A stretch of DNA of 64,000 bases, taken from Amoebidium appalachense. Its lineage: Eukaryota; Protista; Ichthyosporea. The stretch covers positions 1 through 64,000 of the forward strand of contig CAVNZM010000016.1 in NCBI GenBank assembly GCA_963693365.1, read 5' to 3'. Of this stretch, positions 1-64,000 are shown piece by piece. The notes under the pieces are model-generated. The model had not been told where the DNA came from. It saw only the letters and a program-made list of their open reading frames with translations, and did not search any database. Positions within the stretch are counted from its first letter, which is position 1. The number at the start of each line of letters is the position of its first letter. A program made the translations under genes and the position numbers.

Positions 1-119
1 AGTGCTGGGCTTTCTTCGCCATGCCCCTCATTCTCGCCTTCCCTGTCCTGCCACCCACACACACAAGTACAGACTTCATGCTTACACACACACCCCTAAA
101 CTTGGTGAAAGTTTATGTC

Positions 120-152
120 ACAACACTCGCGCGTGCGCGTGCACACACAAAT

Positions 153-189
<37 letters not shown>

Positions 190-256
190 CACACGCGCGG
201 GTGCGCACGCACACACACACGCACGCACGCAAGCACGCACACACGCACGCACGCAT

Positions 257-328
<72 letters not shown>

Positions 329-360
329 CCGGCCCGCACATGCGCGCGCACACACAGAAA
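120..360. repeat. (CA)n/(CACG)n microsatellite
   Basis: Direct reading; explains the HT/CV-rich ORFs here. Confidence 0.95.
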
Positions 361-875
361 CAAAAATACATACACCTGTTGCCACGCATCCACCCTCCCC
401 TTTTTTGCACACTCAAACCCTCCCTCGTCGGATAGTTTACATACATAAACCACGGGTGTGATAGAAGTTTCTTTAAAACAGGAACACAGTTTTCTTAGAA
501 CATGTCACCTTTTTCTTTAACGACTGCATCATTTTGTTGCCTTGGTTAACATCAGCGTGTTCCGTTTTGCTTTTAGCCCTTTATAAGAATTTTCCTTTTA
601 TTCTATGCATATAACGAGGCAGTATACGTTGTTAAGGCAAACAATCTTAACTAGCCATATTTACATTTCTATCTTACTTTTTACATTTTACACATCTATC
701 ATTATCATAGGCTTAATCGTGCTGCTAGACTAGAGCCCTGGCCTGAGAGGAATGACTGCATACTGGTGATTGTTTTGGCTTTCCTTCCAAGGCAAAATTG
801 CACATAGTCTCTCAAAAGCTAATGGATTCACCACTTTCTGTGCCCAACTCTCTGCATGATAGATTGCGTCTGTCA

Positions 876-1204
876 CTATATGGGGCATGCTGCCTGTGCA
901 AGCTCTAGACCGTTTGGTTTGTCCCGGAAGTAAGCTGCACGAATGTACTGAATGATTTGTTGTTTTGGGTCAGGATAAGGACTGCTCTCAACGCTAATGG
1001 TCTTGCCCCTGCGCTTCTTCTGTGCTGGAGCTGCGGCTGCTGGCCCGTAAGTACCCGTTATTGTTTTTCTGCGCAAAATGCCTGTAGCATCCTCTGTGTC
1101 TTTTGGCAGTAGCTCTTGAAGCGCGGGAGGAAGTTGGGCGAGTAGCTCTGGGTCACGATAGAAACCTTGGTATAGGGCTCGCATGACGATCTGCCACTCA
1201 ATAC
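876..1204 (-). CDS. Probable terminal exon of an unidentified gene
   Basis: Complex coding-like frame (IEWQIVMRALYQGFYRDPELL...AACPI*) preceded on the minus strand by ctgcag acceptor and a poly-C/(CA)n intron-like tract. Confidence 0.3.
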
Positions 1205-1481
1205 CTGCAGGCATTGAGTTAGTGTGTGTGTGTGTGTGTTTGTGTCTTATTTGTACATGTCTAAGGGATGGGGGGGGGGGGGGGGGGGGATGGGGAAATA
1301 AGGTTTCGTGTGTTATGTGCCTCGAGAGGGTGGTGGGAAAAAGGGACGAGGGGGAGAGACCAGTGTGAGGTAGGGAGCGAGAAAGATGAGAGGGGGTGAA
1401 AGGTGGGGGGGGGGGGGGAGGGGGGGGGGGGTGGGGGATGAGTAAGATAAGAAGAGTGGGAAATGCGTAAAAGGAGGCCCT

Positions 1482-1516
<35 letters not shown>

Positions 1517-3604
1517 GGGGCATGCCTCTTCTCGTGTCATGTGTGCGTGTGTGTTGGGGGGGGGGGGGGGGGGGGGGGGGGTTGAGGGACAAAGCATGGG
1601 TGGAGAGTGCGGGAGGCCAAGGGAGGGGGGAGGTGGGTATGAAGGATGGGGGGAGAAGGATTCATGTCATATGTGCTTAGAGAGACTTGGGAAGAGGAAG
1701 GGGGGGGGGGGGGGGGGGGAGGAGGGGGAGGGAGGGAAGGAGGAAGATGGAGAGAGGGGGGGTGGGGGGGGGGGGGGGGGGCAGGGGGGGGTAGTAAGGA
1801 GTATGGGAAAGGTATAAAAGGGCGCCGGGGATGGGGAGGAAAAGGGGGGGGGGGGGGGGGGGAGGGGGATGTTTGAGGGGGGGGGGGGGGGGGGATAGAA
1901 TTCAGGCATTTTCGTTGTGGCTCAGTCAGGTTTTACAGATAAGGATGTTCGCGAGCGCCAGCGGATGCGCAACCATGAAGATGACAACCACGGCAACGTT
2001 CGGGGGTGGGCTCAGCTCTCCCGTGGCTTAACGAGGGTGTTGCTTCGGACTGTGGTTCTTGTTAGCAACGAAAAGGCAGATTAGTCAGTAGTGCTATTTC
2101 GTTATTTTTTGCTAGGTATACGTAGCTTACATTTGTGCTGGAATACGCTGGACACTGTAGTTCGCATAATCTTGTGTAGCCATGCCTTATGCTTAAGCCC
2201 GAGCTTCACTTATGTGTGCTATTAACACTGCATAAATGTGATATCCTTTAGCTACAAAGCTTTTAACTCATTGTTAACGTTCTCTAGATCCATTGAAGCA
2301 TAGCATGCATATGTAACGTACTGCAGGCTGTAAGCCAGCGCCACAACAACCTGTGTGCGGTGTCAACGATATGGCTAATAAAAACGACGAGAAAAAATCT
2401 GTTTGTGGTGCCAATTTATTGCCTGGTTCCCCCGTTATTTTTTTATTTTTTTTTTTTTTCCCGGGGGGGGGGGGGGGGGGGGGGGGGGGGATGCCATCAT
2501 TGCCATGGGACCCGATCGGGCCAGACCGTCCAGACGTCCTAGACACGTGAGCCTAATCTCGCGCACGTTCGGGGTGACGTGATCGCAATCTTGACTTTGC
2601 ATTCCAGACTTACAGTACGAGCGGCTAAGGTATGAGTCACAGGAATGTGCTAATGACTCTTTGTGCATTTCTTTGGGCGCGCGCATGAGCCTCCGCACAC
2701 AAAATCTCAAGAACGACATCGGCCATCGGCCGGCCCGACTTTATAGGCACCGAATAGTCCCTATCGTAGGCACAAATCGGGCACGATTCTCTGATTGCGG
2801 ATTTTGCAGTGAGACATGTGCAAGCACCACGGCCGTCAGAATACTAGCTAACAAATCATGCAAAATAACACGGCGTCGCCTGGCCAGACCAAAAGTTTTT
2901 ACGTGTACACATGTACACATGTTAACCGGGGGGGGGGGGGGGGGGGGGGGGGGTAGTTGAAAAATTATATATTTATTTGGGGCAAGGACAGGGAAAGCAG
3001 AGAGTCTGACACAGTGGTGCAGTGTAAAAGCACCACGAATAGCACTTATGGCGGACGCTACATCGTGAACAACCAAGGAGCCGTAGCAGACTTGAACTTG
3101 CTTCGACTGAGCTGTATTCTGAGTGTACGTCCGACTTATCCAGTAAGCCGCGCACAGATGGGCAATATGGAATCGTGATATACAGCCAATCAGATATGAA
3201 TATGAACACGCCATAGTCAGTTTTGCGGTCATGATGTACATCATGTACAACCTAGCAAAACAACTGACAAATGGATAACAATAAAGTGGAAATGTTTCTA
3301 TAGTTATTCACATAAACATACAACCATTGAATCTACTTGATCACAATATTATTACCATGGTCTGATATGTGCACAGCTCTTGGAGTGCAGGTGTAGTACG
3401 TCAGGAACACGTACACTAGACCTATCAGAATGGAGAGAGCAAGAACGTGTATCCAAAGGGCCAATGATTGGATACAGAGGAAGCAGCAGCGTTTCACTGA
3501 GAGAGGGAGAGAGAGGAACAGATAATATATGATTTCTACAGAGTATATACTATATTCGAATTCTTGCAACTCTAGAAAATACACACACGAACGTGTATTT
3601 TAAC

Positions 3605-4254
3605 AGTAGTACTGCCCCCCACCCGTGTGAGGTGGCAGCATCTGTGATGAGAGTGGCCGTGATAGGCTGATCAGGCCAGATTTCCGTGCGGGGAAGCCGA
3701 CCTATTATACCCATGGTTTTACCAATATGGTCACGGTGTAGCTGCCGACCCATTAACCGCGCAAAGCTACGCCAGTTCACGCCGCGTAGAGCACCATACA
3801 CCGGCCGGACAACCGTGAGTACATGAGGCACCGCCGCACGCAAACTAACAACCCACCCTAGTCATCTAGCCACCTGCTTCTTTTCCACCCACCGCCGTCC
3901 TTTGCCCGCCTTAGCCATCAAAGAACGTGTTTCCCCCGTTAATTTTTCCGAAGACGCCACTGTGGGCGACAAATACCCTTCCTCCAAATTTATGTGGATG
4001 CCCAAATGGTCGAGGGCACTCACTGGGTCCCAATGACCCTTATCCGGATGCTTTTTAAGGCCGGTGACTTTCAATTCCTGCTCCACCACCCCGCGTGTGT
4101 CGAGTGCCCGTGCCGCCTGTTCGAAGATGGCCCAGTCATCGAGGAAAACCAACGGACAGATGCCGCGTGCACGTAACCGACGCGCGAACTCGCGCATAAG
4201 GCGCATGAAAAAGTAGGGACTGAGGGAGTAACCCAAGGGCAGCACCTGTAACAC
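3605..4254 (-). pseudogene. DIRS-type RT/RNase H fragment
   Basis: VLPLGYSLSPYFF, FLDDW, HLGIHIN and LITDAATSHGWGAVL motifs; in-frame stop at ~3862; truncated both ends. Confidence 0.8.
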
Positions 4255-4898
4255 GTATCCTAACTTATGTGTATTAAGAGATGCGGCACTCTTCTAAGTA
4301 AACACACACTGAGAGGAACGAACGTGTACGAGAAAACTGCAAAGTTCATTACTAGGCCTGACTCCGATGGGCAACCTGTGATCCCAATGGAACCAAGCTA
4401 AGTCACGACTGCGGCCATCAAGGCCGTGCCCCCAAAGATCATCATCACCAGGCCCCCCCACGATGCCACTGGCACATTCCTTACATTCCGATCTAGCGAA
4501 CTTTATCGTGCGCCTGCACGAGCTAAGTCTATCGGCTCACACTAATATACATATCCTTGTCTCTCCCCTCTCCCTTCCCCTCGGGGCACCGCAGAGTCTA
4601 AGTCTACATTTCAAACTACCTCCCCCCTCCCCCCTCTATTCTTTCCTGTACATCAATATATACATACATTTGGCAGATAGCACTATCCGAACTTGCCAAT
4701 ATTTACAAGGGCATCTGCCCGAACTTATTGCATTCCAAAGTCCTCCTAAGATCTATCCTATACACTATTCTAATTCTATTGGTCGGCTGCTCCAGGCTGA
4801 CGTGGTCCTGCCCTGCGCCTGCCGAGACAAGACGTCCGCCGCTGTACAGCTGATCTTGAGGCCCCGGACTTGATATTGATGACCTGTGGACCCGGGCC

Positions 4899-4953
<55 letters not shown>

Positions 4954-5055
4954 ATCTTGATCTTTGACTTAGGATGATCTGCTGAGGCGGATTAGTATAT
5001 GTCAACCCCTCCCCCCCCCCCCCCCCCCCCCCCCCCCCGCGAAAAAGCTGAGTTC
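4255..5055 (-). mobile_element. Diverged Gypsy 3' LTR plus PPT, related to the 9008-9720 LTR
   Basis: Colinear similarity to 9008-9755, ending ...attagtatatgtca at 5004, then C-run (PPT) and aaaagctgagt. Confidence 0.8.
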
Positions 5056-5831
5056 TGTTGGACAGCAGTGTGTTCATAGAAGCTAGTTCTAGTGCACGTT
5101 GTTCCTTCTGTAAGTCAGAAATGATTGCATCTTGTGAGGCCAACCTCTGCTCCAGTAGTTGGACTAGTTGCTGCAACTGTAAGTTGTCAGACATAGTGTC
5201 GTGTATGATGGGTAACAAGTCTATGTGTTTTGTGCACTGAAAACGACAGTAGAAAAGTGTAAATCAAACGTTCTGCTTCCCATGTTTGTGACATGGGAGG
5301 CACTGCTTTATATAGTCGTTGGCCACCTCATGGTGGCCTCGTGTGCACCCTGGTGGTGGGCCATGTACAGCATGGCCGAAAAGAGAGCACAATGAAAACA
5401 AGTCGTTAAAGATATAAAAGTTAACTGTGCACGTTGAGTGGCTAGTTAACTTGCACTAAAGCACACAAATAAACGTGTTTAACACTTGGCAATTGCAGTT
5501 AAACGTAAATCTTACTTCACACAACTAAAAATATTCTGAGAATTCGAATATCCGGGAATAAAGCACACTACCACTCTAAGAATAGAATCCTGTGTCAAAT
5601 ATAGACATGACATCATCTGAACCGGGAATATCAATTAAAGAGCACAATTAGCACGTTGCTAGTGAAGCTCGTCATTGGTACAGTTTTGGCTCAAACATAT
5701 AACTACCATATATGAATATGACCGTAAACAAAAGCTCTATGCACTCGAGTGAGTGTTGAAACAATTATTCAATTGCTCAGAACCTTTCTCTAACAGACAT
5801 TGCTAGCCGGGAGTACCAGTGTTCTCCAACA
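5056..5831 (-). mobile_element. Copia LTR (same family as 49277-55155)
   Basis: TGTTG...CAACA ends; near-identical to 49277-50041. Confidence 0.9.
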
Positions 5832-5835
5832 GTGC

Positions 5836-6078
5836 AACACCCCTACTCAATTGGATAATTGTGGTATGAATTAATGCAACTGAGCTCGAGTGCTTGACAG
5901 GGCCTTGGTGAACATGTCGGCCTTTTTGTCAGCAGAAGCCACCGGGACCACAGTGATGTTGCCCAGCAGGTGACGTTCCTTGACGGAGCAGTAGCGGACG
6001 TCGATGTGCTTGGTCTTGGGCTTAACCCCCAGGGTGTCCAGCAGGACCCGGGCAGACTCATTGTCCCCATGGATGGGC
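5836..6078 (-). pseudogene. Copia 3' fragment (RNase H C-terminus, PPT) with internal deletion
   Basis: KTKHIDVRY and ADMFTKAL; matches ~50040-50097 joined to ~50273-50455. Confidence 0.85.
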
Positions 6079-6082
6079 TTGT

Positions 6083-6313
6083 TGTTGGAGTACACTGGTA
6101 CTCCCGGCTAGCAATGTCTGTTAGAGAAAGTTTCTGAGCAATTGAATAATTGTTTCAACACTCACTCGAGTGCATAGAGCTTTTGTTTACGGTCATATTC
6201 ATATATGGTAGTTATATGTTTGAGCCAAAACTGTACCAATGACGAGCTTCACTAGCAACGTGCTAATTGTGCTCATTAATTAATATTCCCGGTTCAGATG
6301 ATGTCATGTCTAT
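6083..6313 (+). mobile_element. Copia solo LTR, left part (split by TIR element)
   Basis: Starts TGTTGGAG; CTTGT at 6078-6082 and 32469-32473 flank the rejoined LTR (5-bp TSD). Confidence 0.88.
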
Positions 6314-6598
6314 GGACCACTTTGGATCTATTTAATAGGCCGATTTGTGGAATGTGGCTCATGACCCATAGGGCCTAGCCCGCCCCATGGGTTTTGGCGG
6401 GAAACTTTCCCCGCCAACGCGTAACACGTGCAGCAGCGTACCACTTTTCCACCAACCCTTAGAAGGGAAAAAAGAGGGTTTTCGCATAAAAAGTTTATTA
6501 CATACAACAATTGTTTGTTAGCTCACGCACATTTTTGCTTAGGTGCAGGATGTGCTGCCGGCTAACGGCCCTACGTGGGCCTGCACAGTAGCGAAAAA

Positions 6599-7132
6599 AT
6601 GGTCCAGAAGTGTAACCACGCTCTCTGTTCCAAAAAACAGAAAAACGGTGTTCCTAAGTTTGTACAAATAAAGGGTCCTGAGTATGCAACTGAGGTTTTT
6701 CTTAGGGTGGGACGCACTGAAGAATGGGTCGAATTAAAGAAAAACAGTAAAAACATGCGGCTTTGCCGCGACCACTTTGATGATGACCAGTTTGAGAATG
6801 GTGACCGTGAAAACAAACCTCTAAAACCCAAGGCCCTTCCGCGAGCGTGGTCGGATGATGTAAGCAACGGACGCCTAGCGGTGCCTGAGGGTGTCGAAAT
6901 ACCCGGGTATAACAAGGAGGAGGCTGAGCGTAAAAGGAAACTAGACACAGAGCGCAGAGAGAGAGCTGCAAAACGAGCGAGAGATGAGATGGTGGAGGTG
7001 AGGAGGAGGCAAAAAAATAAAGAGCACGTATTGGCATGGGTTCGAGGTTCATTAAATGCAGTTGCTTCCCCCCCCCCCCCCTACTCTTCGGTCACCCCTG
7101 CCACTCAATCTTTCTTTTTCCTCTTTGCATGA
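6599..7132 (+). CDS. THAP zinc-finger protein (probable transposase N-terminus; no DDE domain seen)
   Basis: CNHALC...W...RLCRDHF...LKPKALP (C2CH plus AVPT-like box) followed by a charged coiled coil; 3' end uncertain, possible donor GAG|GTGAGG near 6999. Confidence 0.75.
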   Translation: MVQKCNHALCSKKQKNGVPKFVQIKGPEYATEVFLRVGRTEEWVELKKNSKNMRLCRDHFDDDQFENGDRENKPLKPKALPRAWSDDVSNGRLAVPEGVEIPGYNKEEAERKRKLDTERRERAAKRARDEMVEVRRRQKNKEHVLAWVRGSLNAVASPPPPYSSVTPATQSFFFLFA

Positions 7133-7242
7133 TGGATGGGTGTGTGGGAGGGGGGAGGGTGTGTGTGTGTGGGGGGGGGGGGGGGGGGGGGAGGAGGGAT
7201 GGAAGAGAAAGGGTCTGAGAAACAAGATTCAGTGAACAGATA

Positions 7243-7329
<87 letters not shown>

Positions 7330-7600
7330 CCCGGGGGGGGGAGAGCATGGGCTATGCCGTGCTGTTTTGGTGAAGTGGGGATGGGGGGGGGGGGGGAGAG
7401 AGGGGGATCAATATTTCGGAGGGAGGGGGGAGGGGGGGGGGAGGGGGCATCATGGGGATGGGATGGGGGCGGGGGGGGGGGGGCAGTGGGACAGATTGGG
7501 GAAGGAAGGAAGGGGATGTCTTGTAAATGGGTAAGAGAATGATTTAAGCCTGGGCTCATATAAGTATGTGTGTGTGTGTGTGTTTGTGTGGTGTGTGTGT

Positions 7601-7656
<56 letters not shown>

Positions 7657-7662
7657 GTGTGT

Positions 7663-7733
<71 letters not shown>

Positions 7734-8046
7734 TGCAGTGTGTGTGTGTGTGTGTCTGTGTCTGTGTGTCTGTGTGTGTGTGTGTGGGGGGGGGGGGGGA
7801 GGGGGGAGGGGGGAGGGGGGATGGCCCAGTGGCATCGTTACGTCCTGCTGTTCAAGTTAGCATTTGGGCACTCACACAGGAATAGTCGTGACTATGTAGA
7901 AATATATTTCATACTTATTACTCACACCATATATGCGTTATGTTCACATTCATTCATTGTTTACTTTTCACTGTTACTCTACTAGTATGCGGCAAGCGCC
8001 ACTGTTTACATTCTTACAAATTATTCAGATACAGACCGAATATAAA

Positions 8047-9002
8047 TCAGTCATACTTAACGTAAATATTTACAGAATGATTTTCACGAAGTTCTTTTTG
8101 AATCTCTTTCATTCTTTTCATAGGCCCCTCCCCCAACACGGACCACGCAGGCACTTTATATGGAAGGAGGGGCTTCTTGCTCCATTTTCTTTTTACCTTC
8201 GGTGGCTCCGGCTTTTCAGCCTGTTTACGAACCATTTTTCTAAAGTTCCAATCTTGTATGTACTGTGTATGTGTTTCTACAAGCAATCGTGCGTTAGGCC
8301 GCAACCAGTAGCATGGAATCCCAGTGCAAGAGGGGTCTTCATGCGACGCGTGCAACACTATTTGTGTGATGATGGAGCACGTGCAACCTGTGTGTGTACA
8401 GCACTTGCTCTCCCCAGCAAGGCATTTGCAGTCTGTGAAAAGTATCTCCGTTATAACCCCCCCAGTTTGCTGCTCTACATTCTCAGCCGGCGTTGTGGAC
8501 CCCCCTGTTACAGCAAACGCCATATGCACAAGCCTCCACTGCTTGGTATCTCGCACCCCAACGCCGGCACTCTTTGGCACCCGCACCCTCACCATTTGCA
8601 CCACACACGGCGCTGCAGGGTTACACCCTTTCTGCACACTACACACGTGGCCCTTAGTGCTTGCACTAACATTAGACCCAAAGTGCCACCCAAACCCGTG
8701 CAAAACTCTCATGCTCCGCTCCCGCTTGATTCCCTTTAGTACACCTGAGAAATTGTTGCGTGGTTGACCGGTTACATCTCTTGCATGTACAAAGTACTCC
8801 AAAACAACGTCCTCGGGCAGTGTGGGAAGGACATACTCGGATGTCAGTACCTCAAAATCCGTGACCCATCCCCCACGAGGGAACCCGTCGGGTATTGCTG
8901 ATATTGCGATGGTTGGTTTGATGAGTTTATGGATATCAGCCACCTTCGGTGGGTACTCTAAATACTCTCCCCTTGCATATAACTCCGGTGTCCCTGCGTG
9001 TG
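8047..9002 (-). CDS. C-terminal half of Exo1/XPG-SWIM fusion (SWIM-type Zn finger)
   Basis: CKCLAGESKCCTH and SCTGIPCYW motifs; joins in frame to 30573-31611 when the Gypsy and one GCAGC are removed. Confidence 0.8.
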
Positions 9003-9007
9003 GCAGC

Positions 9008-9720
9008 TGTCGTATCCTATTATGTATGTACTAGAGACGCGGCACTCTACTAAGTGTACACACACGAAAAGGAACGAACGTGTACAGAAAAACGGTAAAG
9101 TTTATTCAGACCAGGCTCCGACGGGCAAACTTAGATCCGAACGGAATGAGTCTAAGTTACGACTGAGGCCATCAAGGCCGTGCCCTACAAGATCATCATC
9201 ACCTGGCCCCCTACGATGCCACATTCCGTACATTCCGATCTAACTTTATCGTGCGCCTGCACGAGCTAAGTCGATCGGCTCACACTAATATATTTATCTA
9301 AGTCTCACCCCTCTCCCTTCCCCTAGTGGCACCGCAGAGTCTAATTCTACATTTCATACTATCTCCCTCCCCCCTCCCTCCCCCCTTTCCTCTGTCATCG
9401 AAATATATAAATACGTTTGGCAGCATACACTATCAAAACTTGCCAATATTTACAAAAGGGCCTCTGCCCGAACAATCACATTCCTAAGTCCTCCTACGAT
9501 CTATCCTACACACTAATTAGAATTCTATTGGTCGGCTGTCCCAGCTGACGTGGTCCTGCCCTGCGCCGGCAGAGGCAAGATGATGCACACAGCTGCACAG
9601 CTATCTTGAGGCCCCGGATTTGATCTTGATGATCTGTGGACCCGGGCCACCCCCCCCCCCCCCCCCCCGATCTCGATCGTAGACTTAGGCTAATCTGCTG
9701 AGACGGATTAGTATATGTCA
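9008..9720 (-). repeat. Gypsy 3' LTR
   Basis: Direct repeat of 29859-30572; adjacent C-rich tract 9721-9740 is the PPT on the minus strand. Confidence 0.93.
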
Positions 9721-10170
9721 ACTCCCCCCCCGGCCCCCGGAAAAGCTGAGTCCCACCTCAGTCACATTACATCCATCAGCAAACTTCATCCGGCATCCGA
9801 AACCCATTAAAAACCCATTAAAGATATCATAAACCCATAAACCCATCTTTTTGCCACTCTTTATCCCCCTCTTGTCTTTTAGATAACATAACAGCATCGT
9901 TTTGCTATCACGGGTTTTCTGGATATCATTTTGGTATCTGTTGCTAGATATCAAAATGATCTCATAATGGGCTCATACGGAGCACCCTGAACCCATCGTT
10001 GTTCTATCCTGTGTTCCATGTATTCAACAACCTCGTTATATCCGTATGATACCATTATGATAGTCTATTTGATATCATAAAATCTTTTTAGTCTGATGTT
10101 CAGAAGCGTTTTAGACATAATAAAGATATCTCTAATAGCGGATTAGGAGCCCTTCCCCATATCCTTATGG

Positions 10171-10269
10171 TATACTAAACACGCGTAACTACGACCTGTT
10201 TATTAGATGTATTGATTGGCTTGAGAAACACATCACTACAAAATTATAGCGCACGCGCACACACACACA

Positions 10270-10320
<51 letters not shown>

Positions 10321-10360
10321 CCAGCTGATACCGAGTGTCCCGAGGGGAGCCCCTTTAAAA

Positions 10361-10416
<56 letters not shown>

Positions 10417-10611
10417 GGGGAACCCCAACTAATTGATTTCTCCTTGTAGTCTTTATGGTGTCTCGTAGAGAAAGTAAACCCTGATATATAGTCACCACCC
10501 GACATCTATGTACGTGATCATGATATACCGCTGAGGGGATATTCCGAGCAAACCCCCCCCCCCCATACCTGAGACTGGTTCTCTTTGCCTCGAGTAAACA
10601 GCGTAAACCCC
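10171..10611 (+). mobile_element. 5'-truncated LINE (3' end only)
   Basis: Near-identical to ~14629-15068. Confidence 0.9.
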
Positions 10612-11235
10612 TATCACATATCCTTACGATATATATGATAATCGATCATAAGATACATATATATCTATATGATATCATTTCGAGGTCATTATAGGAGGTT
10701 TCGTATATGGTAATACATCTATAAGATACTATTACAGATGTCCTTTTCATATACAACGGATAGGTATAGGATGCCGAAAACATTATCTAAAGATCATACG
10801 TTAAATGTCATAACGATATAAGCCTCATAACATAAAGATAACTAGGATGGGTCAAAAGAAATTTCGTAATAATATCGTTTTGATAGTTTTAGGAGCCTTT
10901 AAAGATATGAGAAGTTCTGGCTGTATGTCCTCTACACGACATCTTTCTAGTATCTGTTACATATCGTTAAAACATATAGTAGTTTATCAGCTAACCATTC
11001 CTTATGATATTAGTAGCATATCGTTAACATAACTCTGTCACATCTTTTTGACATACAGCACATATATCAAAACGATAAATTTAAGGTATAATTAAGATTT
11101 ATTAAGAATGATTTTCGCAATATAGTTATATTATCCTTTTCATATCATTATGTTATGTCTTGATATATATGATTGAGCCATTTTCAAAGTTGATATCATC
11201 CAGACGTCGTTTCCGATCACTGTTTGATGTCGTTT

Positions 11236-11267
<32 letters not shown>

Positions 11268-11391
11268 CCGGCCCCCCCCCCCGCCCCTCACCCCTTTCGA
11301 ACCTGCCTGTCACGTGGTCATATGTCGTCGAGCCGCTGATTACAGATCCATTTTCTGCAGACACGTCCCACTGGAACGTGTCAACTATAAC

Positions 11392-14300
11392 AAACGCCGA
11401 TGCGAGATGGAAATCGAGCTCTTCTGCGAACTGTTCGCGCTGGCGGAAGGTCGTGCATACGACCCCGTAAGCGACAAGTGGGAACCAACCCCACAGGTGT
11501 CGGACCAAACCGATGCCTAATTTATCCTTCTTCTTCTGGAATGCTCGGACACTGGGCCCCCAAAAGGGCCTCCCCCCCGGGACACTCGACGATAAAATCA
11601 GCTACATACAACAACAGACAAACAACCACACGTTTACAGTGATTTGCGAAACACAGTTTAAAAACCACCACAAATTCAACTCTACATTGGTCGACACATC
11701 CACACACCCCGGTTACGCGAAAAACCGAGGCATTATTGTACTTGCCGCACCACACGTGAGAGTGAAGTGCAAACCGGTAGCAAAAACGGAATTCTCGGTT
11801 TCTATAGAGTTTCTTTCTAATGTTTTTACTTTTGTATATTACCCACCATCTATGTCGGTTGTCGAATTGACTCACGAGTTGTCACAGTTACCAATGTCCA
11901 CTGTTATTTTAGGTGATTTTAACACGCGACTCCACCACACAGACACACTGCAAGTGAGTGTCGGGTACCCATCTAAGCCCCCGGAGCGTGCTATCCCTTT
12001 AGCAAGGTATGTCCAAAGTCACACTTTGCGGTTCCCTCAAATATCCCATGCCCACAACACCGACTGGGGAGTGGCCTTTTGGCCATCAACCATGTCAAAA
12101 CTCTCTCTCCCTCCTAAGCTCTCTAGGTCATCTGACCACTCTCCTATCCTTTTCCTACCTAAGATCTCCCTTGATCTGCTCCCCCCTCCCCCTCCCACCT
12201 TTCGCCTCCGTCTATCCCAGCTTAAGTCACAGTGGGGTAGAGTTGATGTATGTGTATGCTATGCTACGAAACACCCTATATATATGCGCCTATTAGAATC
12301 TGCACAAGCCAGGCCAGATTCACATCTCGTACTAGATACATGCACTAACTTTATTGTTGATGATTTGATAGATCTCGGTGATTATGCTGGCGGTGGTAGG
12401 AAGGAATATCCCGATGCTCTCTTGTTACCAAACACCACTCCCGCTAGACTAGGTGAACCCCTGTCTCAAAAGGAAAGCTTGCGCCGGCTTGCTAGTATGA
12501 ATCGATTTGGCCCCCCTGCTCGTATTATTGGTGATACCACTGGAGACCCCCTCATAGACTCTGATAAGTATTTCTCGGAACTGTTTAAAGATAGGACCCC
12601 CGCTCAGAAACCTATTGTGTGGCCTGTAGACCCATCTATCCCCATAGAATCGATCCTCCCCTTTTTCAGTCCCGATGCCATATGGTCTGTGATATCTAGT
12701 TATAGCTCTAGTAAGTCTTGTGGACCTGATGGACTCCCTGCTGGGTTTCTTAAAATCCTTGTTCCCTCCTACCCACAAAAGGAAAGTGATCGTGCTATTA
12801 AACCTGATCTTACTATCATGTTAAGCTCTCTCTTTTCTTGGTGTGTTAAATGTGGACATGTCCCGTCATCTTGGTTAGATACCTTAGTGATCCCCATAGT
12901 TAAGAAGGACTCTGAGGGCCCCATATCATCCTTTCGCCCCATTACACTAACCCAGGTTGTTCGTAGATTCTTTGAAGCTTGCTTACTTAGGTTATTTGCA
13001 CATCACCCTAGGTTTCAATCTATTCTTCACATACACCCATGCCAATCCGCTTTTCGTAAAAACAATTCATGTTATGTTCAAATAATGGCACTGCACGATT
13101 CTATGCAAGTTGGTGCACAATATGTTGGCTTTATTGATTGGAAAACTGCTTACGATTCTGTCTCCCCTGGTCTCCTATGGGAAAAGCTTGCTGCACGGGG
13201 TGTACCACACTGCATTGGTGTTCTGTTAGAAGCACTCTTGTCTCAAACCTATGGTAGAGCTGTGGTTAATGGGCATCTTTCATATGGTTTTGCTCCTACT
13301 AGAGGTCTCTTGCAGGGTTCATTGCTTAGCCCCTTTTTGTTTAACCTATTTATAGATGATTTGGCTGTCAAGATTTACGCCGAAAACGATGACCCTATTA
13401 ATAACTTTCCGCCTGCACTTCTCTATGCTGATGATCTGTCCCTCCTTGCCCGTACCCCTAGACGCCTGCAAAGATTGTTCGATGTAGTGTCAGAGTGGTG
13501 CAAGGCAAACCTTATGATCCTTAACATAGACAAATGTGGTGTTCTTGTACCTGATATAGCTAACAATTTACACACATTTACATTATCATCTAAACCTGTA
13601 CCTATAGTTCCAGAATACAAATATCTTGGTGTTCCGGTTGATTCTGTTGGTGTTATGTTTCCCCATATGGTCGAAAAGAGGGTAGAGTTGGCTCGTAAGC
13701 GGTTAGCTTTCTTCTCGGCTAATATTTTTAAAGACACACCCCTCCATCCTTCTATTAGACTTACATTTATTCGCACTTTTGTCTTCCCGGCATGTGAATA
13801 TGGTTTACCCCTTCTCGCCGCTTGGATCAAGAAAGAGAGAACTAGAGCGCTTAAACCCTTGGCAAATTTCCTTGAAGCAGAAGTTGCCTCCTTTCTATCT
13901 AACAACTGTTGTAAACCTGGGCCTGTAACGCTCTCGATATATGGTCTGGTCCCAATAGCTGCTAGAGTATCCTATCTCGCGCTGAAATTCAATAAGCACA
14001 TAAGCCGCTTAAAGAAGTATTTGCCCTCCCACCCTCTCTTCTCTATCCGACCTGTCCCCTCCTCACCTCTCCCCTCTTTCCTCCCCTCTCTCTCCCCTTC
14101 TCCCCTGGGCACAAATACAAATAAACCCCGCAATAGTGTGTGTGTGACTTTAGACTGCCACTTACTTATTAAACATGTACACAATCACAAGATAATCACG
14201 CAATATAACAAATGGAAAAAGATACCACACGACACTAGACCCGATGAAAGCATACACCTTGAAAAACTAAGCCTTATGTCTCGTTTTATATATACTGACC

Positions 14301-14727
14301 GCCTCAACCATATTGCCAAATATGGCACTCGCAAGTGTATAACACCTAAATACATATTACCTTCCTGTAGAACTGGTCTTTCTCTAGCTGATGGTATTAT
14401 TGATCAATTACCACGCTTTTACTGTACACGTGCTATACAGTGGAGATCTAATAAGTATAAGGTGGCATCATTTGCATGCCCAAACAACACACACACACAC
14501 CAGTTTAACCGGTCATGTATCGCCAAATGTAGTTTGATAGACCACATAATACCGCAACACACACACGTCACATTCACAACAGACACCCAGAAAGATAGCC
14601 TACCTGTAAATTACAACATCCTTGATTTTATACTAAACACGCGTAACTACGACCTGTTTATTAGATGTATTGATTGGCTTGAGAAACACATCACTACAAA
14701 ATTATAGCGCACGCGCACACACACACA

Positions 14728-14766
<39 letters not shown>

Positions 14767-14798
14767 CCAGCTGATACCGAGTGTCCCGAGGGGAGCCC

Positions 14799-14874
<76 letters not shown>

Positions 14875-15068
14875 GGGGAACCCCAACTAATTGATTTCTC
14901 CTTGTAGTCTTTATGGTGTCTCGTAGAGAAAGTAAACCCTGATATATAGTCACCACCCGACATCTATGTACGTGATCATGATATACCGCTGAGGGGATAT
15001 TCCGAGCAAACCCCCCCCCCCATACCTGAGACTGGTTCTCTTTGCCTCGAGTAAACAGCGTAAACCCC
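11392..15068 (+). mobile_element. 5'-truncated APE-type LINE with intact ORF2
   Basis: TSD TCAACTATAAC 11381-11391 / 15069-15079; ORF1 3' end plus ORF2; ORF1 stop overlaps ORF2 start (ATGCCTAA). Confidence 0.92.
11513..14707 (+). CDS. LINE ORF2: APE endonuclease plus reverse transcriptase (1064 aa)
   Basis: WNAR, ICET, GDFN, SDHSP (APE); GPDG, FRPITL, DWKTAYDSV, QGSLLSP, YADD, YKYLG (RT). Confidence 0.95.
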   Translation: MPNLSFFFWNARTLGPQKGLPPGTLDDKISYIQQQTNNHTFTVICETQFKNHHKFNSTLVDTSTHPGYAKNRGIIVLAAPHVRVKCKPVAKTEFSVSIEFLSNVFTFVYYPPSMSVVELTHELSQLPMSTVILGDFNTRLHHTDTLQVSVGYPSKPPERAIPLARYVQSHTLRFPQISHAHNTDWGVAFWPSTMSKLSLPPKLSRSSDHSPILFLPKISLDLLPPPPPTFRLRLSQLKSQWGRVDVCVCYATKHPIYMRLLESAQARPDSHLVLDTCTNFIVDDLIDLGDYAGGGRKEYPDALLLPNTTPARLGEPLSQKESLRRLASMNRFGPPARIIGDTTGDPLIDSDKYFSELFKDRTPAQKPIVWPVDPSIPIESILPFFSPDAIWSVISSYSSSKSCGPDGLPAGFLKILVPSYPQKESDRAIKPDLTIMLSSLFSWCVKCGHVPSSWLDTLVIPIVKKDSEGPISSFRPITLTQVVRRFFEACLLRLFAHHPRFQSILHIHPCQSAFRKNNSCYVQIMALHDSMQVGAQYVGFIDWKTAYDSVSPGLLWEKLAARGVPHCIGVLLEALLSQTYGRAVVNGHLSYGFAPTRGLLQGSLLSPFLFNLFIDDLAVKIYAENDDPINNFPPALLYADDLSLLARTPRRLQRLFDVVSEWCKANLMILNIDKCGVLVPDIANNLHTFTLSSKPVPIVPEYKYLGVPVDSVGVMFPHMVEKRVELARKRLAFFSANIFKDTPLHPSIRLTFIRTFVFPACEYGLPLLAAWIKKERTRALKPLANFLEAEVASFLSNNCCKPGPVTLSIYGLVPIAARVSYLALKFNKHISRLKKYLPSHPLFSIRPVPSSPLPSFLPSLSPSPLGTNTNKPRNSVCVTLDCHLLIKHVHNHKIITQYNKWKKIPHDTRPDESIHLEKLSLMSRFIYTDRLNHIAKYGTRKCITPKYILPSCRTGLSLADGIIDQLPRFYCTRAIQWRSNKYKVASFACPNNTHTHQFNRSCIAKCSLIDHIIPQHTHVTFTTDTQKDSLPVNYNILDFILNTRNYDLFIRCIDWLEKHITTKL

Positions 15069-15992
15069 TCAACTATAACTCATCTATTATCTTTTACGTA
15101 GGGTTATGTCCCACTGGGGCGTGTCTGTCACTTCAAATATTTTCTAAGACAAATATTTTCTAAGACAAATATTTTTAAAGACATGTCCTCGGGACATGTC
15201 TTCACACAATTTATTCGAACTACGAAAACACACAAAATAAATACACAGACACACACAAAATAATAATAATAATAATAAAAATAATAAAAAGCTCTGTTAC
15301 TTTTTCTCTTCGCACACACACACACAAAAAAAAAGAAAAAAAGAAAAAAAAAAGAAAAGTCACTCTTTTGTGTGTGTGTGGGGGGGGGGGGGGGGGGGGA
15401 AGGAGTATAAAAGAGCAGCAACGAACATAAACAAAACTCAAAACAAGCAAACTATTATGCGGGTTTCTAAGAAGCTCCCAACATCATTAAACTAAACACA
15501 TGCTAATCCCTTGACAGAAGAGTAACAAGGTGTGTGTGTATGGGTATGAGGCCCAAAAAAAAAAAAAAGGACGCCCAACATGACAATATAAGGGGGGCAC
15601 TCTTACACCAAACCATACCATACCAAATGCCGGCAGAGTAATTAACAGGACAAAGAGCCGGTACCCACCTATGGGTGCTAAACATGCACATGATCATTCA
15701 TGTGCTATAAGAGCAACACAGAAACGAAACACGGAAACAACAGCAGCCATAGGACAAAGAACCAGACCCACAGGGTCTTGCCTCCATACTTTATTTACCT
15801 TAACAGGACAAAGAGCCGGTACCCACCTATGAAACGAAAAACGGAAACAACAGCAGCCATAGGACAAAGAGCCGGTACCCACCTCTAGATGATAACGTAG
15901 CCTTATAGCTGCTGATGACTTCATGGGCCAACCTTGCCAAAACCTGTAAAGGAACTCGAGCTAAGAATTAGCTCATCCTACTTGCGAGAAGT

Positions 15993-16024
<32 letters not shown>

Positions 16025-16882
16025 GAGGGGGCTGACTGAGAGTGGCAAAAAAAGAGTCGACAGAACCAACCTTAAACATAGTAAGGACGGAAACCCGGAC
16101 CAGAACTTATGAAGTCTAGAGAAGCAGAAAATAGCTTGAACGATCGGTGGAGGGGATGATAGCTATAGTGCTAACAGCAAAAGTAGTGCCCACAGTCGCT
16201 GGTTCATGAACGTGAAAGGCAACGTGCATCTGCAGCCAGCAGACACACGCACACGCACGCACGCACACACACATACACACACACACACACAGACACAGAC
16301 ACAGACCAGACAGACAAACGCCATATGCACAAAAGCAGGCAACACAAAACTAACCTTCAAGAAGAAGCTGCAGCATGCAGCATGGTCCAAAACAATCAGC
16401 ACGGTGGCTGCGCGATCTGCGGAGGGGATCTGTGACCAGGCGCTGCGGGAAGGGAACTGCGACCAGGCGACCTGCGGGAAGGGACCTGCGACCAGGCGAC
16501 CTGCGGGAAAGGACCTGCGGACCTGCGGGAAGGGGGAAGAGAAATGGAGAAAACAACGTGCGTACAGGCTTAAATGGAGAAAAAAATTGCAAACCGGATT
16601 GGGATTTAGCCAATCACTATTCGCCGCGCCTGATTAGGAAAAAGATAAAAATAGATTTCGGCTCGCGCGCGCGCGTGCATCAGCTTGGTGCCCTTAGCGC
16701 TACCCTTAGTGCCCTTAGTCACAACTATCAGACTATAGTTACGTGTCCTCCACTTCTTTGTTCTTGACCATTTTTTCGGCATGAAAGGGTTTCTGTTACT
16801 TCTTGCTGTCCTTCTTAGCGTGCTTGCTTGTCTTTTTTTCAACATGGGTGTCACTGGCGCTTTCGACTTCTTTGAAATCACA

Positions 16883-16913
<31 letters not shown>

Positions 16914-17444
16914 GCGCACGCGCGCACGCACACACACTCACACATGCACACTGCACACACACACACACACACACACACAGGCGCGCACACACAGGCACGC
17001 ACACACACACAGGCGCACACCTACACAACACACACAGCACATGCACACACAAGCGCACACACGCACACACCCTGTTATCCCTGATCATGATGCCCCCTCC
17101 CCCCTCCCTCTTCCCCCCCGCGCACCCCCCCCCCCCCCCCCCCACCCACCCCACCCACCCACCTACAAAGACGAAAACATTGTACATGTATTGCATACAC
17201 AAATATACTCGCACATATACATACACACATTCACTTTAATCTTTCAGGCTACATGTGCAATATACATTAATTATGCACAGTCGATAGAATTCGTTGTGAA
17301 CCCCCCCCCCCCCCCCCCCTCCCCCCTCCTCGTTCCCCCCATATGCAATGGGGATAATATTGTTTCCCGCTATTAATTAAAAAATCACCGTTCTAACTTC
17401 TTAAGACCGAACCACTTGTAACACCGACAGTTTCGGTTGTGTGG

Positions 17445-17484
<40 letters not shown>

Positions 17485-17594
17485 CCCACCCACCACCTTA
17501 CCAATATTGAGGTGTACACTGCCCCCACATCCCCAACTGTGTGCTGAATATCCCGTGCTAGGAAACCAATAACGTGAAAGTAACACATGCCGCA

Positions 17595-19507
17595 TGTGGG
17601 TAGTTATTGAAAAAACCAATAATGTCTAGGTAACATACCGTATGATGTACATATACTATGCTACAAAGGGGGTTCTATACGAGCTACAACGTTGTGTTTT
17701 TTTCGTGTGACCCTCGTACTCCAGGGGCACATTCACCATCCCCCCCATAAACTTTGTGGTAAAGTTCTCGTGCTAGAAGCTGTTCTGTGGGTAGTTATTG
17801 AAAAAACGAATAATGTCTAGGTAACACATGTACATATGCTATGCTACAAGGGGGGTTCTATTCGAGCTACAATGTTGTGTTTTTTTCGTGTGACCCTCGT
17901 ACTCCAGGGGCACATTCACCATCCACCCCATAAACGTTGTGGTAAATCTCTCGTCCTAGAGGCTGTTCTGTGGGTAGTTATTGAAAAACCAATAATGTCT
18001 AGGTAACATATATATGTACATATACTATGCTACAAGGGGGGTTCTATACGAGCTACAACGTTGTGTTTTTTTCGTGTGACCCTCGTACTCCAGGGGCACA
18101 TTCACCATCCCCCCCATAAACGTTGTGGTAAAGCTCTCGTGCTAGAAGCTGTTCTGTGGGTAGTTATTGAAAAAACCAATAATGTCTAGGTAACATACTA
18201 TGTACATATACTATGCTACAAGGGGGGTTCTATACGAGCTACAACGTTGTGCTTTTTTCGTGTGACCTTCGTACTCCAGGGGCACATTCACCATCCCCCC
18301 CATACACGTTGTGGTAAAGCTCTCGTGCTAGAAGCTGTTCTGTGGGTAGTTATTGAAAAAACGAATAATGTCTAGGTAACACATGTACTTATACTATGCT
18401 ACAAGGGGGGTTCTATTCGAGCTACAATGTTGTGTTTTTTTCGTGTGACCCTCGTACTCCAGGGGCACATTCACCATCCACCCCATAAACTTTGTGGTAA
18501 ATCTCTCGTGCTAGAGGCTGTTCTGTGGGTAGCTATTGAAAAACCAATAATGTCTAGGTAACATATGTACATATACTATGCTACAAGGGGGGTTCTATAC
18601 GAGCTACAACGTTGTGTTTTCTTCGTGTGACCCTCGTACTCCAGGGGCACATTCACCATCCCCCCCATAAACGTTGTGGTAAAGCTCTCGTGCTAGAAGC
18701 TGTTCTGTGGGTAGTTATTGAAAAAACCAATAATGTCTAGGTAACATACTATGTACATATACTATGCTACAAGGGGGGTTCTATACGAGCTACAACGTTG
18801 TGTTTTTTTCGTGTGACCCTTGTACTCCAGGGGCACATTCAACATCCCCCCCATACACGTTGTGGTAAATGTCTCGTGCTAGAAGCTGTTCTGTGGGTAG
18901 TTATTGAAACAACCAATAATGTCTAGGTAACACATGGACATATACTATGCTACAAGGGGGGTCTATTCGAGCTACAACATTGTGTTTTTTTCGTGTGACC
19001 CTCGTACTCCAGGGGCACATTCACCATCTCCCCCATAAACTTTGTGGTAAATGTCTCGTGCTAGAAGCTGTTCTGTGGGTAGTTATTGAAAAAACCAATA
19101 ATGTCTAGGTAACATACTATGTACATATACTATGCTACAAGGGGGGTTCTATACGAGCTACAACGTTGTGTTTTTTTCGTGTGACCCTCGTACTCCAGGG
19201 GCACATTCACCATCCCCCCCATAAACTTTGTGGTAAAGCTCTCGTGCTAGAAGCTGTTCTGTGGGTAGTTATTGAAAAAACGAATAATGTCTAGGTAACA
19301 CATGTACTTATACTATGCTACAAGGGGGGTTCTATTCGAGCTACAAGGTTGTGTTTTTTTCGTGTGACCCTCGTACTCCAGGGGCACATTTACCATCCCC
19401 CCCATAAACGTTGTGGTAAATTTCTCGTGCTAGAGGCTGTTCTGTGGGTAGTTATTGAAAAACCAATAATGTCTAGGTAACATATGTACATATACTATGC
19501 TACAAGG
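17595..19507. repeat. ~185-bp tandem satellite, about 10.3 units
   Basis: Unit start tgtgggtagttattgaaaa recurs at ~17595, 17786, 17969, 18155, 18341, 18524, 18706, 18892, 19074, 19260, 19443. Confidence 0.95.
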
Positions 19508-19618
19508 TGCTACAAGGGAGGAGATATTTTATGAACGGGAGAGTGAGCCGAGAATGTGTAGATAAAGAACAGAGGAATATCGAGGCAACCGTGGTGTACC
19601 CTGTCTTTATGTGAACAC

Positions 19619-19650
<32 letters not shown>

Positions 19651-19717
19651 CTCGCGCGTTCGTGTCTACCGATGTACGTGCACACGGGCATGTGTTTGGG
19701 TGTGTGTATGTACGTGT

Positions 19718-19771
<54 letters not shown>

Positions 19772-19797
19772 AGGTGCGCATGGTAACGTGTGTGTGG

Positions 19798-19875
<78 letters not shown>

Positions 19876-19908
19876 CAACGTGCCTGTGTGTGTGTGTGTG
19901 TGTGTGGC

Positions 19909-19939
<31 letters not shown>

Positions 19940-22664
19940 AGGGCAACGTGTCTGTCTGTGTGTGTGTATCTCTCTCTGTGTGTGTGTGTTTGTGTGTGTG
20001 TGTGTGGCAGCGTGCGTGTCTCGCTGTGTGTGTGTGTGTGTGTGTGTGTCATGATTGACGACATAGGTTCAGAAGAAGAGTGTGTATCACTACGTTGCAG
20101 TTTTCACATACTTTGTAGTTCACGCGCGCGGAGGCATAATGTTAACGTGCGTTACCGGTTATAGAAAGCACAAGCGTAACTAGCGTTTTATATCATAAAT
20201 AGTCATAAAATGGTAACGTTCATTATAACTACGATGCATGAGAATAGAATGATATCAACAATACATACATTAGATATCGTACGGATATCTTGCGATATAT
20301 CATCTGGTGTCCGGAGAATGTGCACGTGCCTGTGATGTGCACCCGCCCTAATGCAGTAAGGTATTGTTTTCAGGCGCTAATAAACCTTCAAAGGTGGTAA
20401 CATCCTCGGAACACACAAAATATAAAATTGCAATAAATAACCATTTTCCTGCTTCGATGCTCGAAATTGGTACTATGTAGTTACTAGATTGCTCTATTTT
20501 GCCTAGTGTTTAGTGTTTCGGACGTTCGCAATTTACACTCTGCCACATGGCACTTGCCAAATGGGGTAATTTAGTTTTATTTGCGGCCGTTGTGGTTGCG
20601 TGTTTATCTAACAAATATCATTATGAGATGTTTATGACCCCTGTGGGATATGTACAAGATCAGACCATAGAAGATCAGGTCGTTGCGATGTCGTAAAGAT
20701 GGCAGAAACATATCTTCATTAGATGTATGCGATAATCTCAATTAAACATGAAACGTGATTGGCTGATCACAGTTGGGTGACCCTGAGCATGCCGTTTTGA
20801 AGAATAACAACCAATCAAAATCGGGTTTGCCATTTTGTGATTTTCGTCCCACAATCGAACGGAAAAGTGATTTCCTGGCCCTATATAAATGGCCATGCCA
20901 CCATCACATTCAGATGGCCGCAATGAGCCCCGCAATGCCCCGTGTGAGTAATTGGCGGGTTTCCCAACGATTGCTCAGCTGGCTTGATCACAAAAATTTT
21001 CTTTGCGCGTATATCGCAACCATTCTCATCGGACATCTAAAGGATTTTTCGATTGTTCTTCTGATATCTTTCTAATATCCACAATGCTGCCGTTTAGATA
21101 TCACATTGATGTACTTACAAAAGACACTGACCTTCTACTGCACGGATGTTCTTCTGATATCTTTCTAATATCCACAATACTGCCGCTTAGATATCACTGG
21201 GATGGCAAGCTTATGTATCATATACTTATGAATTCGATATATAAATATATCCCTATGCGGATATCGCAATGATAATCTAAGGGCCTCTAAAAGATATGTA
21301 GATGATACCTCGTGGACTACTGCTCTGGACAGATTAGGATATTCAAATGATAGGTTACAGCATATCACATTGATGTACATAGCGACATCTTACCGATATC
21401 AATCACACAACACACTAGTCTTTATTTAGATATATCAGGTACATATCCTTACGACGTGTACAAAGATATGAATTAGATATCGTAGCTTGGGCCTGCAAAG
21501 AGGCAGTTGTGATATGTTTGAGATGTAGGACCAAAAACAGATAACATATTGAATATAAAAGGGATATCAAAAAGAATATCAAAAGGATACCCACAATGCT
21601 GCCGTTTTAGACAGAGCGGGATATTCAAATGATAAGTTACAGCATATCACATTGATGTACATAGGGGCATCTTACACATACCAATCACATATATCACAAG
21701 TCTTTATTTAGATATATTTGGTACATATCCTTACGACATGTACAATGATATGAATTAGATATCATATCTTGGGCCTGTGGACAAAGGGATATCCGAAAGG
21801 ATATCAAAAGGATGTCTTCAACATGCCTACTGGTTGTGTACAAGGGTATCTTCTGGATTACCCCCATGGGCGCATAACGATATCAAAAAAATGGTTGTAG
21901 GTACATCACAACGATGTCCAGACGATATCAAAACAACATCTGTATTATATTCAATTTATAAGCATACATGTTATCCATCAGATATCACGTGGATATCAAT
22001 TTGTATTGTCCCACGACATCAGGTAGATATCGTCATGTAATGCGTATTGGATGGGATTAAGATATTCTATAATGAGGGATATCTGTAGGCTATAACAAAG
22101 ACATCTAACAGATATCGTTTGGGGCACCAATATCCTAAACGTATGTGAAACATATCCAAAAGAGCTATTATGACCTTGCTAACATACATATCACTAGGAT
22201 AGCATATGGATATCATAATGCTATGAGGAAATTTTGAGATTTTCGGTCAAAAACCAAAACCATCTTGGTTTTCTATGATATCGTAAGGATATCGTAAGGA
22301 TATCAGCAAAGGATGGGTTTCGGATATGCGCCATACCATAACCAATCCGAACCCTATCAAAGATATCATTGATAGGGATCTGATGGGTTCTATCCGGGAA
22401 TTCTATGATATCTTGTCAGGCTCTTTTTGACGTATTTAGGGTGGGGTTTGGTATGCCATATATCAAAATGATATATAAGATGGGTTTCGGATGCCGGATG
22501 AAGTTTGCTGATGTCTAACACCCCCTAAAAAGACATAGACTAATCAGTCTCCTAAAAAACTTAAATTAAATAAATTACGAAGAAAAATAATAAATTAATC
22601 TACACCATAAGCTTGATACCTACGGAGACACCTATGATAATAAATTAAATTCCTACGACTACGT

Positions 22665-24720
22665 TCACACTCCCCCTCGGTCTCCTCCCCCCCCTCCCCC
22701 TCCCCCCGTGTGTCTACGTGTATTTGCATCACTCCCCCCCCCGGCCCCCTCCCCCACCGACTTTTTCACACCACGATTAAACTGAGGAATAACTCTCTTC
22801 GGCCTAGAGGGAGCACTAGGCAACTCCCTCTGCACTAATCTAGCCTCATAAGCACGAATAGAAAACGGGCAATCCAAATGAAACTCAGGCAACCACTGAT
22901 CTTCCTGATAACCACCCTCAAAACGAATTAAATAATAATTTACCTTACCTTCCTTACCTTCGATAACCTTTTTATCCATAATTTTATCTACTGCAGCCTC
23001 CGATACATCCACCGACCCGTCATAGTCGGGGGTGAATGCATCTAACACTCTACGGCCCTCCGGCCGTTTTACCCTAAGGGCCCTATCATAATATTCCTTT
23101 ATATCATCTACATTATAAAATCTAACATCACTCTCATTATCTAACCTCTGCACCTTATATGCCGTCGGACCTAACCTAGCCACTATTTTATACGGGCCAA
23201 TGAAAAGAGGCAACCATTTCTTACCATACTTACGAAGACCTTCACCTTCACCCTTACCTTCCTGCTCCTGCTTATATCTCTTTTTCCTAGTATGATCCCT
23301 AATTAAAACTAAAGTACCCTCGGCAAATTCACGTAACAGACGTGTGGACACGTCTGCACGTGTCTGTGCCTGCTGTGTACGGGCCAGAGCTGCATCACGT
23401 GCAGCCCGGGCCCGGGTTAGTAGCTGCTCCCGGAACTCAGTCCAGTGGGGATAAGTTAGTCGGTCAGCCCCCCCCATCGGCAAAAGTGCCGTATCTAACA
23501 AACTCATAGCCTCCTGCCCATAGACCAAATAAAACGGAGAAAAACCAGTCACAGCATGAGGGGTAGAATTATATGAATGAGCAATAAACCTAGACATATG
23601 ATCCCAATCATTAGCCTCCACATCCACCATTTTGCCAAAGGACTTCTGAAACACTGCATGCACACGTTCAGAGATGGCATTTGCTTGAGGGTGATATGCA
23701 GACGTAGTGATATGAGCTACCCTTAAAATTTTGCACACCTCCGACACCAACTGATTTAAAAACACACGACTCCTATCCGTTAACAAAACACGAGGACAAC
23801 CAAACCTAAGACAAATTTCATCCACAAAAATACGAGCAAACAAAACGGCATTAGCAGTGGGGAGAGAAAAAACTTCAACCCAACGAGTGGCCACATCGGT
23901 GACGGTAACAAGAACAGTGTTACCCTCAACCGTAGAATTAAAAGGACCGACCACATCCACTGCTACCCTTTCAAACATACAAACATTAAAATCCCTAATA
24001 AACGACGGGCGGGAACGAGAGTGGGGACTCTCATTCCTTTCCTGACAATGCATGCATGACAACACATAATCCCTCACCTCCCTACTCATACCCGGCCAAA
24101 AATACGAACGATTAACACGAAGCAACGTCCTATTTACACCTAAATGACCAGCCATGGGATGCTCATGCACCATATGCAAAACCTCAGGCACAAGTGCCGT
24201 CGGGACCCAAACTCGGTGTCCGTCTGGCCCAGAACAATGATAAACTAAATCCTGCTCTACCTGACACATTTTTGCTAACTTAGCTACCTTAATCATCTGC
24301 CTTTTATTTTTAAATTTAATCGAATCAACCGGCCCCTTTAAATAATTCTTAACCAGACCAATCAACACATCTTCCTCCTGAGCTAAGATCAAAGCCGTAG
24401 GTGCTAAGGCAGGGGCCGAGCCATGAGACTCGGTCCCGACCTCAGACACTGACAAATACCTCCCCTCCCCTCCCCTACACTTATAAGCAAGCAACCCCGG
24501 AACCCAAGAAGACACATCAACAGACACAGCATCTATTCCTTTCTGCTCACTCCCCCCCCCCCCCCTTCCCCCCTCCCCCCCCCGTCTCTCACTATCCCCC
24601 CCCTCCCCCTCCTTCTCTTCTTCAAACAAAATATAAGCAGCACGAGAGAGAGCATCACAGTCAACCATTGTTTCACCCTTGGCATAAAACAATTTATAGG
24701 AGAACTCACCGAGAGCCGCG
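22665..24720 (-). CDS. Gypsy pol C-terminus: integrase plus chromodomain
   Basis: HEHPMAGHLG...C..C, VDVVGP, TDR, YHPQANAISER, FIGPYKI (GPY/F), YYLIRFEG...QWLPEFHLDC chromodomain. Confidence 0.92.
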
Positions 24721-24721
24721 G

Positions 24722-25202
24722 TGTAAACAACTGTACACATGAACTGTACATGTTTACTAAAGAATGTGATCTACTAGCACACGATTCGTGCTTTGTCATG
24801 AATATCACATAAATATTATGTCCGCACCAATAGGACTCACTCTGACCTAAGAATTGAACCATATATGGTTCTTCCGCTGCATACCACATAAACGAAGTGA
24901 ACCAATAAGAGGTTTGCATAAATAGGACGAAGGTCTGACTGGCTCGGACCGCACCAGAATCACGAATGGCATGTTGCCACCCGCGCTGGCCGCGGATGAA
25001 CCAATCCTGGGCCTTGATCCGAAACCTGGGGGCTATATAACAAAGCCGTCCCAGTACGGGGATCACATCAGTGAAGTCTTGAGACAGACTGAGTCGGCCC
25101 ATAGTAAAAGCAACCTGGCCGCGTGTGCCTTTCTACCCGTTCTCTGTCTTTATTTTGATTCAGTTGTACTCTGCCTTATCCTAACTAGTCCAACTGTTTA
25201 CA
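24722..25202. mobile_element. Solo LTR of another family inserted in Gypsy pol
   Basis: TGTAAACA...TGTTTACA ends; 5-bp TSD CGCGG 24717-24721 / 25203-25207; TATA-like ctatataa at ~25033; removal restores WAAALGEF. Confidence 0.85.
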
Positions 25203-27810
25203 CGCGGCCCACTTCTGCATCCTCTCGTTGACCAGACGAGTGGTGCCGGCCATGGCTAGGCAGGGCTTGTGGTCGGTGTAGACCTCAAACGTCCTGCCTG
25301 CGAGTATATACCTCCATGCCTGTGAGACTGCCCAAAAGATAGCATGGGACTCTCTCTCTGGATTGCTATATCTACGTTCACTTTTACTAAATGAACGACT
25401 AGCATAAGCAATCACCCTATCCTGCCCCTCCTGCACTTGATATAACACGGCCCCCTCAGCAACCTTACTTGCATCACACCGAACTTTAAACATCCCCCCC
25501 CCGGCCGAAAAATCAGGATGAACAAGCATACTCGAAGACTGCAAAGCTAACTTAAGCTTTTCGAAAGCAGAAACAGCATCAACATTCCAATCTATTCTAC
25601 TCTTCTTCTCCCCCCCCGTCTGACTAGTTAACGGCAAAGCAAGCATACTATAATCCTTAATATAACGACGAAGATAATTAGTCAAACCTAAAAATTGCCT
25701 TAGTTGAGTGACAGTCTGAGGACGGGGCCACTCAACTATGGCCCGGATTTTCTCCGGATCAGGGGAAAGACCATTACTAGACACAATATGACCTAAAAAC
25801 TTAACCTCCGGCACACCAATCACAGTCTTGCTACCGCTAATACGGAGACCAGACTCACCCAAAGCTAAAAATACTTTTTCACAATTATTAACTAACTCCT
25901 CAAATGACCTACCTTTAATTAAAACATCATCCAAATAAGGGTGGCATACGTCCAAATGAGGGTGGAGAATTTTATACATTACCCGGCACAACATAGCTGG
26001 AGAGGAGAGCAAACCCATCGGCACCACCTTGTACTGGAACAGCTGGTCACCCAGTGCAAAGGCAGTCTTCTCCTTGCTGCTCTCCTCCAACCTTATCTGC
26101 CAAAAAGCTGCTTTTAAATCAAGTTTAGCAAAGTGAGTATAGCCGTGCAGCTGTGAAAGCTGCTCGTCTATGTTAGGGAGAGGCCATTGGTCTGCCTTAG
26201 TGATCCGATTCAGAGCCCTGTAATCGTTCACTAGACGCCAAGACCCGTCGGGATTCTTAACCAATAGCACCGGACTTCTCCACGGACTCGAACTATGCTC
26301 CACATGACCCTTTTTTAACATATCACTCACTATTATTAGTGCATCGACAATTTATACTGCTCCATTCTATAGCTAGGCATCACTACCGGCCTATTATCAC
26401 CTGTGTCGATCTGCATTTCAAACCCTTTAACGAAGCCTACTTCGTTATCATCGGCCAGAAATGCAAACCGAGTCCTATCAAATAACTTAGCTAGCAATTT
26501 TTTCTGTTCTACCGTCCAATCCCCCTCCTTCATACCAAACGGCAATACTAACTCCGGCTTACCCCCATCACAAGTGGATGCATCCTTATTCACCGGAGTG
26601 CCACTTAACATTTCACCTCCTGTATTACATCGGTGCTGCTCGGGGTGAGGTTGAGGTACCTCCGGATATAGGCGGTCACCCTTAGCACCCCCCCCTCCCC
26701 CCGGCACACCAATGCCCCCGGGCAATTCCTGTTGAGTTAGTGCATGTATGTGGGGGGCCAGGTCTGTGGCCACCCTGCCCCCCACGGTGTTGGTTAACCC
26801 GTCAGATCCACGGGTTAGACCAACACCCTCCCCCCCTGCCTGCACATTCTCACACCCGGGGTGACCCTCCTTCCTCTTGGGGGTCGGGGGAGTGGGACCG
26901 GTGCTGTCCCGGTCCCCCCCCCCATCGTGTCGGGTGACATTTTGGTGGCTAACGTTAAATAAAGTTGTTCCCCCTCCTCCTGAGTCACCCTTCGAGCCGG
27001 CATCCTCCTTTTGGGTAATAAGAGAGACCTCTATACTACCAATCTCATTAGTGAAACTACCGACGGAAACACCTGACCTAATCACTATAGGCTCGATGCC
27101 CGGATTCACTAATTCTATTTCTATGTCTTATCCGGCCATACCCTACTAAGGGTCCATTGGGCCACCTCCTGAAATGGGGTTTTCGGAGTAAAAACCCCTA
27201 AATCCCCTATCCTAACATGATTGCCGGCCCGGACACGTACCGTTTTGCACTGATAAGTCTCGATTACTACTTCAGCTACCGTTCTAGCACCAGACTGATA
27301 ACCGTCGAGCCCATCATGGGTTTTAATTTTAACGCCGGACTGCAATTCTAAAACATTCGTACGTTCAAACAAAGCATTCACATGTCTACGGAAAAATGGG
27401 GCTCCCAACAAAACACTTTGAGCTAAATCCTTAACCACATAACAAGCAATATGCATAGCCTGGCCACCTATCTCACACGGCAACACACAAACACCTTCCA
27501 CAGACATACTACTATTATTAGCACTACCTAAGGCTGTGCTAGAAGCATCTAAAATAGGAATTTCCCCCCCGGCCTGATTAAACCGACGAATAAACGAAGC
27601 ATGCACACAATTAACCTGAGCCCCTCCATCAAGCAAAGCAACAGCCTTCAACTTACCATCAGCTAACCATACGTCTATATAATGCCGGCTAAAACCAACT
27701 AAATCCTCCTCCAATTCAAGCAACACATCATCACTCACACCCAATCCCTGCCCACGAAGACTCACACCCTCGATACCTACGTGCAACATACCTACCTGTG
27801 GTGCCTGCAC
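25203..27810 (-). pseudogene. Gypsy pol protease-RT-RNase H, disrupted
   Basis: LLDGGAQ protease; SPWRSP, DYRALN, YLDD, FLGH, CDAS, TDHKP; frame breaks near 27130 and 26340. Confidence 0.9.
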
Positions 27811-28375
27811 GGGTGGGGTGGGGTGTGTATGTGGTGTGGGTGGTGGTGGAGTGTGTGTGTGTGATGTGTGGGTGGGTGGTGTGTGTGTGTTTGGTGTATG
27901 TGTGGGTGTGTGTGTGGGTGTAGGTGGGTCTGCAACCGTCGTATGTTGTTGTGGTGGTGTGTTTCTACGTGTCTGTGCTTTCCCCCCCCTTCCCCCTTTA
28001 CTCGTGTGTGTCCCCCCCCCCTCCCGGAAACAATGGCACAGAAACCCCCTCCGGTGTGGTTAGAACAAACACCGGGTTGGGACAAGAAACACTGAGACCA
28101 TCCACTTGTGGCCGGGGAACCTCCCCCAACCACAAAACATTCACACCATTCATACCTTTGGTAGAGTCACCCCACAAACATTCATGCCATACCACCTCGA
28201 CGCTGTCTTGAGGACCCACGACGATGCCCGGCTCCCACACGTATCGGGGCGGTGAGGGGGCAAAGGGAAGCTTAACCTGGGGTGGGGGAGGGTGAAGGTT
28301 CTCTGCAACCTGCGGGGGACCGATACTGTCCCCCCCCCCTCCCTCAGTGACCCCAGCTTCCCCCTCCCCCGGAAC

Positions 28376-29710
28376 TCAATAGCTCTTGTAACTACGGCAA
28401 TATGCAGCAGAGTGCCCTTGCCGGCCACAAAAGTAACATGCACCAAAGAAGGGGCCAGGGGGGACTTCAAAACCTTGGCGCAAAGCATAACCGGGAGCCC
28501 GGTCATGTTGGGGGGGCCCACCGTGTGCACCACGGCCCCCCCTTCCCCCCTGCCCCCCTCGGCCTCTCTCACCACCATTTCCACCCCTCCCTCTACCCTG
28601 CCCAGCACCACGAGCAAGATAAGGGGCAAACCTCTCGGTGAACTGCTGCTGTTGTCCTCCACGTCCACCTCGGCCACGACCGCCGTGTCCACCCCGGTCG
28701 CCGCCACGGCCACCCCGGAAGCCGAAGCCCCCTCGGCCCGAGAAGACGGCCTGGGAGAGCTCGGCAACCTGCTTGACCAACATGGTGAGTGCATCTGGCT
28801 GTTCACCCTCTTTTTTCTCTTTTTCCCCCTTCTGTCCACTCTCCTTCTTTTTCTTGTCTACTTCCATCACCTCCTTTTTATCCCTCTTATTGAACTTCAC
28901 CTCGTGCATGGCAAGCAAGTGACGTTTAACATGCAACACCACCTCATCTACCTCATCACGCTCCCCAAACATGCGTGCAGTGTCTGTGTTTACTGAGAGA
29001 GCCTTACGAGCAAACTCGAATTTTTCCCTATCACTCACGTCACCAGCTAACTCACAAAGGTCTTCAAAGACCCGATATTCCCTCTCAAAGAATGCACGAG
29101 CTTCTACGGGGGACATATCTAAAGTGGGAAAGGTATACTTCCATTCTCTGAGCTGGGCCCGGAAGGTACGGCGCCGGTCGGCCGTCAGGTATCGGCCGAC
29201 GAGCCGGGCCGTATACTCGAGCTCGTTTTCCGGCCGTGTGAAGGTCTCGAGCTCCCCGTCCACGTCGTCGGTGCTGTTCTCGTCCTCGTCGTCGGGGATG
29301 AACCGTGCGGCCAGACGTTTCTGGCCGAGTGTCCGGGACACCATCTCGTCCCTCCCCTCGTCGTACTGCTGCTCGTATATACGAGCCGTCACCTGGGGGG
29401 CCTGCTCGGCCCGGTACGGGTGCTCCTCCATCAGGGTGCATAAGTCGGCCATTGTTTTGTGGTCGATGCACTGTTTGATCATTAAGCACGAGGCCGCCAC
29501 AGTGGGGGCCTTCTTTGTGTCTAACACTAGTGTGGGTGTGTTAGCTAGGAGTGTCCTAAGCCACCTAGGTATTTCCGAGTCGTGTTTGAGTGTAAAACTG
29601 AAAGCTGTGGTCTGTCTAACGTCTAGTGTATGAACCTGTGGTACCTGTGTGTGCAGGGAGCTATCCTCCGCTGCCAATACGTAGAACATGTCTACGTTAA
29701 ACTTAGCCAT
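28376..29710 (-). CDS. gag: Gypsy Gag (444 aa)
   Basis: RGG-rich region and CYFCGRQGHSAAYC zinc knuckle, downstream of 5' LTR. Confidence 0.88.
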   Translation of the reverse strand: MAKFNVDMFYVLAAEDSSLHTQVPQVHTLDVRQTTAFSFTLKHDSEIPRWLRTLLANTPTLVLDTKKAPTVAASCLMIKQCIDHKTMADLCTLMEEHPYRAEQAPQVTARIYEQQYDEGRDEMVSRTLGQKRLAARFIPDDEDENSTDDVDGELETFTRPENELEYTARLVGRYLTADRRRTFRAQLREWKYTFPTLDMSPVEARAFFEREYRVFEDLCELAGDVSDREKFEFARKALSVNTDTARMFGERDEVDEVVLHVKRHLLAMHEVKFNKRDKKEVMEVDKKKKESGQKGEKEKKEGEQPDALTMLVKQVAELSQAVFSGRGGFGFRGGRGGDRGGHGGRGRGGRGGQQQQFTERFAPYLARGAGQGRGRGGNGGERGRGGQGGRGGRGAHGGPPQHDRAPGYALRQGFEVPPGPFFGACYFCGRQGHSAAYCRSYKSY

Positions 29711-29738
29711 TGTGGGGTGTTCGGGTGGTTGTGTTTAT

Positions 29739-29769
<31 letters not shown>

Positions 29770-29858
29770 CTGTGTGTATGAGGTGTAGCAACAGCCCAGA
29801 AGGAACTGTCACCGCGTTACCCTAGCGCGAAAAACTGCACTAAAAGAAAGGTGTAGCT

Positions 29859-30572
29859 TGTCGTATCCTATTATGTATGTACTAGAGACGCGGCACTCTA
29901 CTAAGTGTACACACACGAAAAGGAACGAACGTGTACAGAAAAACGGTAAAGTTTATTCAGACCAGGCTCCGACGGGCAAACTTAGATCCGAACGGAATGA
30001 GTCTAAGTTACGACTGAGGCCATCAAGGCCGTGCCCTACAAGATCATCATCACCTGGCCCCCTACGATGCCACATTCCGTACATTCCGATCTAACTTTAT
30101 CGTGCGCCTGCACGAGCTAAGTCGATCGGCTCACACTAATATATTTATCTAAGTCTCACCCCCTCTCCCTTCCCCTAGTGGCACCGCAGAGTCTAATTCT
30201 ACATTTCATACTATCTCCCTCCCCCCTCCCTCCCCCCTTTCCTCTGTCATCGAAATATATAAATACGTTTGGCAGCATACACTATCAAAACTTGCCAATA
30301 TTTACAAAAGGGCCTCTGCCCGAACAATCACATTCCTAAGTCCTCCTACGATCTATCCTACACACTAATTAGAATTCTATTGGTCGGCTGTCCCAGCTGA
30401 CGTGGTCCTGCCCTGCGCCGGCAGAGGCAAGATGATGCACGCAGCTGCACAGCTATCTTGAGGCCCCGGATTTGATCTTGATGATCTGTGGACCCGGGCC
30501 ACCCCCCCCCCCCCCCCCCCGATCTCGATCGTAGACTTAGGCTAATCTGCTGAGACGGATTAGTATATGTCA
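29859..30572 (-). repeat. Gypsy 5' LTR
   Basis: Direct repeat of 9008-9720. Confidence 0.93.
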
Positions 30573-31611
30573 GCAGCCGCTTGTGTGCATTTTCTACCGA
30601 ACCCGCAAAATCAACAAACTCAGGAACGACACCGTGTGGAACCGTGTAACGGGTGACAAACTTTTTGGTGGCCGGGTCATAAACAGCCTGGAAGCGCATG
30701 GCAGCATCGGTGCGGGAGTGCATCCACAAGAAATCCGCCTCTGTTGTTTTATATTTTTCCTTCGAAGCAACCTCCTCCGCAAGTGAATATATCGAGTCTT
30801 CGTTCACTGTATTTATCAGTTTGACGGCTGTAGACCACCCGACGGACGGTATCTTGGCATTGTAATCTGTGCCTACCATTTGACAGGCCCATTGAAACTG
30901 GTTAATGCTCATGTTAGAAAAGTCACAACCGTTTTTGTGCTCACCCCTGTGGTCACGCTGAATGGTGTCGTGGCTGACTACACACCCCATTGCCGCCATC
31001 ACTTTCTGCTTGTTTTCGTCCTCCGTTTCAGCGTACGTGTACTTGTATATGAGTGAGAGGTGTTCCATTTCACTGCCGTAGTAAATGTAGTCACTGTCCA
31101 ACGCAATAATGTGATCTATGTGGCCTATTTGTTGTAGGTGCAGAAGTTGGTGGTCAGCCTCGTACGGTGCGAGTATGTATTCTATCGCATTTGCCCGCAG
31201 TGTGTCCATAACCAGGCGTACCAGGCCGGAAGGGGGGCTGACAGCCTTAGCATACTCTCCGGCGTTGTATGCATTCTTCTTGTTAGTAATTCTTTCAGCC
31301 CTCGTGTGCTCTTTACTGGGTGCCGGTTCTCCATCAAAAGCACACACCGGAATACAGTTGAGCTCTGAAACGTATGAACTAATCTTTTCCAGAATGGAGT
31401 TTGTGATGTTTGCCCATATTTTGGATGGCATGTTAATGTTGTCGTGGTTGTATTTTGCTACGTGTTGGGAAAAGGTGGACTGAGCGATCACGTTGTATAT
31501 AACGGTTGACACGTCAATGCCTATTCTATGACCAGAGAGTGAGTTGGGAAGAAAGCAGGCGCGTTTCTGTTCTGAAACGCCCAAAGCAGGCAGTAAACCT
31601 TCGACACCCAT
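30573..31611 (-). CDS. N-terminal half of Exo1/XPG(FEN1-family) nuclease-SWIM fusion
   Basis: MGVEGL, GIDVS, AFDG, K..T...R, APYEADHQL, DSD, GTDY, helix-turn-helix IPSVGWSTA, FQAVYDP. Confidence 0.9.
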
Positions 31612-31932
31612 GGTGTATTGCGAGTGTTGTGAAAGTGGGTGTGTGATTCACTCAAAGATCAGCCCAATTTTTTTTTGAAAAACTTAAACATAAAACTACA
31701 GTTAAAGAGACAAACATTTCGCAAGTTTATGCTTCACAGCTACAGTATGACAGCGTGTGGGAGTCGAAGCGAACGTGAAGGCTTTATGTAGCTGCACACG
31801 AAACGTTGGCGTGGGCTAGTTGTATAGTGCTGGGGACCGCCGTCTGATTGCAGGCCCTATGGCTGCCAACCTCGGGAGTTTGAGCGAAGTAAAAAATTGA
31901 TCGATTTTGGTATAGTAGATCCAAAGTGGTCC

Positions 31933-32468
31933 ATATTTGCCACAGGATTCTATTCTTAGAGTGGTAGTGTGCTTTATTCCCGGATATTCTCAGGATATTT
32001 TTAGTTGTGTGAAGTAAGATCTACGTTTAACTGCAATTGGTGTGTTAAACACGTTTATTTGTGTGCTTTAGTGCAAGTTATCTAGCCACTCAACGTGCAC
32101 AGTTAACTTTTATATCTTTAACGACTTGTTTTCATTGTGCTCTCTTTTCGGCCATGCTGTACATGGCCCACCACCAGGGTGCACACGAGGCCACCATGAG
32201 GTGGCCAACGACTATATAAAGCAGTGCCTCCCATGTCACAAACATGGGAAGCAGAACGTTTGATTTACACTTTTCTACTGTCGTTTTCAGTGCACAAAAC
32301 ACATAGACTAGTTACCCATCATACACGACACTATGTCTGACAACTTACAGTTGCAGCAACTAGTCCAACTACTGGAGCAGAGGTTGGCCTCACAAGATGC
32401 AATCATTTCTGACTTACATAAGGAACAACGTGCACTAGAACTAGCTTCTATAAACACAATGTCCAACA
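31933..32468 (+). mobile_element. Copia solo LTR, right part
   Basis: Continues 6083-6313; ends GTCCAACA followed by TSD CTTGT. Confidence 0.88.
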
Positions 32469-32870
32469 CTTGTACCATTGCCTGCAGGACGGCGGGCAGT
32501 GGGCTTTCGGTGGGTCTTTGATGCCAAGCGGGGCACCGACGGAGAGATAACACGACTCAAAGCACGGGGTGTTGCCACGGGCTTCACTCAGGAGGCAGGC
32601 ATCGACTATGAGCAGACATTCAGCCCAGTTGCCAGCTTCAGCAGCTTCCGGCTCCTGTTCCCCATTGCGGCCGCCGAGGGACTGGAGACTTCGCAGTTGG
32701 ACATCGTCACCGCGTTTCTCAACGGCGATCTCAACGAGGAGATATACATGCAGCAGCCAGATGGCTACGTCGCTCCCGGAAAGGAGGGCTAGTACGTCTG
32801 CAAGCTCAAGAAGTCGATCTACGGCCTCAAGCAGTCGGCCCGCATGTGGAATCAGAAATTCCACGAATAG
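32469..32870 (+). pseudogene. Copia RT fragment of a different family
   Basis: RWVF, LKARGVA.GFTQ..GIDY..TFSPVA, DIVTAFLNG, IYGLKQS; internal stops. Confidence 0.85.
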
Positions 32871-32904
32871 CACGCGGGGATGCGGGTGGACACAGAGTTA
32901 GAAG

Positions 32905-34931
32905 GGGAGGGGGGGGGGGGGGGGGGGGGGGCTAGGTGAGTGTAAGGGGGGGGGGCTCGTGGGATGGGTGGGGAGTAAAATTATGTGCAGTGGCCAGAAT
33001 AACGTCTTTGTGTAGGGACATGTATTCTGTGGCGCGCGCGGGCGCCGTAGGTGGCTTGCGAAAATTTGTACTTAGCCCTAGTGACCCGAGCTTCCGAGCT
33101 CCGTGTCCCTGTACCCGTGTATCCTAGCTCCTAGCCCCTATGTTCTATCTGTGTGTGTGGGTATGCGCGTAGACTAGGCATTAGGCTTGCAGTCTTTGCG
33201 GGGGTGTGTGCCAGAGCAGAGCGGGCACACGTGGGAGAGGGGGGCAGGGCTGCTTAGCGCAGGACCGACCTTAAATGTGGAAATTCATGTAGTGCGTGGC
33301 GGGTAGCTCCACCGATCAGGCCGGTGTTGCCAGGCCGGGGTGCGGGTCAGGGCGGTTGGGGGTTTGTCCCCCGCCGGGCTTGTGGGGCGGTGTGAAGCCA
33401 TCAAGTCTTAGACCACAGCCGGGCTTGGGGTACTACATGGGACAGGCCTGAGGGGGGGCTTCAGGGGTAGAGGGGAGAGTGGCTTGGAGGGTCCGTGGTG
33501 GTGGGGGCCGCCGGAGGCGCGTCAGTGCCCGCGGGAGCGTTGGGCAGCTGGTTGCGGAGGTCGCGTAATTTGAAATTCGTTTGGAGGGGCGTCGAGCCTG
33601 AGGGTTCTTGCTGCTCGGGGGTTACTGGGAAAGCCGGAACAGGGAGGGGAGGAGGGGCTTTGACGGGATTGGTTTTGGGATCAGGCACGACGGAGGCAGG
33701 GTCAAAGGCAGGTAAGTCCGGACGGAGAAGGTTAACTGGGTCGGGCCAGGGGCTTTGGAAACGGGGGCGGGCAGCACGGTAGGCTGGCTGGGCAGAAATG
33801 TGGATGGGCAGGCAGCACGGTTACGTAGGCTGGCTGGGCAGAAACGTGGATGGGAACGACCGGACCTGGCAGCATGTGTAGCTGGCCGGGGTCGGGTGGC
33901 AACAGGGGGGGAACAGCTGCAGGGGAACTGGGGCCGTGCAGGGTTTGGGGTAGCTGAGATCTCGACGAGGCTGGCCTTGTGATCTGAGGAAAAAAAAAAA
34001 AAAAAAAAAATGCTGCTGGAATGCGGGGCAGACCAGTGGAATGTGAGGTATCCATCGACAGTGAAGTCATGGTGGGGGGAGACATGGCGGAAAACAGGGT
34101 GGGAAAACAGGGAAGGAGGCGGGTTGAACATGGTAAGCTGTTCTGGCAGGGACTTGGGGTCAGTCAGGACTCCTGAACAGTAGGAAAGCACAAGGTGCTT
34201 TGACTGGGTTTAACATAAGCGACGCGATTGGAGTACCGTATTTGAATACTCAGAAGGGCAATCGGGCAAGGACTATGAGCGAGGATAGTCAATGCGGATC
34301 GAAGCGGGGTGTGAAATTCTAGGCCATCGGGATTGAAAACGGGGTTTGAAATTAGACGAGTGGTAGGGACTTAGATCACAGCGGCGCGGCGCGTGAGGGA
34401 CCATGTCAGGAAATCTTCTTGAAGTGTCGAGGAACTTGTAGGGCGACTAGCCCTAACCGGGACGGAACTGGCAGGAGTGCAAGCCTAACTTGCGAGGAGG
34501 ACACGAGGGCAAGCTGAACTTGCAAGGATGGCACGATTGTCAAGGTGTGACAGAAGCTCGTGTCAAGAGTTGTCACGGAGTGTGAAAAGGAATATATAGC
34601 TGTAAGGCTGTGGATGCTAAACACAGAAAATGTGTTTGTAGCTTGCTGATCTGCTAAAAACTGTCGTGCTTATATACCTAAGCCTACCGATCTGAGCCAA
34701 TCAAAAATCGATCTAGTGATATGTGAAATCTGATCCGAGCCAGTCATAACTCGGTCTAGTGATCTGTGGTATCTGATGTTTTGATTGGCTAATAGGTGCC
34801 CGTGTGCGGGCAGCCAACCGCTAACTGCTAAAACACGAAATGAAGCCTACATGGTTATGTTGGTATCGAACACCCATCCTACGTGTTTACCCAGAAAAAT
34901 ATTTATGTCAATAATTTCCACAAATAAAACC
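32905..34931 (-). mobile_element. Degenerate, internally deleted Ngaro-type copy
   Basis: ~34582-34931 is the reverse complement of the A repeat 38165-38514; ~32905-33570 resembles gag and inter-ORF parts of 38620-40000. Confidence 0.8.
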
Positions 34932-35394
34932 CAGCCAATTAGATGAGTACAAGTTGGCACTGCATATCTGTACATCTGATTGGTCCTAGCGGCTGTCCTT
35001 GGAGGCAGCGCGAGTATATAAAGACGGGACACGGCAGTGTCCTATCATCGGCTTCAAGATTATCTCTGCTGACCATCACCAGTAACGCACATACACTTGG
35101 GTAGGTAGTGTACGAATCACAACAGTTCATGGCTGACATCAGCAATCTCCACCGGGGATCGTATACCCCTCGTAATGCCATCTCCGATGGCGTAAACCTG
35201 TCACCCATCGTAAAGCACACCGCGAGTTCATATGGAGTGGTTGCACGACCTCTTTACGATAGTGTAAAGAGTTCCATGGGGTTAACGGAGCGTCTTATGT
35301 ATATACATTGGATATACGCTTTACGACATCCATCAACCCTCTTTACGACATCCATAGGGTTTATGGATGTCGTAAAGCGTATGTCATATGTATA

Positions 35395-35545
35395 TCCTAT
35401 GTATATCCGATGTATATACATTGCACTATACATAGGATATCCAATGTATATACATTGCACTGTGCATAGGATATCCAATGTATATACATTGCACTGTACA
35501 TAAGATATCCAATGTATATACATTGCACTATACATAGGATAACCT
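35395..35545. repeat. 32-bp minisatellite within a degenerate repeat region (~35100-36020)
   Basis: gatatccaatgtatatacattgcactRtRcata about 4 copies; resembles CACTA-like subterminal repeats. Confidence 0.7.
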
Positions 35546-38500
35546 ATGTATATCCAATGTATAACCTATGTATATACATACGACTATACATAGAACATAC
35601 ATACGAGAGCGTTACGAGGGGTGGGAAACCCATCGTAATCTTCACCATCCGAGTATCCAAACCCATCCCGTTGGATATCTTAAGTATATGTTTAGGAGCG
35701 GCTTAATACCATCGTAACCCATGACATATGATATACATCGATGTATTTTACGAATTACCAACCATATACATATGATATACATATGGCTGGTCCTGGGGTA
35801 CATTACGACCCCCATAATACCGTCGTAGACATTTCCATAAGAGCCCGTACACCACTCGTATGTATATACATAGCATGTCGTGTATACATCATTACGACAG
35901 CTCTTTGCCCATCCATAAGATATCCTATGCATAGCCAAATAATATGTTACGAGTATACCATGACTAACTAAATACAATATTACGGAATATCGTAATATAC
36001 GATTACGAGCTGTCGTAATATCATAATACGAAAAGTAACCACCACCGTTGTGCCCCCCCCCTCCCCCCTCCCCCCCCCCCCCCCCCTCCCCTCCCCCCCT
36101 CCCCCCCCCCCTCCCCCCCCCCCCCCCCCCCCCTCCCCTCCCCCCCCCCCCCCCTCCCCCCCCTCCCCCTCCCCCCTCCCCCTCCCTCCCCCCCCCTCCC
36201 CCCCCCCCCCCCCACCTTCCTTCTTACCTTTCTAACTTTTTCACAATTTGTACACGAGATACCATTAAGACTGTTGTTCCTTTATGTCTCGCTCCACTGG
36301 AGCAGAGGCCGCACAAGTTGTTCATGTTTAAAAATTTCTAAGTCTCACTCCACAGGAGTAGAGACAATTTCACTCTGTTAGACTCCACAGGAGTCCAGCT
36401 TTCACCGAACAAACTAAACAAACCAACAAACAAACAAACAAAACAAAACAAACATCATCACACAAATAAAATACGAAGTCTACATCTCCCCCCTATCTCC
36501 CCCCTGCAGAGGCCGGGACTACACCAAAAGAGACAGTCATAAACTAAGTATTAATTCTTTTTTTTTTCCTCCGGGGGGGGGGGGGGGGGGGGGGGGTCTT
36601 TCCCTATTCCTCCTCATTCTAATCATCCTCAACCCTCCCACCCACATCGCCTTTCTGCTGACAGGCTGAGGACTGCCTTCTCCCGGACCTTTCAGATCTT
36701 TTCCCAGGTCTTTGCATACTGGGTTGGGACAGAAGGAGATTGTGTGAGTGTTTTTAACTTTTCTGGCTAGCCTGAGCATGTATGTACCTGGGAAAAATGC
36801 TATCACAATGTTACCATACCAAACCTAAAGATGACATGATAGGATGATACTTGCCCATGCTTAGGAGATATCCTAAAACACTACGATGATACGTAACCCA
36901 TACATACGACTTATCAATATCATCATTTTGATATCCATACGTTGTCTTTCGGACGGGAGCTAAAACACAATGATGGGGGGGGGGGGGGGGGTTTTGAATG
37001 CAGAATACGGTACGAAATACGCATACACGATGAGAAGCATGGTGCAGGACACATGCAAAGGCAAACATTCAAGCACGCAACATCAGCCATGTGCACAGTA
37101 TGCGTCATAAGCAGAGCCCATCCTCAGGGAGGACGCAAGGGGGGGGGGGGGGGGGGGTAGTTGTTTACCTTGCTGATCTCTGATGGCCGAGCACCACCCT
37201 CGTAGTCAGGCATGTCAGCTCCATACTTCACAGCTGACCACGAAATCTGAGTGGCAGACTTGTGGGCCATTGGATCCCGCAGTCCGCACTCAAATGTGTG
37301 GAGCATGAAGCTGAAGAGCTCGGGCAACGCCTTTTGAAACTCCTAACAGATAATGGGAGAAATTGTAAAGTTTACATTTTGTGACGTGGTGCCACAACGG
37401 GGGTATTTTATTAGCATACGAATAGTAAATGCTGAGCTGGGGACCCGGCAGGAAAGATATCGACCAACGGGGACGGCCCGTCATGAGCGGTGTTCAGATA
37501 CAAAAACACAGCAAAATATTGACATGAAAACATCCGAACGGGGCCTGCACGTTCGTGTCAAATTATTCATATCATATCCAATTCGGATTCTGAGAGTCCA
37601 CCAAGAAAACAAAACGCACAAAAAACGTGCCCATCACAGATTTGTGGTGAAACACGTCTTCGGGGAAACACGTATTCCGGAATATACATTAGAATCAAAA
37701 TAAGCACGTTCCAGGAGCCATAAGACGTGTCTGCAAGTCCATGAGCAAGACGTTATAGAAATTAGACAGTATTGATACAAACATATTCCGGAATACGATA
37801 ATATGGGACAAGTGGTTTTGCTGTGGTTTGGGTCACGTAAAGATCTCATAGCTGAGCAGTCCCCAACGTGCAGAAAAACACATATTCCGGAATATGTTAA
37901 TCGGCCTATTGCAAACCCAGTCTTGTGCATTCTCAACCATACATGCCCGTGCTATGGACCAGAAAAACTAATACACTTATTGGTGTCAAGAGAACCAACC
38001 CAACCCCACCCCAATCCCAACCACCATCTACTCGAGCTAGTAGAGACAAAAGCCCTAAAACATAACATAACACAACATAACACAAAAAAAAAAAACACAA
38101 GCCCGTTCGTTCGTTTGTTCGTTCCATGAGCATGTAAAAATATGTCAAGACAAAATGTGGCTGAGGTTTTATTTGTGGAAATTATTGACATAAATATTTT
38201 TCTGGGTAAACACGTAGGATGGGTGTTCGATACCAACATAACCATGTAGGCTTCATTTCGTGTTTTAGCAGTTAGCGGTTGGCTGCCCGCACACGGGCAC
38301 CTATTAGCCAGTCAAAACATCAGATACCACAGATCACTAGACCGAGTTATGATTGGCTCGGATCAGATTTCACATATCACTAGATCGATTTTTGATTGGT
38401 TCAGATCGGTAGGCTTAGGTATATAAGCACGACAGTTTTTAGCAGATCAGCAAGCTACAAACACATCTTCTGTGTTTAGCATCCACAGCCTTTCAGCTAT

Positions 38501-38553
38501 ATATTCCTTTTCACTCCTTTTCATTCTCACTATCTTTCCCTACGCCGGTCAGC

Positions 38554-39724
38554 ATGCCGCCGAAAAAGCGCCAGGCCTCAGCCGCCGCCCCTGCCGCGGC
38601 ACCTAAGCGCCTGACCCGCAGCGACCTCCGCCACAGGCTGACCAACGCTCCCGCGGACACTGGCGCGCCTCCAGCGGCCCATACCACCACGGACCCGGAC
38701 CCGCCGGCTACTCTCCCCTCCACCCCTGAAGTCCCCCCTCAGGCCCCGCCGTCCCCGCAGATGACTTCTCAAGACGCCGTCCTGGCCGCCCTCACCGCCA
38801 TCAGCACCCAGATGGCTGGCGTCCTGGCTGCTCTCACCAACCGCGACCCTCCCGCGCCCCCCGCCGCGCCCTCCACACCCGGGGAGGTTTCCCCGGGGCT
38901 GCATCTCGGCCCTGACCTTGACCTGCCTGCCCTGCCCGCGCCCCCCATCACAGGTGAGAACACTGGCGACATTCAGCCGGGCACACTCCCGCTTCCCCCC
39001 GCGGATGTGCTGGCAGATTTGCGCGCCAATCGTTTCGTCGACCTGTATAAGTTCACCCCCGCCGCCCTCCTGGCCCCATCCAAGAAAGGTCAGCATCTGC
39101 GCATGGCCGACGACGGCAGCATCGAGACTTTTCGCCAAGACAAACCCGTTCCCCTGCGTTCACTCGTCATTTGGATCCAAGCTTGGACCCATTACATGGC
39201 CGCCAAGCACCACCTCGGCCTTCCCACGGACAAAGACGTACTTTGGACTCAGCACATCACTCGCCTCAGCACCCGATACCCGTGGGCCCAGATCCACAAC
39301 TATGACGTATACGCCCGCACCGTGGCCCACCAGCAGGGTCGGGCTCCGATCGAGTGCCCCAACCTGCTCGCCCAACTCCACCAGGATCTCCTCCTGCCAC
39401 CCACCCTGCTCATCCAGGACGCATGTCAGCGCTGTGGCTTCCCCCGACCACCCCAGCGCGGCCTGCCCCATGTACCCCAAGCCCGGCTGTGGTCTTGACG
39501 GCTTTAAGCCGCCCCACAAGCCCGGCGGGGGTCACACCCCTAACCGCCCTGGCCCGCAACCCGGCCCGGCCAAACCGGCCCGACCCGTGGATCTACCCGC
39601 GACGCACTGCAGGAATTTCCACATTAACGGTCGGTCCTGCGCTAAGCAGCCCTGCCCCTTCTCCCACGTGTGCCCGCTCTGCTCTGGCACACACCCCCGC
39701 AAAGACTGCAAGCACAATGCCTAG
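38554..39724 (+). CDS. Ngaro Gag-like ORF1 (one frameshift near 39440)
   Basis: WIQAW..Y...YPWAQIHNYD..AR core; CQRCG/SPDHPSAAC knuckle split across frames; C-terminal CRNFH...C...HVC..C...H....C. Confidence 0.8.
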
Positions 39725-40023
39725 TCTACGCGCACACCCACACACACAGCTAGAACATAGGGGTTCGGAGCTAGGACACACGAGTACAGGGAAACGGAGC
39801 TCGGGAGAACGGGCCAATAGGGCTGAGTACAAAATTTCGCAGGCCAACTACGGCGCCCGCGCGCGTCAAGAACAAATGTCCCTATACAAAGACGTTTATT
39901 CTGGCCACTGCACATAATTTTACTCCCCCCCCCCCCATCCCACGAGCCTCCCCCCCCTTACACTCACCTAGCACTCCCTCCCCCCCCCCCTTCTTCTACC
40001 GCTGTGTCCGCCCACACCCCCGC

Positions 40024-40118
40024 GTGCTCGGGCACATTCCCCTGCACAGGGCCCCGCTGCCCTCCCTGCCAACCCTCACTTGGGCCAAGCTGCCCTACTC
40101 TAACCCCCCGGGGCCCTG

Positions 40119-40167
<49 letters not shown>

Positions 40168-41850
40168 CTGCCGGGATCTCCCCAAGGGTACACCACCCTT
40201 GCTAACCACCCCTTCCCCCGAGGCTCAGACCCGGAGGCCCGCCCGCTGCCCCAGCACCACATTGACACCTCCCGCCTCCGGGAACTGCTGGCCTCCTACC
40301 CGGACCAACCATTCGCCGCACAACTCCTCCACGATGTCGAATTCGGCGTCGACATCGGCTATCGCGGCCCCTCCACCTCTCGGGTGGGCCCCAACCTACC
40401 CACCACCCCGGAGGCAGCTGCCGCTATCACGGTGGATATTGCCAAAGAAGTCGCCCTCGGCCACCTGCGCGGCCCCCTCTCCCCGGCCCAATTCTTTGAC
40501 GAATTTCCCGTCCACCGTTCCTCCCCCATCGGCGCCTTTACCAAGAAAGGGAACCCCCCCAAGTACCGTCGAATCCACCACCTCTCCTGGCCCCGGGGTA
40601 GCAGTGTCAATGACAGCATCACCTACCCCGACGAACTTCAGTACATTCGCGCCCGGGATGTCACCCAACTCATTCTCGACGCAGGCCCCGGCTGCTACAT
40701 GGCCGTGGCAGATGTGCAGGCTGCCTTCCGGCACATGCCCATCCGACCGGAAGACCACCACTTAATGGCATTCAAATGGCAAGGGCATTTTTACGTTGAA
40801 ACCAGACTGCCCTTCGGCCTGAAATCTAGCCCAGCCATCTGGGAACGGATCGCGGCCACCCTACAGTGGCTGGCACAACAGCACGGTATTACCCTCATCC
40901 GCCACTACGTAGACGACTGGATTATAGTCGCCCCCACACAACAGCAGTGCCAACGTCACCTATCCACCTTTCTGCAACTCTGCCGAGAGCTGCACATTGC
41001 CATCTCCGAAGACAAGATGCAGGGCCCGGCTACCCGTGTCGTCTTCATCGGTATCGAATTCGACTCCATCGCCATGGAGGCACGAATCCCGGCTTCCAAG
41101 CTCTCGGACCTACTCGACCTCACTTCCCACCCAAAGCCCACCATCACCATTCGGGACCTCCAGTCCCTCCTCGGCAAACTCACCTGGTGTGCCCAGCTGG
41201 TTCCCCCCGGGAGGGCCTTCTCCCAGCGCCTATGGGCCCTTCTCCGGACCCACCCACACCTTGCCGGCCACCACCACATACGACTGACTGCTGCCGCCCG
41301 GGCCGACATAGCCGAATGGCACCAGTTCCTCACATCATGGAATGGGGTGCACCTCATCACACCCCCCACATACACCACCCTGGCCACTGATGCTGCCGGA
41401 TCGGTGGGTCTAGGTGGCCACTGGCTCGACCAATGGTTCTTCATGCCCTGGTCCCCCTCCACCCAAGCCCTCTATGCTCATGAGGGTAAACTCGGTTCTT
41501 CCGTCATCGAACTCCTGGCCATCGCAGCCGCCGTGGCCCTCTGGGCCCCCTCCTGGTCCACCCACCATGTCCGTATTTTATGCGACAACACGGGTGCTGT
41601 GTCTGACCTGCACTCCCGGTCTTCCCCCCACCCCGTGATGGCCAAACTTATTCGGTTCATCACCCGCATGGAAATGCAATACCAATTTACGTTACAGGCA
41701 TCCTACCTACCAGGACCCCTCAACCATCTGGCCGATGCCATTTCTCGTAACCAACTTCCCCGGGCCCGACGACTCCGACCTTCCCTGCAACCGGAGCCCT
41801 GCCCCTTCCCCTCCTGGGTCCACGAGTTCCTATCCCTTCCCTTGGGCTAA
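40024..41850 (+). CDS. Ngaro RT-RNase H
   Basis: RRIHHLS, DVQAAF, LPFGLKSSP, YVDDW, TDAAG, IELLAI, CDN, ADAISR; start uncertain. Confidence 0.92.
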
Positions 41851-41904
41851 CCCCCCCCCCCCCCCCCCCCCCCAGATCTCCCGTTCCGGAGCAACACTGG
41901 CAGA

Positions 41905-42936
41905 TTGGCCCCCCACTTTGCTCCGGCCGAGCTGCTTCGAGCCACCACTACCCTGCAGGAATGCCAGGCCCTGAGTCTCAACCTCGACTCTCGGGCCTTT
42001 TACTCCCGGGTGCAAAAAGTGTTCATCGATTTCTGTGTGGCATCTCGGCTGCAATCCTCCTCCGGGTCCTCCCTCCCGGCCTCCCCACACACCGTGCAAC
42101 TTTTTCTCGCCTGGTGTGCCCAACGAGGAGTACAGGCCTCTTCCTTAACCGGCTACAATTCGGCCATCACCAGGCTCCACCTCGACGTGGGCCTCCCTGC
42201 TCCCTACCCCCACGACAAGTCTCTGGCCTGGTTCCTACGGGGGGTAGGCCGATGGCAGCTTTCTCACAACATCCGACCCCGCACATCCACCAGGGAACCC
42301 CTCCTCCCCTCCCACCTCCACCTACTCCACGGCCAGTGCCCCACCAAGGCCTCCTCGGCCAATCTCCGGCTATGGACGGCCCTCATCGTCGGTTTCTGTG
42401 GTCTCCTCCGTTCGGGGGAATTTACCTCCAAGACCCTGACTTCTTTCGACCCGTCCCGTCACGTTAAACGGAAGGACGTGACCTTCAGCTACACCCCCAC
42501 CGGTACTTTGTCCCATGCCACCCTCCACCTGCCAACCTCTAAGACGGATGTACAGGCCCGAGGTGTCAACGTCACCCTAGCTGCCCTGCCCCTCACCCAC
42601 TTCTCCCCAGCCCATCTCCTCCGGCAGTTCCTGGATACAACGTCCGGTCAACCCGACGACCCCCTCTTCAGTCTCGGTGGCATCCCCTACACCAAGAGTG
42701 CTTTCTCTGCCGATTTCCGTGCCCTCCTCTCCCGGGCAGGCCTCTCACCCTCCCGGTTTGCCGGACACAGCCTCCGCATCGGGGGGGCCACAGCACTGGC
42801 TGAGGCCGGGGTCGACGACTCCCGGATCAAACAACTCGGCCGGTGGTCCTCCGACTGCTTCCTGATCTATACCCGACTTCGTCCGGCCTCCATTGCTGCC
42901 ACCACCACACGTGTATTCGCCTCTATTCTTAAGTGA
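41905..42936 (+). CDS. Tyrosine recombinase
   Basis: GLLRSGE, SKTD, HSLRIGGAT, GRWSSDCFLIY (R-K-H-R-W-Y); start uncertain. Confidence 0.93.
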   Translation: MAPHFAPAELLRATTTLQECQALSLNLDSRAFYSRVQKVFIDFCVASRLQSSSGSSLPASPHTVQLFLAWCAQRGVQASSLTGYNSAITRLHLDVGLPAPYPHDKSLAWFLRGVGRWQLSHNIRPRTSTREPLLPSHLHLLHGQCPTKASSANLRLWTALIVGFCGLLRSGEFTSKTLTSFDPSRHVKRKDVTFSYTPTGTLSHATLHLPTSKTDVQARGVNVTLAALPLTHFSPAHLLRQFLDTTSGQPDDPLFSLGGIPYTKSAFSADFRALLSRAGLSPSRFAGHSLRIGGATALAEAGVDDSRIKQLGRWSSDCFLIYTRLRPASIAATTTRVFASILK

Positions 42937-44689
42937 AACCTTTGGAGCAAGCATACTGCTCTCGTGCCGTGGTTTACAACCATTGCAGGTTCACTTTCGT
43001 CCAAGGGGATGTCCCCCTAGAGGCAACACACGTCCCGGAGTAGTTTTTCATAGAGGTTTTATTTGTGGAAATTATTGACATAAATATTTTTCTGGGTAAA
43101 CACGTAGGATGGGTGTTCGATACCAACATAACCATGTAGGCTTCATTTCGTGTTTTAGCAGTTAGCGGTTGGCTGCCCGCACACGGGCACCTATTAGCCA
43201 GTCAAAACATCAGATACCACAGATCACTAGACCGAGTTATGATTGGCTCGGATCAGATTTCACATATCACTAGATCGATTTTTGATTGGTTCAGATCGGT
43301 AGGCTTAGGTATATAAGCACGACAGTTTTTAGCAGATCAGCAAGCTACAAACACATCTTCTGTGTTTAGCATCCACAGCCTTACAGCTATATATTCCTTT
43401 TCACCCACCCACCTACACCCACACACAACCCCCATTGATCCACACATACGTGCTGTTTTTTCACGGGGCGAAGCCTTCCCCCTTTTTTTGGACACATGGA
43501 CCTCACGGATCAATAAATTGATGACTGGGGGCTTGCCGTGGTTTACAACCATTGCAGGTTCACTTTCGTCCAAGGGGATGTCCCCCTAGAGGCAACACAC
43601 GTCCCGGAGTAGTTTTTCATAGAAGGACAGGAAGCCGTTTATTCATTCAATCATTCATTCATTCTTTACTTTCACTGAACGACGAGTGAATTCTCTAGAA
43701 CATGTGTTTCAATACAAATATTGATGCAAATGAATACAAATTTATATATATCCACAGGGTATAACGTGATGGTCATTCGAGCAAACATCATGGTCATTGC
43801 AGCTGTTGTTGTCGTCATTTGGGGCGCAAGCGCTTTGCAATCGGCTAGAAAAACATACTAAGCGGCAAAGGTGGGGGTGGGCTGTCGGCATCATACTCAT
43901 GACCTATGTTTGTGTGTGTGCGTGTGCGCGTGTGTGCGTGTGCGCGTGTGTGCGTGTGCGTGTGCGTGTGTGCGATAGATTGTAAGTTAGCAGACTTATT
44001 TTCAACAAAAGTCAAAAAAAATTCCTAGAATATCCTTTTCACCATCCGTAAAACCATTCATCTTCCGGTCGCATTCTTCCAGTCCTGCGATATAAAGACC
44101 CGTGCTTTTCAATGTGGCGAATTGAGTTATACAATCTGTATGTGGACAACAAGTTGCCAAGGCGTAAGGCAATGCATCGTTCGTTGATAGCACGTAGCAT
44201 CCTTTTCACCGTGTCGCGTGTTTTTGACCAATTTTTGGTATAGGTGTAAAATCGGTACGCCTTTGATTTTCGATCAGAAGCGCATCAATGATACGATACC
44301 TATGGATTGGATACACACTTTGTGTATTGCCAGTCATATCTTTGGGCAGACGTCCTTTATATCTACATGTATTAGAGGGGAATAAGGGAATGGTTCATAG
44401 TTTTCCCTAGCTCAACTCCCAAAACACGCCCCCGGGGGGGGGGGGGGGGCGGGGGGGCAAATTGAAAATGTTATGATACGAGACCCTGAGACGAGTAAAT
44501 CTACTCACATATGATGTGACAGCTTCTACGTATTTCTGTATAACAGGCTCACCTTTAACTGCCTCAGAGTCGCTGATCGTGCCGCCGTCTGTGGCCTTGG
44601 GAGGTGGTGGCAGATTTGGATCTGGAGATGGGAAGGGAATGGGGTTAGATGAAAGAAACTCGATGCTGCTTACTTAACAGCCCGTCCGT

Positions 44690-44790
44690 CCCCACCCCCA
44701 CCCCCACCCCCACCCCCACCCCCACCCCCACCCCCACCCCCACCCCCACCCCCACCCCCACCCCCACCCCCACCCCCACCCCCACCCCCC
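44690..44790. repeat. (CCCCAC)n hexamer array
   Basis: About 16 perfect units. Confidence 0.95.
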
Positions 44791-45066
44791 TCTTTCGTTC
44801 CACAAAAACAAAAACAGAAACAGAAACAGAAAACAAAAGGGAAATTTTAGGGTTTTTTTCTTTTTTTTAGGGTTTTTTTTTTTTGGATACCAAACGTGCA
44901 AGGACATACCAGTCATGATGGGTAGCAGAGTATACACCCTTGATTCATGTACTGATACAAAAAACAAAGTGGTCACCAAATGTAAAATAAAATTTATCCG
45001 ATGTAATAGTTTTAGTCTCCCTATGTCCCTATCTCCCCTCTCTCTCTCAGAGTCTCTCTTTCTGTG

Positions 45067-45427
45067 ATGTGTGTGCGTGTGCGTGTGCATGTGCGTGTGT
45101 GTGTGGGGGGGGGGGGGGGGGGGGGGGGGGGGGGCTACCTTTGTTGGCTTGTGTGGACAGTTCATGTTGTGGGGGTTGGGGTCGGGGGGACTCCTCGGTG
45201 TTTGGGGAGGGAGTGGTGCCGCCCTGGGGGTGTACCTGGCCTGCAAGGGGGGAAAATCGTGAGAAGGTTTATGTAATAAAAACGTGTACATGTTTGATCA
45301 AACTCATAATTAAGACCTTATGGACGAGTTTTATGGAACCCCTGGTAGCCTCAAATTTTTTTGCAATGCTCCTTCATGTATACTATTCCATAATCAAAAC
45401 CAGCATGGAGAGACGGTTTCACCGTGA

Positions 45428-45503
<76 letters not shown>

Positions 45504-45804
45504 GGGGGGGGGCTACCTTTGTTGGCTTGTGTGGACAGTTCATGTTGTGGGGGTTGGGGTCGGGGGGACTCCTCGGTGTTTGGGGAGGGAGTGGTGCCGC
45601 CCTGGGGGTGTACCTGGCCTGCAAGGGGGGAAAATCGTGAGAAGGTTTATGTAATAAAAACGTGTACAGGTTTGATCAAACTCATAATTAAAACCTTATG
45701 GACGAGTTTTATTGAACCCCTGGTAGCCTCAAATTTTTTGCAATGCTACTTCATGTACACTATTCCATAATCAAAACCAGCATGGAGAGACGGTTTCACC
45801 GTGA

Positions 45805-45872
<68 letters not shown>

Positions 45873-45905
45873 CGCGGGGGAACGGGGGGGGGGGGGGGGG
45901 GGGGA
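45067..45905. repeat. ~378-bp tandem duplication containing a 102-bp minus-strand exon
   Basis: Exon copies 45139-45240 and 45517-45618, each cttgcag|...AAG|gtagcc. Confidence 0.8.
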
Positions 45906-47030
45906 TACCTTCTGCACCAGACAAAGTCTGTTGTGGAGTGTCGCTTTCACGCGATGACTGCAGCTAGTAGGCCTCCCGCAGGAGGTTAACAGGAGGGGGT
46001 CGTGTATTAGCCAGGTACAATTCGAAGGCATTGGGTTCCAATCTGGTTCGGGCATGACCCCGGATGGTGGCTGACGGACACAAGGCCTGGCCTTGGCAGC
46101 CACTCTTTCGTCTGTGTGCAGGGGGGTATCAGGGTGTTCATGCCTCCCGGTTGATGGAGGGGAAGGAGGGGTTTTGACGGATGGATCCGTGTCTGTGAAC
46201 CACATGTTTCTGTCAGTTGATGTTGATGTATTACACCGAAAATAAAATGCCAGGAATCATGATGAAGATATTGACGTGGTAACGAATAGAACTAGAAATG
46301 ACCACCAACATCATTACGAAACTAAAAATAGGCCATAGTTTACCTGTATACGGTTTTTCCACACACACCGTCTCATTTTGTATGTGTAGTGTCACGAGTG
46401 TATGCTTGCTCTGGGAAGATGAGACTCCATCTCACAGTTTGTAACCTGATGCCTACAAACGATGTAGGAAAATAAAATCTCTTCTTAAGTTTCAAGCATG
46501 TGACCCTCTCACACACATCGGTTGATAGGTATTTGTTATGTTTGGGTTGTGGGAGGGGGGAGGTGTTGGAAGTAGAGTCCGCTGTGACTAGGGTCGTCGT
46601 GGCGCGCTTGGGCGCTGACCCGTTTCTTTACTGCTTTCAGTGTGTTAACTCCATGACTGAACTCCATGTCTGAACTCCATATCTGCACCTGGCAGAGACG
46701 TGGCTTATATACCCGGGGGGCAGCAGTCTGGAATGTAATCCGGATGCCAGGCGCTAATCGGATTGGTTACTTTCATTTAGAGATCTCTGGGACCAGTGAA
46801 CCAATCGTTTGCAGTCAAAACACAATTGGCAACATTCCTCAACTATGCAGATGTGCATGTGGTGATCGAGTGTCAGCGTGTGTCTGTGTACACGGAACCA
46901 ATTGTAAAGCTAACATACACATATTGTGGAGTGAGCGTAAGTCTGCACTCCAACAGGAGGGGGGATACGGGAGGGGGGATGTTCCTTTTTTAGTTCGGAG
47001 TTCAGCACTTCCGCTTATTTTCTTTTTGGT

Positions 47031-47067
<37 letters not shown>

Positions 47068-47399
47068 CTACGTTGTGGCACAGGACCAGTGGGCTGAGGT
47101 GAGGCAGCAGTCGACGAGGGCGGTTTCACCCTGCTGTTGTCATTGTGGGTAGTACTGCCGGCTGTGCCTTGGGATTGTCGTGTGGCCCGGGTAGTGAACT
47201 GGGGTTGTGTCTCCTCCTCAGATTCTGTTTCGGTGAATAGTCAGACAAAGACGAAAATACAAAATATTTGCCTTATCCTACACGTTTGTGCTTTATCATA
47301 CACTAAACTAACGAATTCTGTCAAACCCGGCAAAGAGAATTACACTGGAACATGGATGCTTGACTGCCAGGTCCATCAGATTCTATAATCAAGGCATGA

Positions 47400-47790
47400 C
47401 ATGTGGCAAAATGTGATAGAATGTTGACCACGGTATATCTTGCCATGGGGCTTGTTTCTTCAATATCTCATGGACATTGAATGTGATCCCAGTGGCACAC
47501 CTGGGGTGAACCGTTGGGCTTGCTGCCTATAACTGAGAGACCGGAAATCTTGAGATTGCATGGTAGGCCGTTGTCTCCCAGAAAATGCCTGATTTCATCA
47601 TACCAAGTTTTTAACAGAGGGTCTTTCGGGGTCAGAGGAAAAGAGAAACGCGTCCCATCGTTATCGTGGACGTCAACCGTATCGTTCACCAAAATCGTTT
47701 GAGCAATGTGGTTGCTAGCCAGCCTTCGCACGTGTTTGATTGATTTTTCTGTTAATTGAATGTGCCCGCGGAATACAAAAAGGTTCCTCT
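47400..47790 (-). pseudogene. Possible 2OG-Fe(II) dioxygenase (PhyH-like) exon, frameshifted
   Basis: LSVIGSKPNGSPQVCHWD resembles the S.PG..Q..HxD motif; continues in another frame as FNVHE...DIPWS. Confidence 0.35.
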
Positions 47791-48364
47791 CCAGGTCCTC
47801 CTGCCATCCGACCTGAGTGACCCCACACCAGCACAAACCCCTAATGTGAGAAGGTACCTTTGTGTTCAGTCGGTCTTACGTAGCTCAAAGTTAGGGGCAC
47901 ACATGCATCGATACCATACAAGCAAACGGATAGCCTACTCAGAGTAAAGCGGTACCTGCGACCGAAACAGGGAGTGGTGGTAAGACGCAATGCATACCTG
48001 CTTAGGGGTTATGATGTAGGAATCTGCGTCCTCTTCTAGAGGCATCATGCTGTCCAAGTCTGCAGTAAGCGGCGACACCCCACGTAGTGTTTCGCCACCG
48101 GGCCCTACGGGCCCTGAGGCCCTACCCCGTAAGTTCGGCATGTCGACACTGCTTGTTGGAAAGACAGTGGGGTTTACGCTGTTTACTCGAGGCAAAGAGA
48201 ACCAGTCTCAGGTATGGGGGGGGGGGGGTTTGCTCGGAATATCCCCTCAGCGGTATATCATGATCACGTACATAGATGTCGGGTGGTGACTATATATCAG
48301 GGTTTACTTTCTCTACGAGACACCATAAAGACTACAAGGAGAAATCAATTAGTTGGGGTTCCCC

Positions 48365-48400
<36 letters not shown>

Positions 48401-48432
48401 GGGCTCCCCTCGGGACACTCGGTATCAGCTGG

Positions 48433-48493
<61 letters not shown>

Positions 48494-50226
48494 TGTGTGT
48501 GTGTGCGCGTGCGCTATGATTTTGTAGTGATGTGTTTCTCAAGCCAATCAATACATCTAATAAACAGGTCGTAGTTACGCGTGTTTAGTATAAAATCAAG
48601 GATGTTGTAATTTACAGGTAGGCTATCTTTCTGGGTGTCTGTTGTGAATGTGACGTGTGTGTGTTGCGGTATTATGTGGTCTATCAAACTACATTTGGCG
48701 ATACATGACCGGTTAAACTGGTGTGTGTGTGTGTTGTTTGGGCATGCAAATGATGCCACCTTATACTTATTAGATCTCCACTGTATAGCACGTGTACAGT
48801 AAAAGCGTGGTAATTGATCAATAATACCATCAGCTAGAGAAAGACCAGTTCTACAGGAAGGTAATATGTATTTAGGTGTTATACACTTGCGAGTGCCATA
48901 TTTGGCAATATGGTTGAGGCGGTCAGTATATATAAAACGAGACATAAGGCTTAGTTTTTCAAGGTGTATGCTTTCATCGGGTCTAGTGTCGTGTGGTATC
49001 TTTTTCCATTTGTTATATTGCGTGATTATCTTGTGATTGTGTACATGTTTAATAAGTAAGTGGCAGTCCAAAGTCACACACACACTATTGCGGGGTTTAT
49101 TTGTATTTGTGCCCAGGGGGAGAAGGGGAGAGAGAGGGGAGGAAAGAGGGGAGAGGTGAGGAGGGGACAGGTCGGATAGAGAAGAGAGGGTGGGAGGGCA
49201 AATACTTCTTTAAGCGGCTTATGTGCTTATTGAATTTCAGCGCGAGATAGGATACTCTAGCAGCTATTGGGACCAGTGTTGGACATTGTGTTCATAGAAG
49301 CTAGTTCTAGTGCACGTTGTTCCTTCTGTAAGTCAGAAATGATTGCATCTTGTGAGGCCAACCTCTGCTCCAGTAGTTGGACTAGTTGCTGCAACTGTAA
49401 GTTGTCAGACATAGTGTCGTGTATGATGGGTAACTAGTCTATGTGTTTTGTGCACTGAAAACGACAGTAGAAAAGTGTAAATCAAACGTTCTGCTTCCCA
49501 TGTTTGTGACATGGGAGGCACTGCTTTATATAGTCGTTGGCCACCTCATGGTGGCCTCGTGTGCACCCTGGTGGTGGGCCATGTACAGCATGGCCGAAAA
49601 GAGAGCACAATGAAAACAAGTCGTTAAAGATATAAAAGTTAACTGTGCACGTTGAGTGGCTAGTTAACTTGCACTAAAGCACACAAATAAACGTGTTTAA
49701 CACACCAATTGCAGTTAAACGTAAATCTTGCTTCACACAACTAAAAATATTCTGAGAATATCCGGGAATAAAGCACACTACCACTCTAAGAATAGAATCC
49801 TGTGGCAAATATAGCCATGACATCATCTGAACCGGGAATATTAATTAATGAGCACAATTAGCACGTTGCTAGTGAAGCTCGTCATTGGTACAGTTTCGGC
49901 TCAAACATATAACTACCATATATGAATATGACCGTAAACAAAAGCTCTATGCACTCGAGTGAGTGTTGAAACAATTATTCAATTGCTCAGAAACTTTCTC
50001 TAACAGACATTGCTAGCCGGGAGTACCAGTGTACTCCAACACCCCTACTCAATTGGATAATTGTGGTATGAATTAATGCAACTGAGCTCGAGTGCTTCAG
50101 GTGCACAAAATACAGACAATAAAGATTCCCCTACTCAAATTTAGTATGGTACACGTAGTTGCACAGTCGGATGCAACTCTCGCCCCCCCCTGAAGTATGA
50201 GGGCGCAGTTGGTTGATGACGGGTGC

Positions 50227-53200
50227 TCAGCACATGTTGAGCATCCCCACGGCCTTGGTGAAGAAAGAGGCAGACAGGGCCTTGGTGAACATGTCGGCCT
50301 TGTTGTCAGCAGAAGCCACCGGGACCACAGTGATGTTGCCCAGCAGGTGATGTTCCTTGACGGAGCAGTAGCGGACGTCGATGTGCTTGGTCTTGGGCTT
50401 AACCCCCAGGGTGTCCAGCAGGGCCCGGGCAGACTCATTGTCCCCATGGATGGGCACCGGGGTGGGCTCATTGATAGGATTAAGGCCCAGGTCGTCCATC
50501 ACATAGTTGAGCCATAGGGCCTCGTTCGTAGCAGCAGACATGGCCACAAATTCAGCCTCAGTGGAGCTGTGGGTGGTGATGGACTGGAGCCGAGACACCC
50601 AGGACACAGGGGAGGAGTTGATGAAGAAGACATAGCCCGTGGTGGAGCGCCGGGTGTCGCGGTCCTCGGCGTAGTCGGAGTCGGAGTAGCCAACAAGGTT
50701 GGGGGGGCCGGGACGGTAGACAATACCCAGGTCGATGGTGGCCAGCAGGTAGCTTACAACTCTGGTAGCCATAGTCCAGTGGGTGACGGTGGGCGCATGA
50801 ATGTGTCGAGTAAGGACTCCCAGAGCCTGGGAAATGTCGGGGCGGGTGGTACGCGCAATCCACAGCAGGGCACCGACCAGGCTGGCATAGTCCTCCTTCT
50901 TGCTGTAGGCTGGGGTCTTGTTGCTTTCACTGGCCTGGCCCGGGACGATGGGGGTCTTGGTGCCGGACATGTGGGTGAGACGAAAACGGGCAGCCAAGTC
51001 GATGATGTGTTGACGATGGCCCAGACGCAGAGACCCGTCCTCCAGCCAGGTAAGAGTGTGCCCGATGAGCAGGGTAGGACGACCCAGGTCCTTGGCAGAG
51101 AAACGAGCATCCAGCTTGGTGAAAAAATCGTCGATGAGCGCATCAGTGGCGGCCGTCACGGTGAAGTCATCCACATAGGCAGCAAGGGCAATAAACCTTG
51201 GGGTCCCGGCATTCTTGATGAACAGGCACGGGTCAGCAGCACTCACAATGAAGCCTTGGTCGAGGAGATGGTCACGGAGGGCCTCATACCACTGGCGCGG
51301 TGCCTGTTTTAGGCCGTAGAGCGCCTTGTGGAGCAAGCCGACAGCATGGGGGGCCGAGGGGTTGACGAAGCCAGGGGGCTGCTCAATGTAGATGGTCTCG
51401 TTGACGGTGCCGTTGAGGAATGCTGTGTTGACGTCGATGTGGCGCAGAGGCAGACCTTGGGCCACGGAGGTAGCCAAAACCAGCCGGATGGTAGCCAGCG
51501 CAGCCACAGGTGACTCGGTGACGAAATAGTCCTGGCCAGGCTGCTGGTAGTTGCCCCGGGCCACAAGCCGGGCCTTGAAAGCAGTGACGTTGCCGACGTT
51601 GTCCTGCTTGACCGTAAAGACCCAGCCGACCGGAATGACAGTGGAGCCATCCTCTGGACGGGGCACAAGGGTGAAGGTGCCGTTGTCTTCCAGGGCCTTG
51701 AGCTCACGGTGTGCAGCCTCCTCCCATTTCAGACGCTGGGGACTCTTGAGTGCAGCCCGGACAGTCTTGGGGACAACAATGGTGGAAGCCTTGATGGGTG
51801 TTGATGCAGGAGCCGTAGCCTGGGAGGCAAGGGGGGCCGTAGCAGCAGCCACGTTGGCAGTCGGGCCTCGACGTTGGTCGTTGTACACAGCACCACTACG
51901 GGTCGTCCGGGGGAGCCGATGTGCAGGCTCGGGCAGGATCGGAATGTCCAATTGATCACTCGGCGCTGTCCCATTGGCTGACAGACGAGACGAATCAGAT
52001 TGCTGATCATTCCGGACGATGTGATTGGCTGGCTGATTTGACGAATCAGATGACTCCAAAAAATGATGAATTGCCGGTGCGGTCGACCAATCAGATGGGA
52101 CATAACGGAGGGGGTGCAGAATAGCAGCCTCGTCGAACTGTACGTCACGGCTGACGGTCATCTTGTGTGCTGCTGGAATCCAGACCTTGTAGCCCTTGAT
52201 GTTAGGAGGGTAGCCCACGAAGATGCCCTTGACGGCACGAGGCGCCAGTTTCGGTGTATCCTGTTGATGGACGTAGCAGGGAGAGCCCCAGACACGGAGC
52301 CGGCTGTAGTCGGGAGGAATGCCGGTCCACAGCAGGGCGGGAGACGATTGGCTGCCGGTGGCTCGCGACGGGAGCATGTTGCGTATAAAAGCCGCGGTCA
52401 CAGCTGCCTCGGCCCAGAATCCCACCGGAAGGCCGGACTGCTGCAGGAGTGCCCGAACCATGTCGAGGAGGGTCCGGTTCAGTCGTTCGGCAGTCCCATT
52501 CTGTTGAGGAGAGCCGGTGGTAGTGATCTGATGGCGAATGCCGTGCTCACGGTTGTAGTCCCCGAAGGCCGTGCCCATGTACTCGCCCCCCCCGTCGGAC
52601 TGAAACACCTGCATGGGAACACCGTGTTGGGTAACCGCCGCCTTGTGGTACGTCACATATGCAGCCAGTGTGTCTGACTTCTTGACGAGGGGCACGGCCG
52701 TGGTGTGGCCGGTGAAGTCGTCGTGGAACGTCGCCAAGTACTGAGCACCACCGATCGCGGGAGGGAAGGGGCCGCTGATGTCGCTGTGAACCTTGGCTAG
52801 GACCCGGGGAGCTTGGCTGGTTGATTCGGAGAAGGCAACACGGTGGGCTTTGCCGAGGGCACAGGGCTCACACACACCCGGAGACTTGGCACCGCCACCC
52901 ACCAACAGGCCTGCAGACTTGATGACCGAGCGTACAGCGTCAATGCCAGCATGGCCCAGACGGTAGTGCCACGTGTTGAGGTCGGCAGTAACCTTGAAGA
53001 TACGCGGAGCAGTGGTGGTTTGGGTGTCCGGGGTTGTGTCCGCGCGCAGAAGAGACACCGCCATGTGGTACAGCTTGGTGCCGACAGCCGAGCCGGTGGC
53101 CAGAATTTGATCGCCGTAGCACAACTTAACGCCGCCGCGGGTGTCAAAGCGGGGTAAAACGCCGTTGGTAGATGCCGTGAACACACTGATGAGAGTGTCG

Positions 53201-53649
53201 GGGATGGAGGGCACGTAGAGTACATCCGTCAGCTGATGCACCGCAGTAACGCCGTCGATGGTGCTGGAAAAGAACACGTCGCCCACCCCAAGCACTGCAC
53301 ATGCACCCTTGTCGGCTACTTGGACCGTGGAGTAAGGCGCCGCACGCATGTTGACGAACACATCGGGCCGGGGGCACACATGGTCAGTGGCTCCAGAGTC
53401 GAGGAGCACCTTGTTGGTGCCACAGTCGTTGCTAGACATGAGGAAAGCCCGGGGAGCGGCAGCCCCCCCCTTGCACTGTGCCGTAGTGTGGGTAGTAGAG
53501 GCAGGGTGGTTGATGCAGGACCCAGGCGGGAGGGGACCACCCTTAGGTTTGCGGCCGTTGGCACGGTTGCCCCCCCTTGCACATGGCGGTAGTGTGACTG
53601 GTAGACAGTGGGTGGTTGACGCAGGAACCCTTGGGGTAGGTGCTGGCAC
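50227..53649 (-). CDS. pol: Copia Pol (PR-IN-RT-RH)
   Basis: LLDSGATDH, WHYRLGH..CEPC, VHSDISGP, SDGGGEY, NGTAER, LYGLKQAP, YVDD, YSDSDY, ADMFTKAL. Confidence 0.95.
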   Translation of the reverse strand: MPAPTPRVPASTTHCLPVTLPPCARGGNRANGRKPKGGPLPPGSCINHPASTTHTTAQCKGGAAAPRAFLMSSNDCGTNKVLLDSGATDHVCPRPDVFVNMRAAPYSTVQVADKGACAVLGVGDVFFSSTIDGVTAVHQLTDVLYVPSIPDTLISVFTASTNGVLPRFDTRGGVKLCYGDQILATGSAVGTKLYHMAVSLLRADTTPDTQTTTAPRIFKVTADLNTWHYRLGHAGIDAVRSVIKSAGLLVGGGAKSPGVCEPCALGKAHRVAFSESTSQAPRVLAKVHSDISGPFPPAIGGAQYLATFHDDFTGHTTAVPLVKKSDTLAAYVTYHKAAVTQHGVPMQVFQSDGGGEYMGTAFGDYNREHGIRHQITTTGSPQQNGTAERLNRTLLDMVRALLQQSGLPVGFWAEAAVTAAFIRNMLPSRATGSQSSPALLWTGIPPDYSRLRVWGSPCYVHQQDTPKLAPRAVKGIFVGYPPNIKGYKVWIPAAHKMTVSRDVQFDEAAILHPLRYVPSDWSTAPAIHHFLESSDSSNQPANHIVRNDQQSDSSRLSANGTAPSDQLDIPILPEPAHRLPRTTRSGAVYNDQRRGPTANVAAATAPLASQATAPASTPIKASTIVVPKTVRAALKSPQRLKWEEAAHRELKALEDNGTFTLVPRPEDGSTVIPVGWVFTVKQDNVGNVTAFKARLVARGNYQQPGQDYFVTESPVAALATIRLVLATSVAQGLPLRHIDVNTAFLNGTVNETIYIEQPPGFVNPSAPHAVGLLHKALYGLKQAPRQWYEALRDHLLDQGFIVSAADPCLFIKNAGTPRFIALAAYVDDFTVTAATDALIDDFFTKLDARFSAKDLGRPTLLIGHTLTWLEDGSLRLGHRQHIIDLAARFRLTHMSGTKTPIVPGQASESNKTPAYSKKEDYASLVGALLWIARTTRPDISQALGVLTRHIHAPTVTHWTMATRVVSYLLATIDLGIVYRPGPPNLVGYSDSDYAEDRDTRRSTTGYVFFINSSPVSWVSRLQSITTHSSTEAEFVAMSAATNEALWLNYVMDDLGLNPINEPTPVPIHGDNESARALLDTLGVKPKTKHIDVRYCSVKEHHLLGNITVVPVASADNKADMFTKALSASFFTKAVGMLNMC

Positions 53650-54526
53650 GGTTGTTGCCAGAGTTGCTGTGTTGGCCGTTGCCGTTGGGGCACTGAGACT
53701 TGATGTGGCCTGGTTTGCCGCAGCCGTGGCAGATGACAGGTTGAGGAGCCCGTGTGGTGAAGGCGGCCGGCCCGGAGCTGGTAGTCACACGTGCACGTGG
53801 GTGGCTGGTCTCATATGCCCGTAGCTGTTGGAGGAGGCCCATTACGGTAGGCTTGGGTGTCATCTTGTAGGCAATGACAGGCATTTCGTAGTAAGGCACC
53901 TTGCCGAGGTCGTTGGTGAGCTTGGTCAGCACTTGAGCATCACCAATTTGTGTGCCGTAATCGGCCAGGCGCCGCACGTAGCCGCGGAGCTTCATGGCGT
54001 ATTTCGTCGCGGTGTCCGTAGGTTCAGGCGTAGAATTCATGTACAGCCCGATAAGGTCGTACTGATTGGCCTCAGATTGCTCCAGGTAGTGGGCAGATAG
54101 GGCCGACCATATCTCCGCAGGTGTGGTGGTGCGTGTTAACCCTAGGATACAACGCACGTCAACCGAGAGTGCTTGCCACAGGTAGGAACGGGCAGTGTCG
54201 ACCTGTTCACGGGTAGCCGGGTGCTCCGTACTGGGCGCGATGGTGTGGAGAAGACCAGCACCAGAAAGCTGGACATACATGGTTTCGGCCCATGTGTGGT
54301 AGTCCGTGCCTGAATCATTATCAATGCCAGTGAAGAGAGGGATGTCGACCTTGAACTTGATGGAATCATTACGTGAGGGGCCCATAACCCTGTTGGACAT
54401 TGTGTTCATAGAAGCTAGTTCTAGTGCACGTTGTTCCTTCTGTAAGTCAGAAATGATTGCATCTTGTGAGGCCAACCTCTGCTCCAGTAGTTGGACTAGT
54501 TGCTGCAACTGTAAGTTGTCAGACAT
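53543..54526 (-). CDS. gag: Copia Gag
   Basis: DYHTWAE, EIWSAL, CHGCGKPGHIKSQC knuckle; ATG lies inside the 5' LTR. Confidence 0.88.
   Translation of the reverse strand: MSDNLQLQQLVQLLEQRLASQDAIISDLQKEQRALELASMNTMSNRVMGPSRNDSIKFKVDIPLFTGIDNDSGTDYHTWAETMYVQLSGAGLLHTIAPSTEHPATREQVDTARSYLWQALSVDVRCILGLTRTTTPAEIWSALSAHYLEQSEANQYDLIGLYMNSTPEPTDTATKYAMKLRGYVRRLADYGTQIGDAQVLTKLTNDLGKVPYYEMPVIAYKMTPKPTVMGLLQQLRAYETSHPRARVTTSSGPAAFTTRAPQPVICHGCGKPGHIKSQCPNGNGQHSNSGNNRASTYPKGSCVNHPLSTSHTTAMCKGGQPCQRPQT
54378..54390 (-). promoter_or_regulatory. Copia primer-binding site (half-tRNAiMet type)
   Basis: GGTTATGGGCCC next to the 5' LTR, as in Drosophila copia. Confidence 0.8.
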
Positions 54527-57500
54527 AGTGTCGTGTATGATGGGTAACTAGTCTATGTGTTTTGTGCACTGAAAACGACAGTAGAAAAGTGTAAATCAAA
54601 CGTTCTGCTTCCCATGTTTGTGACATGGGAGGCACTGCTTTATATAGTCGTTGGCCACCTCATGGTGGCCTCGTGTGCACCCTGGTGGTGGGCCATGTAC
54701 AGCATGGCCGAAAAGAGAGCACAATGAAAACAAGTCGTTAAAGATATAAAAGTTAACTGTGCACGTTGAGTGGCTAGTTAACTTGCACTAAAGCACACAA
54801 ATAAACGTGTTTAACACACCAATTGCAGTTAAACGTAAATCTTGCTTCACACAACTAAAAATATTCTGAGAATATCCGGGAATAAAGCACACTACCACTC
54901 TAAGAATAGAATCCTGTGGCAAATATAGCCATGACATCATCTGAACCGGGAATATTAATTAATGAGCACAATTAGCACGTTGCTAGTGAAGCTCGTCATT
55001 GGTACAGTTTCGGCTCAAACATATAACTACCATATATGAATATGACCGTAAACAAAAGCTCTATGCACTCGAGTGAGTGTTGAAACAATTATTCAATTGC
55101 TCAGAAACTTTCTCTAACAGACATTGCTAGCCGGGAGTACCAGTGTACTCCAACAACCAGACCATATATCGAGAGCGTTACAGGCCCAGGTTTACAACAG
55201 TTGTTAGATAGAAAGGAGGCAACTTCTGCTTCAAGGAAATTTGCCAGGGGTTTAAGCGCTCTAGTTCTCTCTTTCTTGATCCAAGCGGCGAGAAGGGGTA
55301 AACGGTTTAAAACCATATTCACATGCCGGGAAGACAAAAGTGCGAATAAATGTAAGTCTAATAGAAGGATGGAGGGGTGTGTCTTTAAAAATATTAGCCG
55401 AGAAGAAAGCTAACCGCTTACGAGCCAACTCTACCCTCTTTTCGACCATATGGGGAAACATAACACCAACAGAATCAACCGGAACACCAAGATATTTGTA
55501 TTCTGGAACTATAGGTACAGGTTTAGATGATAATGTAAATGTGTGTAAATTGTTAGCTATATCAGGTACAAGAACACCACATTTGTCTATGTTAAGGATC
55601 ATAAGGTTTGCCTTGCACCACTCTGACACTACATCGAACAATCTTTGCAGGCGTCTAGGGGTACGGGCAAGGAGGGACAGATCATCAGCATAGAGAAGTG
55701 CAGGCGGAAAGTTATTAATAGGGTCATCGTTTTCGGCGTAAATCTTGACAGCCAAATCATCTATAAATAGGTTAAACAAAAAGGGGCTAAGCAATGAACC
55801 CTGCAAGAGACCTCTAGTACGAGCAAAACCATATGAAAGATGCCCATTAACCACAGCTCTACCATAGGTTTGAGACAAGAGTGCTTCTAACAGAACACCA
55901 ATGCAGTGTGGTACACCCCGTGCAGCAAGCTTTTCCCATAGGAGACCAGGGGAGACAGAATCGTAAGCAGTTTTCCAATCAATAAAGCCAACATATTGTG
56001 CACCAACTTGCATAGAATCGTGCAGTGCCATTATTTGAACATAACATGAATTGTTTTTACGAAAAGCGGATTGGCATGGGTGTATGTGAAGAATAGATTG
56101 AAACCTAGGGTGATGTGCAAATAACCTAAGTAAGCAAGCTTCAAAGAATCTACGAACAACCTGGGTTAGTGTAATGGGGCGAAAGGATGATATGGGGCCC
56201 TCAGAGTCCTTCTTAACTATGGGGATCACTAAGGTATCTAACCAAGATGACGGGACATGTCCACATTTAACACACCAAGAAAAGAGAGAGCTTAACATGA
56301 TAGTAAGATCAGGTTTAATAGCACGATCACTTTCCTTTTGTGGGTAGGAGGGAACAAGGATTTTAAGAAACCCAGCAGGGAGTCCATCAGGTCCACAAGA
56401 CTTACTAGAGCTATAACTAGATATCACAGACCATATGGCATCGGGACTGAAAAAGGGGAGGATCGATTCTATGGGGATAGATGGGTCTACAGGCCACACA
56501 ATAGGTTTCTGAGCGGGGGTCCTATCTTTAAACAGTTCCGAGAAATACTTATCAGAGTCTATGAGGGGGTCTCCAGTGGTATCACCAATAATACGAGCAG
56601 GGGGGCCAAATCGATTCATACTAGCAAGCCGGCGCAAGCTTTCCTTTTGAGACAGGGGTTCACCTAGTCTAGCGGGAGTGGTGTTTGGTAACAAGAGAGC
56701 ATCGGGATATTCCTTCCTACCACCGCCAGCATAATCACCGAGATCTATCAAATCATCAACAATAAAGTTAGTGCATGTATCTAGTACGAGATGTGAATCT
56801 GGCCTGGCTTGTGCAGATTCTAATAGGCGCATATATATAGGGTGTTTCGTAGCATAGCATACACATACATCAACTCTACCCCACTGTGACTTAAGCTGGG
56901 ATAGACGGAGGCGAAAGGTGGGAGGGGGAGGGGGGAGCAGATCAAGGGAGATCTTAGGTAGGAAAAGGATAGGAGAGTGGTCAGATGACCTAGAGAGCTT
57001 AGGAGGGAGAGAGAGTTTTGACATGGTTGATGGCCAAAAGGCCACTCCCCAGTCGGTGTTGTGGGCATGGGATATTTGAGGGAACCGCAAAGTGTGACTT
57101 TGGACATACCTTGCTAAAGGGATAGCACGCTCCGGGGGCTTAGATGGGTACCCGACACTCACTTGCAGTGTGTCTGTGTGGTGGAGTCGCGTGTTAAAAT
57201 CACCTAAAATAACAGTGGACATTGGTAACTGTGACAACTCGTGAGTCAATTCGACAACCGACATAGATGGTGGGTAATATACAAAAGTAAAAACATTAGA
57301 AAGAAACTCTATAGAAACCGAGAATTCCGTTTTTGCTACCGGTTTGCACTTCACTCTCACGTGTGGTGCGGCAAGTACAATAATGCCTCGGTTTTTCGCG
57401 TAACCGGGGTGTGTGGATGTGTCGACCAATGTAGAGTTGAATTTGTGGTGGTTTTTAAACTGTGTTTCGCAAATCACTGTAAACGTGTAGGTATCTGAGT

Positions 57501-57990
57501 ATATAAATGATGTCTATATGGATATCTCTCTATCTATTCACCCCCCCCCCCCCCCCGGTTCCCCACTTCCCCCCCCCCCCCCCCCTCCCCCCCCCCCCCC
57601 CCCCCCCCGTTGGGATGGTGACACATGTTCTATGACGGCTGCACACTTAAGGTTTTTCTTTAATTAATCATGCTCCCCAGGAGCATGTGACACAAACGCT
57701 GTTATCCAACTTCCAAACTTCTACATTTTCTATCGTATCAACATGCGCATTTATAACTTCTACAAGAATAATTGCTTGTTTAGTTGATTACTAACCATAA
57801 TACAATGACAACTACTTAGTCTAGTACTCCAATCTTTGCTCGTCGCCTTATTCCCCGCAGACTCTCTTGTGGCACTGATTCTTGTTCCTCGCTGTGGCTG
57901 TGGCTGCTGACGTCCTCAGGGTCGTTACTGGGTGGTGGGTCAATCACATGGCACTCCGTCAACACGCATGTCCTCGAGCTGCTCCCGCGT

Positions 57991-58024
<34 letters not shown>

Positions 58025-58447
58025 GTACATGTCATTCCCTCCCCTCGTGCAATTTGTAATAGGATATGGTTGCTGGAAGCCTCGACGTAACCCTTTACAA
58101 GTATAACGACTACTAAGGGATACATTGAGAACCAAAATACATTATTGTGCATACACACCCGGGCCCACTCACACCTACATGTGCGCACATACAGAGAGAT
58201 GGGGGGGAATGGAGAGGTGGGAGAACAGGAGTTTGGGGGGGGGGGGGGGGGGGGGGATGGTGATCAACGACATATATACACAATGTTTATACATATATAT
58301 AGCACACACACACACACACTGATGCACACTACACCCACACACACAGAACACGATGCACCAAAGTAACCAAGTGAGTGGGAAGAGAGATCAGCAAACAGCA
58401 AATTAGTTTATGATAGAACTTAAGGCAAGGTGGATGGGAAGCTGTGT

Positions 58448-58486
<39 letters not shown>

Positions 58487-58989
58487 TTTCTTTTTTTTTT
58501 TTTTGGAGGGGGGGGGGGGGTACCAGTGACGTGGAATTGTTATGTCGGAATGTCGAGGTTGGCAGTCATGTACCAGCACCGAACAATCTTGCGGTCAGCC
58601 ATGTGCGCTGCTGCTGCTTGCTAGAAGACTCACCCGAGTGCACCATCTCCCACCTGCACGGGGGAAAGTGAAGCGTGACCAGTGAGAAGGAGGAAAAGTG
58701 AGAGGCAGTTTGAAACAGGAAATAAGGGGAATAACCTTGTCCATTATGTTATAGCTGAAAAGTTTGTTTTTTTTTTTTGGGCGGGGGGGGGGGGGGGGGG
58801 GGGGGGGACAAAACGCCCATGAGGTTTAACACGAAAACAATCAAAAGGACAGAATCTTACATTGTCATACCTACAGCAGCACTCTAAACTTTCGATGCAA
58901 GCAAGTGGTTACCGACTAACCTCGTATGTGTCAGTGGGGTACGTTGCGTGCAACGTGTAGGAGTGGGCGCTAACAGACCTTATCACACA

Positions 58990-59990
58990 GGTAAAAAGTC
59001 AAACGTGCACATGTCATGATAGATGGGTGCCCCACTACACATGCTGGGCAATAAGGACGGCACACATTTGTTAAAACAATGAAACAAAGGAGGGCATAAC
59101 CTTCCAACAATGGTTGCCGAGAAGTTTTGTATGCACCAGCCCTTATGAACTAAGAGACTTGTAGAAACTGCCGAAAACATGGCTTGGCACACAATGATGC
59201 AGAATGCGCGCTTTTTGCCCTGTGTTTACCTGCACAAAACTAAAAGTGCTGACAGGCTGACCTACAGAAGAGCTCAACCACTATACCATAAACGATAAGT
59301 GCAAGGTCCCTTAGGGCTCTTTATTGCAAGAACGTTTTCACAAAAAGCGGCATTGCCAAGAACCAACATCAAAAGGTGCCAGCCCAAGCTGGGCATAACC
59401 CAGGCAGTAAAAACCTACCTCCTTGCTGCTCGGTTTAGAAGCTGTCATTCTAAAAGCAAGCGGCCGTTAGCCTCTGTCAGAGAGGATGGTGCCTCTGTCA
59501 GAGAGGATGGTGCCCTGCATGTGAAAGAGGAGAGCAAAGGTGAAAATAACTCTTGAAAGTATCATCCTGTTATGCAGATGTGAGCACAGAGGGCACAAAA
59601 AAGCTGCAGTGTGACAGAAAGTAAAACTGCGACAGCATGCACCAGTTGCGGCAGGAAAGACCAAGAAGAAAGGAGGGCTACAGCAAGGAAGAAAAGCAAG
59701 AATAGAACGTTGCACAGAAGCCCAGTCCTTCAGCAAACAGGTAGACGCAACAGTCGCATAAGCATCTGTACTAACCTGCACAGCCTGTAGCTCTGAAAAC
59801 ATCGTCTAGTTAGCTTACAAGCCACGGGTGCAATTGAAAGGAGTTACAGCTCAGACTTCTTGAACAGCGGAAGTGCAAGTGAAAACTGACCTCCGAAGGG
59901 TGGGAAAAAAACTGTCATAACGGACAATCATTAATGATTGGAGAAGACCAATCAAGAAACAGGAGCATAATCGGTCCAAATTATCCATAA
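58990..59990 (+). pseudogene. Highly decayed hAT-like transposase remnant
   Basis: Across frameshifts DGCPT-MLGNKDG...PTMVAEKFCMHQ resembles hAT DG...M.G...G / CxxH; many stops; boundaries uncertain. Confidence 0.3.
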
Positions 59991-60001
59991 TGTGACTAAT
60001 G

Positions 60002-60003
<2 letters not shown>

Positions 60004-60047
<44 letters not shown>

Positions 60048-60242
60048 GGGGAACCCCAACTAATTGATTTCTCCTTGTAGTCTTTATGGTGTCTCGTAGA
60101 GAAAGTAAACCCTGATATATAGTCACCACCCGACATCTATGTACGTGATCATGATATACCGCTGAGGGGATATTCCGAGCAAACCCCCCCCCCCATACCT
60201 GAGACTGGTTCTCTTTGCCTCGAGTAAACAGCGTAAACCCCC
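60004..60242 (+). mobile_element. LINE 3'-tail-only insertion
   Basis: poly(A) plus the ~195-nt tail; CTAATGAA on both sides (59996-60003 / 60243-60250). Confidence 0.85.
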
Positions 60243-60883
60243 CTAATGAATACCAATCACACACCCGAACAAAAATCGGTTCAATCTGATTATCATTAAT
60301 CAGATTACAAAACACCAATCACGCAGCAGGACAAGCATGGTGGTTCGAATCCGATGAGTAAAGCCGATAATCCCTCCATGCGTTCTACATACATCAAAGC
60401 TGTAATATATTTATATTATAGAATATAGATATATAAACATATATAAATATATATCATAAATTATATTTATATATATTTATATATATGAATACACATATAA
60501 TTTAAATACATATATCATGATATCTGTGCACACGGTGCGGCTGGCGGACGATGATCCGGATATCCCTGGTATTCGATATCAAGTATATATTGTTAGTGCG
60601 CGCATGCATGCACTGTACCGTAAACGGTACGCCCGCACCGTGCAGCTGCAGTACATGCATATGCACTCAGGTTGTTCCCCCGGCCATGGCCAGCCCCCCC
60701 CCACCCCCCCCCCCCCTCCATTTTTATATTAATTAAAACAATGTGCACGTGCATGCTTCACCGACTGGCCGGCGCGCGCCATGGCATGTGTACGTATACG
60801 CTAGTACTAATTAGCACTGTGCACATATATTATCATAAAGAAGCAAGGATATTCATTTACGTGCATACAGCACATCCATACAT

Positions 60884-60919
<36 letters not shown>

Positions 60920-61833
60920 TATGATGCACGTATGCGTTCCCGCACTGTCAACGACACACACACATCGTCGACATATGCATGCACGCGTACGTCTGCATAT
61001 GATGCGCACGCGCGCACTTTAATACACACACAGAAATTAAAACCCACGCGCACCGTACACGCGTGGCACACTCACATACACGTGTGCACGGACGCACGCG
61101 CACCCCCTACCCCCCCCCCCCCCCCTGGGGCTCCATCCCTCCAGCAGTGTCCACGCAATAAAAAGTGTGTAAACCCCCACCCCCCCCCCCCCCCCCTCCC
61201 CCCCTCCCCCTCCCCCCCCCCCCCCCCCCCCCCCCCCCAAACAAAGCAACACCTCCTCTCCCCTATCCCGACACACACACATACCTGCAACATGAACGTA
61301 CGGTTCTTGTTTGTCATACGATATGGTAGCTTGCAGTAATGCTTGTGTGCCCGTTCATAGCCCTCAGCTGTCTCTACAGAACCAAAAAGGCGGGTGTCGT
61401 CGCTGCAATGGTCCCCGGCATGGAATTTGCTTGACTTGAGGTCGTTCTCAGATGAACAATGAAAGCAGTCGTGCGCAGACTTGGCCATAGTGCGGGGGGG
61501 GGGGGGGGGGGGGGGGGGGGAGGGGGGCGGGGAGCCCCAGGGGGGGGGAGGGGGGGGTAAGGGGTTGGTGTCAACCGTGGCACTGGATATCCATTTGAGC
61601 ATACTCTATACGGGTAATTGTTCCTAAAACCATATGCATTGTAGCTCTAATTGTACATTAGGATGATTGATCTCCTTTGTATATCCTAACGGTTATGTAG
61701 TGTATGTACGTTGGACATGTAAGGATATTTATATAGATATCACGCGTGATCACCATTGGCCATCGAATCTATGTCCATTGGATTCTGTGTTCCTGCAGCT
61801 GGCAATGTGCGTGCCTCTCGCGCGCGCCCGCGC

Positions 61834-64000
<2,167 letters not shown>

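Follow-up and report, generated by a model that had tools for sequence, protein, structure and literature searches.

We describe a 4-kb DNA transposon copy that is probably best explained, overall, as a DDE-less copy from an ISL2EU-like lineage whose YqaJ has an EXO1-fold 5′ nuclease as its stand-in; the identity of the element, taken by itself, we hold with good confidence. The copy lies in the window, the whole 64-kb stretch of DNA analysed. It is likely an internally deleted member of that lineage, and its EXO1-fold nuclease likely occupies the slot usual for YqaJ. The features are as follows, each with the evidence for it.

6083..32468, minus strand: host target, a Copia solo LTR split by the element, with ACAAG on either side (LTR alignment)
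6312..6313, plus strand: AT target-site duplication, left copy (comparison with the empty site in three intact LTRs)
6314..6330, plus strand: left 17-bp TIR, starting GG (TIR search of the window)
6366..6376, plus strand: 11-bp subterminal motif CCATAGGGCCT, left copy (motif comparison of both ends)
6599..7132, plus strand: THAP ORF, 177 aa (Pfam THAP)
7068..7820, no strand: microsatellite and G-run block, intron-like (sequence reading; no DDE in the frame scan)
8047..9002, minus strand: 3′ part of the 664-aa ORF, a SWIM-type zinc finger and then an SCTxxxCxW motif (motif, homologues)
9003..30572, minus strand: young Gypsy LTR retrotransposon, itself holding nested inserts, that breaks the 664-aa ORF (LTRs, GCAGC duplication)
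30573..31611, minus strand: 5′ part of the 664-aa ORF, an XPG_N/XPG_I EXO1-type nuclease (Pfam, catalytic residues)
31852..31862, minus strand: subterminal motif CCATAGGGCCT, right inverted copy (motif comparison of both ends)
31916..31932, minus strand: right 17-bp TIR (TIR search of the window)
31933..31934, plus strand: AT target-site duplication, right copy (comparison with empty sites)

An earlier note on this DNA had described perfect 17-bp TIRs (GG...CC) and an AT duplication seen against uninterrupted copies of the target LTR, and both observations hold. The TIR GGACCACTTTGGATCTA is found at 6314–6330 and, inverted, at 31916–31932, perfect over 17 bp with GG…CC ends, and these two are its sole matches in the 64-kb window in a search allowing three mismatches. 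With the element in place the sequence is ...GTCT AT [element] AT ATTTG..., and the empty site, in three unbroken copies of the target LTR (5622, 49832 and 54946, minus strand), reads ...G(T/G)CT^ATATTTG. By comparison with all three empty sites, 2 bp (AT) were duplicated on insertion; blunt A|T insertion of a TGG..CCA element would be an equivalent outcome, which a single site cannot separate from this one. A TA duplication with TGG..CCA ends was rejected because it would need an empty site 2 bp shorter. The target context is T-AT-A at the full site, and another right flank, from run X2, has AT-A as well (one full and one half site). The 11-bp subterminal motif is a candidate transposase-binding site. 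The 4-kb copy is a recent insertion; the split Copia solo LTR is identical to intact Copia LTRs (49277, 54391) at 757 of 765 columns.

Within the element, the Gypsy LTRs (9008–9720 and 29859–30572) differ by one mismatch and one gap in 713 columns and are accompanied by a GCAGC duplication. Joining 6314–9002 to 30573–31932 yields 4049 bp, the size of about 4049 bp that the earlier note had proposed for the element without the Gypsy, and restores one stop-free 664-aa ORF on the minus strand (ATG at 31611, stop at 8047). The Gypsy-free form also exists in reads: a contig from run X1 spans the junction with no differences over 647 bp.

The two ORFs are as the earlier note had placed them, a THAP ORF on the plus strand and a convergent Exo1–SWIM ORF on the minus strand. 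The N-terminal half of the 664-aa protein scores above the Pfam cut-offs for XPG_N (27.4 bits; cut-off 22) and XPG_I (39.1 bits; cut-off 24.9), and the protein has no Pfam match to YqaJ. All ten EXO1 landmarks (G2, D33, D93, K100, R107, E151, D153, D172, D174 and D249, comprising the seven acidic metal ligands, Gly2 and two basic residues of the arch) are kept, as they are in the relatives P0016 and P0007; the mapping was made through protein P0004, on what we take, in part, to be the numbering of human EXO1. Human EXO1 provides the best PDB sequence matches (E 3e-13), and EXO1 is the best Foldseek match of a predicted model of the relative P0016, which is not the window protein (E 7.6e-18; TM 0.74 by target length). 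The SWIM half, whose predicted model has a pLDDT of 35.8, has no Pfam match; its assignment is based on homologues and on the finger motif CxC-x8-CxH at about 8392–8430. Run X14, which we guess to be RNA, spans only 31438–31620 of this ORF and is left unused as evidence.

The THAP ORF scores 25.5 bits against Pfam THAP (cut-off 23.9) over codons 1–133 and 23.6 bits as a whole, contains a splice-donor-like GAG|GTGAGG at 6998 and is likely the 5′ remnant of a transposase gene, the DDE exon or exons of which appear to have been lost at the microsatellite and G-run block (7068..7820). No DDE or HTH_Tnp_4 domain occurs in 18 of the 19 stop-to-stop frames of at least 80 aa in the element (16 frames plus the THAP and XPG–SWIM frames, and so all but one of 103 aa that spans the Gypsy junction on the plus strand). 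A spliced second exon from an acceptor at 8123 was rejected as the DDE source, as it would supply only about 39 non-DDE codons. The 4049-bp copy is non-autonomous and has no DDE domain.

A 760-bp contig from run X9 joins 31222–31839, at the right end of the element, to a loose end of 147 letters that reads CAFLTNFQRP on the THAP strand and is not present in the 64-kb window. Against the C-termini of two ISL2EU transposases from the literature, 5 of these 10 residues are identical in either case. The motif was defined after being seen, and the match comprises 10 codons in one contig of one run; in control windows, its looser form occurred at 7 of 1,441,232 and its strict form at none. In run X9, this DDE-tail form, which lacks most of the nuclease, is the deeper contig (71.8 versus 5.5), depth not being copy number. 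The contig points to a sister derivative that would have kept the DDE domain and lost the nuclease.

The SWIM half has nine matches among 1.84 billion representatives. Two carry XPG domains upstream (P0005, 41%; P0007, 28%) and six are short SWIM-like fragments, four of which align with the XPG–SWIM tails at 97.9%; P0006 was rejected as a relative, being a chance match to a bacterial repeat protein. Because there are two remote XPG–SWIM relatives (28–41% identity) outside this DNA, XPG–SWIM is, as judged from sequence, a family and not the one-off capture that the earlier note had named as the outcome that would count against its reading. Full-length members of the P0005 cluster sit on contigs of 4079 bp (P0016) and 4077 bp, whose closeness to the element's size is suggestive only; the contig of P0007 is 2353 bp long. 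Neighbours in the ESM Atlas include eukaryotic SWIM clusters (0.93–0.94) and a 111-member, 658-aa XPG cluster and, scored separately from the latter, two XPG clusters of about 380 aa at 0.80. One lead there links SWIM to YqaJ (score 0.87, with 13% of members carrying Viral_alk_exo), and the motif at the end of P0012 is presumably a sign of the same link.

Other searches were less productive. The first word-based homologue search gave one fungal EXO1, and two further ones gave no match, one of them spanning only 1149–3280 aa and being weak against fused forms; four window ORFs had no exact match in the protein collection. No XPG–SWIM locus came from scanning loci in viral, metagenome and prokaryote collections, and the SWIM tail is absent from all 80 EXO1-like metagenome loci (the best 80 of 505 confirmed, from 34 of 64 collection parts). 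The best match of the nuclease domain, at only 31% identity, is itself a SWIM-type protein, and the domain's branch in the tree is long. The three XPG–SWIM nucleases cluster in a quick tree (91) but not in a careful one, where the grouping appears in 11% of bootstrap trees. The tree drew on 70 distinct domains of the 80 loci and 4 queries; after removal of 25 on account of length and of 16 near-identical ones it has 33 rows. It is unrooted, with no FEN1/XPG outgroup, and transfer direction is not read from it.

ISL2EU elements form a group of the PHIS superfamily (PMC4482050, PMC4122938, PMC9179366), and the role of their second ORF has been stated as unknown (PMC4482050). The window element resembles them in its AT duplication, in short TIRs that start with GG (17 bp here; 6–259 bp in ISL2EU), in the N-terminal THAP domain of ORF1, in a 4049-bp size within the ISL2EU range and in the size of its second ORF (664 aa; most listed YqaJ ORFs are about 480–650 aa); a tentative likeness in the transposase C-terminus belongs to the sister contig rather than to the window copy. 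It differs in that the second ORF has an XPG/EXO1 fold N-terminal to the SWIM finger and no YqaJ, in that the HTH and DDE_Tnp_4 transposase is absent from the window copy and in its T-AT-A target context, which is A-AT-T in ISL2EU. We do not file it as ISL2EU, since it has neither YqaJ nor DDE and its target context is T-AT-A. The reading of the earlier note, that the element is ISL2EU-like, draws support from the AT duplication, the GG TIRs, the THAP domain and the possible ISL2EU-type tail on the X9 contig. The missing DDE domain and the T-AT-A context are caveats to it, and none of the note's statements was contradicted. From eukaryotic EXO1 (Rad2/XPG family), its best match in sequence and fold, with XPG_N, XPG_I and all catalytic landmarks, the nuclease differs in identity (about 23–33% in the comparisons made), in a SWIM-type tail replacing the host tail, in having no intron and in lying inside TIRs. 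A precedent for swapping accessory nucleases is offered by KolobokE and KolobokD, which, in the portion of their description drawn on here, are DDE transposons with RR..YY termini, which fit, and with lineages carrying differing accessory nucleases (lambda-type, DEDDh, His-Me); their duplication is TTAA rather than AT, and that portion does not name an XPG/FEN1-fold accessory (PMC9587614).

We predict that the nuclease trims 5′ strands at the broken ends. Its presence where ISL2EU elements, the likely closest known relatives, have an unrelated nuclease of phage type suggests that the elements likely need 5′-end trimming. A THAP–HTH–DDE transposase, supplied by a sister copy that is complete or has at least retained the DDE domain, would bind the TIRs and subterminal motif and perform cut-and-paste into AT. 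The SWIM module, which ISL2EU-type second proteins would share, would recruit the nuclease to the transposition complex. The nuclease would then resect 5′ strands at the excision break, favouring homologous gap repair by which the donor site regains a copy of the element; where such repair aborts, internally deleted derivatives such as those observed would remain. YqaJ would, on this account, have been replaced by an EXO1-type nuclease, and 5′ resection may matter for the transposon group; resection for gap repair as the nuclease's specific role is a plausible assignment that falls somewhat short of an even chance.

The main alternative for that role, possible but less probable, is that the nuclease would, by analogy with TnsA of Tn7, cleave the 5′ strand that is not transferred at either end, so that excision would be beyond the DDE enzyme by itself. 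EXO1 and FEN1 structures have, by their titles, been determined with 5′-flap and recessed-end DNA, and the second ORF is retained across ISL2EU families, both of which suit second-strand cutting; against it, the kindred Harbinger and Spy elements transpose although they lack a second nuclease, so such an enzyme is not needed superfamily-wide. It is rather improbable that nuclease–THAP elements and DDE elements have the same ends and depend on mutual complementation, no complete element being left. An intact 664-aa ORF in a DDE-less copy, the Gypsy-free form in reads, the greater depth of the DDE-tail form in run X9 and the precedent of ISL2EU-6_HMag, a recorded ISL2EU family with a nuclease ORF alone and no transposase, would all fit complementation, but a single autonomous element that underwent ordinary internal deletions accounts for these observations equally, and a complete copy may exist.

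Very unlikely, and disfavoured, is capture of a host EXO1 gene as passive cargo by a non-autonomous element: the nearest named relatives are host EXO1 proteins, but the 31% identity to another SWIM-type protein, the long branch, the lack of the SWIM tail in the 80 EXO1-like loci and the same XPG–SWIM fusion in two unrelated protein clusters speak against it. Hardly credible at all is a DDE-free class in which THAP binds the ends, the XPG nuclease excises and host repair inserts. A copy bearing only THAP and XPG–SWIM ORFs did insert cleanly, but an ISL2EU-like DDE tail is joined to the same end, and a fixed 2-bp target duplication is what strand transfer by DDE enzymes typically leaves; XPG-family enzymes are not known for strand transfer. 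Extending the preferred reading of a DDE-less, ISL2EU-like copy, we regard as doubtful, if conceivable, an undescribed and widespread PHIS branch that needs an EXO1-fold nuclease, swapped onto a conserved SWIM module, and that is here split into interdependent nuclease- and DDE-carrying elements.

Our search of the literature, with Repbase and Dfam outside its scope, returned no description of an XPG/EXO1–SWIM transposon architecture. If true, the use of two structurally unrelated nucleases with the same 5′–3′ polarity in one slot would point to activity rather than fold as the selected trait. A direct test is possible, as EXO1 catalytic mutants are well defined and the copy's reading frame is unbroken once the Gypsy is discounted. 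Transposon XPG–SWIM genes are also at risk of being mis-annotated as host EXO1.

As the earlier note had proposed, a TIR-bounded DNA transposon with an AT target-site duplication and convergent THAP and nuclease–SWIM open reading frames (ORFs) lies in the window, and its estimate of ~4,049 bp is exact once the nested Gypsy is removed (9002 joined to 30573):

6314–31932: the element
9003–30572: Gypsy LTR retrotransposon splitting the element
31611 (ATG) to 8047 (stop), minus strand: 664-aa XPG/EXO1–SWIM ORF (the window protein), after Gypsy removal

With up to 3 mismatches allowed, the 17-bp TIR matches the window only at 6314 and 31932, and both ends have an 11-bp subterminal motif in common. 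The AT duplication is borne out by three intact copies of the target Copia LTR, which serve as empty sites, though inserting a TGG..CCA element bluntly at this site would give an identical appearance. The nesting order, oldest first, is Copia solo LTR, element and Gypsy, the Gypsy LTRs being 1 mismatch and 1 gap apart. In the Gypsy-free element, the 664-aa ORF is free of stops and convergent with a 177-aa THAP ORF.

The accessory nuclease is apparently intact and predicted to be active: the N-terminal half exceeds the cut-off in both XPG Pfam models, finds its best solved-structure relatives in human EXO1 by sequence comparison, and retains 10 of 10 EXO1 catalytic landmarks. The structure model of P0016, a distant XPG–SWIM relative, matches EXO1 better than FEN1 or XPG (pLDDT mostly 70–90 in the nuclease part, <50 in the tail).

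Judged from sequence, XPG–SWIM is a family rather than the one-off capture that the earlier note had named as its refutation. The C-terminal (SWIM) half found 9 protein matches among 1.84 billion representatives, two of which, P0005 (E = 4e-34) and P0007 (E = 9e-7), also carry XPG domains upstream of SWIM; six are short SWIM-like fragments, and one was dismissed as chance. The P0005 cluster comprises 11 proteins; its full-length forms, of 623 aa, lie on contigs of 4,079 and 4,077 bp. As a lead, P0016 adjoins a 111-member, 658-aa XPG cluster in the ESM Atlas, where diatoms predominate in the 13 proteins that have a phylum assigned. The element's SWIM tail occurred in none of the best 80 of 505 EXO1-like metagenome loci. 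The 33-row trees unite the window protein and P0016 (support 100/98), and P0007 joins them with support of 91 in the quick tree but in just 11% of the careful tree's bootstrap trees; because both trees are unrooted with long branches, a single origin of XPG–SWIM is neither shown nor excluded.

The element is ISL2EU-like without being filed as ISL2EU, and this copy is non-autonomous. The published description gives ISL2EU an AT duplication in A-AT-T context, TIRs starting with GG, a THAP–HTH–DDE transposase and a YqaJ second ORF with a role stated to be unknown (PMC4482050). Our element resembles it in AT duplication, TIRs and THAP, but this copy lacks YqaJ and DDE, and its target context is T-AT-A. 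ISL2EU-6_HMag is a precedent for a nuclease-only derivative. Four of the short SWIM-like fragments align with the element's SWIM tail at 97.9%; a lead that these fragments may be parts of YqaJ-type second ORFs comes from an ESM Atlas row (score 0.87), 13% of whose members have Viral_alk_exo, and from protein P0012, which ends in what we take to be a YqaJ-like start. Among the matches listed in full-text literature searches, none was a transposon with an XPG/EXO1/FEN1 accessory, although the family may already be catalogued in Repbase or Dfam. Kolobok lineages illustrate swapped accessory nucleases in DDE transposons (PMC9587614).

Parts of the element's right half appeared in 14 of 24 sequencing-run rows listed, from 4 studies, one possibly the window's own source; contigs were compared for 4 runs. 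A contig from run X1 equals 30573–31219 with 0 differences and continues into the 25 letters of 8978–9002, crossing the Gypsy site uninterrupted, so a Gypsy-free form exists. X1 depth, which is not copy number, climbs toward the right end (242, 473, 760), hinting at shorter derivatives. Run X2 holds a second insertion flank, starting AT, and from its length a 1,801-bp X2 contig, if collinear, would end at 7849, beside a microsatellite block. Deep contigs of X1, X2 and X9 deviate from the window at several common places (e.g. 31231, 31340 and 31808, within 31231–31839), which suggests that the copy in the window is a less common form within a multicopy family or stems from a different strain. 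A 1,419-bp X9 contig matches 31853–31930 (right subterminal region) with 8 differences, but its sequence to either side of the match is unrelated; it may represent a relative that has diverged or been truncated.

Run X9 also offers good but not conclusive evidence for a DDE-keeping sister. Its 760-bp contig joins 31222–31839 to a 147-letter loose end. The final 30 letters of this end, absent from the window, translate on the THAP strand as CAFLTNFQRP. Among 5 ISL2EU transposases given in a supplement (PMC9179366), 4 extend to the matching region. Two of these satisfy the pattern C-x2-[LM]-x-N-[FY]-Q-x-P and share 5/10 residues each with the loose end; in another the proline comes one position sooner, and the fourth stops short. 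Harbinger differs, with L-H-N at this position in most of the entries reaching that far. Across 1,441,232 control windows, there were 7 occurrences of the loose motif and 0 of the strict one, which corresponds to about 2e-4 when applied to the 24 loose ends shown out of 61. The evidence stops short of conclusive because the motif was framed after the match was seen, on a single contig.

Most likely, transposition of the element would depend on the THAP–HTH–DDE transposase of a complete or sister copy, and 5′ strands at the break would be trimmed by the SWIM-tethered EXO1-type enzyme. The role we prefer is resection at the donor break, after which homologous gap repair would follow. Obligatory second-strand cutting by the nuclease would be an alternative, but is less favoured because Harbinger and Spy have no second nuclease. 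By eye, one printed Spy transposase seems to have a degenerate SWIM-like motif at its end (PMC4122938); if this holds, SWIM would be a wider PHIS feature.

The window holds other repeats:

4254–5022: older Gypsy-LTR relative (80% identity), adjoining another Copia LTR at 5055–5831
~10161–15068: second LINE copy, 94–99% identical, within the Gypsy
17595–19507: tandem array inside the Gypsy insertion, units of ~185 bp, 87–96% alike
35301–35600: ~300-bp imperfect palindrome
38443–43623: DIRS-like retroelement with RT and tyrosine recombinase; its inverted and direct repeats lie at 34582–34937, 38158–38514 and 43053–43404
49277–55158: young Copia inside a LINE, LTRs 99.87% identical

Follow-up and report, generated by a model that had tools for sequence, protein, structure and literature searches.

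Organization of the locus

The window analysed comprises 64,000 nucleotides of DNA from Amoebidium appalachense (contig CAVNZM010000016.1, positions 1 to 64,000). Its minus strand carries a gene for an Exo1-type nuclease with a SWIM-like motif in two halves, one on either side of a Gypsy element. It is the second of the two genes in a DNA transposon that runs from 6314 to 31932 and measures 4,049 bp once the Gypsy sequence is removed. The features of the locus are summarized in Table 1.

Table 1. Features of the transposon, its insertion site and the Gypsy element within it
Feature	Position	Strand	Description
Copia LTR, left part	6083-6313	+	227/231 identical to the intact LTR (5056-5831) after reverse complementation; AT at 6312-6313 is the left duplication
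Left TIR	6314-6330	+	17 bp, starts GG, perfect match to right TIR
Subterminal 11-bp motif	6366-6376	+	Inverted at 31852-31862; further copy at 50512, so weak
THAP reading frame	6599-7132	+	177 codons from ATG; convergent with nuclease gene; likely transposase stump
Low-complexity tract	7133-7830		Runs of GT, CT and G in the expected place of the transposase core
Nuclease gene, 3' half	8047-9002	-	Conserved middle region and SWIM-like motif; stop 8047-8049
SWIM-like CxC...CxH and TxxPxxW	about 8430-8305	-	Within nuclease 3' half
Gypsy target duplication, left copy	9003-9007		GCAGC
Gypsy 3' LTR	9008-9720	-	Adjoined by purine-rich tract
Gypsy pol	22665-28059	-	Several frames: protease, RT, RNase H, integrase
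Gypsy 5' LTR	29859-30572	-	Near-identical to 3' LTR
Gypsy target duplication, right copy	30573-30577		GCAGC
Nuclease gene, 5' half	30573-31611	-	Exo1-type XPG-N/XPG-I core from ATG; includes right GCAGC
Right TIR	31916-31932	-	17 bp, ends CC
Copia LTR, right part	31933-32468	+	526 matches, 10 substitutions and 11 gap columns against intact LTR; begins with AT, the right duplication

The Gypsy insert (9008–30572) opens with the letters TGTCG and closes with TGTCA, corresponding to TG...CA on the minus strand. Joining the 1039 nt of the 5' half (31611–30573) to the 956 nt of the 3' half (9002–8047) yields 1995 nt, or 664 codons and a stop. The first-pass annotation had described two open halves separated by Gypsy with the GCAGC duplicated, and this is confirmed by the coordinates and by translation of both halves, neither of which contains an internal stop. 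Its further claim, that a single intronless gene joining an Exo1-type nuclease to a SWIM-like region was split very recently, is supported. The Gypsy LTRs are near-identical, differing by one substitution and one gap column across 713/714 nt. That the enzyme was functional up to the Gypsy insertion, as this annotation also proposed, is at most possible; the intact reading frame may reflect nothing beyond the young age of the copy. A single natural protein of 623 amino acids aligns to both halves in order, with residues 1–332 on 31611–30592 (E 5e-33) and residues 340–546 on 8985–8296 (E 3e-41); the split gene is therefore not a chance pairing.

Signs of the empty site of the Gypsy insertion are seen in a sequencing contig. 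This 672-nt contig from run X1 covers 30573–31219, and its 25 loose letters are exactly those of 8978–9002, their sole exact place within the window. The far side of the contig thus spans 25 letters, or 30 with the duplication included, where the bridge rule is set at 31.

Transposon ends and the interrupted Copia LTR

Both TIRs sit exactly at the breakpoints of one Copia LTR, and the first 16 bases of the TIR, with up to three mismatches allowed, are found at these two places only within the window. The empty site is represented by the intact Copia LTR copies in the window, all of which (3/3) carry a single AT, compared with two at the filled site. The target is T|AT|A within the sequence CTATAT, as given by this one site, and a second reading, in which the ends are T...A and nothing is duplicated, is also possible. 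The transposon with its defined ends, its target duplication and its THAP frame had been missed in the first-pass annotation. The order of events is Copia LTR, then transposon, then Gypsy: the exact ends, the transposon empty site provided by the paralogous LTRs and the signs of a Gypsy empty site in the reads together fix this order and mark the family as young.

One contig from run X9 departs behind 31930, without the terminal CC, and the two loose-end motifs obtained from this run are absent from the window. A search of viral contigs with the TIR pattern gave 0 matches.

The THAP assignment of the first reading frame falls 0.4 bit short of the Pfam cut-off (E 9.8e-5, 23.5 bits versus 23.9), and THAP is returned in 30/30 ESM Atlas matches to the frame, the best at 0.92. 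No HTH or DDE domain lies downstream of the THAP frame in this copy, and Pfam finds nothing in four frames located at the right-hand border of the low-complexity tract and past it, one of them a 279-codon antisense frame (7900–8739). From the THAP ATG to the nuclease stop there are 1,448 bp, about 480 codons. None of 747 candidates scored as a longer relative of the THAP frame.

The nuclease core

Pfam recognizes two domains above cut-off in the N half of the joined protein, XPG_N at E 4.7e-6 and XPG_I at E 1e-9. The matches from NCBIfam are to FEN1/Rad2 and are all below cut-off. Placed against human EXO1, all seven catalytic acids are present (D33, D93, E151, D153, D172, D174 and D249), as is K100, and the acidic catalytic motifs of the Exo1/FEN1 family noted at first reading are accordingly borne out at 7/7 positions. 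The best solved structure is that of human EXO1 (E 3e-13 with the single sequence, 4e-29 with a profile), followed by FEN1 (1e-16) and XPG (9e-14), and the structure model of a relative, P0015, likewise has EXO1 as its first match (E 4.6e-18, TM 0.77 by target). Judged by score, EXO1 is nearer than FEN1, XPG or GEN1. A search for relatives of greater length with the N half gave one match, a fungal Exo1, and identity to the cellular Exo1 matches is 23–33%. PHROGs returned zero matches for the N half and the C half alike, and the second ORF has no Pfam match to YqaJ. The product is predicted from its sequence to be a 5'-to-3' DNA nuclease.

In comparison to cellular Exo1 of the Rad2/XPG/FEN1 superfamily (human EXO1, PDB codes: 3QE9 and 3QEA), the protein has less than 30% identity and shares the XPG-N/XPG-I core and the catalytic acids, the GxDY motif with the helix that follows it, and a segment resembling F-x-x-Q-x-V-x-D-P. 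The helical arch region is, however, shorter than that of EXO1 (the choice of R107 for the arch arginine is a guess based on counting), and the long Exo1 tail is absent, with a conserved middle region and the SWIM-like motif present instead. With its position between TIRs in an interrupted LTR, the gene is not the host Exo1 at a host locus. Genes of this kind are prone to annotation as host Exonuclease 1.

The C-terminal SWIM-like module

The C half carries the motifs C192-x-C194-x-A-G-x4-C202-x-H204 and T227-x-x-P230-x-x-W233, which are invariant in 9/9 aligned rows. Pfam finds nothing for this half at E<=1, and in relatives the SWIM domain (PF04434) is scored at E 0.0055–0.15, under the Pfam cut-off in every case. 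Of the SWIM region originally proposed for the C-terminus, the invariant CxC...CxH motif stands, but recognition by the Pfam SWIM model is sub-threshold or absent. The accompanying statement that cellular Exo1 lacks SWIM holds, with the SWIM-like motif found in 0/58 cellular Exo1/XPG matches; this negative count is unaffected by the use of a SWIM profile built from relatives found with the query itself, which makes the score of the query partly circular. A profile comparison that had the query on both sides is wholly circular and was set aside. The Atlas recognition value is 1997, below the 2300 mark, and structure prediction for the C-terminal half gives pLDDT <50 over residues 318–499 and 522–585 (33 for a single-sequence fold).

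The SWIM-like relatives of the C half may be ISL2EU second-ORF products; no YqaJ match was obtained. A SWIM region in ISL2EU/Kolobok accessory proteins, as cited in the first-pass annotation, has 0 occurrences in the literature searched.

Relatives of the fused nuclease

Uninterrupted natural relatives of 623 and 656 amino acids have the same XPG-plus-SWIM-like layout, and two of the nine C half matches are proteins of this type (41% and 28% identity). On the evidence of these sequences, the fusion of XPG and SWIM-like parts is a family. In a phylogenetic tree, a branch with SH-aLRT 90 separates three fused nucleases from 55 other Exo1-type rows; the tree is a quick one, its branches are long, its support is unstarred and it has no outgroup, it takes one representative per fused cluster, and P0052 (partial), P0084 and P0085 (XPG/RAD2) were left out. 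The candidate P0005 was dropped as a spurious match to a repeat protein.

Contig depth near the right TIR (31890) exceeds the depth over the gene core about 88-fold in run X1, 52-fold in X2 and 30-fold in X9, and the 5' part of the gene exceeds the core by about 2–3, 2–6 and 13 times, respectively, ratios that are not equivalent to copy number. Raised depth at the right end and the 5' part is the expectation for short derivatives having that end. None of the 24 runs is listed as RNA; run X13, which may be RNA, covers parts of the 5' end and speaks neither for nor against expression. In the DNA around the relatives, no pattern match was confirmed in viral contigs (0/41) or in two sets of metagenome contigs (0/153 and 0/27). 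P0015 and P0019 come from contigs of 4,079 and 4,077 nt, near to the 4,049 bp of the transposon, an agreement that is not counted as evidence.

Comparison with known transposons

YqaJ has a lambda-exonuclease fold, acts 5'-to-3' and is unrelated to Exo1. In the available part of Han et al. 2015 (PMC4482050), the defining features of ISL2EU elements are GG ends with AT duplications, a transposase of the THAP/HTH/DDE type, and a YqaJ exonuclease encoded by a second ORF, the function of which is given as unknown. The same part of that paper reports TIRs of 6–259 bp and a target preference for A|AT|T; AT is given in 18/18 of the table rows examined, with transposases of 426–552 amino acids in rows with THAP (n=10) and second ORFs of 200–646 amino acids in rows with YqaJ (n=12). 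The published families are all animal, as far as the accessible portions of PMC4122938 and PMC4482050 extend.

The element resembles ISL2EU in its AT duplication, its short GG...CC TIRs, a first ORF that starts with THAP, an exonuclease as second ORF and a size of about 4 kb, and 8 of the first 11 bases of its TIR agree with the only ISL2EU TIR that the consulted part of the supplement gives. It differs in that the second ORF has an Exo1/XPG core and SWIM-like motif in place of YqaJ, the flanks are T|AT|A rather than the preferred A|AT|T, and the DDE part is missing from this copy. The location of the gene within the TIRs, together with the THAP frame and the AT duplication, amounts to ISL2EU anatomy with Exo1 in YqaJ's place; the element works like ISL2EU, but is not filed here as a canonical member. 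No description of an Exo1-carrying transposon of this kind was found in print.

Interpretation and alternatives

The locus is probably best explained as a 4,049-bp cut-and-paste transposon of likely ISL2EU type, with a second gene whose predicted nuclease would trim excision ends. That the gene product is a transposon accessory nuclease we regard as highly probable; the resection mechanism itself is put forward with slightly less than even expectation. The THAP frame would be the stump of a THAP-HTH-DDE transposase, making this a non-autonomous copy moved in trans. On excision, the nuclease would trim the broken ends 5'-to-3', the Exo1 core filling the role held by the unrelated YqaJ in animal ISL2EU, and the SWIM-like module would be the shared part that tethers either nuclease to transposase or DNA. 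Resection would steer the empty donor site towards gap repair by homology, with the sister chromatid as template, so that the element would be restored and copies gained on balance, and aborted repair would leave deleted and filler-bearing derivatives such as those seen here. A more general and distinctly tentative version of the proposal has the SWIM-like part as an adaptor that takes YqaJ or Exo1 as a plug-in resection module, delivers it to the excision site and forces homologous repair, by which a cut-and-paste element would copy itself back in.

A reading of the gene as the Exo1 of the host or as viral and XPG-like, the flanking repeats being incidental, has very little probability: the top named matches are indeed cellular Exo1, and giant-virus XPG/FEN1 folds match too, but both breakpoints of the interrupted LTR carry perfect TIRs, the viral structure matches are weaker (8–19% identity in the top 40 rows versus 22–24% for EXO1), and neither half has a PHROG match or a relative in viral contigs. 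It is improbable, too, that a host or foreign Exo1-like gene was captured as cargo between the TIRs of a non-autonomous element and has no role in transposition. The missing DDE domain and the host-like low-complexity DNA inside the element would suit such a capture; the gene, however, is whole and intronless, is no more than 23–33% identical to its cellular Exo1 matches, carries a C-terminal module found in 0/58 of them, and occupies the ISL2EU nuclease-ORF slot in an element of usual size. Assignment to a different superfamily (Kolobok, P) or to Spy is given a similarly small chance. THAP is not specific to ISL2EU and the site can be read without a duplication, but P elements give 8-bp target duplications, where AT is found here. 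Kolobok elements, in whose lineages KolobokE, D and P a DDE element likewise comes with an accessory nuclease that can be exchanged, swap these nucleases freely between lineages and have RR...YY ends (Kojima and Bao 2022, PMC9587614), with which the GG...CC seen here agrees without being discriminating. An affiliation to Kolobok is nevertheless excluded by a target duplication of AT and not TTAA, and an XPG-family nuclease occurs in none of the described lineages (PMC9587614). Spy, the sister clade of ISL2EU, has according to the available text of PMC4122938 an AAATTT target without duplication and a single ORF for the transposase, usually without THAP; membership is ruled out by the site CTATAT and the two ORFs of the present element.

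The nuclease might instead do another job in the same element, as a 5'-flap or second-strand cutter in the transpososome that removes the non-transferred strand or flanking host bases, in which case transposition would depend on it. This is a possibility of some substance, though we think it unlikely on balance. EXO1 structures do include 5'-flap complexes, but YqaJ degrades DNA processively as an exonuclease and does not cut flaps, and what the two partners have in common is resection. Two-gene Harbinger elements require both genes to transpose, as stated in the accessible part of PMC9179366, whereas Spy manages with the transposase alone (PMC4122938, available text).

Returning to the reading of the gene product as a nuclease that trims excision ends, the slot of the second ORF is occupied by two unrelated folds for which one and the same polarity is predicted, and this narrows its function to 5'-strand removal. 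Because the enzyme family is well understood, changing one active-site residue is enough to make that function testable, and the locus provides a clean natural record, with exact ends, the empty site of the transposon and signs of the empty site of Gypsy. If true, the plug-in module would mean that the element itself encodes a switch acting on the host's choice of repair pathway, and the ISL2EU second ORF would gain a function.

The split nuclease gene and its probable uninterrupted form

The coordinates proposed for a split nuclease gene in the first-pass annotation proved exact: GCAGC flanks the insert on both sides, and the two pieces (1039 and 956 nt), neither of which has a stop in translation, join to give 664 codons plus a stop. 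The intervening 21,565 bases have termini typical of an LTR element at both ends. The LTRs enclose Gypsy-type pol frames, and a single substitution plus a single gap column is all that distinguishes them; the insertion is therefore very recent, as had been proposed. The pol region is scattered across several frames despite the almost identical LTRs, which could mean that the assembly is faulty at runs of C, or that the copy is defective and was mobilised in trans. A Pfam search of the presumed gag frame was without match. A tandem array lies in the long stretch separating pol from its 3′ LTR.

Three contigs from three studies of public reads, one of which may be the source of the window itself, match the window to exactly 30573 and do not enter the LTR. 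Beyond this point the contig from run X1 carries 25 letters identical to 8978–9002, just below our bridge rule of 31 letters. The contig from run X2 continues for 1,154 letters, which by length alone would span the whole C-terminal half and end near the edge of the low-complexity tract. Given the common departure at 30573 and the X1 match, an uninterrupted form of the gene very likely exists.

The nuclease core and its C-terminal extension

The N-terminal half is an XPG_N/XPG_I nuclease with scores exceeding the Pfam cut-offs. The acidic catalytic motifs expected of the Exo1/FEN1 family are borne out, since none of the seven acidic residues is missing and the lysine of the arch is also present; among solved structures the best matches are human EXO1 chains, with FEN1, XPG and GEN1 well behind. 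A search of the C-terminal half against 1.84 billion representative sequences returned nine matches, comprising two full fusions, six short proteins with the cysteine motif only, and one spurious repeat protein. In both fusions, P0004 (41% identity, E 4e-34) and P0006 (28%, E 9e-7), whose clusters derive from environmental or sequencing-run assemblies, XPG domains lie upstream of the match; P0015 (623 aa), of the P0004 cluster, aligns first to one half and then to the other, with a gap of just a few residues. The joined protein is thus a natural arrangement. In a quick tree search with no outgroup, the three fused nucleases grouped apart from the 55 other rows on long branches (SH-aLRT 90), so that a single origin is no more than possible.

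The patterns CxC-x-AG-x4-CxH and TxxPxxW are unchanged across nine aligned rows. The earlier statement that cellular Exo1 lacks this motif agrees with its occurrence in none of 58 cellular Exo1/XPG hits, and a profile built from the short relatives picks up none of them (best E 0.98). The SWIM assignment fared less well: the conserved cysteine motif stands, but Pfam SWIM matches are weak, confined to the relatives and under the cut-off (E 0.0055–0.15). In the cluster to which the Atlas points, 11% of members have SWIM, with a recognition value below the Atlas mark, and structure prediction of the motif region is of low confidence. The motif is here named SWIM-like, not SWIM. The C-terminal ends of two relatives resemble the start of a YqaJ domain; a Pfam search confirmed no YqaJ at these ends.

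The surrounding transposon

The gene lies between the two copies of a perfect 17-bp inverted repeat that is found nowhere else in the window; these copies stand exactly where one Copia LTR is interrupted. All three intact copies of this LTR in the window have an empty site with a single AT, and the filled site has two. The order of insertion is Copia LTR, transposon, Gypsy; less the Gypsy element, the transposon measures 4,049 bp. About 700 bases of simple repeats follow the THAP frame, and no HTH or DDE domain was found beyond it in the frames of this copy. Just downstream of this tract are 22 codons and a stop, without match in Pfam, which could be the last codons of a lost transposase.

Contig depth, which is not copy number, is 30- to 90-fold that of the gene core beside the right inverted repeat and 2- to 13-fold in the 5′ part of the gene, depending on the run, and fits short derivatives with the same end. 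Contigs from run X9 share 31222–31839 and 31853–31932 before running into sequence absent from the window; they likely represent deleted derivatives and a short element with the same right end. The interrupted LTR is flanked by CTTGT, as in a solo LTR with its duplication, and Copia pol fragments on either side are apparently opposite in orientation.

Coordinates of features in and around the transposon
Feature	Position	Remarks
GCAGC copies	9003–9007, 30573–30577	
Gypsy pol and presumed gag	22665–29734	several frames
Presumed gag frame	28376–29734	
Tandem units, ~185 bp	17595–19507	roughly 10 copies, 91–96% alike
Older Gypsy LTR relative	4254–5022	about 80%
17-bp inverted repeat	6314–6330, 31916–31932	
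Interrupted Copia LTR halves	6083–6313, 31933–32468	about 98% identical to intact copy
CTTGT	6078–6082, 32469–32473	
THAP-domain frame	6599–7132	inside left end, faces nuclease gene
22 codons plus stop	7817–7885	
RT frame, 1078 codons (+)	11471–14707	Pfam RVT_1
LINE-like element	10161–15069	nested within Gypsy
Direct repeats, 450 bp	10161–10612, 14618–15069	with CA run
RT-element pieces	48169–49276, 55156–57488, 60002–60241, 62969–63250	94–100% identical
DIRS-type RT and tyrosine-recombinase frames	38158–43404	350-bp direct repeats as borders
DIRS-type repeat, third copy	34582–34937	inverted
DIRS-related fragment	32869–33564	
Copia element, minus strand	49277–55158	near-complete; LTRs differ at 1/768 bases
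Imperfect 220-bp palindrome	35379–35600	short AT-rich repeats

Among the other elements in the window, the RT frame bracketed by direct repeats belongs to a very young LINE-like element with terminal direct repeats; the N-terminus of the frame has motifs resembling those of an APE endonuclease. The near-complete Copia element has the same LTR family as the LTR hit by the transposon.

Possible role of the nuclease

We infer an element of two genes, one for a THAP-DDE transposase that is no longer alive in this copy and one for a predicted accessory nuclease. It works like ISL2EU, resembling the account in PMC4482050 in its AT duplication, GG ends, THAP domain, two ORFs and size, yet it is not a canonical member: its nuclease is not YqaJ, the exonuclease encoded by the second gene of animal ISL2EU, and its target does not follow the A|AT|T preference (PMC4482050); this copy has no DDE core to compare. 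Membership of another superfamily is improbable. Kolobok duplicates TTAA (PMC9587614), which is not what occurs at this site, and Spy, as described in PMC4122938, disagrees in both target and gene number. Searches of the open literature brought up no report of an element of this kind with an XPG/Exo1-type nuclease, and Repbase or subscription journals may contain one; the term XPG occurs neither in the supplements of PMC4482050 nor in the main text of PMC12730594 or PMC5718144.

We tentatively favour a model, held at somewhat under even odds, in which the predicted nuclease would resect the ends of the donor-site break; resection would commit repair to the homologous gap pathway, which would restore the element at the donor site. 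Its main rival, cutting of 5′ flaps or the second strand inside the transpososome, is possible but somewhat less probable. That the gene is functionless cargo is improbable, and a host or viral origin is very improbable. Under the resection model, aborted gap repair would be the source of internally deleted, filler-bearing derivatives. Such repair is a known source of both kinds; our literature search found no paper linking them.

The split gene is a real feature, and the element around it is best read as a non-autonomous transposon, ISL2EU-like and mobile until recently, whose Exo1-SWIM-like accessory gene was split by Gypsy. YqaJ and Exo1 have unrelated folds, yet each degrades DNA 5′ to 3′, and so the second-gene slot of such elements seems to select for this activity.
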